From: Elsinoe ampelina
Lineage: Eukaryota
DNA length: 64,000 bases
Assembly (NCBI GenBank): GCA_010093995.1
Contig: ML992511.1
Span: 701,516 to 765,515 of the forward strand
Direction of reading: 5' to 3'
The notes beneath the pieces were generated by a model. The model was not told where the DNA came from and did not search any database. It worked only from the letters and a program-made list of their open reading frames with translations. This document shows, in pieces, positions 1-64,000 of the stretch. The position numbers and the translations under genes were made by a program. Each line of letters opens with the position of its first letter. The stretch's first letter is position 1.

Positions 1-92
1 AAGATAGTAAATTTAAGGCTAAAGGCCCTCTTATTATTACTCCTAAGGAATCTAATTTTAAAGCTAAGATTGCTTTTAATATAAGTAATTAT

Positions 93-295
93 TGTTAAGT
101 AGAAGGCACGTTTAAGAGTAGAATATTATATGGAACTAATTACACACTAGTTAGGTAATAGACAAGTTAATTAATTAAAAAGAGTCTATCTACTAGAAGA
201 AAGAACAGCTATAAATCCCTAGGCCTTAGCATTATATAACTTAAAGTTATATAACTTTATAGCCTAATTATCTAGAGAGAGCTATATTCTTAATA
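93..295 (-). repeat. 3' LTR of inner copia element
   Basis: Begins TGTTAAG and ends TAATA (RIPed TGTTG...CAACA); near-identical to 5252-5454; followed by CTCCTACTTAGCTCC (minus-strand polypurine tract). Confidence 0.93.
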
Positions 296-3200
296 CTCCT
301 ACTTAGCTCCTATAGATAAGCTATTAGGTTAATAATAAGCTAAGTTACTTTATAAACCTTATAAAGATCTAACCTTATAATAGCTTAGTTAACCTATTAG
401 CTACTATGTCTACTGTCCTTATAAACTCTACTTAAATCCTCTAGTCCCTCTATAGCCTCCTAACGTAGTAGTAAGTAATATTAATATGCTTTGCCCTTTT
501 ATAAGTGTATAGCTCTTTTACAAGTAAAAGAGCTACTTAGTTATTACTATTAATCCTAGTAGTAAAGAGTAATTTTATTATTACTTTCTAAGATTCCTTT
601 ATAGTTAGCCTCTATAGTAATTGCCTAACTATCTTATAATAGCCTATATCTCTTAGTAACTAAGACAGGAACTATAATCTCTTTATATAAGAGTATATTA
701 CTATATATTTAGCTTCTATAGTAGAGGTTAAAATAGACTTCTACTTCTTACTTATCTAGCTAATAGAACTACCTATAAGTATAAAGACATATCTAAGGAT
801 AGAAACTCTATCTAACTTATCTAAGGCATAATCTAAATTAGAGTATCTCTTAAGAGTCTTACCTCTATTCTTCCTAAATATAATACTAAGATCTTTAGTT
901 AATCTAATATATCTTAATATTCTCTTTATCTTAATAGTATAACTATCTATTAGATCTACTATAAACTAACTTAGCCTTCCTAAGGCAAAGGTAGTATCTA
1001 GCCTTATTAGGGTACTAAGGTATATCTAGCTTCTAATAGTATATAAATATTTAGTCCTACTAAACCTTATATTATTTTCCTAAGCTCTCTAAGGAAGCTT
1101 ATTATCTATTAGTTACTTTATAGAAGTAACCTTGTTAGAGGTTATATTAAGCCTCTATAGCATATTATCTACATAGTAGGTTTAATTAAGTCTTAAAGTG
1201 CCTTATTATCTATCCCTTATAATCTTAACCCTAAGAACTTTATTAACCTTACTAAGATCTTTAATCTTAAAGATCTTACTAAGTTCTTACTTAAACTACT
1301 AGATGTTCTTTTTACTTTATGCTATAAATAGTATATTATTAATATAAACTAAGAGAATAATCTTCTTATTATAGTATATAAGAAGATAGAGATCTACTTT
1401 ACTCTAAGTAAAGCCTAGCTTTAGAAGCTTAGAGATATAGTACTAGTTCTAGTCTCTAGTAGCTTACTTAAGTCTATATAAGCTCCTTAAAATCCGAAAG
1501 GTAAATCTAGGACTAACCTTTAGTCTAGGTAGTAGCCTTATATAGATCCTTTTATAAAGAAAGAACTTTATAAAGGTGTTATTAATATCTACCTAGTGAC
1601 ACTTAAGGTTATATATATAAATAATAGCGAAGAATAGCCTAAGTGTATCTACTCTAACTATTAGTATAAATATATCTTTATAGTTAATACTATACTTCTA
1701 TAAGAAGCCTCTAGTAACTAGTCTAGCCTTACACTTTTTAATAGAGCTATCTATGTTATACTTAACATTAAAGACCTATTTAGATATTACTAAGTTAAAT
1801 CTCTTTAGAGGAACAACCTTTTCCTATATATTATTTAAGTATAGAGTATTAAGCTTTATATTAATTACTTTCTGCTATTTACTTCCCTATACTAGATTAG
1901 TAATAGCCTTATAGTAGTCCTTTAGGATTAGGACATGTTACTTAATAAAGGCTATTATAGTAATCTTATTAACCTTATCTTACTAATTAATATACTTAGT
2001 AATAAAAGCTCTATAGTACTTAGCTTTAGAGCCTTTATTATTAGAGTTATTATCTCTTAATCTCTTAAGTAATTAACTTATATAGTTAGTTAGTAAAGAT
2101 TAAACTACTAGCTCTTCTCTACATTAGAAATCTATAAGGTTAATAGGGTTAACCCTTAGAATCTCAATATATAAGAAGATTCTCCCTATAGGTACTTTAT
2201 TCTAGATAGGCTAATTTAGTTAGTCTATCCTAGATTTAACCTTAGTCTAAATCTAAGTTAGTCTACTAACTAGTCTCCTAACTAGTACTTAATTACTTAT
2301 AGTATTAATTCTAATACTAAGATTAATATTACTACCTTTCTTAAACTTAGAGAATTTAATATTTAGTAATATAATTACTGCCTTTCTATTAGGAGCCTAT
2401 ATCTTATATATTCTGTTAGATCTATCTATATAGCTAAGAAATACTTCTACTCTTCCTCTGTCTATAAGCTTATCCTTTCTTCTATATATAGAAAGGAACT
2501 TTAGGTTTATATAGGTATATACCTTATAGCTCTAGACCCTAATATAATTAACTAATAGCTTAATACCTATATAGGCCTTAATAGGTGTAACTTACTTATT
2601 ATTAATTATAGGTCTAGTTACTGTCCTATTCCTTAGATATATATCTACTTAAACTGCTTTAGGCTAGAACTTATTTAGCATCTTTAAGTCCTTAAGTATT
2701 ACTCTTATACTATTCTTTAAGGTTTAGATGCCTTTCTCTACTAGTCTATTCTAAATTAAATTATATAGCTTAGTAGTTGTATAATAGATACCTTCTTAGC
2801 GCTCTTACTACTTTAGGATCTTATTAAGTTTACTAGTATTATCTAATCTAGTAACTTTAACTTTAGTATTACTCTTCTTCTTAACCCTTAGCTTCTACTT
2901 AATAAGCCTTTATAGAGCTTTATCTCTTATCTTAAGTAGTATAATCTATATTATCCTTAAGTAGCTATCTATAAGCTTAAGGAAGTATCTAAATCCTTCC
3001 CTACTTGCTTTAATAGGACTATAGATATCTATATAGATAAGCTAAAGAACCTTAAGTCTTCTTTATAAGGTTTTACCTCTTCTATTCCTTATCTTTATAA
3101 AGGAATAGACCTTATATAGAATAGATAGATTATAGTTTAGGTTAATAAGTTTCTTAAGAGTTATAACTTTATAAAGATCCTTAAGCTTCTTAATCCTAAG

Positions 3201-5237
3201 GTAAGTAAATCTCCTATACTAGAGCTAATACTCTATCTTAGAGTTATTAAGTCCTAAGTTAATAAGATTCTCTTATTACTTATCCTAGGTTAGATATATA
3301 TACTTAATCTATAATATAATTATAAGCTAGGTAGTAAAAAATACTAAATCCTAATTAGCTAGATCTAGAATTAAGCCGGGCTTAGATCTAGAATGTGGCT
3401 TTTAATTAGCTAATTACTTAAAGAGGAATTAGATAATATATATCCCCCTTTAAATTTTAGCTTTAAGTAGTAGTTACTTCTACTAATTAAGGACAAGAAA
3501 AGAATTTAAATTAAGAACTCTAGAAACTTCTAAATCTAAGTATAGCTTATAATAGAAGACTAAATTTATACTAAGATTAGGTACATAGAGAGCCTATACC
3601 TTTATCTTATCTCCCTTCTTAATCTTAATAATTATAGTTCCTATTAACTATAACTAAAAGTAACTCTCCTTAACCTAGATCTATTAAGTATAAATCTTGC
3701 TTAATAGGCCTCTAAAGAGAGTTAGCTTATCTATTATATAGTTAGATACTCTAGAGTTAAGTATCTACTAATAATATAGAAGCTTACCTTAAATCTCTAA
3801 TATAGAACTTATAGTTTTAAGCTTTTTATCCCTAGATAGAACTTCTAGTAGTAGAGATAGAGATATTAATAATAAACCTCCCTTAGTAGCTAGATAGGCT
3901 TTGTCTCTCCTTCTTGATTTAGCTACTTTAAGAGAGTCTATTCTCTTAGTAAGCTATCTTATAAGTTTAAGTAGTTTCTAGCGCTTAGGTAACTATCTCC
4001 TTAGGGAGCTACTTCTTTTAGTAACTCTATAGAATAGCTAGATATACTTCTTAGCTTATTAGAGATAAGAATACCTTAATATAGAGTATCTAGGTTCCTT
4101 ATATAAGATATATATATAGTTTAAGCTCCTACTAGTTCCCTATTATAGTCTACCTCTTATAAATATAGTAGATTCCCCTTCTCTCTTCTATACTTTCTTT
4201 TCTTTAAGAATGTTATAGATCTTATCTATACTAAGGTATAGTTAAGTATCTAAAGCATCTCTTATAGTTAACTATAAAGCTAGAAGAGTACTAAGTAGTC
4301 TCTAAATTCTTATTATTAGTAAGGAGTATTACTTAATCTTTAAAGATCTATTAATTCTCCTTTCTAATATAGTTAGGTATAACTAGGCATCTAAGATAGT
4401 TATATTATTACCTATAGTATATATTATAAACTCTTTCTAAAGTTGTCTTACCTATATACCTATCTACTTTATATACTTACTCTTTAGCTTCTCCTAAGCT
4501 AGTTTAGCTTACTACTATTTCTAAATTATCTTTTAATCTCTCTTAGAGATATATCTATAGATCTAGTAAAGAGTAGTACTATTCTCCTCTACTAATAGAG
4601 AAGAATACTAAGAGTTAAATAAGGAAGTTAATAATAACTCTAGAGTTATTACTAATAGTTTAGTAAGAGAAGTAAGAGTCTATAATACTTTCTTTAATAT
4701 AAGCTAGAGCTCTATTTATTAGAACTACTTCTTATAGTTGTCTTTAGAGAGTATAGACACTAGCTACCTTAATTAGGTATTATTATTTTCTATAGCTAAA
4801 GATAAGTTCTAGAGTAGAAAAGAACTTTATAAATAAATAAATAAAGGTTAGAATCTAGAGGTTAATAACCTTTAAGTTAATTCTTCTAGGTGTTAAGATC
4901 TCTATACTAGTCTTAACTAGATAATTATTAATAAGATTAATAAGTGCTTAATCTTAAGAGAGAAAATAGTAATAAAACAAATATTATTTAGTTGTTTATA
5001 GCTAATAAATAGCAGCTATTATACAATTATAGAAATAAATCTATAGTAGACGTCTTAATACGTCTTACTTAATATACTAAGTAACTAGTCTTTTACGCTT
5101 TATACTGCCTCTACTAATCTATTTAAGATTAAGATAATAAAGGAGAAACGAAGGAGAATACTAATAGAATCTAGTCTAATTTTAATAACGTAGATACTTA
5201 ACTACAGTATATATAATTCTATACTTGTGCTATAGCT

Positions 5238-5251
5238 CCGGGCTTATAACC
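5238..5251 (-). promoter_or_regulatory. Primer-binding site, copia half-tRNAi-Met type
   Basis: Minus strand GGTTATAAGCCCGG directly inside the LTR; RIPed match to the GGTTATGRGCCC PBS used by copia-type elements primed by a tRNAi-Met fragment. Confidence 0.75.
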
Positions 5252-5454
5252 TATTAAGTAGAAGGCACGTTTAGGGGTAGAATATTATATAGAACTAATC
5301 GTACACTAGTTAGGTAATAGACGAGTTAATTAATTAAAAGAAGTCTATCTACTAGAAGAAAGAACAGCTATAAATCCCTAGGCCTTAGTATTATATAACT
5401 TAAGGTTATATAACTTTATAGCCTAATTATCTAGAGAGAGCTATATTCTTAATA
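5252..5454 (-). repeat. 5' LTR of inner copia element
   Basis: Direct repeat of 93-295; abuts the primer-binding site. Confidence 0.93.
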
Positions 5455-5459
5455 ATTAT

Positions 5460-6896
5460 CTTAATATAGATTTTATTAATCTTATATCTATAAGTATAGG
5501 TAGTAACTAGTTAATAGTTAGTAGTTCTATAAGTAAAGTAGCTTATATATCTTACCTTATTATAGCTAGTAAATCTATTAATAATAATATTAAAGGTAGT
5601 TCTCTTAAATAGCTTTAATATAGCAAGTTTAGTATTAGAGCTCCTTAATATAATCTACTAAGCATTTAATAGCTTATAAGTCTAATATAAAGACCTAAGA
5701 TAAATTAATTAAGCTAAACTAAGCTTAGTTAGAGTTAGTTTACTACTAACTATAGTAGTTAGAAGGTAATTAATAGACTCTAAGCTTAGATAGTCTATAA
5801 CTTTATACTAAGATTAATTAGTCCTTATAGTGACTATAGTAAATACTAATAGTAGACAATTATTATTATTCCTTAATACTATAGTAGTAACATTAAGAAC
5901 TTTAGAGTTATTCTTAAGGATATATTAGTTATACTTTAGTATAACTAAGAAGAGCACTCTTCCTTTATAGCTAATCTCTATAGTTTAAGTGTTCTAGTAG
6001 ACTCTACTATTAATAAACCTCCTAAGGCTAACTAGATTAGTTATAATTAATAGTATATAGGCTACCTTTATAAGATAGATAGTTATAGGCTTTCCTTTAT
6101 AAAGAGCTATAATATTAATAGTTCTCTAACTCTTAATACTAAGTAAGGTATTACTATAGAATAGCTTCTTATAAGGTTCTATAATTCTAGTAACCTTATA
6201 TCTATCCTTTATAGTATAATTATAGATATAATTAGTTACTCTAGAATCTAGTATCTATAAGCTAAAGATGTTACTAGTAGCTAAAATAAATACTAAGTGT
6301 AATCTAATAGTAATAGCTATATTAATTAACAATAGTAGAGTTAACTCCTTCTAATATTATACTTCCTTAGTAATAGAAGCCTTAATTCTCTCTTTAAAAG
6401 TCTTATTATTTAGCCTCTATTTAACCTTCTTTATAGTCTACTAGTTTAGCATCTATCCTTCTAGCCTTAGATACTTATTTAAGTAATAGCACTTAATCTA
6501 CTTATACTAGCCTTAGTATATATATTTAAGCTCTCTAGAGGAACTAGGTTTCTTATAAAGAATATCCTTAGTAGCTATAGAGAAAGCTATAGCTCCCTTA
6601 CTAGCCTTTATAGTACTATATAGCTTATAGAGTTTATAAAACTATCTAAACTTAGTAATTAGTTTAAGCATAGTTAGTAGAGTTAGTAAATCTAGATTAA
6701 TAAGGTACTTATTAGTAAATACTAGTTTAGCCTTTAAGATAGAGAGTAAGAAGTCTCTCTATAGCCTTAAGCCTTAAGCTTCTAGTAGATTATAGTTCCT
6801 AGCCTTGTCTATGACCTCTTTCTATTACTAAAGCTAATAGTCTATATTCTATAAGGAAGAGCTAGATAGCTACTTCCTCTAGAGTACTTTAACCTT
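5460..6896 (-). mobile_element. Outer Ty1/copia element: gag C-terminus, protease, start of integrase (continues at 1-87 beyond the inner insertion)
   Basis: Minus strand S-L-W(*)-I-L-D-S-G-x-T protease motif at ~6230-6263; Cys/His knuckle relic at ~6480-6527; gag-like frame stops abruptly at 6896. Confidence 0.8.
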
Positions 6897-6978
6897 CGTT
6901 ACGAAAGTCCTAAGTGTAAGGAGTTAGAATATTAAGTTTCTCCGTATTAAACTAAGTTTAACTACGTTAGGTCGCTAC

Positions 6979-7080
6979 AAACGCACTACACCTATCTAAA
7001 TTTAGTTAAACGTACTATACCTACCTAATTTTAGTTAAACGCACTATACGTGCCTTAGATTAGATAAACGCTCTACTTGC
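6979..7080 (+). repeat. Subterminal 29-bp tandem repeat, ~3.5 copies
   Basis: AAACG(C/T)(A/T)CTA units start at 6979, 7008, 7037 and 7066 (exact 29-bp period). Confidence 0.85.
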
Positions 7081-8999
7081 CGCGACTAGAATAGATATAG
7101 AAATCAACAAGCATCTTCTAGAGAGAGCCCTCTAAGCTAGTGTTATTATAGATCTTATCTACTAGATAGAGGGGGAGTATATACTCTACATTATCGGAGC
7201 TTAGTATAGAAGCGCTTTTGCTATAATAGGAAAGTAGACATTATACGCCTTGTTCTCTAGCTTATAACATAAAACCCTAAACTAATATATACTTATTCTA
7301 ACTCTATTTTATCGTCTCTACTTAGTTGTCTATTAAGGTGTTAGATATCTCTAAAGACAAGCACTTTCGCGTAACTATATAGCTAGCGACAAAGGTTAAC
7401 ACTAACGAAAAGCGCCTCTATTGCCCTATAGCCTACAAGTTCTACTATCTAGCGGCCTATATTATTGACAATATAAAACAAGCTTATAGAGGGGCATTTA
7501 TAACTTAGGCTTATAGATACGAGAAAGCTTTTCCTAAGAAGAACTTAATTATTATAGCTAAGTACAGTTACAACATTAAGTATAAATACCTATAGACCTA
7601 TTCTAGTACTTAGAAGTTGTTAGTAACGTAGGAAGAGAATAACGATAAGAGCTAGATATACTATATTAATAGTGGCTATAGTAGCGAGGCTATAGCCTAT
7701 TCTAAGAAGATTAACACTAACACGGATAGGTGTAGGAAATATAATAGACATTTAGTTTAGGCTAAGCTAATCCCTCGTCTACTAACACGGAATAGTATAC
7801 CTACTAGAAGGATAATTCTAAGGCTACGAAAGACTACCTAGAAAAGTAAGGTCCGATAGATATTAGTATAGTATCTAAGTAGCCCCGGAGATAGTACTAA
7901 GGATATAGTAGTCTAAACAACAGCTCGAAGGTAGTTATAGTAGAGAAGTAAATACTCTTTCTAGAAAGTTTAAGATCTACCTCGACTATCTATCTATAAG
8001 GTTATTAGCAAGGAGATAATTAGTAATAATAAGAGGCTTCTTTCGCTTCTTACCCTTCTCCTCTACCTTGCCGAGCTTAATACTAGTATAGCTATAGACA
8101 CTAGCGAAGATAGGGGTAGTACGCTTCTTACCTTACCGGCTCTTAGCGCTAGTTATAGCAGTCGTCGGAGAGGTAATAGAGGCAGTATTCGGGTTAAGAT
8201 CGTAGCACTTTATTGCTATATATTAAAGATAAGGTTACTCCAACGCGTACTAAGCTTCTAGTAATAACCCGTAGTTATAGCTATATACGAGTAATAGTAG
8301 TTATAGAGGGAGTAGTAGTAGTAGCTTCGGTTACGGTGTACCTTACTATAGTAGAGAGCAAGGAGAAAGGTATAGAGAAGAAAGAGAGTATCTCTCTCTC
8401 GGAGGTAGATACAATAATACTTTTTCCTACTATATCCCGCTACTCTACTATTACTACTACTAAGTAGTAGTTGTAGTAATAGCGCATGTAGGATAATCTA
8501 GTATATAATCTTATAGACAGGATTTGTCGTATATATATTATATACTAATAATCTTACGAGGAAATACTTATAACCTACGTAGATATAGAGGAGACTTTAG
8601 AGAATAAGGAAGAGGCTACTCGCCGTACTAAAGGGTAGCTTCTTCCTTAACTCGTTTCCCGCGTATAGTATATATATAGAGATTAATAAGAATATTCTCT
8701 AGTAGGTCTTCTAAGCCGGTGTTATTATAGATCTTATCTATTAGATAGAAAGAAATAAGTCCTTAGTAACTACTCTAGTAGCATCGAGTAGATCCCTGCA
8801 ATATAATAGCAAATAGAGTAAAGTACTATCGTCTATATCGGAGTCTTATTAGTAAACTTATTATAGAGAATAAACTTTCCTCTTAGACTACTAACTCCGT
8901 TAGTGAAACTAACCTAAAGATAACTTACTAACCTAAGCCTTTTACTACTATTGCTAAATACTTAAAGTATATCTTAAGCATCTTAAAGACTAACTTCTA

Positions 9000-11900
9000 T
9001 AACGCCTCGCTATAATTTCCTAAGCTATTATAATTAGTAAAGGAATAGACTAACTCTTTAGCGTAAAAACTATATAAGGTACCTTAAGCTACAAACCCTA
9101 TATAGTTTAGGGACTAACCTAATAATATATAGGTATAAACTAACTAGTTAGAGTAATACCTACGGAAGTTATTATAACTCGCCTACCTAACATAGTCTAG
9201 TAGTAAACCTAAGTATACCTAAGTGTTAGGCCGTTAATATAAGAGATAATTGTTCTAGCTACGAAAGGAGTACTCTAGCTTCGTTAATGCCTACTACGCT
9301 TACTAACTATGCCTAGAGATCTTAACCTCTCTCGTTTTAAAGCCTTAGCTAAGTAGAGCTATTTAGACTTCTATAACTTATTCTATAGCATATTATATAT
9401 GTTAAAGTCGGCTATGTTATTAATGTATATCCGGCTATATAGCTTCGTTTTATCTACTAGTATAACGTAGATACTATAGTAGATTTATAAGGTAGAGTAG
9501 ACACGCCTACTAGTAAGGGCGTTCTATCTAGCTCGCGCGCGTCGATTTGTCTAAGGCTTAATTAGTGTTATACTATACTCTTAATTAGCTACTCTATCCG
9601 GCTAAGTAGGCTAATATAGATCTACTAGCGCTCCTATGTAGTATAGGCGTTAACGCTAGCCCGATCTACTAGACTAGAAGCTATCCTCTATAGTTATTAT
9701 AAATATAATACGAGCTAGTAACTTACCTTATAGGCTATTAGGTAATACTCCGTTAGTACCTTCGTTGTTTATTGTCTATTCTTACACCTAGAGCTAGTCT
9801 TGCCTCTTATTGCTACGTATCCTTTGCTATTTAGTTATACACTAGATAAAGTCTTATTCGTCTATATTAGAATTATTATAATTATAGTCGGATAGTTTTC
9901 TACACTTTAAAGAATAGTAGAACTTAACGCGGAGGTCGCTTACCTAGGAAGAATCTAGTTTAAGTCTGTTAGGATCTAGTTTAGCGTTAAACTAATTAGG
10001 GTATTTAGTTCTCGAGTTAGAGCCTATATCGGCTATACCTTAACGAGCCTCGCGGATAAACACCGCTATTACTTACTATAGCAATAGCCTAGGTAGCATG
10101 TTAATAAGCGCCTCTAGTTCTCTTACTATACGCTATATAGCTCCCCTCTTAGCGCTAGGCTAGCTAAACTAAGAAGTAACATTTACTATATCGCTTACAC
10201 TAACTAGCGTACTCTAGATCTTAATTAGTTTAGTAGCCGATAGCCTAACTAACTTCGAGGGGTTGTCGAATACTACTAATATATTTACTAGTTTAGTGTT
10301 ATAAGTAGTAACTTAGTCTTCCTATCTAGCCTTCTTATTCGTAAGTTTAAAGGCGTCCTTAATAAAGCATATATAATTATGCTCTAAATAATTAGAATTA
10401 AGGCTAGTAACTACTTTAAAATTATAAATAGCCTTTGAAAAATGTGTTATTAAGTACTATTTCGGAAAGTTAAAGTTACTTTCTTCTTTTCTGTCGCTAT
10501 AATAGGCCTAGAAGGTTTCTTTATACTTGTTTATCCTAAAGAGCGCAAGGTTAATATACTAGAGTATGTCGTTGTTGTAGGTCTTATAGTTTACTAGTAA
10601 TATAAAGTCGACTAGTGCGCGTATAAACTTAATAGCTTAAGGCGCCTTAACCTCCTTAAGTAGTAGTATAAATACTAGAAGTATCTAGTACACGATACTC
10701 TTCTACTCTTAACCTGTCTATTGCTTAACAGCTAAGTAGTACGAGAAGTGTCGAATGCTAAGAAACACTAGTATACTATTAAAACGCTTATTAATAATAT
10801 TAAGTATAATCTTCTTTGCTAAGCGCTAGTAGCCTATTCGCTATATAGTCTCTCTAGCCTTTATATACTATAGTAATCTCTATATAGGTATTAAATCCTA
10901 GAGCAATTTTCGAGTCTAGTATAAGACATATATTAAAACGCCTTTAAGAAGTTAGTATAGAATATCTAGTACTATTGCGTAGTAAATATTAGTATACGGA
11001 AGATCCTACGTAAAGTAACTAACTATATAAACCTAAGAGCTTATATCTATCTTCTCGCCCTGCTACTAACTCTTACGTGCTTCTCTCTATAAGCGCTATT
11101 ATTACTACGTAGAGTAGTAAGTTCGGAACAGCGTAGTAACTACTAGGTTCTTCCTTTTGTCCTTACTAATTAGGTAACTTATATAATAATATAGTAACTT
11201 TACACTAGTTATAGTAACCTATTCGGTGTAATTCGTAGGCATAGTAGTAAGTATAGAGAAGTACCTCTACCTCTTTCTATCCGTATAGGAGATTATTTTA
11301 CTCCCTCTTAAGTAGCAATTAATAACAGCGTTAAAGATTTTCTTTATGTAAGTATAGTAGGTCTTCTCCTTAACAATATTACTACTATCTTTAATAATAG
11401 AAAGTAAGCCGATTAGTAACTACCCTAGCTAGTAGTTGCTATTACGTGCTTCTACCTTTAGGTTGCCTAATAATAGATAGATAGCATATGCTATAAGATC
11501 TTCTTAATGGTTTATTACCTAGGTCTAATTACTCGCGACGATTAATAGAATAATAGTAGCCCCTAGTATTCTAAGTCGCTTTTGTGTGTCCTACTACTAG
11601 TTGCCGCTTACTATTTTAGTATATACTTGTTGTAGCGGCTTACTCTCGATAGCTTCTATAAAGACTCTATATAGGCTATAGTCTATGTCTACTGCGAAAC
11701 TGTAATAGCTAAGTAAGAAGCGTATCGCTATAAGAATATCTAGATACTAGAACGTGTATCTTTTAGGCCTACGATTAGTGTTTAGTATAAAGCTCGAGGT
11801 CTGCTAGCTATTAATACCCCCGCCTATATCTAAATTCTCTATCTTCTCTATTAGTTCATTCGTAGTTCGCTAACTAAGGCTCTCTACTAGAGGTTATATG

Positions 11901-12850
11901 CGTAGGTCTTTAAGCAATTACGTAATTATAGCTCTACTAAGTTTCTCCTTTATAAGCTACTAGGTAAGACCTACGTCTATGCTACTATTAAAAGCTTCCT
12001 TTAGTTAAGTCTCGCCTAACTAATTATAATTTAGTTTATCGTCGGTGTTAGTATATATATTATAGACTTAGGGAGATCTAGACAAGATTAGTCGACGCAA
12101 ACTAAGGATAAACTATATCTATAACTAACTCTTCGCTACTAGCCGGTATACTAGTAGCTATCTCGAACGTAGTACAATCGGATATAGCTTTACTAGATAA
12201 GGACAACCTCCTAGTACTCTACTCTATAGACGTGCTACTAGTTATACTTGCCGTAATTACTTACTCTTCCTCGTATATGCCTCCTATTATAACCTTATCT
12301 ATGCCCTCCTCTTCCTCGTACACGTCGCTATTAAGCCTACTATTACTATTACTGTCTATTCTACATACTAGAGGTCGAGGGTTAAGGTTAGTAAAGAGAC
12401 TAAGAGGATTGTCCGCTATACTATACTATATAGTAGGCAAAGAGAGAAGAATATTCTCTACTAGCTATAGACTTTTATTTCTACCTTAGTGTTTAGTTTA
12501 ATTCTTAGTTACTGTTATTCGTAGCGGAGTAAAGTAGACTAGTAGGTTATTTAGCATCGGCGGACTATGTTGTATATTACTAGTAATACTACCTCGTCGG
12601 CCTTTATTAGATAGTAAGCGCTCTCTCTTATTAAACAAGTAAGGATTATTACTAGCGTTATCTCTACGTAGATGTCTATCGCTACGTTACTTTAGTAAGA
12701 CTTATACTATATTACTTATTAGTAGCTCTCTCCTCTAGTAATATAGTAGATATTAGACAAGGCCTCTACTAGATTATATAATCTTCCCGTAGGCTAAGTA
12801 TTTACTAATTTGCCTTAGTATGTCCGTGTTTGTCGCTTAAGATCTAAATT
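9000..12850 (-). pseudogene. Plavaka-type (CACTA/CMC-related) transposase, RIP-inactivated
   Basis: De-RIPed minus-strand motifs: N-terminal CxxC...H finger (~12750-12810), SGNWWWDTQ (~11582-11608), GATIxPLIVASDQTQ (~11515-11563), AYAIYLSLGNL (~11460-11490), PDILHQLLKGVF (~10935-10972), RF..P.FPGIRHF...KQWTGQEQK (~10700-10795), FNFPKxHL (~10445-10478). Ends approximate. Confidence 0.85.
12055..12570. repeat. ~510-bp repeat copy 1 (Plavaka N-terminal region)
   Basis: Highly similar to 19407-19918, differing mostly by C/T and G/A transitions; also visible as near-identical ORFs 12232 and 19584 in the track. Confidence 0.9.
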
Positions 12851-12899
12851 TATAGTTAGAGTTAGCTAGCTAAATTTTAGTAATAGTAGAAAGTAAGAA

Positions 12900-15800
12900 A
12901 CGTTTAGATGCTATATTATGTTAGGTAATCTAAAAGATAGTTTAACATACACGGGGAACTAAATTAGTCCGCTAAACTAAAGAATTACATTTTTAGGTGA
13001 TATAGTTAGACTATTATCTAGTAATCTTAATTATTATCTATAATAATTATATTCTTCTTTGCTATAGCTTGTTAAAGTTTCTAGATCTCTGCCCTTTACT
13101 TCTCTATTTCCTCGTAGATAACCTTCTATATTATTAATAGCTTACTCTATCTACTATTAAGCTATTCTAGAGGCCTATAGAACAGAGCTATCGGCTTTAT
13201 TATAAACGCCTCTATGTAGTTAGCTTTCTAAGACTTAATATTCCTACGGACCTAAGCTAGATACTAAAGGACGAATCGTAATACTAACGCTATGTTAAGC
13301 AAGATTATAGTATCGAAGCGGTTTAGATTAAGACTAGTCTTAATAGCTCTACCCTAGGCAATTAAGATCCTTAAGCCTTCCGGCCTATTAGGTTTAATAA
13401 ACGTATTATTAGATATAGCTACGTCGACGATGTTTATATAGGTAGGTATAGATATTATTCTATAGTAGACAACAACTACATTAGTATCCTTATCGATTCT
13501 AATTGCTTTGCCGTCTAGGTACTTCTCGAGCTATTTTAGATACTATACCCTTATTAGTAATAACCTAAATAGACTAAATAGACCGAACTAACTATTGTAG
13601 TAACTACTAGCACTAATAGTATAAATGTATAGATAATTACTTGCCTCTTTAGCTCCTTCGAATAGGAGACGTTCTGCTTAATAATCTTAGAAATAACACT
13701 ATAAAGGACCTTTATCTAAGGACTAGCATAGATCTTGTCTATGTACTACTATAGCACTATCTCCGAGAAGTTATATATAATTTTATAAGTAAACTTAATA
13801 GTAAAGTTGCTAAACTCTTCTACGACTGTAGGATTGTCCTAGAATATATCTATAAGAGCGAGAAACATAGAGAAAAGCAGTAGCGGCGTAACTAGGCTTA
13901 GTATTTACTTCTTAGTCTTCTTGTTAAGGATTGTCTCTAATGTTACTTTAGGCTTGTCGGATTTATCCTTTTGCCTGTCGATTGTCTCTTATATACTCTT
14001 ATCTATATCCTATTCGATCTTCTTCTATATATTTATAAGACTATAAAGATACTTATCCTCGATAGTGATCTCTAGGTCGAAGGTAGAATACGGTAGGACT
14101 CTAATAGCTAGCAGACTAGGAGCAGTATCGAAAGGTTTCTAGATATAGTCTATGTTTATCTTAATAAGAATATTTATAAGGATAGTGCTCTATTTGCTAA
14201 CTGTTACTATAATCTCTTCTATAAACTATATACTTCTCTTTTTGTTAAACTTGCTAGGGTTGTTATTTGCCTTATACTATTTGTCAATTACGAAGGTATA
14301 GTCTAATACTATTTAGAAGTTAAGCTTATTAGTAATAGCTCGTTAAGTCTTGTCTAGTGTTATCTTCGGTGTTACTTGACATTTGTTGTCCTTAGCCTTA
14401 GTTAGCTCCTACTTAGATTTATAGATATAGTTCTTGTTAAATTCTCCTATTCTACTTCTATTTATATTAAGCTTTTCTAATCTAAAGTTCTTATATATAG
14501 CCGCTATTAAGAACGCTACTACGTTTAAGCACTTAATAAATAGTATTCCGCTTATGCCTAGTATAAAAGGCCTCCCTAGTAGTATTCCTAGATAACACTA
14601 GGTCTACGTCTTCTAGCTAGTAACCTAATAGAACTTATTAAAGATAATAGCGGCCTAGTTTATAGGTGTAGATCTTAGCTTTCTCTCTTGTCCCTTAGGA
14701 ATAAAGTTCTAATCCTTAGCATTTATATCGTTCTTACTAAGGAAGTAGTAGATTATAGTGTTACGAGTAGTAAAGAAGAACTAATTATTTATCTATAAGG
14801 TCCGGGGGTGTCGCTTACGTATATCGACTAGTTATAAGACTATAATAGTATCAATAGGCTCGCTAGACTTATCTATTAGCTAAGACTTCTATTAGCGGTA
14901 GCCTATAGACAGATCCTCTTTGCAAATTAAAGTGTCTATGTTATATACGTCGCTATACTTATGTTCTTACATAGCTTAGAATATTCTCTTCTAGTATAGG
15001 ACGATCTTTATATTAGGTATAAACTTCTATATCTCTCGCGCCTACTGTTTTATTATATTTAATCCGCTAACAATTAGATTATAGCTAATAGTATCTATAG
15101 AAGCAACATCTAGCTATAGCTCATTAACTAGTATCTTTGCCTTCCAGTACTTACTCTACTTATCCTTAGGTATAGTAGTATAGTTAGTATCCTAGATAAC
15201 CTTTTTATTTAAGTTCTAAATTAGTAAGAGGAAGAAGAGTCCTATTAGAGTCTTTCTAAATTCTATCTTATATATAAATATAAATACTAGGTAGCCTTCG
15301 AGGTATTTCTTAAGTGTAACAAGCGCTAAGTATATTTATACTACCTCGACTAGATACTTCTTATTCTAACTAAAACACTATATACTAGCGTTCGGTAAGT
15401 AGATGTCTTTCTTAAAGCCTATAAAGTTATAGACTCTCTCCTAGAACTCTTCGGACTAGTAATTAATTCTAGTGCCTATAGGGATAAAGCTTTAGTTAGC
15501 TAGATTATTACTAGTTTACTCGTTGTTATTGTTGTTTATAGTATAAAGTTTAACGAAGTTCGAGCTACTAAGAGTCTTATTAAATGTGTAAGTTATAAGC
15601 GCTAGAATAGGTATAGATAGCGTCTTAGGGACTAACGGAATATAGTACCTTACTTGCTCCTCGCTAGGCATAATTATAAAGGGATACTAATTGCTGTCTT
15701 AGTATTACTTATAGTATTTGTCTTTTATTACCCAAGTAGGACAATAGTTAATAGTAGTATTATTCTTGTTAGGTAGTAGAAGGCTAGGTTACTTCTTAGG

Positions 15801-17090
15801 GGTAGGTTTACGTAGTAGTAGGCGCTTAGCTAGAGATAGAGGGGCTAGAGGTTCCTCTTCCTCTTCCTCCTAGACTAGAGTCAATAGCTTCTAACTACTA
15901 CAATACTAAAGAGAGTTAACTAAGTATATTAGTATACACCTAAGTCGAACTAAGTATTAAACTTATAAAGTACTTCTTTAGGGAGCTTCTTAACTAGATC
16001 TATACTAGGCATAAGATAGACAAAGATTATATTACTACCTTTAACTAGGGAGTTAATATAGTTAATTATAGCGGCACGTAGGTCGTAGTTATTTAAGATA
16101 GGTAGAATGTTATATAGCTCTATATAATCTATCTATACAAGAATAATGTTATTACTAACTAACTTCTTCTCCTTTAGGAATAGCCTAATATTATTAAGGC
16201 TATATACGTTTAGATTATAATTCCCTAGATATAACCTTAAAATTCTTAGACTAAACACCTATAGACGACATAAATATCCTCTCTTTATAATTATGCCCGG
16301 GCTAATATCTAATTACTTAACAATTATAAAGTCGATAATAGTTTTATTAATAATGCTCTAGACTAGACGAGATATATCCTCTAGTATTTACTACTAACGT
16401 ATAGGCTAACTAGTGTAGTAATTAATATCTATACCTACGAGTCTGCTACTAAGTATAGAAGTCTTTAATCTTTTAGAGAGTCTACTATTAGACTAGGTAG
16501 TAGAGGGGCGCTTTCTAATATACTTCTTAGAATAAGCCTTCTTGTCTACTTTAGTCTAATTCTTCTTATTTCTAAGCTCTTACGCCTTAATAGTAAGGAC
16601 GAAATCTTTAATAACATTATAACTAGATATATTATTATAGTTTCTAACGTTCCTCTTAAACTAGTCTTAGTCTTAATAGTATAGTCTTTAAAAGAAGATC
16701 TTCGTATAGTTATCCTAAGAGTATTATAGAGAAGTTTTAATGTTGTCTATAATTGTAGTTATATTAACATTACTATTCTAAGGTTTCTTATATTTAAGTT
16801 CTAGAACTATATAGATATTCTTATATTTTTCCTACGCTCTTACATATACGGCAGCGTACTAGTTGTTATCCTAGTTAAAGAATTCGAGGAAGAATCTCTT
16901 AATCTTAAGGTTTTTATTAAGCTATACTTAAATTTCTATAGGAGGTCTTTTGTAGAGCGGAATGTTATTAGTAGCTATACTAGCGCCGTTAGGCTAATTC
17001 TTAGATATATTACATGCGTCTATAAGCTTAGTATATGCTACAAATAAAGCTTAGAATAATATCTAGTAAATAGGTTAAGTAGGTATAGTA
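12900..17090 (-). pseudogene. SNF2/SWI2-family (SF2) helicase/ATPase, RIP-inactivated (paralog A)
   Basis: De-RIPed motifs in order: I (H-E-M-G-F-G-K-T, ~15250-15272), Ia (LIV...KQWAREIxKFxP, ~15015-15085), II (WAAIIFDEFH, ~14628-14657), III (LGMSGTP, ~14540-14562), IV region (SP..KVL...RQVIIxxF, ~13620-13730), V (TGLNL, ~13322-13345), VI (QYLARVRR, ~13230-13265). Confidence 0.8.
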
Positions 17091-17907
17091 GATGTTAAAG
17101 AAGAGATCCTATAAAAGTGTTATATATTTATAAGTTTAGAAGAATTAAGAAAAGGATTTATTAACGTAGTAGGTCTATACACTTTGTGATATATACCTAA
17201 CTAAGACTTAACTAAAGAGGAGATATTTAAGTAAAGAGCGCTTAAAAGAGAGGTTAAAGAGGTTAAAGAAATACTAGAGAGCTATATAAGTTATTTATTT
17301 ATATATAAGAGAGTATAAACAAAGGTAAACTAAAGCAATTAAGGAAAGGAGTAACCTAAATTTAGTTAACTTAGGTTAGGCCCTAAACTAAGCACGTAGT
17401 AGTATACTAGATATAGCGTATATATAATAGTAGATTACTTAGTTTAGATACTAAACTAAGAGTGACTATAGTCCGTGTACTTAGTTACCTTTTATTGTAC
17501 ATGCTATATGTACTAAGGATACTATTGTTATATTTAGGGTAGATCTTAAGGGATAATAGTCTAATAAATAGAGGAAATATAGTAGTAGTTAACGTAAAAT
17601 AATTAAACAATATTTTAATAGCGAAACTAGTATTTATATACGAAAGACAATAGTAATAGAACACAAATAGAAGGTGGTTAGTAGCCTATAGCGGAATAAA
17701 GGGCATAGTATATATAGCATATAGTATAGCTTATAGATACTAGTAAAGGAATAAAGAAAGTAATATACTACTATCTAATTATTTAGACTTTACAATTGCT
17801 ATATATAGAATTAAGTAGTAGAGTAGAGTAAAGGCTATACATTCCGCAGAATAGGTAGTTAATAGTACATTCTACATAATTATAAATACGCTTTATTCCT
17901 CGCCTAG

Positions 17908-18708
17908 CTCTACTAGAAAGGTAATAGCGAGAGAGGACGCTACTAGTATAGCTCCGCCTATAATGCCCTCTATAGTAAGCTACTGTCTAGTAGGAGGTAG
18001 TAGACGTATCTTTGCCCGCGATATTCCTCTATCTCTTCCTCTTTGTTATACCGGTTGTTCCTCTATAATTCTCCCCTTAATATCCTTATACTATAAGGTA
18101 GATAATCCCCGGTAGACGCTAGCTTCTCTACTCTCTTTATATACGCTAGAACCCCTAGTAGTGCTATCCGTAAGATCGGGAGATGCTCCGTAATAGATTC
18201 GCTTAGTCGTAGCTACTAGGTAGAGACAGTAGCTAGTCCTACTAATAATATATAGCTAGTGTAAAGAAAGCTATAGAGAGTAGCGGTAGTAGAGAGAGAG
18301 AAAGAAGTATTAGAGTCTCCTTACACACTCTTAAGCCTATAGTAGCGTAGTAGGTAAGATAGAGAGGTATACTATAATAGATTTGCTCCGGCGTAACTAC
18401 TAGGTACTAGTAGTAGTTAATCCTATAAACACGATATAGCTAGTATAGAGAATACTATTAGAAGTAGTAGCAATAGCGATATAGGAGTAAATGTTAGAGT
18501 CGCTATTATATATATAGTAATAGATAATTGTAGTGTACTAGGCGGGAGATCCGCTATAATAGATAGCTAGCTATTATTAAGGTTAGATAGAGAGGAGAGA
18601 AAAGGTTATACTAGGGACGCTAACGCCTACATTTAGGTCGGTGTAAGTAGAGAGCGTAAACTAAGGCGTTATAGTGAATTATATCTACAATGTAGTTATG
18701 TCGCTATA
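17908..18708. repeat. ~800-bp direct repeat copy 1
   Basis: Highly similar to 25080-25881 (e.g. GCCCTCTATAGTAAGCTACT, CCGTAATAGATTCGCTTAGT, ATACTAGGGACGC). Confidence 0.9.
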
Positions 18709-18833
18709 AACAGGGTTTACGACGCGTTTATAATGCTATAAAGATTATAAGTCTCTAAATATACAATACTTAACTTTAGAGAAGAACATAATTAGATAGT
18801 ATTATATAATTAAGTTCCGAGGAGTACTTAATC

Positions 18834-19033
18834 TAGTTAGGTCAAAATTTTAAGTTATTCTTAAACTTCGAGAGAGAGGACTAAGAAATTGTTAGTTCGA
18901 CGTAATAAACTACTAGCTATCCCCTGCCGGCCGTAGTTAGGTCGAAATTTTAGGTTATCTTTAAACTTTAAGAGAGAGAACTAAGAAATTATTAGTTCGA
19001 CGTAATAAACTACTAGCTATCCTCTACTAGCTG
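18834..19033 (+). repeat. 100-bp tandem duplication (2 copies)
   Basis: TAGTTAGGTC...GTTCGACGTAATAAACTACTAGCTATCC starts at 18834 and 18934. Confidence 0.9.
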
Positions 19034-19406
19034 CCCTCTACTACTGCTATATATAACATGCTAGAGATAGAGTAAAGCAACAATTTGTACTACTAAATTT
19101 AAGCCGAGTAAGCTTTCTACTAGCAAACACTGTTTTACTATTAGTTAAACTACTATAGCCTTTGCATATGTAACTTAGATATATCTTTAGTACTCTTACG
19201 CAGGTAGAAGTAGATTTATTAGAACATTATATAGGGGCTAGTAGTCCGTAGTAAGTGTATTCTACTAGAAGGCGCTTCTACTATAACGACCTAACTCGAA
19301 TTAAAATTATCTATCTAAGTTAGTAGCTTGCCTTTTATTAAACGTTAGAGCGCTAAGCCGAGAGTCCCTAGCTAAGCTATATCTTATTAATCGCTCGGGG
19401 CAAAGG

Positions 19407-19918
19407 ATGTATTATAGACTTAGAGAGATCTAGACAAGATTAGTTAACGTAAACTAAGAATAAACTATGTCTATTACTAACTCCTCGCTACTAGCTAGTA
19501 TACTAGTTGCTATCTCGAATATAGTATAATCGGATATAGCTCTACTAGATAAGAATAACCTCCTAGTACTCCGCTCTATAAACGTGCTACTAGTTATACT
19601 TGCTGTAATTACTTACTCTTTCTCGTACGTGTCTTCTATTATAACCTCGTCTATGCCCTTCTCTTCCTTATATACGTCACTATCGAGCCTACTATTACTA
19701 TTACTATCCGTTCTACGTGCTAGAGGTCGAGAGTTAAGGTTAGTAAAGAGACTAAGAGAATTATCTACTATACTATACTATATAGTAGGTAAAGGGGGAA
19801 GGATACCTAACGCTAGCTATAGACTATTATTTCTACCTCGTTACTTAGTTTAGTTCTTATTTACTATAATTCGTAGTAGAGCTAATAGGACTAAGCTATT
19901 ATATAGCATTAGCGGACT
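19407..19918. repeat. ~510-bp repeat copy 2 (truncated Plavaka N-terminal fragment)
   Basis: Direct repeat of 12055-12570. Confidence 0.9.
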
Positions 19919-20279
19919 AAAGCTAAAATTGTATCTACGCTATAGTACTAGATACGTTAAGACAGAGTTTGCTCTAATATATCTAGGCAATAGAGTTTGT
20001 CGGCTATCTCTTACTTAAGGACAATGTTAAATACTATACTTAATTAGCTATTGTTACGCTATTGTCCTTAGTAGAGGCTTTTATAGCAATTGTAAAATAG
20101 GGAGTGCTACGTAGGCATAATAATTTTAGCTAGTAAATGATTTATAGCTCTTGCTATCTTATGTCTTAACTTGTCGCTAGTATTGTAATAAGTTAGTTAT
20201 AAATAGCCTCTACGAAAAAATAGTAATAGTAGTATATAAAGACGCCTCGGCTATATAATATTAGGTCGTTTATGCCTAT

Positions 20280-23200
20280 AGTTAATCTATTAGGGGTGGT
20301 TAATTAGTTCGCTAAACTAAAACTAGTGCTTTTTAGGTAAAAATTGTAGGTGTTCCCTTAACTAATCTTAATAAGGATAAACTAATAATTTGCCATTACT
20401 CCTCTATTAGTTTAAACAACTACGCTTTTAGTTCGTCTACTTCGCTATATTGTCTTATATAACCTTCTATATTATTGTTAGTATATCGTAGCTATAGTTA
20501 ACCTACTTCTTTAGCCGATAGGATAGTATAGTTAGCTTAAGTATAAACGCTATTATTACGTCTATACTAGCGAATGTTATATTCTCTAAGGCACTATCGG
20601 AAGTCTACTATAATAATTAGATCTATACACTAACTTTGTATTAAGCAAAGTTACACTATTAAGGTAGAAGTACTAGTACTCTACTTATTATAGAACTATA
20701 TGCTATTCCTAGTTACGAACTAACTAGCGTAGCCTTCTCGAAGTAAGTTTACTTTAATATAGCTACCCCGATAATGCCTACGTAGCTTACTATAGACTTC
20801 TCTCTATAATTAATAACAACGACTTTAGTGCCCTTACTAATCCCGATAGCTTAGCTATTCGGGATTCTCTTAAGTTATTATAGATGTAGCTCTCTTATTA
20901 GTAATAACCGAACTAGACTAACTAAGTCGAACTAACTACTATAGCTACCGCTAGCGCTATAGAGTTACACGTATAAATAATCTTTTACTGCCTCTTAGTC
21001 TTCTAACTGTAGGCTTTCCGTTCTATAATCTTAGGGATAATAACATAAAGGCCTTATATTTCTAATCTAGCGTAGCGCTAGCTATATACTTATCTACTAC
21101 TTTAGCTCGAGGTATAAAGTCTAAGGAGTGTCTATAGCCCCTGCCGTAATGTCGGTTAATGTTATTACTCTTTCTATACTAGCGAGGCAGTAGAGTAAAT
21201 AAAGTAAGCTTGTAATAATATCTAGTATAATTACCTCTAGGTTCCTTTTGCTTATTAAATATAGATATTATCTCGTGCTACTCTCTCCTATATAGCGTCT
21301 CTATAATTATAGTTAAGGTATACTCCTCTATGCGTAATGCGATTTACATATATAGTACTACTAAAGAAATAAGATATCTGTCCTCGATTGAAACTTTAGA
21401 GTCCTAGTTAGGAATATCTTAAACCTAATAAGACATAAAAGCAAGCGTAGCTACTAGATGTTTTATAATTAGGTTAAGATACATATCGAGAGGAATAAAT
21501 AGAAGTCTAGCTATCTATATAGGGACTAATACGAAGATTTTGAACTAGAAACGAGAAGTGACTATTATATTTACGAAAAGGGAGCTATAATAGGCTTTAA
21601 CTATTCTTACGTTACCTTCGTATAGGCGGAGAGCTACCTCTCGTTATATTATATAGTAATATCGAGTTAAATCGTGTCTAGTTTATCCTCTCTTGTTCTT
21701 TACGATAGGTACGTCTTTGCCGCCTATAGATAAAGACTAGCTCTACTATATCGAAGCTGCCTTTGTTAAGTAGTAAGTATCTAATCCCTTTCTCTTAGTG
21801 TAATTAACCTTATATCGAATATTAAGCTTAATACTAAACCTATATATGTAGTTAGTAGAGCTATACTAATACTAAGTAGTAATTGCCTAACAAGGAGAGG
21901 CATAAGATAGCTAGGCGTTATAGCGTTCCTTTAAAGGACTTATCCGCCCTAACATAAAATAAGTTTGTCTTTAGTTTTAGGCTAACTAAACTAACTTAAG
22001 TTTGTACTTAGTTAGGAGGCGTAACTAGACCTAAAGCGTCTCTACTATTTATCGGGAGGTAGTAGCTAGAACTAATAATAGTCGGCGGAAATTCTTTATT
22101 AACTTCCAAGTATGCTATATATAAACCTTGCTAGTATATAAGAGTAAAGCCTAATAACTATGTTAGTAGTAACACCTACGTACTTCTTTATAGCACTATA
22201 CTATTCTTATTTAATTTAGTTAACTCTAAGTTCGGTATAGAACTAAAACTTGTACTATTACTTCTACTATAATAGGGGATAAGATTCTATTCTACTAACT
22301 TGTTTTACTTATTATTAAACGCCCTAGTCTATTGTATCTATAGTAGCATTACTTTGTTTCTATTGTTGATAATATTAAGAACATATTACTTTTTTAATGC
22401 CGATGTTAATCTCGTGTTAGTAGAAGTAAGTTATTATCTTCTCGGACTTGCTCTCTTTACTCTAATACGTTATAGCGTGCTAGGCGAGCTATAGGAAGTT
22501 ACTAGTAATAAAGTAGAACTTAGGAGAAGTATTAGAGAGCTTCGAGAGATTATATTTATCTAGATAGATAGCCGGCCTTAGGTGTATAGTAGCTTACATA
22601 ATATTCTTTAAGCTATTAAAGCAGTAGGAACATAGATAGCACCTCGGCGGTATATACTATAGTCTAAATAGGCTATGTTCTTCTAGCGGGAGAGAAGGAG
22701 CTATATTCTTCTAAAACTGTATAAAGTAAAACTACACCCTAAACTAAGTCGCTAGGTCGGTTAGAATCTGTCTAGCTATAGTTATAGGACTATCGAGCAA
22801 GTTTGCTTTTAATAATAATAATAGAAATCGCAGGATTTATAGGGGCTATAGCCTCTTAGGGGTAGAACGAGCTAAATAAAACTTTATTAGTTAAGAACTA
22901 AATAGTTTTATAAATAACGTAATAGCAAATAAAACATAGTAGTATTACCGCTCTTGCCTTTAGTAGTTTAGTCGCCATTGCGGGTATTAAACGTTCTATA
23001 TTATAATATCCTCTTTCTACTAATCTCCTTTGTGCTTCTTATTAGTATTAATGTCTATAAAGCAAAGCTTCTTAGGAGTAAGAAACACTTCTAAGTTCTC
23101 TTCTATAGTAGCCTCGGCTATAGGAAGTAGTTGCTAGCTACTATAATATTAATAAGAGTTGTCTATAAGTATTAGTATATATAGATAAATAGAGAAGGAG

Positions 23201-24330
23201 TAAACTTACTTTATATAAAGTCGAGAAGATCTTTAATAGATACTATAGAAGAAGCAAGATAAAGAAAGATCTTATAGGCACTAGAGATAAGAGTTATAAC
23301 ATGCTTAGTAATAGTAGCGTCTAGATCGAAAGAGTCTTTAATAGCGAAGACTTATATAGAGTTATATATGTTAAGCTAGTAGAGTTAGAGGTAATTACCT
23401 CTAATGTTAAGGATCTACCTAAGCTTACTAATATAGTAATTAACGTAACAATTCTTATCCTTACTAGCACTAGGCTTTCTTAAGTTATAGACGTAGATGT
23501 TCTTTCTTAATATTAGATACGGGATAGTATCTACTTTAATAATCTCTATAATCTAGATCGTAGCAAATTTAATATTAATCTAGACACGATTAGACACTAG
23601 CCCCTAGTTAAAGCTAAACATTCTATAATAAGGCTATATATACAAATCTAATCTTTTATCGCCTGTCTTTACACGAGTTATATATCTCTCTAAGGATAGT
23701 ATTCTTACTTAGGAGAGTATTAGTGTCTATACGGACAAGGTAGCTAAAGGATATAGACTCTAGGTGCCTTCTTCGCCTAGTAACGTTATTCTTTCTCTTT
23801 TGACTAACAGGAGATTTGCCCTTATTAATTATATAGTATTTCGGAATAATCGCTATATAGCTTTTATCTTATTAATATTAACTATAGTCTATAAGTTCTC
23901 CTTAAACTAGTCTAGATCTTTCTAATCTAGTCGGTTAATAAAGAGCTAGAAATTATTAGGCGTGCTATTTAGTAGCCTAGTTTCAATTTTAAGGCGTGCT
24001 TTAAGCACCTTAGAATTGCGTAACTCGCTTCTATCTTATTTCTCGATTTTGATATTAGATTCTATAAAGACTTTTAAGATTATTTCCTTTATTCTTGCGA
24101 ACGTAGTAGAGTATTACTAGTCGTTCTAATTAAAGAAGAATTAGATAGATTTCTTACTAACATTATTATTGTAAAGTGCATTCTTAATAAGAGCTAGTAT
24201 AAGGTTATTAAGTAGAATCTTTTCTATAGGTTTAGTAGTGACCTTTAGCTTCTTTGTCTTTAGCAGCATAGTGCTATTATATATATTTAATAAGTATAAG
24301 AATGTCTACTAGTAAAGGCGTTATATAAGG
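20280..24330 (-). pseudogene. Diverged SNF2-like paralog B, RIP-inactivated
   Basis: Colinear similarity to 12900-17090 at several anchors (e.g. 20301-20338 vs 12961-12998; KRQxxIIxT...VSSxxLVxxGYY at ~20895-20996 vs ~13550-13650; FFxQ..Q.Y at ~24110-24140 vs ~16850-16885). Catalytic motifs not recognisable. Confidence 0.6.
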
Positions 24331-25079
24331 CAAGTAAGGTTAGAGGAGTTAAGATTATATAGCTAGGAACTAAGCGTAGTAAGTTAAGCACTATAGAGCA
24401 AATAGTAGTAATTATAAATATCTACTACCTAGTATAATATTAAAATGCTATACGGAAAGTAGGTAGCAACTTCTTAAATATAATAAAATTTATATTTAAG
24501 ATAGTATACTAAAGTAAGTAGTATACTTATAACTAAGATCTAGTTTAGGTCTCGACCTAAAAGTAAACTAGGTTAACTAAGTCTATGTTTCGCATATACT
24601 AATAGTAACACGTAACAATTACTAATATTAGGTCGATACTAGAACTAAAAGTAAATAAGTTAGTTTACTACTAACAAATATTATAGAGTGTAAATTAAGT
24701 AAGTAAACAAAACGTAGCTATCGAAGGATGTTATAAGTACTAATTATTACAGAAAATCAGTGTCGAAGTAATTAACTATACTAAACGCTTATATATTAGT
24801 ACTATATGCGAAGTTATATATACTTTAAATAGCTAGTAGACTATTTAACAAAGAGCATTATTGTATAAAGTAACAACCTTAATGTCTTTATAGTAGACAG
24901 AAGATAAGACAAATAACAAGGAATAAAGAAAGATATATAGTATACTTATACGTATTAGACAAGGAAATTTTGTTTACTAGTTAAAGGAGGGGAATTAAAG
25001 CGATAGGTATATAATCTACATAGAAAGAAGTATATTACTAATGCAAGGAAGTTACAATAAAGCGCTACTAATAACAAAA

Positions 25080-25881
25080 CCCTACTATAAAAGTAATTAT
25101 AAAAGAGAATATTACTAATATAGCTTCGCCTACGACGCCCTCTATAGTAAGCTACTATCTAGTAGGAGATAGTAGATGTATCTTTGCCCGCAATATACCT
25201 CTGTCTTTTCCTCTTTATTATACTAGTTGTTCCTCTATAATTCTCCCCTTAATATTCTTATACTATAAGGCAGGTAATCCCTAGTAGACACTAGCTTCTC
25301 TACTCTCTTTATGTACGCTAGAACCCCTAGTAGCGCTATCTATAAGATCGGGAGATACTCCGTAATAGATTCGCTTAGTTATAGCTACTAGGTAGAGACA
25401 GTAGCTAATCCTACTAATAATACATAGCTAGTATAAAGGAAGCTATAGAGGGCAGTAGTAGCGGGGAGAGAGAAAGAGGTATCGGAGTCTCCTTACGCAC
25501 TCTTAAGCCTATAGCGGCGTAGTAGGCAAGATAGAGAGGTATACTATAATAGATTTACTCCGGCGTAACTACTAGGTACTAGCGGTAGTTAATCCTATAA
25601 ATATAACGTAGCTAGTGTAGAGAATACTATTAGAAGTAGCAGCGATAGCGAGGCGGGAGTAAATATTAGAGTTACTATAGTATATATAACAATTAATAAT
25701 TGTAGTATACTAGGCGCGGAAATCCGCTATAATAGATAGCTAGCTATTATTAAGGTCGGATAGAGAGAAGAGAAAAGGTTATACTAGGGACGCCGACGCC
25801 TACGTTTAGGTCGGTATAAGCGAAGGGCATAAACTAAGGTATTATTACGAATCGTATTTGTAATATAGTTATATCGCTATA
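25080..25881. repeat. ~800-bp direct repeat copy 2
   Basis: Direct repeat of 17908-18708. Confidence 0.9.
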
Positions 25882-26139
25882 TAATAAGTATATAATAAAA
25901 CTAAGAAAAGATAAAGTTTAGCGCATTAAACTTTATAGTTCTATAAGTGTTAGTTTAGGCTAACTAATTATAACTAAGCACAATTCTAGTATACCTCTCT
26001 CGTAAGTAAACTAAGATCTAAGGCTTATCTATCGTAAGTAACACTCGCACCGAATTACTACCTATACTACTACTCTTCTACTCCTACCTCTCTCCTCCCC
26101 TCCGTAGCTATACCTATATCTACTTCTTATTAACTAGCG

Positions 26140-29100
26140 ATGTGCTTAATTAAAGCTATTAAGCAAGCTCTCGCTCTTAACAATAAAGGCTATAGAGACT
26201 TATATAGTCTCTTAGAGGATATTATAATAGGTAAAGGCATAGTTAGAAGAACATTTAGATTAATTTCTAATAGGAGAAGATTAGAGAAGGAGGTACTTCT
26301 AGTAGCACTAGATAGTAATAACATTCGGTACACGTTTCGGCGTATAATAGAGCTCTTAGAGAGCGGCGATAGTTAAGCTACCTTTCGTGCTCTTATCTAT
26401 AAGATAAGTACCAATTTTAGACGTTAGTGGGTATAGTTACACTTAAGATTATATAAGCCTAAAGGAGCGTAGAATAGTACTAATACGCTTACCTCGAATA
26501 AATCCTCGAATTGCTAATTGCAATTATAAGCGCCTTTACTCTCTAATTAACTAGACGATATACTATTAGTAGTTCGTAAGGATAGAGAGATACGTCCTAT
26601 CTACTCGATTAGAGATCTCCTACTTATACGTTATAAAGCTATAACTACTATGTCTAAGGAGAATATAGATATTAAGTTCGATTAGCTAAGGGTAATATCG
26701 ATTATAACGGACTACTATATATATAATAAGCAAAGCAATGTCATAGGTTAGAAGAATAATAGAACGCCGTATTTCGCTATAATAGAGAATACTATCTAGT
26801 TTAAGGCTATTATCTTATCTAAGATATTACATAGTTTACCTCTTTATATCCTAATAAGGTAACAAGATTAAGGAAAGCATCTAGCCGAAGCAAGCATAAA
26901 GGAGAATAGTCTAGTAGTAGACTAAGTCGAACTAAAAAGTAGTAGAGTAATCTACGCTAAGCTATATCTACTACTAAACCTTAGAGTTTTAGTTCGTTTA
27001 CTACGCTTTATCCTTCCTTGCCTTTTAACTAAATCGCCCTTTAGAATTACTTATCTATTCTTCTACTATTAATCTATCGGGTCTATTAGTATCTTTCGGC
27101 TAGGCTCCTAAGTATAAATATTAATTACACTAACCTTGTTTCTCTAGCGGCTAATATCTAGACTATAGAATTAAGTATATAGGCTTCTCTTATCTATTTA
27201 GGTGTTAAAGTATAGTCTTCTAACAGTCTCTTTAACTAGCTAGAGGCTTAAATTAGAAGCTCTCTACTATATATATACGGAGAAGAGTATAATTACGTTA
27301 GTAGCTAGCAAAAGCGACATAGGACCTAGTAGCCTAAATAGCTTAATAGATAGTAACTCCTAGAGAAAGACATTACACTTGTTTAGTAGGAAGTAGGCTA
27401 ATTACAATTAATAGCAAAGAAGAACGTAAGCTTAATTAGACAACTCTAGTAAGAGAATAATATACTTAGGGAGCACATTAGTAAAGCTTTTTACGCGTTT
27501 AGTATCGCCTCTACGGACCTTACTAGTAGAGTATTAAGGGGCTTATTCGGATTAAACAAGGGTATACGACGCTATACTAATAGTGCTACTCTACTATTAC
27601 TATGTATAGTTACTAATAGCTAATTAACGCCTGCCCCCTATTACGATATAATTAGTAGAAGATAAGCTACTCTATCTAGCATGTCTTATTTAGACACCCT
27701 AGATAGTAAGATAGTAAGCAATTAATGCTTTTAGCACTTAGAAGATATACTACTTAGCAAAGGGAGAACTACTAACGTAATTAATAAGGGAGCTACTATA
27801 TGAATTATACTACCTATCTATATATATAATAGCTAGTTCCTATAGTCTTTCGAATTAGTATATAATTGCTCGGTCTAAGTTTAATCTATAATTTCTCTCT
27901 ATATATTTCTACTCTAATTGTTACTTAACCTAATAACAAATACTATATTTAGTTTAAGTATTTAGTCTAAGTAAGTTTAAGCAGCTTTCTTTTTTAGTTT
28001 AGCTTCTAGTAATTAGCACTCCGCGAGTTAGACCTAGCTACAGGTCTAATTTAATACTCTTACTAGTTAAGATTACCTTAGGGTATAGGTAGATATAACT
28101 AATTCTAATTAGAAGAAAGTTACGCACTCTAAATACCTAACTAAGCTATTATCTAACTTAAACTAACGCTAAATTACTGTAACGCACATAAGATAACTAT
28201 CTATCTCCCTTATAGTATATATTATTCCGGCCTGCCTTACTAACTCTCTTATACCTATATATCTCTTTATTAGAACTATTATAAACTAAGATATCTTAGG
28301 CACGTTAGCGCCTACATAGCTTAGACTATAAGACCGATAAGTATTCCAAAGATAATAATTTAAGTTATTTTAACTAGGATAAAGCAGAGTAAGGCTTTAG
28401 CATTAAGAGAGACTAAGCTAACTACGTAGGCTATAAACACAACATCAAAGACGAAGGAGAAGGCATAAATTAGACATTACTACTCTCGATCTAAGTTTAA
28501 GAGAGTTATAACCTAACAAGAATAGTCTAACGTTAGCCTCTACGCTAGTTAAGATAGTAAAGCGGAGGTAATAGAACATACTAAACTAGTATCTCGACAT
28601 TTTCGAGGTAGTACGTAATAATCTATATATAAGTATAGCTATCGGAGTAGATTATAATACAATATTACTAACATTAGACAATTAATAGCTACTTCTATAG
28701 ATTATATAGTACTAGCGCTTAGTTCGTAACTAGCTACTAGTACTTTATCTATAGAGGACTATAGGCAAATACCCTTCCGTAGTTATAGCTAGTAAGGTAG
28801 GTTACGTAGCTAAAGCTAATTACTTATTAATATATATATAGCTCCGAGAGGCGCTCTACTATAGTTATAATAACATTATACAAATAGTAAGCGAGATACT
28901 CTACTACGAATAGCTAGCTAAGAGGCTAGAGAATAGCGAGCTACCGAATTAGGTACGTAGGCTACTAGAGGAAAGAAAGTACTAATACAAGGACGGCAAT
29001 TTAGTATGCGCTAGATATACTTATTAATTAATTGCTTATATATAGTAGCGTAAATGCTTTAGGAGTCCTTTAATATATAAAGCCTTCTAAGTAGCCTTTA

Positions 29101-30400
29101 TTAGACATATAGGCTTAGCTATAATAGCTAGTACTTACTATTACTTTAACGAACTAATACTCTTTCTTATTTCCTCTCTCCTAGCGACGATTTATATACT
29201 CTTAGTTAAGTAAGCAAACAGGGTCAAGTCCTACTTACCTAAGGGAACGCTAGTATTTAAACGTATAGAACCTTTAGAACTTAATTATGTCCGACTAAGT
29301 ATTTAGAATAACTTCCTAGCGTAGATTAGCCCGAGATAGGTTCTTATCCTTCGTTAGCTAAAACTTAGCTTTGCTAAGTACGTTAAGAGAAATAGACTTA
29401 CTATTGTAGTAGTAGTATTAAATATATCTCTTTACACTAACACTATAGAGGGACTATTAGATAGAGAGGATATAAGGGAAAGGTACATATATACCTTCTC
29501 GTTTTAGTTCGGCCTACCTAACTTTAAACTAACTTATAGAGAAGTTAGGTATATAATAACAAGCCTAATAGCAGAGATAATAGCTATTATATAGTACTAG
29601 TACAAAATGCTCCTACTAAGCACCTTTTAAGAGGTAAGCTTAATTCTTCTATTAGCTTCTTAAGTTTAATACTAATAGATTAAGAAGAGTGTCTAATTAA
29701 GGCTAAATACTCTATTATAGCATATTAAGGTACTACTTAGTTCGCATATAGGAGCGAAGTACTAAATTGCCCTATAGTAACTCCTACGATAGAAGCACGG
29801 CTGGCGTAGATACCTAATATAGACAGTAACCTTGTTATGACTTTAACTACTACTAAACTAAGTTAGGTTATAGTTAGTATACACGAGAATCGATAGACTT
29901 AATAGCGACATTTACCCGGGCTACTTAATTATATACGTGCTATACTATTCTAAGACGGACAACTTAATAGCGATTTACTAGCGGTCGAGGCGTAGTAGAA
30001 GGATTTCTTAGGTATACGGACGTAGATAAACTTTTTATCCTTTATACGTAAGAAGTTTAGAGGCCTACTACGTAAACTAGTCTTATAGTACCGAATCGGC
30101 CTAAAGTATAGTAGCGGTATCTTAGACATTAAGGAGGACAGACATTCGCTAGATAGAGATACTTTTATAGAACTAAGGGATAAAGATATAGAATTATAAG
30201 AAGATAGTATATATATCGTTATTAAGAGTAGTGTCAGGTAGAACGTAAAGTAATATATATATTCTAGCGACCTTATATAATTTTCTAGACGTAGTAGACG
30301 AATTACAAGGTCTATATAATATATAGACATATATAATGTATACTACAAGGTAAGCTACGTAATAGAATATTTCTATAATTAATATTATTAAGCTTATAGA
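26140..30400 (+). pseudogene. Several RIP-destroyed plus-strand ORF relics of unknown function
   Basis: Long protein-like frames broken mainly by TAG/TAA at positions consistent with CAG/CAA/TGG (e.g. ~26140-26430, ~27440-27800, ~28750-29450, ~29950-30300). Confidence 0.5.
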
Positions 30401-30433
30401 GTAGATATAAACTAATTACTTCGCGAACTAAGA

Positions 30434-30983
30434 NNNNNNNNNNNNNNNNNNNNNNNNNNNNNNNNNNNNNNNNNNNNNNNNNNNNNNNNNNNNNNNNNNN
30501 NNNNNNNNNNNNNNNNNNNNNNNNNNNNNNNNNNNNNNNNNNNNNNNNNNNNNNNNNNNNNNNNNNNNNNNNNNNNNNNNNNNNNNNNNNNNNNNNNNNN
30601 NNNNNNNNNNNNNNNNNNNNNNNNNNNNNNNNNNNNNNNNNNNNNNNNNNNNNNNNNNNNNNNNNNNNNNNNNNNNNNNNNNNNNNNNNNNNNNNNNNNN
30701 NNNNNNNNNNNNNNNNNNNNNNNNNNNNNNNNNNNNNNNNNNNNNNNNNNNNNNNNNNNNNNNNNNNNNNNNNNNNNNNNNNNNNNNNNNNNNNNNNNNN
30801 NNNNNNNNNNNNNNNNNNNNNNNNNNNNNNNNNNNNNNNNNNNNNNNNNNNNNNNNNNNNNNNNNNNNNNNNNNNNNNNNNNNNNNNNNNNNNNNNNNNN
30901 NNNNNNNNNNNNNNNNNNNNNNNNNNNNNNNNNNNNNNNNNNNNNNNNNNNNNNNNNNNNNNNNNNNNNNNNNNNNNNNNNNN
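30434..30983. other. Assembly gap (550 N)
   Basis: Run of N. Confidence 1.
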
Positions 30984-31119
30984 ACCTAAATTCTATAGTT
31001 ATAGTTAAGGTAGTTCTTAATAGATTCTAATACTTAAAAAGCAAGATAGTAGAGAATTAACTAATAAATAGAGTAGGAAAGTAACTAAGTAATGTACTTA
31101 TATAGGGGTAGTTATACTA

Positions 31120-31277
31120 GGCTTATAACTATTAACTTATATAGGGGAGGAAAAAGGATTAATTACTACCTATACTACTAAAATAAGGTAGATTATAACT
31201 ATATAAATACTTAACCTAGTGTACTAAAAGATAGCTAAATTAAAAGAACTCCTTAATAGCAATAGATTAAGACAATA
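31120..31277 (-). mobile_element. PBS (31120-31129) and probable 5' LTR (31130-31277) of a copia element, likely the outer element
   Basis: GGCTTATAAC (minus GTTATAAGCC, same PBS type as 5238-5251) followed by TATTAAC...GACAATA (RIPed TGTTG...CAACA); CpG-free like the outer copia. Confidence 0.65.
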
Positions 31278-31571
31278 ATTATCTAATTTGATTATAGATT
31301 AGTAAAATGGTGAGATAGTGTTTAGTTTAACCTTGGGATGAACTGAATCAGGGTCTTCTTGGCGCTCCAGCTTATACCTCGGTTGACAAGTGTCAGTCTG
31401 ACTTTGGGCCTCTTCGTTCGTTTTATCCCTCTCTAGACATCTTTCCCCGTACGCTGATCAAATAACGTCGTTGCTTAATGTCCATCTGCACGTTACAGGT
31501 CGGATCAAGATGGAACGGCTCTCCTAAATCGATAAGCATATTATCAATAAGCTATCTGAACCCGCATTGAG

Positions 31572-31615
31572 CAGCGTCTTGCAAGCGTCTTGACAGCGTC
31601 TTGACAGCGTCTCGC
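31572..31615 (+). repeat. 11-bp tandem repeat x4 (CAGCGTCTTGA-like)
   Basis: cagcgtcttgc aagcgtcttga cagcgtcttga cagcgtctcgc, ~480 bp upstream of the cyclin-like ATG. Confidence 0.8.
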
Positions 31616-32091
31616 CAACGGCAGTACTTCCTGAACTTGATTCAGTTTTGCGTCCATCGCCGACAATAGAATCGAGACATATCGCCTTCCTGATCCTGCT
31701 GACCTCGCTTTAGCCGCTCAGACGAGCTGTCGGGTTGATCCTAGAGCTGTCTGGCACGATGTCCGGCAGCCACATCTACTCCGGATTGTTCCATGAGTGG
31801 CTGTCTCAATCCGACTGAGACCCATGTGTTCGTCTTGTCTCTCCACAAGTTTGGCGGCTCAAAGGCGATCACGACATTAAAAGTAGGCTGCATTCACATT
31901 CACATGTCTTTTCGTTCCGGAACAATTACAGTCGCGTCGCTCTTTCTCAAAATCATTCATCTACCTGTCAGCTCTTGCCTTTCGTCACTCCCGTTGTCGC
32001 CGTTACAATAACAGCTTCTGCTTATCACAAACGTTTCTTACCTCCAGCACCCGTGTCATCATAACGGTTACGACAATCCACGACCATTTCT

Positions 32092-33042
32092 ATGGAGACT
32101 CCCCCGCCTGAAATCGAGGTCGTAGTGGCCGAACTCACACCAGAGGTACCGCGACCGAGACGACGCAGGATGTCTATCTCAGCCCCCATGTTCTTCAGCG
32201 ATATGGTCCTTGAGGACTCGCTTGATGCATACCTCAAGGAGCTTGGCCCCGTCCAAAGACTTCCCACACCGCCTCCGGAGCCTCGTGAAAGGAAGCAGTC
32301 CATCTATCCAGTCACTCTCGCCAGTCCAGACGAGATGATCTACGAGGACAAGCGTATGCTCAGAGGTATGATTTATTCTCAATTCACATCTGCCAATACT
32401 AACGAGTGACCAGGCATTGCCCGCAAACTCAGTATCATGAACGCCCACGCCAGTGGATGCGCCGCTGTTCCCATCTCCACAATCGTTCAGTACCTGGAGG
32501 CGGCCAAGTTGTCTCTAGGATGCATCGCTCTTGCATACAACATACTCGCCAACTACAAGTTGTCGATCGTCCACCACAAGCGTCACGACTCTGCCGGTCC
32601 GATAGTAGATGCTTTTCTTGACGGCGAATTCAACAGTATGCCTCGCCCGGAACTGGTCCTGCTCGCCGCGTTCAGGCTCGCTTCTTCGTTCCTTGACGAC
32701 CATCCTACGCCGGTCTCATGGTGGACCAAGACCGTCACTCACAACGCCTACCGCGAAGAAGAACTGCTCGACATGACTGCAGACATGTTCGCCATCGTTG
32801 GCTGGAAGCTTCCCGTATTCGCAGCCCCAGACGCCATCAACTCGGCACTTGCATCTCTGCCCGTGAAAGGCTTACCCAAGAAATCCGCCCAGCATCCTCC
32901 AAAACTCGAGGTCGACATTCCACAACAGGTCAACGACGTCAATTTCCTCGCACCTCAAGGCCGCAGGAAGTCTTCATCGGTCGATCCTGTGTCACCGTAC
33001 ACTATCGTCAGGAGGACTTCTGGCTACTTTGCGATGTCATGA
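32092..33042 (+). CDS. Cyclin-like protein (Pho80/Pcl-type cyclin box), ~300 aa; join(32092..32365,32414..33042)
   Basis: Intron GTATG...TACTAAC...CAG joins the two ORFs in frame; LVLLAAFRLASSFLDD...SWW...EELLDMT..MF.IVGWKL resembles the Pcl cyclin-box pattern. Confidence 0.7.
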
Positions 33043-33937
33043 GAGCTTGTATCCTGCTCACATCTTCCGCCAAGTACTTCTCAGAGCTTGCAGGCATACT
33101 TGCGCAGCTCCAACAATCATCCGGCTACATCCTCTGACGTGCTGGCTGTGCGACATTGGGCCAGCCTCGCCCGCACTGAAGCAAAGAGGGGTACCGCACT
33201 ACATACGAATGAAACGAAAAACGCCCTGGCGGTCTTGTACAACATCGACATCAGACGGCAAGGCTGAGCCGCCCTCCAACTTTATCAGACAGCAGACCGA
33301 GGGGAGAATAAGCATATTGTATAATACTAGTCATAATCGTACGATTGTAACATAGCATACCCGCAACACGAATTCGATGGGACATTTCCAGGACCCGCAG
33401 TTGACTCCGTACCTGGCCGAGAGCCGCATTTGCTGGAAGGAGGAGAAAGCGGTGAAGTGACATGCGAATCGCACCGATTGACGCAGGATCCACTGGCGAT
33501 CCACTGGGGATCCACCACGGCTCGGCCAGATTCAATTCATCAAATGTCCCCGTCTTCCCCCACCAAAAAGGTGAGCATTGACTGCGGGGCATGCATGTTC
33601 ACCACGGGTGCCTCGAATGAAACTTGATCTGGGCCAGGGAGGGCTTTTGTTGTTCCTGTGTCTAGAGGATCACGCTTAGAAGCTAGCCCACGACAGCCTT
33701 TTGGCGCAATTCTTGTGCACGTTGCTGTGGTGGAGAGTGGAGAGCTCAACGTTCCCAAGGAGCTCCCCCCCCGAGCTAGCCCCAGTGTACCTCTCTTGCC
33801 GTTTCTGTCCATCTTTCACATCACCATCAACTTCACTCTCTCTACCCTTCCCTCGAGCTTCTTCCCTGCTCAATTGACGAGCTCTCATCTCTCTTCCTCA
33901 ATCTTCAAAGTGAAGCTCCACACTTTATCCACCCATC

Positions 33938-36900
33938 ATGGCGAGCTCCACGACCACCTCTACCCGCCAGCGTAAGCAATCAACCTCAGCCCCAATCGGG
34001 GACCTCATGGGCCCGGTTGGTCCAGAGGGAATGAGCAGGCCCAAGCACAAACGTACTGTCACAGGTTTTGGTGCTGCTGAGATCAAGAGTGTTGAGGCTT
34101 CGATACCCGAACCTCAGCGGGCAGCATGGAAGAAACACGCAAAGGAGCCATTCAAGAGCAAGGACGAGTTTGAGGAGGCCACAGTAGCACATATCGAGAC
34201 CACTTTGGCTCGATCCCTGTTCAATTGCGATGAGGCTGCCGCGTACGGTGGTACCGCCCTCGCCTTTCGTGATCGCCTGGTCATCGACTGGAACAAGACA
34301 CAGCAGAGACAGACTCTAGCTGACCAGAAGAGAATCTATTACCTGTCTCTTGAGTTCTTGATGGGAAGGGCCCTCGATAATGCCATGCTCAATGTCGGCA
34401 TGAAGGATATTGCCAAAGGCATGCTTCACTCATCCAAACAACATCACAATCGCTAACAATGAGCAGATGGTCTCGCTGGCCTGGGTTTCAGAATGGAGGA
34501 CATCATTAGCCAGGAGAGAGATGCTGCTCTTGGTAATGGTGGTCTTGGACGTCTTGCCGCTTGCTTCCTTGACAGCATGGCCACCCTGAACTACCCTGCC
34601 TGGGGTTACGGTCTCCGTTACCGATACGGCATTTTCAAGCAGGAGATCGTCAATGGTAAGCACCGTGGCTTGAAAGTGCGATGAACATAATTGACTGTGT
34701 GTAGGTTACCAAATTGAAACTCCCGACTACTGGTTGGACTTCAATCCATGGGAGTTCCCGAGACATGACGTTACTGTCGACATCCAATTCTATGGCAATG
34801 TTCGCAAGTATATGGACGAGTCGGGAAAGCAGGTCTCCGTTTGGGAGAATGGCGAGATCGTCACCGCGGTGGCCTATGATGTGCCAATCCCTGGATTCAA
34901 GACCCCAACCACAAACAATCTCCGTCTTTGGTCCTCAAAGGCATCCAGTGGTGAATTCGACTTTGCCAAATTCAACTCTGGCAAGTATGAAAGCTCGGTC
35001 GGCGACCAGCAGCGCGCAGAGACAATCTCCGCGGTTCTATACCCCAATGACAACCTCGAGCGCGGCAAAGAGCTCCGTCTGAAGCAACAGTACTTCTGGT
35101 GTGCGGCCTCCCTCTACGACATTGTTCGTAGATTCAAAAAGTCCAAGAAGGCATGGAAGGAGTTCCCCAACCAGGTTGCCATCCAGCTCAACGATACTCA
35201 TCCTACCCTGGCCATCCCTGAACTCCAACGCATCTTAGTCGATATCGAAGGTCTTGAATGGGATGATGCTTGGAGCATCGTTCAAGCCACTTTCGGCTAC
35301 ACCAACCACACCGTCATGGCGGAAGCTCTGGAAAAGTGGTCCGTACCACTCATTCAGCATCTGCTGCCACGCCACCTCCAGATCATCTACGACATCAACC
35401 TGAACTTCTTGCAGTACGTCGAGCGTAACTTCCCGAAGGACCGCGACATGCTTGGACGTGTCTCCATCATCGAGGAATCTCAACCTAAGATGGTCCGCAT
35501 GGCCTTCCTGGCAGTTATTGGCTCCCACAAGGTCAACGGGGTCGCCGAGCTGCACTCCGATCTGATCAAAACGACCATTTTCAAGGACTTCGTCAAGATC
35601 TACGGTCCAGACAAGTTTACCAATGTCACCAACGGCATTACTCCCCGTCGTTGGCTTCACCAGGCGAATCCTCGTCTGTCCGAGCTCATCGCTTCGAAGC
35701 TCGGCAAGGACGAATACCTCAAGGATCTTACAGGTCTGAACAAGCTCGAGAATTACGTTGACGACAAGGCCTTCCGCAAAGAGTTCCAAGAAATCAAGTA
35801 TGCTAACAAGGTCCGTCTGGCAAAGTATATCAAGGACACCATGGGCGTCTCTGTCAACCCCTCTTCCCTCTTCGACATCCAGGTCAAGCGCATTCACGAG
35901 TATAAGCGCCAGCAGCTCAATATCTTCGGCGTCATTCACCGTTACTTGACGATCAAGGAGATGTCCGCGGAGGAAAAGAAGAAGATGCAGCCGAGAGTGT
36001 TCATCTTCGGTGGCAAGGCGGCTCCGTAAGTTCACAGGCACGAACTGACGATGAATGAACGCTGACACCCTTCTAGCGGGTATTATCTCGCGAAGACCGT
36101 AGGTATCTCCTTTCTCGAGTCTGTAGCGACTCGAGCATGTCATCGTTGCTTTCCAGCTTCAAGCTGTACACCACGGCTTGAGCAACACGGCTGACGCTTC
36201 ACAGATCATCCATCTTATCAACCAAGTAGGCGCAGTCGTCAACAACGATCCAGACGTTGGCGACCTACTCAAGGTCATCTTCCTCGAAGACTACAATGTC
36301 AGCAAGGCCGAGATCATCATCCCTGCGAGCGATATCTCCGAGCACATCTCCACGGCCGGGACTGAGGCTTCGGGAAGTACGTATTGCCACCGTATATCAA
36401 TGACTTCAAGCTGACACCCAACCATCGAGTAACATGAAATTTACACTCAACGGCGGTCTAATCATCGGGACGTGCGATGGTGCCAATATAGAAATCACAA
36501 GGAATGTTGCCCCTATCCCTCTACGCATCTCAGACGCTAATGATTTTTACAGAGAGATTGGCGAGCAGAACATCTTCTTGTTCGGCAACCTGGCGGAGGA
36601 TGTGGAAGATCTCCGTCACAACCACTTCTACTCCAAATTCGAGCTTGACTCCAATCTTCAAAGGGTCTTCGACACCATCAGGAGTGGCAAATTCGGCGAC
36701 GCCAACAGGTTCAGCGCCTTGATCAACGGCATCGTGGATCACGGCGACTATTACCTGGTATCGGACGACTTCAACAGCTACATTGAGACTCACAAACTCA
36801 TCGACGAAGCGTACAAGGACCAGGATGAGTGGTTGACCAAATGTATCACCACAGTGAGCCGCATGGGCTTCTTCACCTCCGAGTAAGTTCTCTCTCCACG

Positions 36901-37018
36901 GCAACTAGACTTCTACATAGTGTGACACTGCTGATCATCATATAGTCGTTGCATTGACGAATATGCCGAGATGATCTGGAACATCGAGCCTGTCACTCCC
37001 AAGGTCAACGGCGCTTAG
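33938..37018 (+). CDS. GPH1: Glycogen phosphorylase, ~887 aa; exons 33938-34418, 34467-34655, 34705-36025, 36077-36098, 36205-36376, 36426-36501, 36553-36882, 36946-37018
   Basis: [75 protein letters not shown] (PLP-lysine motif), DGANIEI; exon frames join to a stop at 37016-37018. Confidence 0.97.
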
Positions 37019-37696
37019 ACGAGTGCAAAGGGTACGGCATGATACACGTTGTCTGGTGTTATGAGACATGAGAGGGCAGAGACGGATAATTATATGGTAT
37101 AGCTACATAGAAAGAGTATCATACATATCCATGCTTGCCACCATGCTTAGCTAAACGTTTGCTTACTCACTCCCACCGTGACCACCGACGTTACTCCAGG
37201 TTTGGTGTGACACGAAGTCATCCCTGCCTGACACCTCCAGGCAGGTTCAATCCAAAGTCTCTGGCGATAGGCACTCCAGGATCATCTTCACGCACTAAAC
37301 ACTGCAGCACAACGACGGTACACATGATCAGGAAAGTCAGTCTGCATTGGAACGGCATCTGCAGACTAGGACAGGAAACTATGAAAACGAACGCACACCC
37401 TCGCATCCTCACTACGGTGGCTTTTCCGTCCCCTCTCCGTCGCTTCTGTGTCCTTTTTCTGTTACTTTTCCTGGTCGTCCAAGCCGTCATCAAATAGCAA
37501 GGTGCCATGTCATCCTCATCACTGGCCGTTGGTGATATCACCCCCTCGCCCCCGCACCACATCGTCCCGTCGCGTGTCAATCTCGGCTCTCGTGGCCGCT
37601 CGTCGTTTCTGGGTAAAACTCGTCTGGTGGGTTGTGACCCCATACGTCGGGTCTGGGTTGTGTCGTGATGATCCGGTTGAGAAGAGGAAGGGGTAG

Positions 37697-39019
37697 CTAC
37701 TCTGACTCATCATCGTGATAGACTGGGCTGTTGGGGCGCTTCTTCTTTCTTGGGGGCTCGTGGTAGGTGTCCACGGTATCGATTGGGTCGCACTCTGGCA
37801 CGTAGGGGTACTTGGGTGGGGCTTGAGGGATATTACCGCGGTTGGGGCTGGCTTGGGATCTTTTGCGCAAAGGCGGGGCCGTGAGAGGACTTTGCTCTTT
37901 CCGGGCATACATCGGAGGCTCGAGACCTAGAGGAGGTGGCGGCCGCATCTTCGTCGGAGGGGGTAGGGCTTGTAGCTCTGGCGAACGGGGTCGGTTCTTC
38001 CTGAGTCCAGGTGGAGGTAAGAGGTCTTGATTGTCTTTGTGATAGCCTGGTGGAGGCAAGAGAAATTGTTTGTGTTTGTGATAGCCTGGTGGAGTCTGGA
38101 GTCGTGGGCGACCCGGAGGAGGCAGACTGTCGGATGACAACGGTGAAGGAACGGAGTGGTCTATTGGCTCTGTTGGCTCTTCCAAGCGGGACGACTTTGG
38201 TGGAGGCCTGGGCAAGCCTGCTTGGTGTGGGGACGATCGGATGGATCGCTCAAGTGCAGCTTTGGCGTGATTATAGCTAGAGTCTGGTACTGCTTGTCCG
38301 AGCGTTTCCCTCGGTCTGGGTGGTGGCAGCGAGCTCGAATGGGTGAACTCAATTGATCGCACCGCATCCTGACCTCGCACTCCCGCATCTTGCCCAAAAG
38401 CCCCGGGGGCTGGTGTGATCGAGGCCGAGCGATCAGGACCATGCATTTTGGCGCCGGTGCAAGGCTGTAAGTCCTGTTCACCTGACAATGATATCGCTGG
38501 CACGTCCCGATCGAGCCAGCGCCGAATTACCGTCTTCTGAGCTCCGGGCCGATCGTAGTCCCCAGCTGGCATACGCGACAATCGCTGGTGAGTCAAGGGC
38601 GCGGGTCTGATGTTCTCAAATCGGAGAGAGCCTGGCTCATCGAAGGGCTGTCTTGATATGGGAAGCGTCAAATATTCGTCCTCCACCATGATTCCCATCT
38701 CCCTGGTAAGCTCGAAATGGTTCTTGCGCAAGTTGTGCATGATATCATGCGCCTTATTTGCGACCATGATAATATCGGCGACTTTGTCCCGTGTCGTCTT
38801 ATTTGGTGTCGCGCTGTTGATTGCCGAATACATCGCCAAATCGCTCACCATTCTGCGGACAGTGTTGCGATTGCCTTCAATGATGAGTAGCGCTCCACGA
38901 GGGGTTAGCACCCCATCTGAACCCATGTTTGCGTCGTAAATAGCCTTGATAGACTGCCACTGCTTGTCCACATTGTGCTGATACTGACCCGGCTTGAGAT
39001 CGCGGGCATCGAAGGCCAT
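37697..39019 (-). CDS. Hypothetical protein, Pro-rich C-terminus (in-frame upstream ATG at 39202 also possible)
   Basis: 501-codon open frame; helical-looking N-half, PPPGYHK repeats and a PRKKKRP NLS-like motif near the C-terminus. Confidence 0.7.
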   Translation of the reverse strand: MAFDARDLKPGQYQHNVDKQWQSIKAIYDANMGSDGVLTPRGALLIIEGNRNTVRRMVSDLAMYSAINSATPNKTTRDKVADIIMVANKAHDIMHNLRKNHFELTREMGIMVEDEYLTLPISRQPFDEPGSLRFENIRPAPLTHQRLSRMPAGDYDRPGAQKTVIRRWLDRDVPAISLSGEQDLQPCTGAKMHGPDRSASITPAPGAFGQDAGVRGQDAVRSIEFTHSSSLPPPRPRETLGQAVPDSSYNHAKAALERSIRSSPHQAGLPRPPPKSSRLEEPTEPIDHSVPSPLSSDSLPPPGRPRLQTPPGYHKHKQFLLPPPGYHKDNQDLLPPPGLRKNRPRSPELQALPPPTKMRPPPPLGLEPPMYARKEQSPLTAPPLRKRSQASPNRGNIPQAPPKYPYVPECDPIDTVDTYHEPPRKKKRPNSPVYHDDESE

Positions 39020-40726
39020 TATTGCTGAGATCGTTGCTTGTAATGGTACCAGTGCGATGCCCCCACCCCTCCCGATGTCCTTGGGGAGCACAGGGCGAAT
39101 GAGAAGAAGAAGATCTAGAGGGGGAGGAAGACAGACCTTATACCCTCCATCGTGGGTCCCATGGCTGCCTGGCACATGTGAGAAGCTACAATGGTCATTC
39201 ATCGCTACAGCACAATAAGCTGAGATTCTGGTTGTAATCCCGCAAGAAGTGAAAGAACTGAGAACCGCACTCTACCAGGACTTTCCTGTCGGCCAGCATG
39301 TGAAAGTTTTACATGTAAGACATGTGGTTTTCGGACTCGATCAACACATCGTACTCGACACGCTGAGCGATGAACAGACGCATACCACAACTATTTCATG
39401 CTGTGTCCATCAACCGTGATGGCCGTGGTCAATTTGTGTCTCCCAAAGTAAACTTCTACTTCTCTGAGAGGTCAAATTTCGTCCGGCAGCAAACGTTTAT
39501 TTAGGTGGGACCTGGGCAGTGAGTAGATATGGATTTTTGTAGCTGAACGAGTGATAGATGCTGTCACCGACAGCGTGCGCATAGAAGAAAGGAACGAGCT
39601 CAGATGATGGAGTGGGAGCGCCATTCGGGCACCTCCAGACCCGAGACTATCGGGCAAACGTTTTGCCGGACTCTTGGACGACATTCGCACATGGAATGCA
39701 TCTCACCACGGCCAGAAAGTGCCTGGGAAGCATTTTGGTGGTTAGTAGTCCTAATTTCAAGGATCTGGCAATAAGCCTACCATGAAAATACAGCTTTCAC
39801 GTATGCTTCTTAATCATTTTCGTGCAAGTGAATTGTGTCCAATGCTGCAAAAATTCTTGGCGGAAGTGACCTCACCTTGCGTTCCTTGTGCGACAGCAAC
39901 GTCCAGTATATACGACGGCGGCATCACTTGCTGACCGCTATGACCTTTATCAGCGGATAGTTCCATCTCGTCGCGCTGACCTGGATCATTTGATCTGACA
40001 CAATATCTTGACTGGGATGCAAGCAACCCGCAATTGACTCCACAGCCATCTTCTTTTGCTTTGCCAGTATTGCGGAGTGAGTTCCGGCATATCTCGAATA
40101 AGCCGCCGTGGTAGCAGACGGCGTGTGAGTCTCAGAGCTCGGCAGCTTGACTCTTTCCTGAGCACTTGCACTGTCCATCAGAAGGCTTTTCGCAGTCAGC
40201 TCTCTCGGAGGTCTTGGGTCCCGCAAAGACCATCGAATCGGTCCGTCAGTATTGAAGATCATTGATCTCATCGGCTCGGTTGGTGGCCAAGAGGACCTAG
40301 TCGGACGCCCTCCGCTCGGATCTCTTCGAGGAGGGGTGTCGACTGTACCTCAGCCTCTTGTTGTGAAGAAGAGAATCTTTCACTCGCTCCACTATCCTGC
40401 CAGTAGCTTTCGAGCCAGCTGCCACGATTAGCAACATCCGGCCAAAGCAAGCAGCGGCCCACTTGCCGGCGTAGTCACCCCCAGATCTTGCCTGCTGCCT
40501 CTGCAAGTCCACGGTACGGCTCGTGTGACGACATCCGACCACCTTGCTGTCGACAAGCTCGGACAAAAGCTGCAGGATCGGACCGCTTGACCTGCTTCCC
40601 TGGCTCTGGTCGAGGTTCTCTTCTTCGAGGTCGTCAGTCTGTTCTCAAGCAGACCCTATCCATCCATCCTTGGTTCGAGACCTCCATCAGCAGCACCATC
40701 ATCGCCGGCTTCCCTTCTTGCACAAG

Positions 40727-42341
40727 ATGGAGAGAAAGGTCACCTCGATCCTGTGTATCTCAGACACGCACCTCGCATCACCATTCCCGTTCGGCGTGCC
40801 GAAAGACTTACCGCACATCGACGTCCTGATCCACTCCGGAGATCTCACCATGCTGGGTACCGTTCCTGAGTACCACGAAGTGCTTGATATGCTGGCGACC
40901 ATACCCGCGGATCTCAAGCTTCTCATAGGTGGTAACCACGACCTGGCTCTCGACCAGGAGTGGCTGGCTCGGACATCCGAACGTCTACAGCATTGGGAAA
41001 GTAGGAATGGTGTTCCAAAATGGAAGGGCAGGCTCGGAGATGAGTATTGGAGGGAAGCCGAGGCGGTGTGGTTTGGTCCAGATTCGAGAGCGGTGAAAGA
41101 GGGCGTGACAATGCTGAAGGAGGGCCGGCATGAGCTCAGACTGTCCAACGGGGCTCTTTTGAAGGTGAGTCGCTCTCGCTGTTATCTACCGGCTTATGCT
41201 GCTATTGCGGTATGAGCCTCCTATCCAAAGGCGTAGGATTTGAACGACGACCATGTTGAGGTACTGATACCCAGGCCGAAACGTCTGTTGTGACCACAGA
41301 GTGTGAATACTTCACTTCGCCTCTGACGTTGGTGGCTAGCCACGACGCGCGCGCGAGAAAACTACGCTGGAGGTGGACTCCCAATCTGACTACCGTATAC
41401 ACCGGCTCTTGCACTCCTCTACGGCAGCTCGCGTACTGGATCCACATAGCTCTTGCTAAAAACAGCTCGACGGATACGAGCGCGACTCGAAGTCTCGCTT
41501 TTTGTGCTCCAAAGCTACCCAGCGCACAGGAGCGACAATAGGTTCTGACGCGTGATATGTTCCGCACATCCAAGCCTGCTCTTTCTAATGTTCCCTGTGA
41601 TGTTTTCGTGCTCTAGCTCTTATCGTATGGCCGTTTCGGATTTGTGGTTGCGAAACATAGAAGTGGAAGGCGCGTGTCGGATGAGGAAAGCACGAAGCGG
41701 CTAATGTCGAACAGGTTTTTGCCAGTCCATATCAACCAGAATTCTGCGACTGGGCTTTTGCTTATGGAAGGAATGAAGATCGTTTCAACTCTCCAGGATA
41801 CTCGCTGTCAGATGCGGTGAATATTGCCACCAGTCCTGCGGATCGAATGTCTGGTTCCGAGAGCCACGGTCGCGCGCCGGTCGGCGACATCGACATTATG
41901 ATGACACATGGTCCTCCTTATGGCAGACTAGATCTCACTTCTCGTGGTCAGAAGGTTGGATGTCCTCATATCCTTGCCTCTGTCTCCCAGATCAGACCAA
42001 GAGTGCACTGTTTTGGTCACATTCATGAAGGTTGGGGCGTCGAACATGTACGGTGGAGCGACGAACGAATCCCCACGGCAATACCATCGGAGAACACCAC
42101 ACAGTCATTCACAAACGCTTGGGACGCTGTCGATGGTACGCAAGCTATTGAGAGAGTTGTTGTTGAGGCTGAAAGAAAGACCCTGGCCCCTGGACCTGTT
42201 CACGTCGATCTCATCGATCGTCCCGGGCGCTCTACCAGATCAGGCGCGTCGACCACGCTAGTCAACGCCGCCATCATGGACGTCAGCTACATGCCCATCA
42301 ATCTTCCTATACTGCTTTGGATGGATATTGGGACTTCATAA
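40727..42341 (+). CDS. Calcineurin-like metallophosphoesterase (MPPED/239FB-like), ~354 aa; join(40727..41164,41715..42341)
   Basis: ILCISDTH, LIHSGDLT, GGNHD, THGPP, VGC, HCFGHIHEGWG, VNAA motifs; intron GTGAGT...GCTAAT...CAG. Confidence 0.9.
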
Positions 42342-42713
42342 CACATCTTCTCAAGGTGTAGCACCTCAATTTACATGATCAGTCTCCTGGTATGATATTG
42401 TAGGAGGGAAGGCGCTGCTGAAAAACGCGAAGTGTCTATTTTGCTTCTTATGCCCACCGAGTATATAAATGCGCACTTTGTCGCACTTTGCCTCCCTTTT
42501 CCTCTGCATCATACTCATATTATCTGTTAACAGACTTATACGAGTATTCACGCTACTATCACCATACCATCCACCACCATCCTTATCCAAGCATCACTTC
42601 CCACTCAGATCACTCACCTCACACCACCGACCTCCTCACCATCCACCTCACCTTCAACCTCATCACGTACCCCAACACCTCTTCCTCCTCTCCGCCCCTC
42701 CTCTCCACCAACA

Positions 42714-43568
42714 ATGGCTCCAGTCCAAACGGCTGCAGATGCCCCGTCGTCAAAGTCACGGCGTAACCAGAACAAAGTGGGGACGAATTACGACACGAAG
42801 AGCACCAAGGCTGGCCACATGGCGGCCCTCCGACGTCAGATCGAGAACGGCCTCAAGCAGAAGATCCTACCTCGCCCGGCTGTATTGCCAACAACACAGC
42901 CAGCACCTCCCATGGCTTTTCCTCTGGCCCAACCCTTGGCCACGCAGCCAGTATTCATCCCACCTCACTCCTTCCTTCCGCCGCTCGCTCCTCCCTTCCC
43001 TCCCAACCCGACTCCTCCCTATCCCCTCCCTCCCACCCCTCAGGTCCCTCTCCTCTCCGCCCCTCTCTACACGCCTTCTGGGCCAAACACCCCACCCGCC
43101 CCCATGTCCCGCCGAGACTCTGGTGTGGTAGTTTCCCCCCAGAAAGAACTACCAGATCCTGGCATGCTATACTTCCTGAACTTCCAGGCCGAGGTCAACA
43201 ACGGGATGTACGGTCCGGACCACCAGGGAGGGAACAACCTGGTGATACCCAATCAGGGATCACCACCAGTCATGGACAACAACCTGGTAGGATCCAGTCA
43301 AGGACCACCAGCCATGGACAACAACCTGGTAGTACCTACCCAGGGACAACGACCAGAATTTGACAACAATCTGGTAGGATCCAGTCAAGGACTGCCGGCT
43401 TGGGATCAGGGACTGCCGGCCCGGGACGACACCCTGGTAGGACCTACCGATGGATTACTACCAGCTTTTGACAACGACCTGGTAGTGCCTCCCGGCCAAA
43501 CTACCACAGGGAACGACCAGCAGGAGCAGGGGGCGATCATCTTCAATGACCCTTTCATGGGGGCTTAG
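42714..43568 (+). CDS. Hypothetical Pro-rich protein with C-terminal 14-15-aa repeats
   Basis: 284-aa ORF with ACAATGG start context; repeated DNNLVxxxQG units. Confidence 0.7.
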   Translation: MAPVQTAADAPSSKSRRNQNKVGTNYDTKSTKAGHMAALRRQIENGLKQKILPRPAVLPTTQPAPPMAFPLAQPLATQPVFIPPHSFLPPLAPPFPPNPTPPYPLPPTPQVPLLSAPLYTPSGPNTPPAPMSRRDSGVVVSPQKELPDPGMLYFLNFQAEVNNGMYGPDHQGGNNLVIPNQGSPPVMDNNLVGSSQGPPAMDNNLVVPTQGQRPEFDNNLVGSSQGLPAWDQGLPARDDTLVGPTDGLLPAFDNDLVVPPGQTTTGNDQQEQGAIIFNDPFMGA

Positions 43569-44030
43569 ATTGTACTACCAGATTGTATCACTTGTATTAT
43601 ATTTGTTCGAACAGCGAACGGCGTTTGGGATCTGGTTATCGGTGTTGGGATAGATACCCTAATGGATTTCTTTACCTGTTTCATCTCTCTCTAAGATCGA
43701 AGTGAATATGACATAATCACGTGTTTGTGTTTGCACGTGGAGTTGAGGCTGGGTAAGGGGTGGGACTAGGGGCTAGGCAAAAGGGTCTGGGTAAGGGGAC
43801 GAGGGAGACGCTGGATTGACAGGAGCGGGGGCCGGCGAAGTATGAGGGAAATGTGAGTCATTGTGGAAGGGCGATTGCTTTTGCTGTTGGATTTGGGTTG
43901 GTGGGCGGGGGGGAAGAGGGAAGTATAACTTTGTCCAGGGGGAGGAATCATAAAGTCTGGAGACCGGTGGGATGCTTGATTATTCTCATTATTACATTTG
44001 TCGTGCACTCTAGTGCTCTCCGGGACTTGC

Positions 44031-44996
44031 TCATATTACTAGATTGTACATGAATGCTGCTAGACCCGCACCCAAGCAGACGTCTTTGCCGTGCTTGTTG
44101 TGTGAGGTGCTGGCGCTAGAGTCTGATTCTGTCGGACTTGCATTACTAGTCACCGTCCCCGAACGTGGGGACGTTGTACTCCTCGTGCTTGTCGAAAATA
44201 ACCCAGGCGTCTGAGCGCTTGATGACGTAGTCATACTTGGGTTTGAGGTCATGCTCGAGACAGCCGCTGTGATCACGACCGTCGCAGATTGCCCCGACGC
44301 ATTCTGGCCAAGGACTGTCACCGCTGACACCGAAGTCGGCAACGGTGTGGTAAAAGTCGAGGTGCCAGATTTGATGACGACTTCGATCGCGCTTCCTGAG
44401 GTACTTGGCGTATGTACAGCGATGAGTACGACTGCCTCGCCGTTGCCACGAGACAGGATCTGCCCAATGGTAAGGGGTTGACCTTGCGGGATATATGCGC
44501 CGCCCTGCGATGGGTCTGGGGAGACTATGGGATTGTCTAGAGGAGAGTTCGTGGCAGGTGCAGGCTCGGGATCTTTTGTGGTTTCCTGATCCGGCACCTG
44601 TAATGATGGCCCATGGGAAATTGCTGTGGCTGGTGAAGGTACTGGTGTCGGTATGCCAGTTGGCGTCAGGTAGGATGTTGCAGTTGAAGCCGTGACTGGG
44701 ACTGCGGAAATTGATGAAGCGGCCGGGGGCGACGTGGCCTGGGGCGGGTTGGTCTCGGCCGGTACAGCAGGAGCAAAGATCTCACCATCGGGAGACTTTT
44801 CGGCATCTTGAGCAAGTGTCGATCCTGGGCGTGGTGGTCGAGCAAAGGTTGCCTCGAGCCCCTCTGTGGTGGGCTTGCCCAGGATCCTGGTGGATGTCAC
44901 ATTGTCATCCTCCCAGTTCCCAGAGGTCGCAGATGTAACTGATGATAGAGCTACGGCAGCGTATGCGACGAGCAAAAAGAGTCGGCCAGCGAACAT
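44031..44996 (-). CDS. Secreted, probably GPI-anchored Ser/Thr/Pro-rich cell-wall protein
   Basis: MFAGRLFLLVAYAAVALS signal peptide; S/T-rich body; small-residue site then hydrophobic C-terminus (VCLGAGLAAFMYNLVI). Confidence 0.8.
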   Translation of the reverse strand: MFAGRLFLLVAYAAVALSSVTSATSGNWEDDNVTSTRILGKPTTEGLEATFARPPRPGSTLAQDAEKSPDGEIFAPAVPAETNPPQATSPPAASSISAVPVTASTATSYLTPTGIPTPVPSPATAISHGPSLQVPDQETTKDPEPAPATNSPLDNPIVSPDPSQGGAYIPQGQPLTIGQILSRGNGEAVVLIAVHTPSTSGSAIEVVIKSGTSTFTTPLPTSVSAVTVLGQNASGQSATVVITAAVSSMTSNPSMTTSSSAQTPGLFSTSTRSTTSPRSGTVTSNASPTESDSSASTSHNKHGKDVCLGAGLAAFMYNLVI

Positions 44997-45969
44997 GATG
45001 GTGGTGTCCTTCACTTCTGTAGGTACAATGCCGGTGGGCTTTTGGAGAGGTCAATCGTGATTAGTAGATGTGGCGTGTTTCTACAGTGGATGAAGAGTTG
45101 CGAAGAGGGTCAGCTAGAATTTGCTTCCCACTGACCATGTCGACAAAAGACAAATACAATACATCAACTCGTCCACATAAGAGAATCTACGACGAAAAGA
45201 GACCTCACGATGAAAACGAGACACGAAGAAATGCGCGACAGGACATTCAGGCCTCCTGTAGAGGCGTTCGTCCCTGGCTTGACGGGCGGATCAGCCAATC
45301 AAAGCGTGCTTCTCAACCAGAGTACGAGCGTAGCGTAAATTGGCCAACATTTGCACGAACCATTGATACTCACCCGCTTCTAGAGAGGCTTAGACTGCTT
45401 CGATAGCTGTAGGGAATGGAAGCCCGATGGTGTCTCGATGGTGGAAGTCGTTTGGATGCGTGCCAACAGCTGCCGCAGATCTGCGGACGTGAGCTGAGAT
45501 GAGATTGCCCTGCGAGCTCGCCATCGCATAAGAGGCGGCCGAAGGTACTGGAGCGGGTCTCTGAAAGCAGCGAGCAGCAGCGTGTCGGCCCCAGAGATAT
45601 AGGTATAACCTTATGATGACAGAAGAATTGAAGTCGACTACAAGAGGATGTGGTGTTGTCCACGTTGGACGTCATGGCTTGGCAAAATATTCGACGCGTG
45701 CCCCAGCATCAACAGAAATGCGCCGGAATTGAGGGAGATGACAACCTATGTGTATCTCATACCTTGCCCGAGGTTGTGCGAAATTCTGGCCCCTCCGCTT
45801 GTCGTATAAAGAGCTCCGTCCAACGCACGACCTCAGACCGTTCTTCAATGCGAAGACCGAGGTCGCTTCCGCCGCGTCTCCCCTCCAATCGAAGCATGCG
45901 ACCTTGCTCAGGAACTGCTATATCTCGCTGGGATCATACAATCCATGGGCGACATAGCTTATCGTACCA

Positions 45970-48900
45970 ATGATACCCCACGTCCGAGGTTCGACGCCCT
46001 CTCGACCCTCGCCTATTACCAGAAACTCGAATCCTAGATCCCCCACCAAATCCTCTACGAGACCCGACCTATCACTATCGCTTAGCTCGATCATCGGCAG
46101 TACCTGCTCCTCCAGCAACCGTTTCTCCAGCGACAATGCGACATCTTCATTCGCATATGCTGCAGGAGCAGCCGTGGTTCTTGCGACCGTGGACAGCGAT
46201 CTCAATGTTGAGCAACGATTCTTCAGAGCCTCTGCAGGACAAACAATAGCACGGCCACTTGTCGACAGTCTGGACCACGCAAGAGCTGGAACACCTGTCA
46301 GGGATGAGGTACGGCGTCTCGTTGGCACCGGACGAGGCAGAGCAGGCTCTCCCTTCACAGGCAAGCCTACAGCGCACGCCTCAAGCAATGAGAATGTAGA
46401 AGGTAGTCCCTCAACTGGTCATGCAAAGGACAGAGTGAAGGCTGCGACAGCTGTTGCGCTGTCCCCCGGAATCAAGTGGCTGGCAGTCGGTGAGACAGGA
46501 TACAGACCAAGGGTCCTGATTTTCCCGGTAACGGAGAAGAAGAGTACAGAACAGCCGGTGGCTATTCTGTCGGAGCACAGTTTTGGAGTGCAAGCTGTAG
46601 CATGGGACGGTGAGGGGAGACTGCTAGCTACCCTCGGCACCGTCAACGACGGCTTTCTGTTCGTCTGGAGTGTGGACGATTCAGGAAAGACCACACTCAT
46701 AGCAAGCAATAAGTGTACAACCATTGTCAGGGATATGAAGTGGATGGGACGGAGCTTGGTCACGGCGGGGGTGAGATCTGTCAAGATTTGGCGACCAGAC
46801 GAGATAGCACCAAGCATGGGAGTTGAGAGTGACAAGGACGGTCTCAGCCATCCTGGATACAAACCACTGGTTGGACGAAATGTTTTGCTCGGCGACATGC
46901 TGGAGGCAACCTTCACTACCATTGTCCCGCTGGGTGATACACAGGCGGCATTATGCTCAGACTCCGGGGATGTGTGCATATTAGACGATGTGGACAAGCA
47001 ACAAAAGCTCGCGAGGATAGCAGTCGAGACTTTCGGCATCACCTCCGCTTGCCTCGACAGCGATAGCAGACTCACACTTGCTGGCTGGGATGGCGCGATC
47101 AAAAGTATCGACCTGGAAAGGAGCGACAGGACAGAGAAACCCTTATCGCGCGCAGGTACGCCGGTGGTGAGGAGGGCAGACAAGTCAATATCGTTCCCAA
47201 TCGCGATAGGCGCTATTCCCAATGCGCTTGTCACGGTCGATAACAAGCACAACATCGCCCTCAATATTCCGGAAGAACAATCAAACGGCAAATCCGGTTA
47301 TACAACCAAGTCATCAAGGGCATCACACGCGGATGCCATCCTCGGCATAAGAGCTTTAAGCAACGGAAACCGTCGCAGTGCGACATTCGCGACGTGGTCG
47401 AGCGATGGTTTGATAATCGGCTGGTCCGATGATGGTCGACCAGCATTTCAGATCATCGCCTCCTTAGAACAGGTGGACGATGCTTACGAGTTGACGAATG
47501 AATTACGAACCATTGCATTCTTCGACGACGCCACACACGTGGTCACTGGTGACCGTTACGGCGTGCTTAGGGTATTGGATCTCGGAACTGGGCAGACCAC
47601 ATTTGACGCAAGAGCACATGCTTCCGAGATCACCGATATCAGCATTCATAAGACTGGAGAGGACGTCTGGGTGGCCACAGCTTCGCGTGATCGGACATTA
47701 CAGGTCTTTGTTTGGCAGAATGATGGACTCGAACTAATCCAAACACTCGACGAACATGCAGGGGCAGTGAGCCAGATCGCATTCTCCGAGGACGGCAGAC
47801 AACTGCTTTCCTGTTCAGCAGATCGAACGATTGTCGTCAGAGACTCTGTAGACAGTGATAATGGCGAGCCAGTGCTTTACGTGATGGCTCGAACAGTCAC
47901 GCTCAAGGCTGCCCCCATGGCGATGGATTTTGCCTCTCAGGTTGATCATATACTAGTATCGACAGCGGACAGACTGGTATGCCTGATCAATTACCAGACA
48001 GGCCGCATACTCTCAACATTCAAGACTGGTGACAGCGAGGGAGGTGATCCCGTTGTGCTCTCAGGCCTTGTACAGGTCCCGCCCGGAGTCGGTCCTGGCA
48101 TGGTCGCTGGCGTCAGTAGCTCGGACAAGTCTATAAGAATATATTCCGAGGATGGGACGTTGCTTGCTAGGGACTGGGGACATACCGAAGGCGTGACCGA
48201 CATTGCGCTACTCACTTCAACCACGGGGCATACTCAACGCTTGATTACCGTGGCGGCTGACGGAACCATCTTTAGCTGGAGCACGCAAACGAGAAAAGCA
48301 CCAGCGAGTCCCATCAAAACTGACGATGTCTTCTCCTCCGCGTCCAGCTCTTCGCCTCTCGCTCGACCGCCTTTGAGGAAGGTCATCTCACACTCTGAAA
48401 TGTCGAGGTTGAGAAGATCAATGGTGTCACCTTCTGAAGACACCGAGTCTGATACCCCAAAGGCTCCAGGGCTTCGTAGAAGACCGTCGAGGTTAAGCAT
48501 AGCACAAACGCCACGGTTGACTGCTGGAACACCACGGAGCACGACTCCCACTGATCTCTCCGGCTCACCAACGTCACGAGACCGAAGCCCGTCACCGGCA
48601 AGAAGCATGCAATCCCCAACGAGATCTCAACGTTCACCGGACAGAGGACCGAGAAGGCGTACATCACAGATAAACATGAAGAAGAATCTTCCAGCTCTAG
48701 ACGTACCTCCCGTGTCGCTTACATTAGAAACGCCAACCGCTTCACGCGAGCCGTCAAAAGAGCCTGACGATCCCGAAGCTGAGCTGTCAAAAAGGACAGA
48801 AGAAGTGGTCGGGGTGTTGCGTAGTTACCGCTCAGCACTTTGCGGCTCGCAACCCCGCAATCTAGAGTCTCAAATATACAGCACGTTGAGGAGCGAGCTC

Positions 48901-49056
48901 GAATCGTTGCTGCGAAGCATGAGCTTACAAGAGATGGCGCCGGTCGAGAACCAAACAGAGTCTACCGTTGATTACGATGTCGACGGAGGATCGGAAAGCG
49001 CCACCGAGACTGTTGACGTGCTGGAGTCGGTAGAAGAGCGGAGCGAGATATTCTGA
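45970..49056 (+). CDS. WD40-repeat protein, WDR62/MAPKBP1-like, 1028 aa
   Basis: Multiple WD repeats (LAVGETGYRPRVLIF, LATLGTVNDGFLFVW, ATASRDRTLQVF, LLSCSADRTI, WGHTEGVTDI) and a Ser/Arg/Pro-rich tail. Confidence 0.85.
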   Translation: MIPHVRGSTPSRPSPITRNSNPRSPTKSSTRPDLSLSLSSIIGSTCSSSNRFSSDNATSSFAYAAGAAVVLATVDSDLNVEQRFFRASAGQTIARPLVDSLDHARAGTPVRDEVRRLVGTGRGRAGSPFTGKPTAHASSNENVEGSPSTGHAKDRVKAATAVALSPGIKWLAVGETGYRPRVLIFPVTEKKSTEQPVAILSEHSFGVQAVAWDGEGRLLATLGTVNDGFLFVWSVDDSGKTTLIASNKCTTIVRDMKWMGRSLVTAGVRSVKIWRPDEIAPSMGVESDKDGLSHPGYKPLVGRNVLLGDMLEATFTTIVPLGDTQAALCSDSGDVCILDDVDKQQKLARIAVETFGITSACLDSDSRLTLAGWDGAIKSIDLERSDRTEKPLSRAGTPVVRRADKSISFPIAIGAIPNALVTVDNKHNIALNIPEEQSNGKSGYTTKSSRASHADAILGIRALSNGNRRSATFATWSSDGLIIGWSDDGRPAFQIIASLEQVDDAYELTNELRTIAFFDDATHVVTGDRYGVLRVLDLGTGQTTFDARAHASEITDISIHKTGEDVWVATASRDRTLQVFVWQNDGLELIQTLDEHAGAVSQIAFSEDGRQLLSCSADRTIVVRDSVDSDNGEPVLYVMARTVTLKAAPMAMDFASQVDHILVSTADRLVCLINYQTGRILSTFKTGDSEGGDPVVLSGLVQVPPGVGPGMVAGVSSSDKSIRIYSEDGTLLARDWGHTEGVTDIALLTSTTGHTQRLITVAADGTIFSWSTQTRKAPASPIKTDDVFSSASSSSPLARPPLRKVISHSEMSRLRRSMVSPSEDTESDTPKAPGLRRRPSRLSIAQTPRLTAGTPRSTTPTDLSGSPTSRDRSPSPARSMQSPTRSQRSPDRGPRRRTSQINMKKNLPALDVPPVSLTLETPTASREPSKEPDDPEAELSKRTEEVVGVLRSYRSALCGSQPRNLESQIYSTLRSELESLLRSMSLQEMAPVENQTESTVDYDVDGGSESATETVDVLESVEERSEIF

Positions 49057-50043
49057 CACTTTCACCTTTTGATGAGCTGCAGCCCGGATTGTCTACATCA
49101 TCGTTTCTGATCCGCGACACAGCACAGACGAGATGGGTGGTTTGACAAGCAGTGTTCGCGAGGATACAAGGCAAAGATCGGTGACCGGGATAGGAGCACA
49201 GAGCAAGCGGCATTTGACCTGCACCGCGAACAAGACTTGTAAAGCAGAAGAGAAGGAACATGGCGTTTTTGTGGCTGGACAATGAACAAGGGGCAGGCTC
49301 GGTCAGCAGCAAGCTAGATACCCTCAAGTGCATTTGTTGACGAATCTACGATCAAGGTTTCGTATTGTGGTCAGTCTCGGGAAATGGGGGGTTTCAGGTT
49401 AGCAGCAGCCGCATGGTAGAACAGACATGATGATCGTGGCCGCACAGTCTCGTAGAAATATGGTTGAATTGATCATCCCTCGTGATGCCAGACTTGTGGA
49501 AATGCAGACCCGAAAACCAGAAATGTACCATGCAAGTAAGTGGGCGGATATGCACGCGCAGAGGTTATTTCTGGACCCGACGAAGCGTTCTCCAGCCATC
49601 TGTCGCGTTTTCTTCCCTCGTCGATCGCGGGTCTTCCGGTCCGCAGTGTCAGTTCGCCAAGAGTCTTTAGCCCGGCGCTAATGCGGGTTTCCCTGCGGGT
49701 CTTGCAGCGTGAAAGGTCTGTGCGTCTGCTCGACCTACGCAATAATGCAAGACCGAAGAACTGGTCCACTCGATGAAGAATCCCTGCCCTACACCACGGG
49801 CACGTCCAGCGATGATCGCATCCCAGCCAGATTTGTGCTCGTTGTCCTTTGCACCTTTTGCTTCACCGACATCTGTCCTCTTACAACTTCAACTCGAGCA
49901 ATTGGTCGTCCAGACACAAATATCACCATCTTCGGAATCTCTCCGCGCTCACCACTGGCGGCCTCGGCAGCCAACCCAGCACTCGTGAACACAAGCTCCG
50001 ACTCGACCTTTATATGACAGAGAATTCACGGTTCTGGAGCAGA

Positions 50044-53000
50044 ATGCCCTGGCGGCCTCTACCCAACATTGTCCACGCCGTGTGCGTGCGACACTTTGAC
50101 GCAGCTGGTCCGGACGACTTGACACTACAGCTCGGCGACCAGGTATATATCACAGAAGTGAACGGACAGGAGAATCAATGGTGTCGAGGATGGCTTCTGG
50201 CGCATCCCTCGGTGGTCAGCGGCCTCAGTACCTCTGCAGACCAGAGCCTCAAGCAGCGCGCTTACGCCGGCATCTTTCCCCGAAAATGCGTACACATCCG
50301 CGAAGTCCTCTCATCGACACACGCTCCGGCGGATAGGAATGTAGTAGGCCCGAAAAAGGGCCACGTTCGGAATTGGTCAGCCCCGACAGCGGCGGTCACA
50401 AATGGAGTCACACACGATCGACCAGCAAGCGCGGGACAACAGATCGATAAGCCTTTACCTTCACCTCCCACGCGCTACGACTCGCCGCAAGCCGCACTGG
50501 TGCCCAAGGATGTCACTCCTCAGCGGCGCAACTACCCAAAAGAGCCAGCTCCACTACCTGCTTTGCGGATAGGAAACACAGGTCGGGGAGACGCTGAGCC
50601 GCTGGTGGAGGACATCTCCTCCAGCATAAGAGAGTGGCATTCGGCGCGACTCCACACCCTCGCACTCAAACACGAGTACAAGAAGCTGGAAGATCTCTCG
50701 ACCTTAGTAGACCGCTTGACAGACGCAAGGCGACAACTAGCGCACGGCTACCTGACCGAGAAAGAGCTAGGCAGACTGCGAGAACAGGTTGTCTGGGATC
50801 TGGTCAGGGGAAACAAAATGGTAGACGGGGAAGTCATTGTGCGGTCTGCGGCGCAAAAAGGTCGTACACTCACCGCCAATGATCCTCTTCCAGAAATGGC
50901 TGAGCTGCAAACTGTCATGAGCCTGCGGGACAAGCCTATCACCACCCCAGCAAAGGAGCCACATCTGGCGCATCTGCTTGTGGACGTCAAATCAGTGCCT
51001 CAGCATCTTGGAGACCCGGCGCTGCTTCACATGTACCTCTGCTCCGTCTCCAGCTCTGGCAAGCCTAAACCCGTCTCCGAAGCTTTTGCAGTAGAGCTTG
51101 CCATTGAGGAAGGCTCAGGCAGAGTCGAAATCGCAGATCAGTTCAACCGCACACTTTTCGCCGAGATGAATAAGGAGGACGTTGGTGCCGGTGACCAGTC
51201 CGACAACAGGCTCTACCTTATTTGTAGACTTATCCGCGACGAGCCAATGCACAGAGCACGAGTCGCCCAAACGAGCACTCCGAATTCGCCCAACCCTCAA
51301 CAGACCGACTTCGAAGACGGTCCTGACGGGCAGCGAAAGGGCAGGCGCAGCTTCGTAGGTCGCCGTAGTAGGCGGAACTCCGACGCCGATCGACCGCGAC
51401 CATCCACGAGCGGCTCTATCAGGTCAGCCATGCGCAGCTCATCTTTGACCAGGCAGAATAACCAACCACGGCAAAGTGAAAGCGGCACAGAACCACCGGG
51501 ATCAGGTCGGAAGACTAGACGAGTCGCGGGATGGTGCGCAGTCAGCGTCAGCTCGCTGCTTCGTGATCGTGGCTCAGAAAGAGTCTCATTGTCATTCTGG
51601 GCGCCAGCAACACCATTGGATCTGGGTGGCGGCGAGCCAGTCTCGGGCAAAGATGGTTGGAACGATATCCTCCGCCTCATGGTCCGTAGCCCGTCGGGCA
51701 AGTTCGCAAGAGGAAGCTCAATAGGCAACTTGGTCATCGATTTGATGGCCTTTGCGCACGACGATGTGAACACGCTCATGCAAGACAAGCCTGCACTGCT
51801 TAGAGACATTCACCTCACACCTGCTCTCAGCCTGAATGGGGCATCGAGACTGCCGAGAAGCGACATTTACTTGACTCTCAGAGGCCCTATCATTCCTTCG
51901 AGAGCCAAGACGTTCCACCCACAAAGTGGCAGCGTACCAATTAATTCCGACTCGGATCTCATGAACCTGCAGATCACTCTCGAAGTCCGCACGAATGACG
52001 GTCAGCGAATCGACGACGCCATACATCCTACTGCAAACCGAAGACCGCATACAGCTTTCCGCTCACCAGCTATCGAGCGTGGTGAGGCGTGGAATCAGAC
52101 TATCAAGCTGTCTCTGGCGCCCAAGGACGTACCAAATGCGCACGTGATTATGAGCATTGCCGACGGTGCAAACTTCCCCTTCGCACTCGCCTGGCTGCCT
52201 CTGTGGAACCGCACCAGTGGCTTTCCGCCAGACGGACAGCAAAACCTGGCACTCTGGGACTACTGTGAATACACTGCCAACTTGGTCGATGGTCGTGGCG
52301 CATATCAGTCTCTGCCCGCGAGGGTCGAGGAGATGAAGGAGCAAGCATCACCACAAATGGCTTGCATCGCTGTCGAGACCCATCTCAGCAGTACAAGCGC
52401 TACCCAGAACGCGGATGTCCTCGCTTTATCCAATCTCGAACGCACCGGCATCGAAGATCTGGCTGTGCTGCTCAACAGGTTCACCGGCATTCCCGACGAG
52501 GAAATCGCAAAGTTCTTTGGTCCAATCCTGGTATCATTGGATTATGTGCTTGAGCAGAGCTCGGACTTACAGAGCTCGGAGTCGGAGCAGATGGATTTGC
52601 AGACAAACAGAGAGATCACTGACGCTACTGTCAAGGCGCTTGCTCATGCTGCTCGACTGACGAGAGATCGGAGGTATCCGCATCTGGAGGGGTTGCTGAA
52701 TGAGTACACCGCTCGGCGGAAACCTTCAATTGAGGCAAGACTTAGTATTCTAAGATGCTTGCGCTCTCTTCTCGCCAAGCCATTCGATGCCCGCGGAGGC
52801 AGGGAGCTACGGTCTTGCCTGAAGGTCACGGATATACTGCTCAAGCTCGCCTTGCACCGCGACTCTGCTGCCCAAGACAAGCAGGAAGACCCCTTTGCCA
52901 AGGTTCAACGCGAGACGTCCGAGCTGTTTGAAGACATTGTCGTCCTTCTCAGCAATACCAACCAGATCGCTCTGCCTACCCAGGTCATCATCATCCAGAA

Positions 53001-56000
53001 CATTCACCTGTGGCTGGCCGAGACGTTACCTATGTGCTCGGAACAGGATACTCTCCGATTTGCGTCCTCTGCTGCAGATGCATGTGCAAGCAACAAGTCA
53101 CCGCTTTTCTTACATCGCCTGACGATGATCCACAACATATTTGCCAATGAGAAGTTTCAAACTTCTTCGTTACGAGATGCCGTCATCTCACTGACTGAGC
53201 GATGGTTGGATTGCGTCTGGCCCCAAGCCAACGAGGTGGACGAGACGACTCTGCAAGCACTCCGCTTGTGCTCAACGATAGTCAAAGAGCAGCAACCATT
53301 CATGAACAGTGCACAGTCTCAGCGATACGTTCGCCAACTATTCTCCTCTTTCTACCAGATCGAGCAGTCCGGCAACGGCTCCAACTTCGCCGCATCCAAG
53401 AAGAACAACGTCCGCTTCCGCCGCAAGAGCTTCTCCCCTCTCTTCCCCACCACCTACCCCTTCCGTGCCGTCTCAGCACAAGCCGAAGACGTCCCGACAG
53501 AAGTCCTCCTCGAAATCACCGCCGTCCTCGGCGCATTCTTCCAACCAGGCAGCGCCCTCAACACAGCAACCCCGCTCTCTCCCATCTCGGCCTCCCCAGT
53601 CCAGACAGACATCTCCGAAGTCCCCTTCGACGACACCGACCTCGCCAAATCCCTCTTCGTCCTCCGCTCCATCCAATCGAGCGGCGCCTTCCCGCCAGCC
53701 TGGCTCAGTGTCTCCGTCGCTTTCTCGCGGTGCACTGTCCCCATCCTCTCCTTCCTGTTGTCCCATCTCATCCGCTCCCTCCCCGACACAGCAGCTGATC
53801 CAGATGGAGACGCTATCCTTGACTTTGACGGCGCGCTGTGGCAGCATTGGTTCGACGCCCTCATCGCGCTCGTCACGAGCGAGGTGGTGGGGATGGAGAA
53901 CCATAGCGAGCAGAAGCGGAGAGCGGTGTGGACTGTGGGAGGGGATATCAGGGAATTGGCAGCTGGTCTGCTGAGGAAGGCGTGGGATGCGTTGGGGTGG
54001 GAGAACGATGAGGAGAATACCAAGCTCTATGGTGTTGAGAGGGTGGGTGGGTATCAGGTTCAGTTCACTTCGACGCTGATTCCGAGTGTGGTTATGCTTG
54101 GACTGTCGCTTCATGCTGGCTTGAGAGCTGTGGCTGTCGAGGTGCTGAGGAGCATGACTGTGGGAGAGTGGGAGCTGAGTGGGAATTTGGATGTGGTCAA
54201 GTCTGCGTTTGCGGATGCGCTGGATGTTGCGTTTAGGGATGACAAGTTTGAGCCGAATCAGGCGAAGATGTTGCTCGAGGTGCTGAGGACGGAGACGGCT
54301 TATCTCAAGGATACTGGGGCTGAGAGTCTGCATGCTGCTGTCATTGAAATGCTGGAGGAGATTCAGGGACTGATCAATATGCTGAGCGATGTGCACAACG
54401 CTGGATCCGACTACCCGAGTGCGCAGCTGGAGCAGAGGATTAGGGTGCTGGAGTACCTGAAGAACACGAGTAATGAGGACAGCTATCTCCGGCATATTCA
54501 CGACGTTGCCGAAGCGCAGGTCGAGAACAGGAACTATTCCTCGGCTGCACTCTCGATGCAGCTTCATGTCGACCTGTTGAAGAACAAGGGCGGTGGCCAC
54601 ACTGATCTTCAGTTGGCGAAGCCGTATCCGGAGCTGCAGCTGCCGAGCCAGACGATCTACCAGAGACGACAGATGATCTACGCTGCGATGGTCAAGTACT
54701 TCCGTCTGGGATGCTGTTGGAGTAAAGTTCTGGATACTCTGGAGCATCAGCGACAAGAGCTCGTGGCTGCGTACGACAGTGCGAATCTGGCTATCGTGCT
54801 CAGAGATCAGGCTGAGACGTATCACAAGCTCAGTACTGGCAAGGGGCTGTACATGCCTCGTTTCTTCAAGGTTACTTTCAGTACCGTTGGTTTCCCAAAC
54901 TCGGTCCTGGGCAAGAGCTTCATCTTCGAAGCTGCGCCGGATGACGATACTGGCCGCTTTGCTAGGAGGATGAAGCACTTTTATCCCATGGCTACGGTGG
55001 TGCATTCAGGTGTCACTTCTTCGAATGCACAAGTGGAAGTGCCAAAGATTCACATCATTTCGGTCAATGTCAATAGGGATCAGCTGAACCCGATCAACCA
55101 GCGTATCGGTGTCAGTCCGTTTTACAGGCTGTTCCACTTGTCCAGCAACCCAAGCACGTTCTCGAATTCAACCAGACAGCAGAAACCTGGTGTCGCTGTG
55201 GCGGAACAGACCGTTGCAAAGACATTGTACGTCACCAAGGAGAAGTTTCCGACACTGCTCGGCCGCTCTGAGATTGTCAAGGAAGAAGCGCTTGTATTGT
55301 CGCCCATCCAAGCCGCAATCGATCGCACACATCGCAAGACAATGGATATTGCTGAGGTACTAATGAATACCAACATGACGGATACCAGCGAGACGGACAA
55401 GCTTGTCCAGATCATCCGCTCTAGTGTCGACCCAGCCAGTCTCGATTCCGTCGCCGCCTACCACGAGCTTCTGCTCGACGACGTATCGACCTCCAATCGC
55501 ACATCCTCATCAACCCGCGCTCCTCCATCACCATCCCCTATGCCCAACGGCACCTCCCACCCAACCTCCGACCCCAACCTCCCCTCCCCAGATGAGGAGG
55601 AACCCCATCCCGTCCCAGGCAACCGCAACCCCACCCCGGCGTCCGCCCGCCAAGCCGCCCTGACGCTGACCCTCACCACCGCCCTTCAAGACCACGCTCT
55701 TCTGATCGAACAAGCCCTTGCGGCCGCCTTCGACTACCGCCTCACCATCAAATCCAAGCTACGAGATCACTTCGAATCCACCTTCGAACCTGAGCTCTTC
55801 GGCCTCTACCCCGACGGTTCCTGGCGCCAGAACTCGCTCGCATGGAAAGACACCCTTCCCCTACCGCTCAAGTCCGCGCACCCGGCCGTGCGCAGCTCGA
55901 TCTACAGCGACGTGAACTACAACATGTCCGGCGGTGCAGGGCCACAGATCACGAAACGCGAGTTCGGCATGGAGGGGATAGCAGAGGGCGCACTACCCAG

Positions 56001-56475
56001 CCGAGGGCCGAGTGTCAGAGACACCACTGCCGGTGCCAGGCCAGGGGCGGGAATGAACCGCCAGGTCAGCCTGGCCACCAACGCCCCCTCCGCCGTCAAC
56101 GGCACAGCAAGCAGCCGCAAGCCGAGCATGTCCTCTACCCCTTCCGCCGCGACCCCGTCCAATGCACCAGGTAGTCGCACAGGTAGCCGCGCCGGCCACC
56201 GAAGATGGGAAAGCAGCCCCGCAGCCGGTCCAGGTAGCTCCGGCCCACCGGGTAGTTCTGGCGGGATAGAGAGGGGCGACTACGTCGAGCGTCCGTTTGG
56301 GAACAGCGCGAGCGCGACGGGGCCGGTAGGGAGTGGGTATGCGAGCTCTGCGGTGGAGAGCGAGACGGAGACGGAGAGGGGCGGGAGTCGGATCGGGCAT
56401 AGACGGAAGGAAAGCAGGGCTGGTGGGAGGCGGTTGAGTTTTTTGAGTTTGAGGAGGGAGGAGGGGGGAAAGTAG
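50044..56475 (+). CDS. DCK1: DOCK-family Rho/Rac GEF (SH3, DOCK-N, C2/DHR-1, DHR-2), ~2143 aa, intronless
   Basis: Starts MPWRPLP followed by an SH3 (DLTLQLGDQVYI...WCRG...GIFP); C2-like RSDIYLTL...WNQTIKL; DHR-2 motifs (YLRHIHD, FFKVTF...FP, FPTLLGRSEI...LSPIQAAI). Confidence 0.9.
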   Translation: MPWRPLPNIVHAVCVRHFDAAGPDDLTLQLGDQVYITEVNGQENQWCRGWLLAHPSVVSGLSTSADQSLKQRAYAGIFPRKCVHIREVLSSTHAPADRNVVGPKKGHVRNWSAPTAAVTNGVTHDRPASAGQQIDKPLPSPPTRYDSPQAALVPKDVTPQRRNYPKEPAPLPALRIGNTGRGDAEPLVEDISSSIREWHSARLHTLALKHEYKKLEDLSTLVDRLTDARRQLAHGYLTEKELGRLREQVVWDLVRGNKMVDGEVIVRSAAQKGRTLTANDPLPEMAELQTVMSLRDKPITTPAKEPHLAHLLVDVKSVPQHLGDPALLHMYLCSVSSSGKPKPVSEAFAVELAIEEGSGRVEIADQFNRTLFAEMNKEDVGAGDQSDNRLYLICRLIRDEPMHRARVAQTSTPNSPNPQQTDFEDGPDGQRKGRRSFVGRRSRRNSDADRPRPSTSGSIRSAMRSSSLTRQNNQPRQSESGTEPPGSGRKTRRVAGWCAVSVSSLLRDRGSERVSLSFWAPATPLDLGGGEPVSGKDGWNDILRLMVRSPSGKFARGSSIGNLVIDLMAFAHDDVNTLMQDKPALLRDIHLTPALSLNGASRLPRSDIYLTLRGPIIPSRAKTFHPQSGSVPINSDSDLMNLQITLEVRTNDGQRIDDAIHPTANRRPHTAFRSPAIERGEAWNQTIKLSLAPKDVPNAHVIMSIADGANFPFALAWLPLWNRTSGFPPDGQQNLALWDYCEYTANLVDGRGAYQSLPARVEEMKEQASPQMACIAVETHLSSTSATQNADVLALSNLERTGIEDLAVLLNRFTGIPDEEIAKFFGPILVSLDYVLEQSSDLQSSESEQMDLQTNREITDATVKALAHAARLTRDRRYPHLEGLLNEYTARRKPSIEARLSILRCLRSLLAKPFDARGGRELRSCLKVTDILLKLALHRDSAAQDKQEDPFAKVQRETSELFEDIVVLLSNTNQIALPTQVIIIQNIHLWLAETLPMCSEQDTLRFASSAADACASNKSPLFLHRLTMIHNIFANEKFQTSSLRDAVISLTERWLDCVWPQANEVDETTLQALRLCSTIVKEQQPFMNSAQSQRYVRQLFSSFYQIEQSGNGSNFAASKKNNVRFRRKSFSPLFPTTYPFRAVSAQAEDVPTEVLLEITAVLGAFFQPGSALNTATPLSPISASPVQTDISEVPFDDTDLAKSLFVLRSIQSSGAFPPAWLSVSVAFSRCTVPILSFLLSHLIRSLPDTAADPDGDAILDFDGALWQHWFDALIALVTSEVVGMENHSEQKRRAVWTVGGDIRELAAGLLRKAWDALGWENDEENTKLYGVERVGGYQVQFTSTLIPSVVMLGLSLHAGLRAVAVEVLRSMTVGEWELSGNLDVVKSAFADALDVAFRDDKFEPNQAKMLLEVLRTETAYLKDTGAESLHAAVIEMLEEIQGLINMLSDVHNAGSDYPSAQLEQRIRVLEYLKNTSNEDSYLRHIHDVAEAQVENRNYSSAALSMQLHVDLLKNKGGGHTDLQLAKPYPELQLPSQTIYQRRQMIYAAMVKYFRLGCCWSKVLDTLEHQRQELVAAYDSANLAIVLRDQAETYHKLSTGKGLYMPRFFKVTFSTVGFPNSVLGKSFIFEAAPDDDTGRFARRMKHFYPMATVVHSGVTSSNAQVEVPKIHIISVNVNRDQLNPINQRIGVSPFYRLFHLSSNPSTFSNSTRQQKPGVAVAEQTVAKTLYVTKEKFPTLLGRSEIVKEEALVLSPIQAAIDRTHRKTMDIAEVLMNTNMTDTSETDKLVQIIRSSVDPASLDSVAAYHELLLDDVSTSNRTSSSTRAPPSPSPMPNGTSHPTSDPNLPSPDEEEPHPVPGNRNPTPASARQAALTLTLTTALQDHALLIEQALAAAFDYRLTIKSKLRDHFESTFEPELFGLYPDGSWRQNSLAWKDTLPLPLKSAHPAVRSSIYSDVNYNMSGGAGPQITKREFGMEGIAEGALPSRGPSVRDTTAGARPGAGMNRQVSLATNAPSAVNGTASSRKPSMSSTPSAATPSNAPGSRTGSRAGHRRWESSPAAGPGSSGPPGSSGGIERGDYVERPFGNSASATGPVGSGYASSAVESETETERGGSRIGHRRKESRAGGRRLSFLSLRREEGGK

Positions 56476-57041
56476 ATCACTTGGAGGAGGAAAGGCGCGG
56501 AGTTGTATGGGGGTTATTGGACACGAGGGAAGAGGTGAAGGGAATATAGGAAGGGCAGCTGGGGAGGATGAGATTGGTCTGGAGGTGGTAAGGAAAGAGA
56601 TGGTTGATTGCCAGTCATCGTAGGGGAGGAAACTTGGGTGTGAAGAAGATAGAGGAGGAAGGGGAGGCTTATACCACTTTGCGATCTCTTTCGTTGTTTG
56701 ACGCGGGGAAATAGAGGTCGTACATTATGCTCATGAAATTCGTGTTTACAGCAACTCTTCTGCGTATTCGGAATCAGTGCCCTTCGCTCTCACCTTTCTC
56801 ACTTTGGACGCACCCTCTACATATACACCTTTACCTAACACCTGCACTCTTAAATTCGCGGTCAAGCTTTACTGATCTTCACGTGACTGAGGCGCGACTC
56901 CGGTGAGCCAGATCTTGAACCTCGCAAGCCAGCATCAACCTCAGCTTGAATTTATTTGGCAGACCGAGCATCACCACCTAATCTCTCACAATCCCGTCGC
57001 TACCTCCCCTCTCCTCTCACCTCATCGACACTTGCCTCAAC

Positions 57042-58231
57042 ATGGACTACTCATACACGGCCGACACCAATGGCGACACCGACGACGGCGGCCCTCGCGT
57101 CACCATTCGCGAAATCGACACAACGACAATCACCTTCGTCCTCAGTAACACCTCACTCTCCCTTGCAAACTCTCTCCGACGCGTTATGCTCGCCGAAGTC
57201 CCCACAGTCGCCATAGATCTCGTCGAAGTCATCTCAAATACCTCCGTACTAGCAGACGAGTTCCTGGCGCACCGCTTAGGCTTGATCCCCCTCTCCGCAA
57301 AAGGCGTCGACCAGATGCTATACACCCGCGACTGCGAATGCGACAACCACTGTGAACAGTGCAGCGTCACTCTGCGACTTGATGCTGTTAACCGAAGCTC
57401 GGACGAGGTAGTCAAAGTCTACGCACGAGATCTGGTAGTCGAAGGCTCATACGGCACGCGCAACGGCTACGGCGACAGGCGGACAGGCGGTGTGCTAGGC
57501 GACGAAGGAGCAGAGCGCGGGGCACCTGTAATACTAGACCCCAATGGGCAAGGTCCCCTGATCTGCAAGCTGCGACGAGGACAAGAGCTCAAAGTCCGCT
57601 GCATAGCCAAGAAGGGCATTGCGAAAGAGCACGCAAAATGGATGCCCACCGCGGCATTAGGCTTCGAGTACGACCCGCACAACAAGCTCCGCCACGCAGA
57701 CCTATGGTACGAAAAGGACCCGGCAGAAGAATGGCCCGAGAGCAAGAACGCAGGATGGGAGTCCCCTCCCCAAGCAGGGGAACCTTTCGACTACGACGCC
57801 GAGCCCGTACGTCCCCGTTCCCCCCCTCTCCCTTCCCATCTTCGTCCCCTCTCCTAACCACCCTGCAGACAAAATTCTACATCAACCTCGAAGGCACCGG
57901 CGTCCTCCCACCCGACCAAATCCTGCACTCGGGCATCCGCGTCCTCCAACAAAAACTCGCCACCGTGATCCAGGAACTGCAGCACACTTCGTCGACCAAC
58001 CTCAACGACTCAAACGGGATGATGAACGGCGGGAATAGGAGCCCGGATCTGATGGACACGGGCAACGGGACGGCGTACGGTGGCGGCACGGCGTATGGTG
58101 ATGCCGGGTACACGACGCCGGGGTATGGGGCGGGGGCGGGGGCGGGGAGTGCGTGGGGGGGCCAGCAGGGGCAGGGAGGGGCGACGCCGTTTGGAGCGAC
58201 GCCTTATGGGAGGAGTGGGGGCAATTGGTGA
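57042..58231 (+). CDS. RPB3: RNA polymerase II subunit RPB3, ~375 aa; join(57042..57806,57869..58231)
   Basis: LANSLRRVMLAEVPT, NTSVLADEFLAHRLGLIPL, CxCxxxCxxC, KLRRGQEL, KKGIAKEHAKW; intron GTACGT...CTAAC...CAG. Confidence 0.97.
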
Positions 58232-58789
58232 GAGGCAGCCCATGGCCAGGGAGGAGATCAGACATATTGGTGAGGGATACCTCCGTTGTGGGTTGCGGCT
58301 ACGTAGCTAGAATGACTCGCTACGCACAGATGTGCAGCGCGCAGAGGCAAAGGATATGATATCCTCCAGCGCGAGAGAGACTCGCTCGGCGGAGAAGTGC
58401 AAGGCAGTTGTCGGCAGAGCTTGCTACACAAGCACAGAGACACACGATAGAGAAGTTCAGCGGCTCTAGCGGCATGGAAGCATGGCAGCGAGCATCGAAG
58501 GAAGCGAGGTATCGAGGATAAAGACGAAAGCACAGCTTTGACGAAATACTTCCACCAGGACCTAGGAGACCGAGAAAGCGCTCGCACCGCTCGACGAGAA
58601 TACCCCATATCACAACGACCAACTTTTCACCCCACCCGTCCTCCCACAATTTTCGCCCGTCAATCCGTCCCCTGCCTCCCTCCTGCTCCTGCTTCCCACC
58701 AACACACCTCACCCGCGCTTCGCCGCGAGTCCAACTCTCCTGCTGGGCGGGGGCCACCTCGCCCTCCCCTCGCCGATCGCACTCGCGTC

Positions 58790-61700
58790 CTACTGCCCCA
58801 AATCATAATCCACCACCAGACCTAATTACGTTAGCCTCACCCCGCCACACGTCCGTCGAGGAGAAGAAAAAACTCACTGGTAGGAACCACGCTCAACCCC
58901 TCCCACCCGGGCGTCAAAAAAGCCCACTGCGCCACCACGTCTCTGTCCCCGTCTGCCTTGACCTCCTTGCCTTTGCCTGCTGCACTGGTGCCGTTCGTCC
59001 CATTCACCCCTTGTGCCGCACCGCTGACCCCCTTGGCTCCCTTCCCTTTGACACCCGACCCCGTCGCGGCCCCGGCCCCCAACCCCCTATCCTGCGCCGC
59101 GCCCCGGACTCCGATCTTCTTGACCCTGCTCGCCACGCTGGTGCCATCCCACACTGTCCCTGCCCTCAGACCCTTGAGGCCACACACGACCTTCAGCAGC
59201 GAGCGGAGACACGCTTGGTGCAGCTCCTGCCAGACCTTGTCCTTCGCGCCAAAGGTGAGGTCCACAGGGAGGTGGTGGCCCTCGCGGTTGAGGATCAGTT
59301 TGTCGGCGTCCGGGACGTCGCGGTTGATGAGCGCCGAGGAGAGGAGGACGCGGTCTCCCTTTGCCAATTGCACGGTTGAGGTTGAGCCGGGGGAGGTCGG
59401 GAGGGTGGTTGGGCGAGTGGCGGTGCGCGGGGCGACGGTCGTGGAGGATAGACGGGCGAGTTCGTGGGCGTAGGCGTTGAAGCCCTTGTCTGCTGCGTAG
59501 GTTTCTTGGGCAGCTAGGGAGCGGATGGTGGAGAGGTGTTTGCTGTCTGGGAGGGAGAGGGCGAGGTCGAGGGATTCGCTGAAGCGGGTGGTGACGGTTG
59601 TGCTGAGGGAGGCGGCGAGGATGAGGAGGGTGGAGAAGGCGGCGTCGGCGAGGTCGCTGGAGGAGGCGTTGGGGAGGGAGCGCACGAGGGCGGAAAGGAC
59701 GTCGGTGCGGTAACGCGTGAGGTCGGAAGAGGTGCGGTCGTATTTCGGGGTGGAGTGGAGGAGGGTTTGGGTTTGGGATTTGAGGGAGGAGAGCATGTGA
59801 GCCCGAAGGGAGTTGACGAGGCGGGAGGACTTTTGGCGTTGGGCGACGTTGGTTGGGATATCGAAAGCGCTCCAGGAGCCAGTGAGAGTGGAGAAGATGA
59901 AGGCGAGGTCTTTCTCCGAGACGGGAGAGGAACTGTCTCCGGGCTTTGATTGGACTGGGATGGAAAAGAGGGTGGCTGCCAGTCGGACTGTGCATCTGTT
60001 GATCACATCCGAGATGATGTTGATCTCAGAGAATTTTGGTAGAGCATGGGACTTTTTCTTGATGTGCTCGTAGAGATCACGCTCGAAGGAGTCGCACAGA
60101 CTTATAAGGAGACTGTCATTGATCGAGAGATGAGCAGAGGGACCTGAGAGCAAATGCTTGCCGAGAGAGGCAATGAGGGCCTTGTTCGAGCGCTGGGACG
60201 GAGTGAGAAGCTTGACGGCAAGAGACAGGTCAATGCTGAAGGTGTCGGTATCTGCCAACACAGATGCCGCCGCAGCGTTGGTAGAGATTGTGATTTGCTG
60301 GCTCGGAGGTGCCGCAGTAGCGACATCCATGTTATAAAGCGGAGCACGGCGGGTGAGCTCATTCTGGAAGATGGATCTGACCTCTTTCGAGATGGTGAAA
60401 GGGTAGTGCGAGTAGATCGAGTCTGGATGAAAGTGGTTGGGGAATGATCGCTGGAAGAGCTTGTAGAGGACACAACCCTTGTTGACGTCCAGATCGTACC
60501 AACCCTCGGCCCATCCCCAGTTTGTCAAGATCTTCGGGTGGTACGAAGTGGTGAAGAAGCGATCACCTCTGACCAATGTCACAGCATCGGCCAAAATTGC
60601 TCGAGATACAGTGTACGAGGGACAGAGACCAGCTCCGGGGACCATGGGATCCTTTGCATCTTCGACGACCAGACCGGGGTAGAGTTCGACATGATCAGGA
60701 TGTTTGTACAGGTGCTTGAGATGCTCTACAGTCTCCTTGTCTTCTGTAATCTCCTCGAATTTCTCATACGGTCGTAGTGAAAAGTGCTTGCGGAATTCGT
60801 TCAGTGTGGCCAAGTTCCATGCTCGGGCCTGTTGGATCCCGAGTACTTCGACGGCCTTGAGTGCAATTGGCACGTTGCGAGGACCATAGGCGTTGGCAAC
60901 ATCGTCAACACTGGAGATCAGACTGGCGACGAGCTCTTCATCGTTGAAGTAACCATTCTGTTGGCGTGCGAGGTCCAAGAAGTCTCGATCTTCCGGGTTC
61001 TTGGCTGACAGCTCTGCTTCTTTACGACCGAGTGTCGCGAGAAAAGTCTTTTGGTCGACATCTTCGATCTTCTTGCCGGGGAACAGCTTGGCGAACTCAT
61101 TCTGAGTCCACTCATCGTCGCGAGCGGAGACGGTGGCGTGCCATCGGTAGACGAGGTTGAATTCGGCAGAGACCTGGTTGCCAACACCCATGGCAGGACC
61201 ATCAGGCACTTCAACGCGTGGATCTAACTGCCAGTCGCTCTCGGTTCGGTTGAGGTTGAGGATGGTGCCAACGTAATCAAGAAGAATGATATTGACATAG
61301 AGGCCGCAGGTGATGAGTCTGGCCGTCTGGAAGACTTCCTCGTCGTACGTCTTGTACTCGTTGGACTCGATGTCGTCAGTGAGAGGCTGCTTAAACCTCT
61401 GGTTCTCATTGATGGCCACCAGACCTTCAGCAATATGGTTGTGGAAGCGATTGAACATGATGAGGAGGATACCAGACCCGGGTGGCAACATAAGCAGACG
61501 AGTCTCGGAGAAGCAGTCTGGCTTTAGCTTGCCGTCCCGCCTAGTCCTCATCAGGTTTTGCTCCGTCTCATCACTGCCGTAGAGAGGTGCCAGGTCGAGG
61601 TATGATGAAGTCTTGGACTTGGCAAAGTTCTTATGGTCTGTCCTGAACAAGTCATGGATGATGATAGTGGCCATGTAAAAGAGCATGCTGGAGATCTTTG

Positions 61701-62412
61701 TAGGATGTTCTACTGGTTTTCGCCGCGCCATGAGCGAGTCGAACAGCACACCCGGATCGGGAAGTATCGCGGGCTGTCCGGTCTTTGGCTTGACCGTGCG
61801 AGCATACGCCTGTCCAGCAGCACCCATATTCGGGTGCAGTAGGCTGTTCCCAGAGCCATTGGCAGTACGGAATCGGTATTCCTTTGCCAGCGACTCTTCA
61901 GGGGGGTGTTGGAGGTCCTCCCAAAGTGTGGTGATGAAAGTCTGGGTGATCTTGCCGCCGATGATGCCGTCTTCGTCGTGGGTGGCAGCTTGAATCATGT
62001 GTTCCATTACCAGATCCTTGTCGTTGATGGGGTCTTTCAGAGCGGCGGCTTCGCCGACCTTGAGAAGAGTGAGAACATCCTTTGGCTTCAAGTTTGGAAT
62101 GCTCTTGGCGAGACCCGCGACGAGGCCTTTCAGGCCGGTAGGTCTTTCGGGAGATCCAGTATCCTCATCAATGGCAAGGGGTCTGCGAGTCTGACCATTG
62201 CTGGGGTTTAAGGCTCGACCGATTCTTGTTGACAGCAGGTAGTTCCGCGCACCTCCGAGAGCATCATCCAGAGCCGACAGGCCATTGTCTTCTGCAATGT
62301 GGACCTCATCGTCCAAGTTCAGGCCGGGAGCCATGCTGGCCAATCGCCTAAGAATGTCAATCGGGATCAGGAGGAGCGTCACCACTAATTGGATGAAGAG
62401 TTGGGTGATCAT
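58790..62412 (-). CDS. Psi-producing oxygenase / linoleate dioxygenase (heme peroxidase domain + degenerate P450-like domain); complement(join(58790..58821,58878..62412)), alternative start 62334
   Basis: RTANGSGNS, ATIIIHDLFRT (distal His), SSYLDLAPLYG, MFNRFHN, FQTARLITCG, EFNLVYRWH (catalytic Tyr, proximal His), VELYPG, DAVTLVRGDRF. An intron GTGAGT...GCTAAC..TAG at 58877-58822 gives the family-like PTSLVVDYD end. Confidence 0.9.
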
Positions 62413-63514
62413 GTTTCGTGGAAACCCATTCCAGATCCATGCCCATTGAGTCTGATATCACGACTAGAATTGTATGAACATGGAGACATACCGAGGACAA
62501 GACAGAGGATGGATGGGTGTCGACGTGGGCCAATCAGAACAGCGCTATTCTTGTCGCCCTAGTTCTCGGGACGCGCTAGACCGACGCCGGGAGGATGAAT
62601 AGATGGTCAAAGAGTACAGGTGATGTTACAGGATAAAGGTCATGAAGGTCATGCAAGAAATGACTGAGGATAGGAAGGATTACAGCTGAAGGGAGTGTGC
62701 AACCTTTATGTGTCTCCAGAAACTGTCGTGCGTGCCTTCTATGCAGCAGCAAAGGCAAGGATAAAAAAGGTGCGCTGCGCTGACACTGACGGGACCCAAC
62801 GCCATTTTTCCACTTGCAGCTGAAGAGGCTTGCCAATGCTCGACCCAATCCCTACACTCGTGCACTAGTAAATGCGACTCGGTTTTCTCGATCAACGTCA
62901 GCCTCGTCGATATTGGATCACGTCATGAGCGGGTCGTGGTTGGCTACCTATTACCCTGGAGCTGGGACGTGGTGGATTTTTCTGTACTTTGACCGTGCCG
63001 CAGCTGACAATTCTATGTTAAGGCAACCTTGGCTGTATCAATGTACATTACTCGAATCTCGAGATTGAAAGATTGTAATTGCTCTGCCCATCTGCTCCCT
63101 CGTCAAGCGGACCCCTTGCATGCTGCTCAGCTCGCCTCTTGTCCAGGGGCATGTACAAATATGCATTGTCGTCGCTTCGATTGGAGCTTTTGAAGAAGCA
63201 GAGCTATGACCCCTACCCAAACATGGAAACGCCCTGACGGGGATCGCCGCCGCTAATGCATGCTTAAAGCTCCCCAAAAGCCAATGACAGGTCGGGGCGG
63301 CCGATATGGTGACCGGATGGTGGGAGTGCATGTCATGTCACAGGAAACACTTTCCTCACGAAGAAATAGGTAGGTCAGGGCGGCGCGGTGTCAGCATATA
63401 GTCTATCGGTACGTTGTTCGGTATATCTGCGGTAGTGGTGTGATAAGTAATACGATCATGCAGTGTGCAATCTAGCTACGTAGCTAATTTCACTATCCTC
63501 CTCTTCCAATCGAG

Positions 63515-64000
63515 CTATATCGATGCTGATCTACGCAGTATCCCCTGCGTCCTGTTCAACCTGCTGACGGTAATATCTGCCTCACCACCATTATTGTTGA
63601 TCAATCGGTCATGCAGCTGGCGAAGCAGGTACATCTCGTGTTCGCCAAGGGCATCTTCTGGTAGCTTCCTGTTCTTCCCCATCAGAGCATCATGTCCTGT
63701 ATATTCCCAGTAGGGTCCCGTCTCATCGTTACCAAGATCCACTGCTGAGAGATCCTCAACGTCGTTGTTGTAGTTGCCATCATAAAATCTCCAGCCAGTC
63801 AGTGGGCCACCCTGGCGAGGGTCGTAAGGAGGTGCATCTCCATCACGCCGCAAGAGTTTGTGGAGGAGGGATTGCAGCCGGAATCTGACAGCAATAGACA
63901 GTAGCCCAGCGTCCGGATCTGACTCAAACCCTCGACCGAGACCAATCCTCACTCGTACCGAGGCATGTACCCGTTCGTTGGTATTCCTGAGTAGCCTGGA
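63515..64000 (-). CDS. 3' end of probable DUF2235 (Tle1-like alpha/beta hydrolase) protein; runs off window
   Basis: Frame open to the window edge, reading LRNTNERVHASVRVR.G.G...Y.P...LTGW...YWEY, like C-termini of fungal DUF2235 proteins. Confidence 0.55.
   Translation of the reverse strand, partial: SRLLRNTNERVHASVRVRIGLGRGFESDPDAGLLSIAVRFRLQSLLHKLLRRDGDAPPYDPRQGGPLTGWRFYDGNYNNDVEDLSAVDLGNDETGPYWEYTGHDALMGKNRKLPEDALGEHEMYLLRQLHDRLINNNGGEADITVSRLNRTQGILRRSASI

Follow-up and report, generated by a model that had tools for sequence, protein, structure and literature searches.

The window analyzed here, a 64,000-nucleotide stretch of Elsinoe ampelina DNA, contains a long AT-rich block that had been predicted to combine a Plavaka transposase with one or two SNF2-type chromatin-remodeller ATPases as cargo. 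The locus raises the question of whether such a transposon exists here and, if not, what the block represents. The block and its immediate surroundings comprise the following.

6897..30433, no strand: RIP-mutated, CpG-retaining multicopy block, recognized by composition, left junction and transition-diverged contigs
5456..6896, no strand: left-flank repeat Z, cut at 6896, with no CpG in 1,441 bp
93..5455, minus strand: copia-type LTR element, complete but RIPed and nested within Z, recognized by RVT_2, LTRs and TSD
30434..30983, no strand: assembly gap of 550 N, hiding the right end of the block

RIP-type AT-rich DNA extends across positions 1 to 31000, with per-kb TpA/ApT of 1.59 to 2.14 and (CA+TG)/(AC+GT) of 0.11 to 0.37. 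Within the block these indices were 1.66 to 2.14 and 0.19 to 0.37, compared with 0.56 to 0.60 and 1.09 to 1.43 at 32 to 34 kb; together with the predominance of transitions among copies (see below), this bears out the heavy RIP originally proposed. The CpG-retaining composition, unlike that of the flanks, was likewise confirmed, as the block (GC 0.327) holds 28.9 CpG/kb, against 0.0/kb in 5455 to 6896, 2.9/kb in 1 to 5454 and 0 in 30984 to 31362. CpG o/e ranged from 0.93 to 1.21 in all nine sub-segments of the block, compared with 0 to 0.17 in three flank segments.

The left end of the block, at 6896/6897, is a true, sharp junction: 1.4 kb of CpG-free DNA is followed by the first CpG at 6897, and in two contig sets from the source sample (X1 and X2) the flank repeat has further copies whose contigs (six in X1 and seven in X2) cross 6896 into a common sequence that is not the block. 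The start at 6897 thus agrees with the original prediction, while the copia gag said to be cut there was not found, as six-frame scans of 5400 to 6901 returned no Pfam family, gag or pol included. The copia element at 93 to 5455 (RVT_2, E of 3.9e-25, minus strand) is a separate, complete element, distinct from the repeat cut at 6896; its LTR pair (92 to 295 and 5251 to 5454) shares 100% purine/pyrimidine identity, and the 5-bp TSD ATTAT is present on both sides. On the right, CpGs of the block reach 30424 and none occur in 30984 to 31362, and position 30433 is the edge of the gap, not an element terminus. Resumption of the cut flank repeat beyond the block was not found within the window, in which ordinary housekeeping genes are present from approximately 31.4 kb onward.

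Three features are relevant to the transposase.

10934..11863 (approximate), minus strand: single-frame DDE transposase domain of Plavaka type, Pfam PF18759
9000..12567, minus strand: putative full extent of the transposase gene, from periodicity, composition and translation
12012..12567, plus strand: segment A1, a direct repeat of A2 (19364..19919)

When the HMM check proposed for the transposase was carried out, PF18759 matched on the minus strand with an E value of 1.1e-22 and 81.2 bits (cut-off 26.3) over nearly the whole profile (positions 4 to 317 of 325), and Plavaka was the sole Pfam family when the entire block was scanned in six frames; this part of the original prediction, a Plavaka transposase after RIP, is therefore upheld. 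Plavaka is an EnSpm/CACTA-related group of the CMCT clade. As approximately 7% of the codons in the domain frame are stops (fraction 0.071), the transposase is inactivated. The frame also contains, in the single copy examined, YISY (amino acid 572) and YIVSY (amino acid 624), 52 residues apart; because RIP turns TGY and CAY alike into TAY, these strings would fit CxxC and HxxxH motifs altered by RIP. RNY periodicity of 0.08 to 0.14 was observed over 9000 to 12567 in the same frame pair as the domain, and charged-residue composition favored the minus frame there. The full gene probably takes in an acidic, Ser-rich N-terminal part located within A1.

To the right of the transposase, the block is largely composed of two diverged, collinear direct units of approximately 6.7 kb each (unit 1 at about 12012 to 18743 and unit 2 at about 19364 to 25916), which together occupy approximately 13.9 kb with a direct-duplication period of approximately 7.2 to 7.35 kb.

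12568..17899, minus strand (from composition): unit 1 interior, with codon periodicity and no homologue detected
17900..18743, plus strand: segment B1, a direct repeat of B2 (25072..25916), containing a tandem of about 184 bp
18834..19022, plus strand: 100-bp tandem repeat of 1.9 copies (TRF score 322), within the 620-bp spacer between units 1 and 2
19364..25916, plus strand: unit 2 (A2, interior 2 and B2), collinear with unit 1
25917..30433, no strand: right arm, composed as the rest of the block (CpG o/e 1.11)

Segments A1 and A2 share 84.1% nucleotide identity (516 positions) and 97.1% purine/pyrimidine identity (513 positions), and B1 and B2 share 86.5% (800 positions) and 99.0% (804 positions), respectively; over wider spans of both pairs, 207 transitions and 80 transversions were counted. 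Unlike these near-identical ends, the unit interiors are strongly diverged, their relationship being visible in collinear tblastx patches and in a global alignment score of 2170, compared with 1112 to 1258 for controls. Codon periodicity at 13500 to 17400 was 0.17 to 0.21, compared with 0.16 to 0.22 in real genes of the window, and the units may encode proteins. No open frame was recovered in B1 after two-copy deRIP. Pfam searches returned no family for the unit 1 interior, for unit 2 or for the right arm, no Plavaka signal was present within either unit, and no repeat partner of the right arm was recognized.

The SNF2 model was examined by scanning 24 translations, covering all six frames of 6897 to 30433 with stops read as X, against Pfam (E up to 0.01 in 9 translations and up to 0.1 in 15). 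The model has in its favor that two big paralogous units with gene-like periodicity adjoin the transposase, with composition suggesting a common minus strand, and that a domain could in principle be masked by heavy RIP. However, neither SNF2_N (PF00176), Helicase_C (PF00271) nor any other helicase family was matched in any of the 24 translations, although the same scan detected controls of equal or worse damage, namely, RVT_2 in more heavily RIPed DNA (89.3 bits, E of 3.9e-25) and Plavaka itself (81.2 bits). After TpA reversal, the block contained no match to motif I (GxGK[TS], Walker A), V or VI and one to motif II (DExH). With all transitions reversed, motifs I, II, V and VI were matched 52, 11, 14 and 5 times, close to the 51 to 70, 2 to 6, 7 to 11 and 1 to 3 matches in four shuffled controls: the count for motif I lies inside the shuffled range, those for II and VI above it and that for V slightly above it. 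Manual inspection of the transition-reversed motif list showed no cluster of helicase motifs in order. Using phmmer, the minus frame of 12300 to 15899, among the likeliest coding frames, had no match among 1.84 billion representative proteins; against PDB (E up to 10) it again had none, and 15602 to 17398 gave only junk alignments of 10 to 13 bits. An SNF2 ATPase beside the transposase is thus not borne out, nor is a second SNF2-like gene, and we consider the SNF2 model highly improbable. What had been called two SNF2-like genes are probably the two paralogous units, without any SNF2 label. The headline idea, a transposon with SNF2 remodellers that counter silencing, does not hold, the remaining interest is mainly in transposon annotation, and domain calls made from deRIP by eye need an HMM check.

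Other helicase- or recombinase-bearing elements were also considered. Starships are defined by a tyrosine recombinase DUF3435 'captain' and Helitrons by a Rep with a Pif1 helicase; neither DUF3435 nor a Rep and Pif1 helicase Pfam family was present in any frame of the block, and both candidates were rejected. AcademH and KolobokH are DNA transposons that carry helicases. Helitron, another helicase-carrying DNA transposon, is mentioned in PMC12730594. The likeness of the block to these three goes no further than the concept of a helicase gene borne by a DNA transposon, as no helicase of any superfamily was detectable in it.

Pieces of the contigs in X1 and X2 were placed on 20 kb at a likeness of at least 80%. 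A total of 13,585 (X1) and 10,130 (X2) pieces were placed, and at variable places in X1 the differences were A>G (372), C>T (355), G>A (416) and T>C (339), with 28 transversions, i.e., approximately 98% transitions. The multicopy origin proposed for the block is supported by these numbers. Summed contig depth, which is not equivalent to copy number and covers the block to 26499 only, was nearly flat in 29 bins over 7167 to 26499 (8,147 to 13,914 in X1 and 10,130 to 16,064 in X2). Among the best-supported 40 of approximately 1,600 variable places in X1, distinct variant contigs per place numbered 16 to 19 in the left arm, 15 to 18 in the transposase, 17 to 20 in unit 1 and 13 to 15 in unit 2. 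The copy number is most likely at least one to two dozen, with summed depth corresponding to roughly 50 to 80 copy-equivalents.

The reading that we favor, at about even credence, is that the block is one gap-truncated copy of a RIP-inactivated, high-copy DNA repeat family, probably a giant element of the Plavaka lineage. Of the large multi-gene transposon originally predicted, the SNF2 cargo was not found; the flat summed contig depth and the homogeneous composition across the block make a large element of several parts plausible. An older region, free of CpG and rich in retroelements, would have received a cut-and-paste transposon of the Plavaka type, 23.5 kb or longer, with a transposase arm (6897 to 12011) and approximately 13.9 kb of two diverged collinear units. 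The transposon, comprising the entire block as one mobile unit, would then have multiplied to one to two dozen copies or more, and RIP would have mutated each of them.

Most AT-rich RIP regions are mosaics built from nested elements, and the block may instead consist of a Plavaka element of modest size, or a fragment of one (about 6897 to 12011), beside two members of an unclassified ~6.7-kb repeat family and further repeat debris, all RIPed together in a transposon graveyard, a reading that is possible though rather doubtful. The contrast between A/B ends of 97 to 99% purine/pyrimidine identity and far more diverged interiors is what transposon subfamilies with common ends typically show, and would fit separate elements with conserved ends; the lack of Plavaka signal in the units and the nesting of the adjoining flank, itself a mosaic with the copia element inside Z, point the same way. 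A window-wide search for an inverted partner (TIR) of the left end also found none (score 43.5, compared with 36.5 for the reverse control and up to 54 for forward matches). The mosaic is opposed by the similarity of the transposase arm and both units in summed depth and variant-contig counts, whereas repeat Z in the flank is approximately five times deeper (53,970 in X1 and 51,463 in X2, compared with ~8,000 to 16,000 in the block). CpG retention is also uniform in the nine sub-segments and sharply different in the three neighboring repeat segments, neither A nor B is an inverted copy of the other, and the outer unit boundaries are fuzzy.

The same internal direct duplication, the flat depth over 19 kb and the lack of demonstrable termini or a TSD would fit a large segmental or tandem duplication (e.g., pericentromeric or at a chromosome end) with an old Plavaka insertion inside it, later RIPed and not multiplied by transposition. 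This is unlikely, as the sharp 6896/6897 junction with its truncated flank repeat resembles an insertion or breakpoint, 13 to 20 different variant contigs at each listed site are a large number for segmental copies, and housekeeping genes follow in the window.

The block resembles fungal Plavaka elements in that it matches the profile over nearly its full length and is a fungal multicopy repeat similar to DNA transposons. Such elements include PlavakaA and PlavakaB of Agaricomycotina (PMC12730594) and Plavaka of the ascomycete truffle Tuber (PMC12581995). Published Plavaka termini are TGT..ACA, CATCA..TGATG and CATAC, with 2- to 3-bp TSDs, and an extra gene, TET/JBP, is present in some published fungal families. 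The block begins with CGTTACG, whose C and G bases are not RIP-made, as RIP cannot create C or G; this start matches none of the published termini, which counts against a single element, and the right end lies inside the gap, as does any TSD. It also differs from those elements in having no TET/JBP or other recognizable cargo, in being heavily RIPed and in being far longer than a transposase-only element.

A preprint (bioRxiv 10.1101/2025.02.11.637652) describes giant Plavaka elements of 17.4 to 19.1 kb in the red alga Bostrychia moritziana, which are multi-gene, contain tandem repeats and have been amplified into many copies, mostly degenerate; their accessory genes include an adenine methylase with SET and a ParB with 2OG oxygenase. 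The block is likewise very large, of Plavaka lineage, repeat-bearing, high in copy and degenerate, with putative extra genes. It differs from the giants as described there in having none of the accessory-gene domain families, in belonging to another kingdom and in having decayed via RIP. A fuller version of the single-element reading, offered tentatively and as somewhat short of probable, is that the block of at least 23.5 kb represents one giant Plavaka-lineage family of a RIP-proficient ascomycete, with one to two dozen copies or more (possibly 50 to 80) and approximately 14 kb of duplicated cargo (two paralogous large genes of no known protein family), whose CpG retention relative to neighboring repeats reflects a late, rapid burst; it would be the first giant multi-gene Plavaka on record from a RIP-active fungus. 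If the block is a single element, cut-and-paste Plavaka can become giant and multiply to many copies in an ascomycete with active RIP, a fungal case would join the red-algal giants, and the family would be a major contributor to the AT-rich compartments of this genome.

Short repeats lie close to the left end.

6979..7075, plus strand: 29-bp tandem repeat of 3.3 copies, from a repeat search (TRF score 117)
7077..7170 and 8656..8749, plus strand: two copies of a 94-nt direct repeat (79% identity)

The plant En/Spm (CACTA) elements have a DDE transposase of a related clade, which binds short repeats located near their ends. No Transposase_21 or Transposase_24 domain was found in the block. Its repeats form a single array of three tandem copies, confined to one end, and no CACTA TIR pair was found in the window. 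No further copies of the 29-bp repeat were detected on either strand window-wide, inverted or right-end counterparts included, so that the 29-bp subterminal repeats originally described are confirmed for the left end alone. As in En/Spm, a CACTA-like core is present near the end, in every unit of the array. The array begins 83 bp inward from the left junction, and its tandem repeats may be transposase-binding sites.

Pfam scanning of 24 translations from all six frames of the repeat block at 6897-30433 (stops read as X; E limits of up to 0.01 in 9 translations and up to 0.1 in 15) identified a single family, the Plavaka transposase PF18759. The match (E value, 1.1e-22; 81.2 bits against a cut-off of 26.3) spans profile positions 4 to 317 of 325, confirming the transposase of the original prediction, in which the block was a multigene DNA transposon combining Plavaka with SNF2-type helicases. 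As approximately 7% of the codons in this frame are stops, the gene is dead. YISY and YIVSY occur in the frame, 52 residues apart, and are compatible with, without proving, what repeat-induced point mutation (RIP) would make of CxxC and HxxxH, motifs reported for the Plavaka clade (PMC12730594). The features of the region are as follows:

93-5455, minus strand: complete RIPed copia-type LTR retrotransposon, identified by its LTRs, RVT_2 domain and flanking ATTAT
6979-7075: 29-bp tandem array of three and a third copies, 83 bp inside the left junction
approximately 10934-11863, minus strand, one frame: Plavaka transposase domain, identified by the PF18759 profile match
approximately 12012-18743 (unit 1) and 19364-25916 (unit 2), direct and collinear: duplicated units, identified by self-comparison

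As a control for sensitivity, the RVT_2 domain of the copia element was recovered at 89.3 bits from more heavily RIPed DNA (GC, 0.27). Scans for stop density and open runs failed to separate frames in this RIPed DNA, where even the genuine Plavaka frame does not have the lowest number of stops. Queried with the translated Plavaka frame in its RIPed state, a word-indexed protein search found nothing; the method is unsuited to RIPed queries. The longest stop-free ATG frame of the block, 126 residues at 29950-30330 (minus strand) just before an assembly gap, has no Pfam match.

The HMM search suggested alongside the original prediction thus returned PF18759, whereas SNF2_N and Helicase_C, like DEAD, ResIII and every other helicase family, were absent from all six frames of the block. 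With every TpA revertible to CpA or TpG, no frame contained the Walker A motif GxGK[TS], motif V or motif VI, and a single DExH-like site was obtained. With all T and A revertible, motifs I, II, V and VI were counted 52, 11, 14 and 5 times in the block, close to the 51 to 70, 2 to 6, 7 to 11 and 1 to 3 times in controls (three shuffles and a reversal), and no ordered I-II-V-VI cluster was seen by eye in the resulting motif list. Using phmmer, the likeliest frame of unit 1 (12300-15899, minus strand, 1,200 residues) matched none of 1.84 billion representative proteins at E values up to 0.001 and no PDB sequence at E values up to 10. Four PDB matches of 10 to 13 bits to 15602-17398 (minus strand), involving ribosomal protein uS15m and UPF3B, were dismissed as chance and contained nothing relevant. 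These Pfam, motif, phmmer and PDB negatives leave the predicted SNF2 ATPase unsupported, and a Plavaka element with SNF2 cargo is very improbable.

No SNF2 homologue was found for the second predicted SNF2-like gene either; the region instead holds the two diverged units, which are probably the two genes perceived as SNF2-like. Their end segments (A1 and B1 in unit 1, A2 and B2 in unit 2) are near-identical except for transitions, with A1 and A2 sharing 84.1% nucleotide identity (516 positions) and 97.1% purine/pyrimidine identity (513 positions), and B1 and B2 sharing 86.5% (800 positions) and 99.0% (804 positions), respectively. The interiors align in patches only (12880-13731, 15792-16219 and 16784-16999) and have purine/pyrimidine identity at background level; their overall alignment score was 2170, compared with 1112 to 1258 for control alignments. 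B holds an internal tandem of approximately 184 bp, and the 620-bp spacer between the units carries a 100-bp tandem. The interleaved order A1-B1-A2-B2 excludes A or B as LTRs and two nested LTR elements, and a simple tandem duplication of recent origin is excluded because ends with 97 to 99% purine/pyrimidine identity enclose interiors at background level. A segmental-duplication origin of the block is unlikely. Conserved ends are also what the main rival explanation assumes, namely a mosaic in which an unrelated repeat family of approximately 6.7 kb lies beside a shorter Plavaka element, a reading that we regard as possible but tentative.

RNY (purine-N-pyrimidine) periodicity was 0.17 to 0.21 at 13500-17400 and 0.15 at 22800-24300, compared with 0.16 to 0.22 in the real genes of the window and 0.08 to 0.14 in the Plavaka region; codon periodicity in the unit interiors is thus as strong as in real genes. 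A crude composition test favored the minus strand for the interiors, the strand of the transposase. No clear codon periodicity was found in the phase of transversions between the units, apart from a faint indication in B (5/0/10). When A was deRIPed from its two copies, a single plus-strand frame was nearly open (200 codons with 4 stops); it was rejected as low-complexity and antisense-looking, lying opposite an acidic minus-strand frame. The same treatment of B gave no open frame. No homologue of the interiors was found with Pfam, or with phmmer and PDB for the likeliest unit 1 frames.

From position 1 to approximately 31400 the window is AT-rich (GC, 0.25 to 0.36), with TpA/ApT of 1.59 to 2.14 and (CA+TG)/(AC+GT) of 0.11 to 0.37 per kb, which is the signature of RIP. 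C-to-T differences between the duplicated segments (12055-12567 against 19407-19919 and 17906-18708 against 25078-25881) numbered 83 at CpG, 34 at CpA, 26 at CpC and 26 at CpT, and cytosines retained in both copies numbered 253 at CpT, 71 at CpC, 57 at CpG and 18 at CpA. In Elsinoe ampelina, RIP seems to target CpG in addition to CpA. CpG observed/expected ratios were 0.93 to 1.21 (22 to 40 CpG/kb) in all nine block subsegments and 0 to 0.17 in the three adjoining repeat segments, so that the composition of the block is strikingly uniform and, as predicted, CpG retaining and distinct from its flanks. The flanks, free of CpG, are probably older or more frequently RIPed, and the block looks younger than they are.

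The 1,441 bp preceding the block (5456-6896) contain no CpG; the first lies at 6897, and the following 1.4 kb have 34.7 CpG/kb. Contigs from two public runs (X1 and X2) of one sample, from which the assembly was probably made, were placed on 6500-26499, and the flank-matching contigs (six from X1 and seven from X2) leave at 6896 into a common, different sequence. The flank repeat is thus interrupted exactly there, which confirms the left boundary at 6896/6897. The original prediction that the block begins where a copia gag is cut holds for the exact break of a repeat; the cut sequence is not demonstrably copia gag, as no Pfam family was found in the six frames of 5400-6901. The copia element has LTRs of 204 bp at 92-295 and 5251-5454 with 100% purine/pyrimidine identity, an RVT_2 domain at approximately 1122-1784 (minus strand; E value, 3.9e-25) and the five bases ATTAT on either side (a 5-bp duplication), and is nested within the interrupted CpG-free repeat. 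On the right, a 550-N assembly gap (30434-30983) starts immediately after 30433, which is the gap edge and not an element terminus. CpGs persist up to 30424 and are absent from the 379 RIPed bases past the gap (30984-31362), placing the true right end inside the gap. The CpG-free flanks 5456-6896 and 30984-31362 may be a single interrupted repeat; no continuation of the cut repeat was found elsewhere in the window.

The left end of the block reads CGTTACG, unlike the Plavaka termini published in PMC12730594 (TGT.. and CATCA..) and PMC12581995 (CATAC). Candidate TIRs or other partners for this end, sought across the window, scored at control level only. An inverted A-versus-B alignment (score, 116.5; controls, 57 and 74) was distrusted, as it is long, gapped and approximately 50% identical. 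Of the predicted 29-bp subterminal repeats, the array at the left end was found, each unit having a CACTA-like core, and a right-end counterpart was not. No additional copy occurs on either strand of the window, and comparison of the 900 bases at the left edge of the block with the 830 at its right edge revealed no shared 29-mer with up to 3 mismatches; the repeats thus form a local subterminal array. Subterminal repeats serve as transposase-binding sites in En/Spm, and by analogy these may be putative sites of this kind.

Placement on the 20-kb stretch at a likeness of at least 80% gave 13585 contig pieces from X1 and 10130 from X2. Almost all variable places are transitions (in X1, 372 A>G, 355 C>T, 416 G>A and 339 T>C, compared with 28 transversion places), and these thousands of transition-diverged pieces, with the RIP indices, bear out the prediction of a RIPed, multicopy block. 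Summed depth, which is not copy number, was nearly flat across 29 bins from 7167 to 26499 (8147 to 13914 in X1 and 10130 to 16064 in X2). Depth at the left-flank repeat (6500-7166) was 53970/51463, approximately 5 times the 8000 to 16000 of the block, and this family is much more abundant than that of the block. At the most-supported sites among the best 40 of approximately 1,600 variable places, other listed places having fewer contigs, 16 to 19 distinct X1 contigs were found in the left arm, 15 to 18 in the transposase, 17 to 20 in unit 1 and 13 to 15 in unit 2. Taken together, these values are read as indicating a minimum of one to two dozen diverged copies, the multiplicity being similar in every part as far as 26499. 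Joints of A1/A2 and B1/B2 in contig placement were cross-matches of the duplicated segments, not structural variants.

The reading that we favor, at about even chances, is a multicopy, probably giant Plavaka-lineage element that would have landed in an older repeat; the transposase arm and duplicated cargo would have amplified jointly before the copies were killed by RIP. Both this giant element and the mosaic are more likely than segmental duplication or SNF2 cargo. Plavaka transposons, in some cases with a TET/JBP gene, are characterized in Agaricomycotina (PMC12730594) and reported from the ascomycete Tuber (PMC12581995). In a red alga, giant Plavaka families of 17.4 to 19.1 kb, carrying tandem repeats and three accessory genes, account for one third of the genome (bioRxiv 10.1101/2025.02.11.637652). 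The term SNF2 occurs once in that preprint, in a context not seen, and no Plavaka element with SNF2 was seen in the main texts of the openly searchable literature. What remains is a decayed new Plavaka-type transposon of moderate interest for annotation.

From approximately 31.4 kb onward, GC is 0.50 to 0.64 and the RIP indices are normal, and the sequence codes for a glycogen phosphorylase, a WD40 protein, a DOCK protein, an Rpb3/AC40-like RNA polymerase subunit and a haem peroxidase, all ordinary fungal genes. A diverged tandem duplication of approximately 85 to 110 bp (70.7% over 184 bp) at 43217-43485 sits in this GC-rich part inside an open frame (42531-43568) without a Pfam family. The 1,206-residue open frame at 58840-62457 (minus strand) adjoins the Rpb3/AC40-like gene and the 2,219-residue DOCK gene and contains an animal haem peroxidase domain (E value, 6.3e-38), of the kind present in fungal fatty-acid oxygenases.
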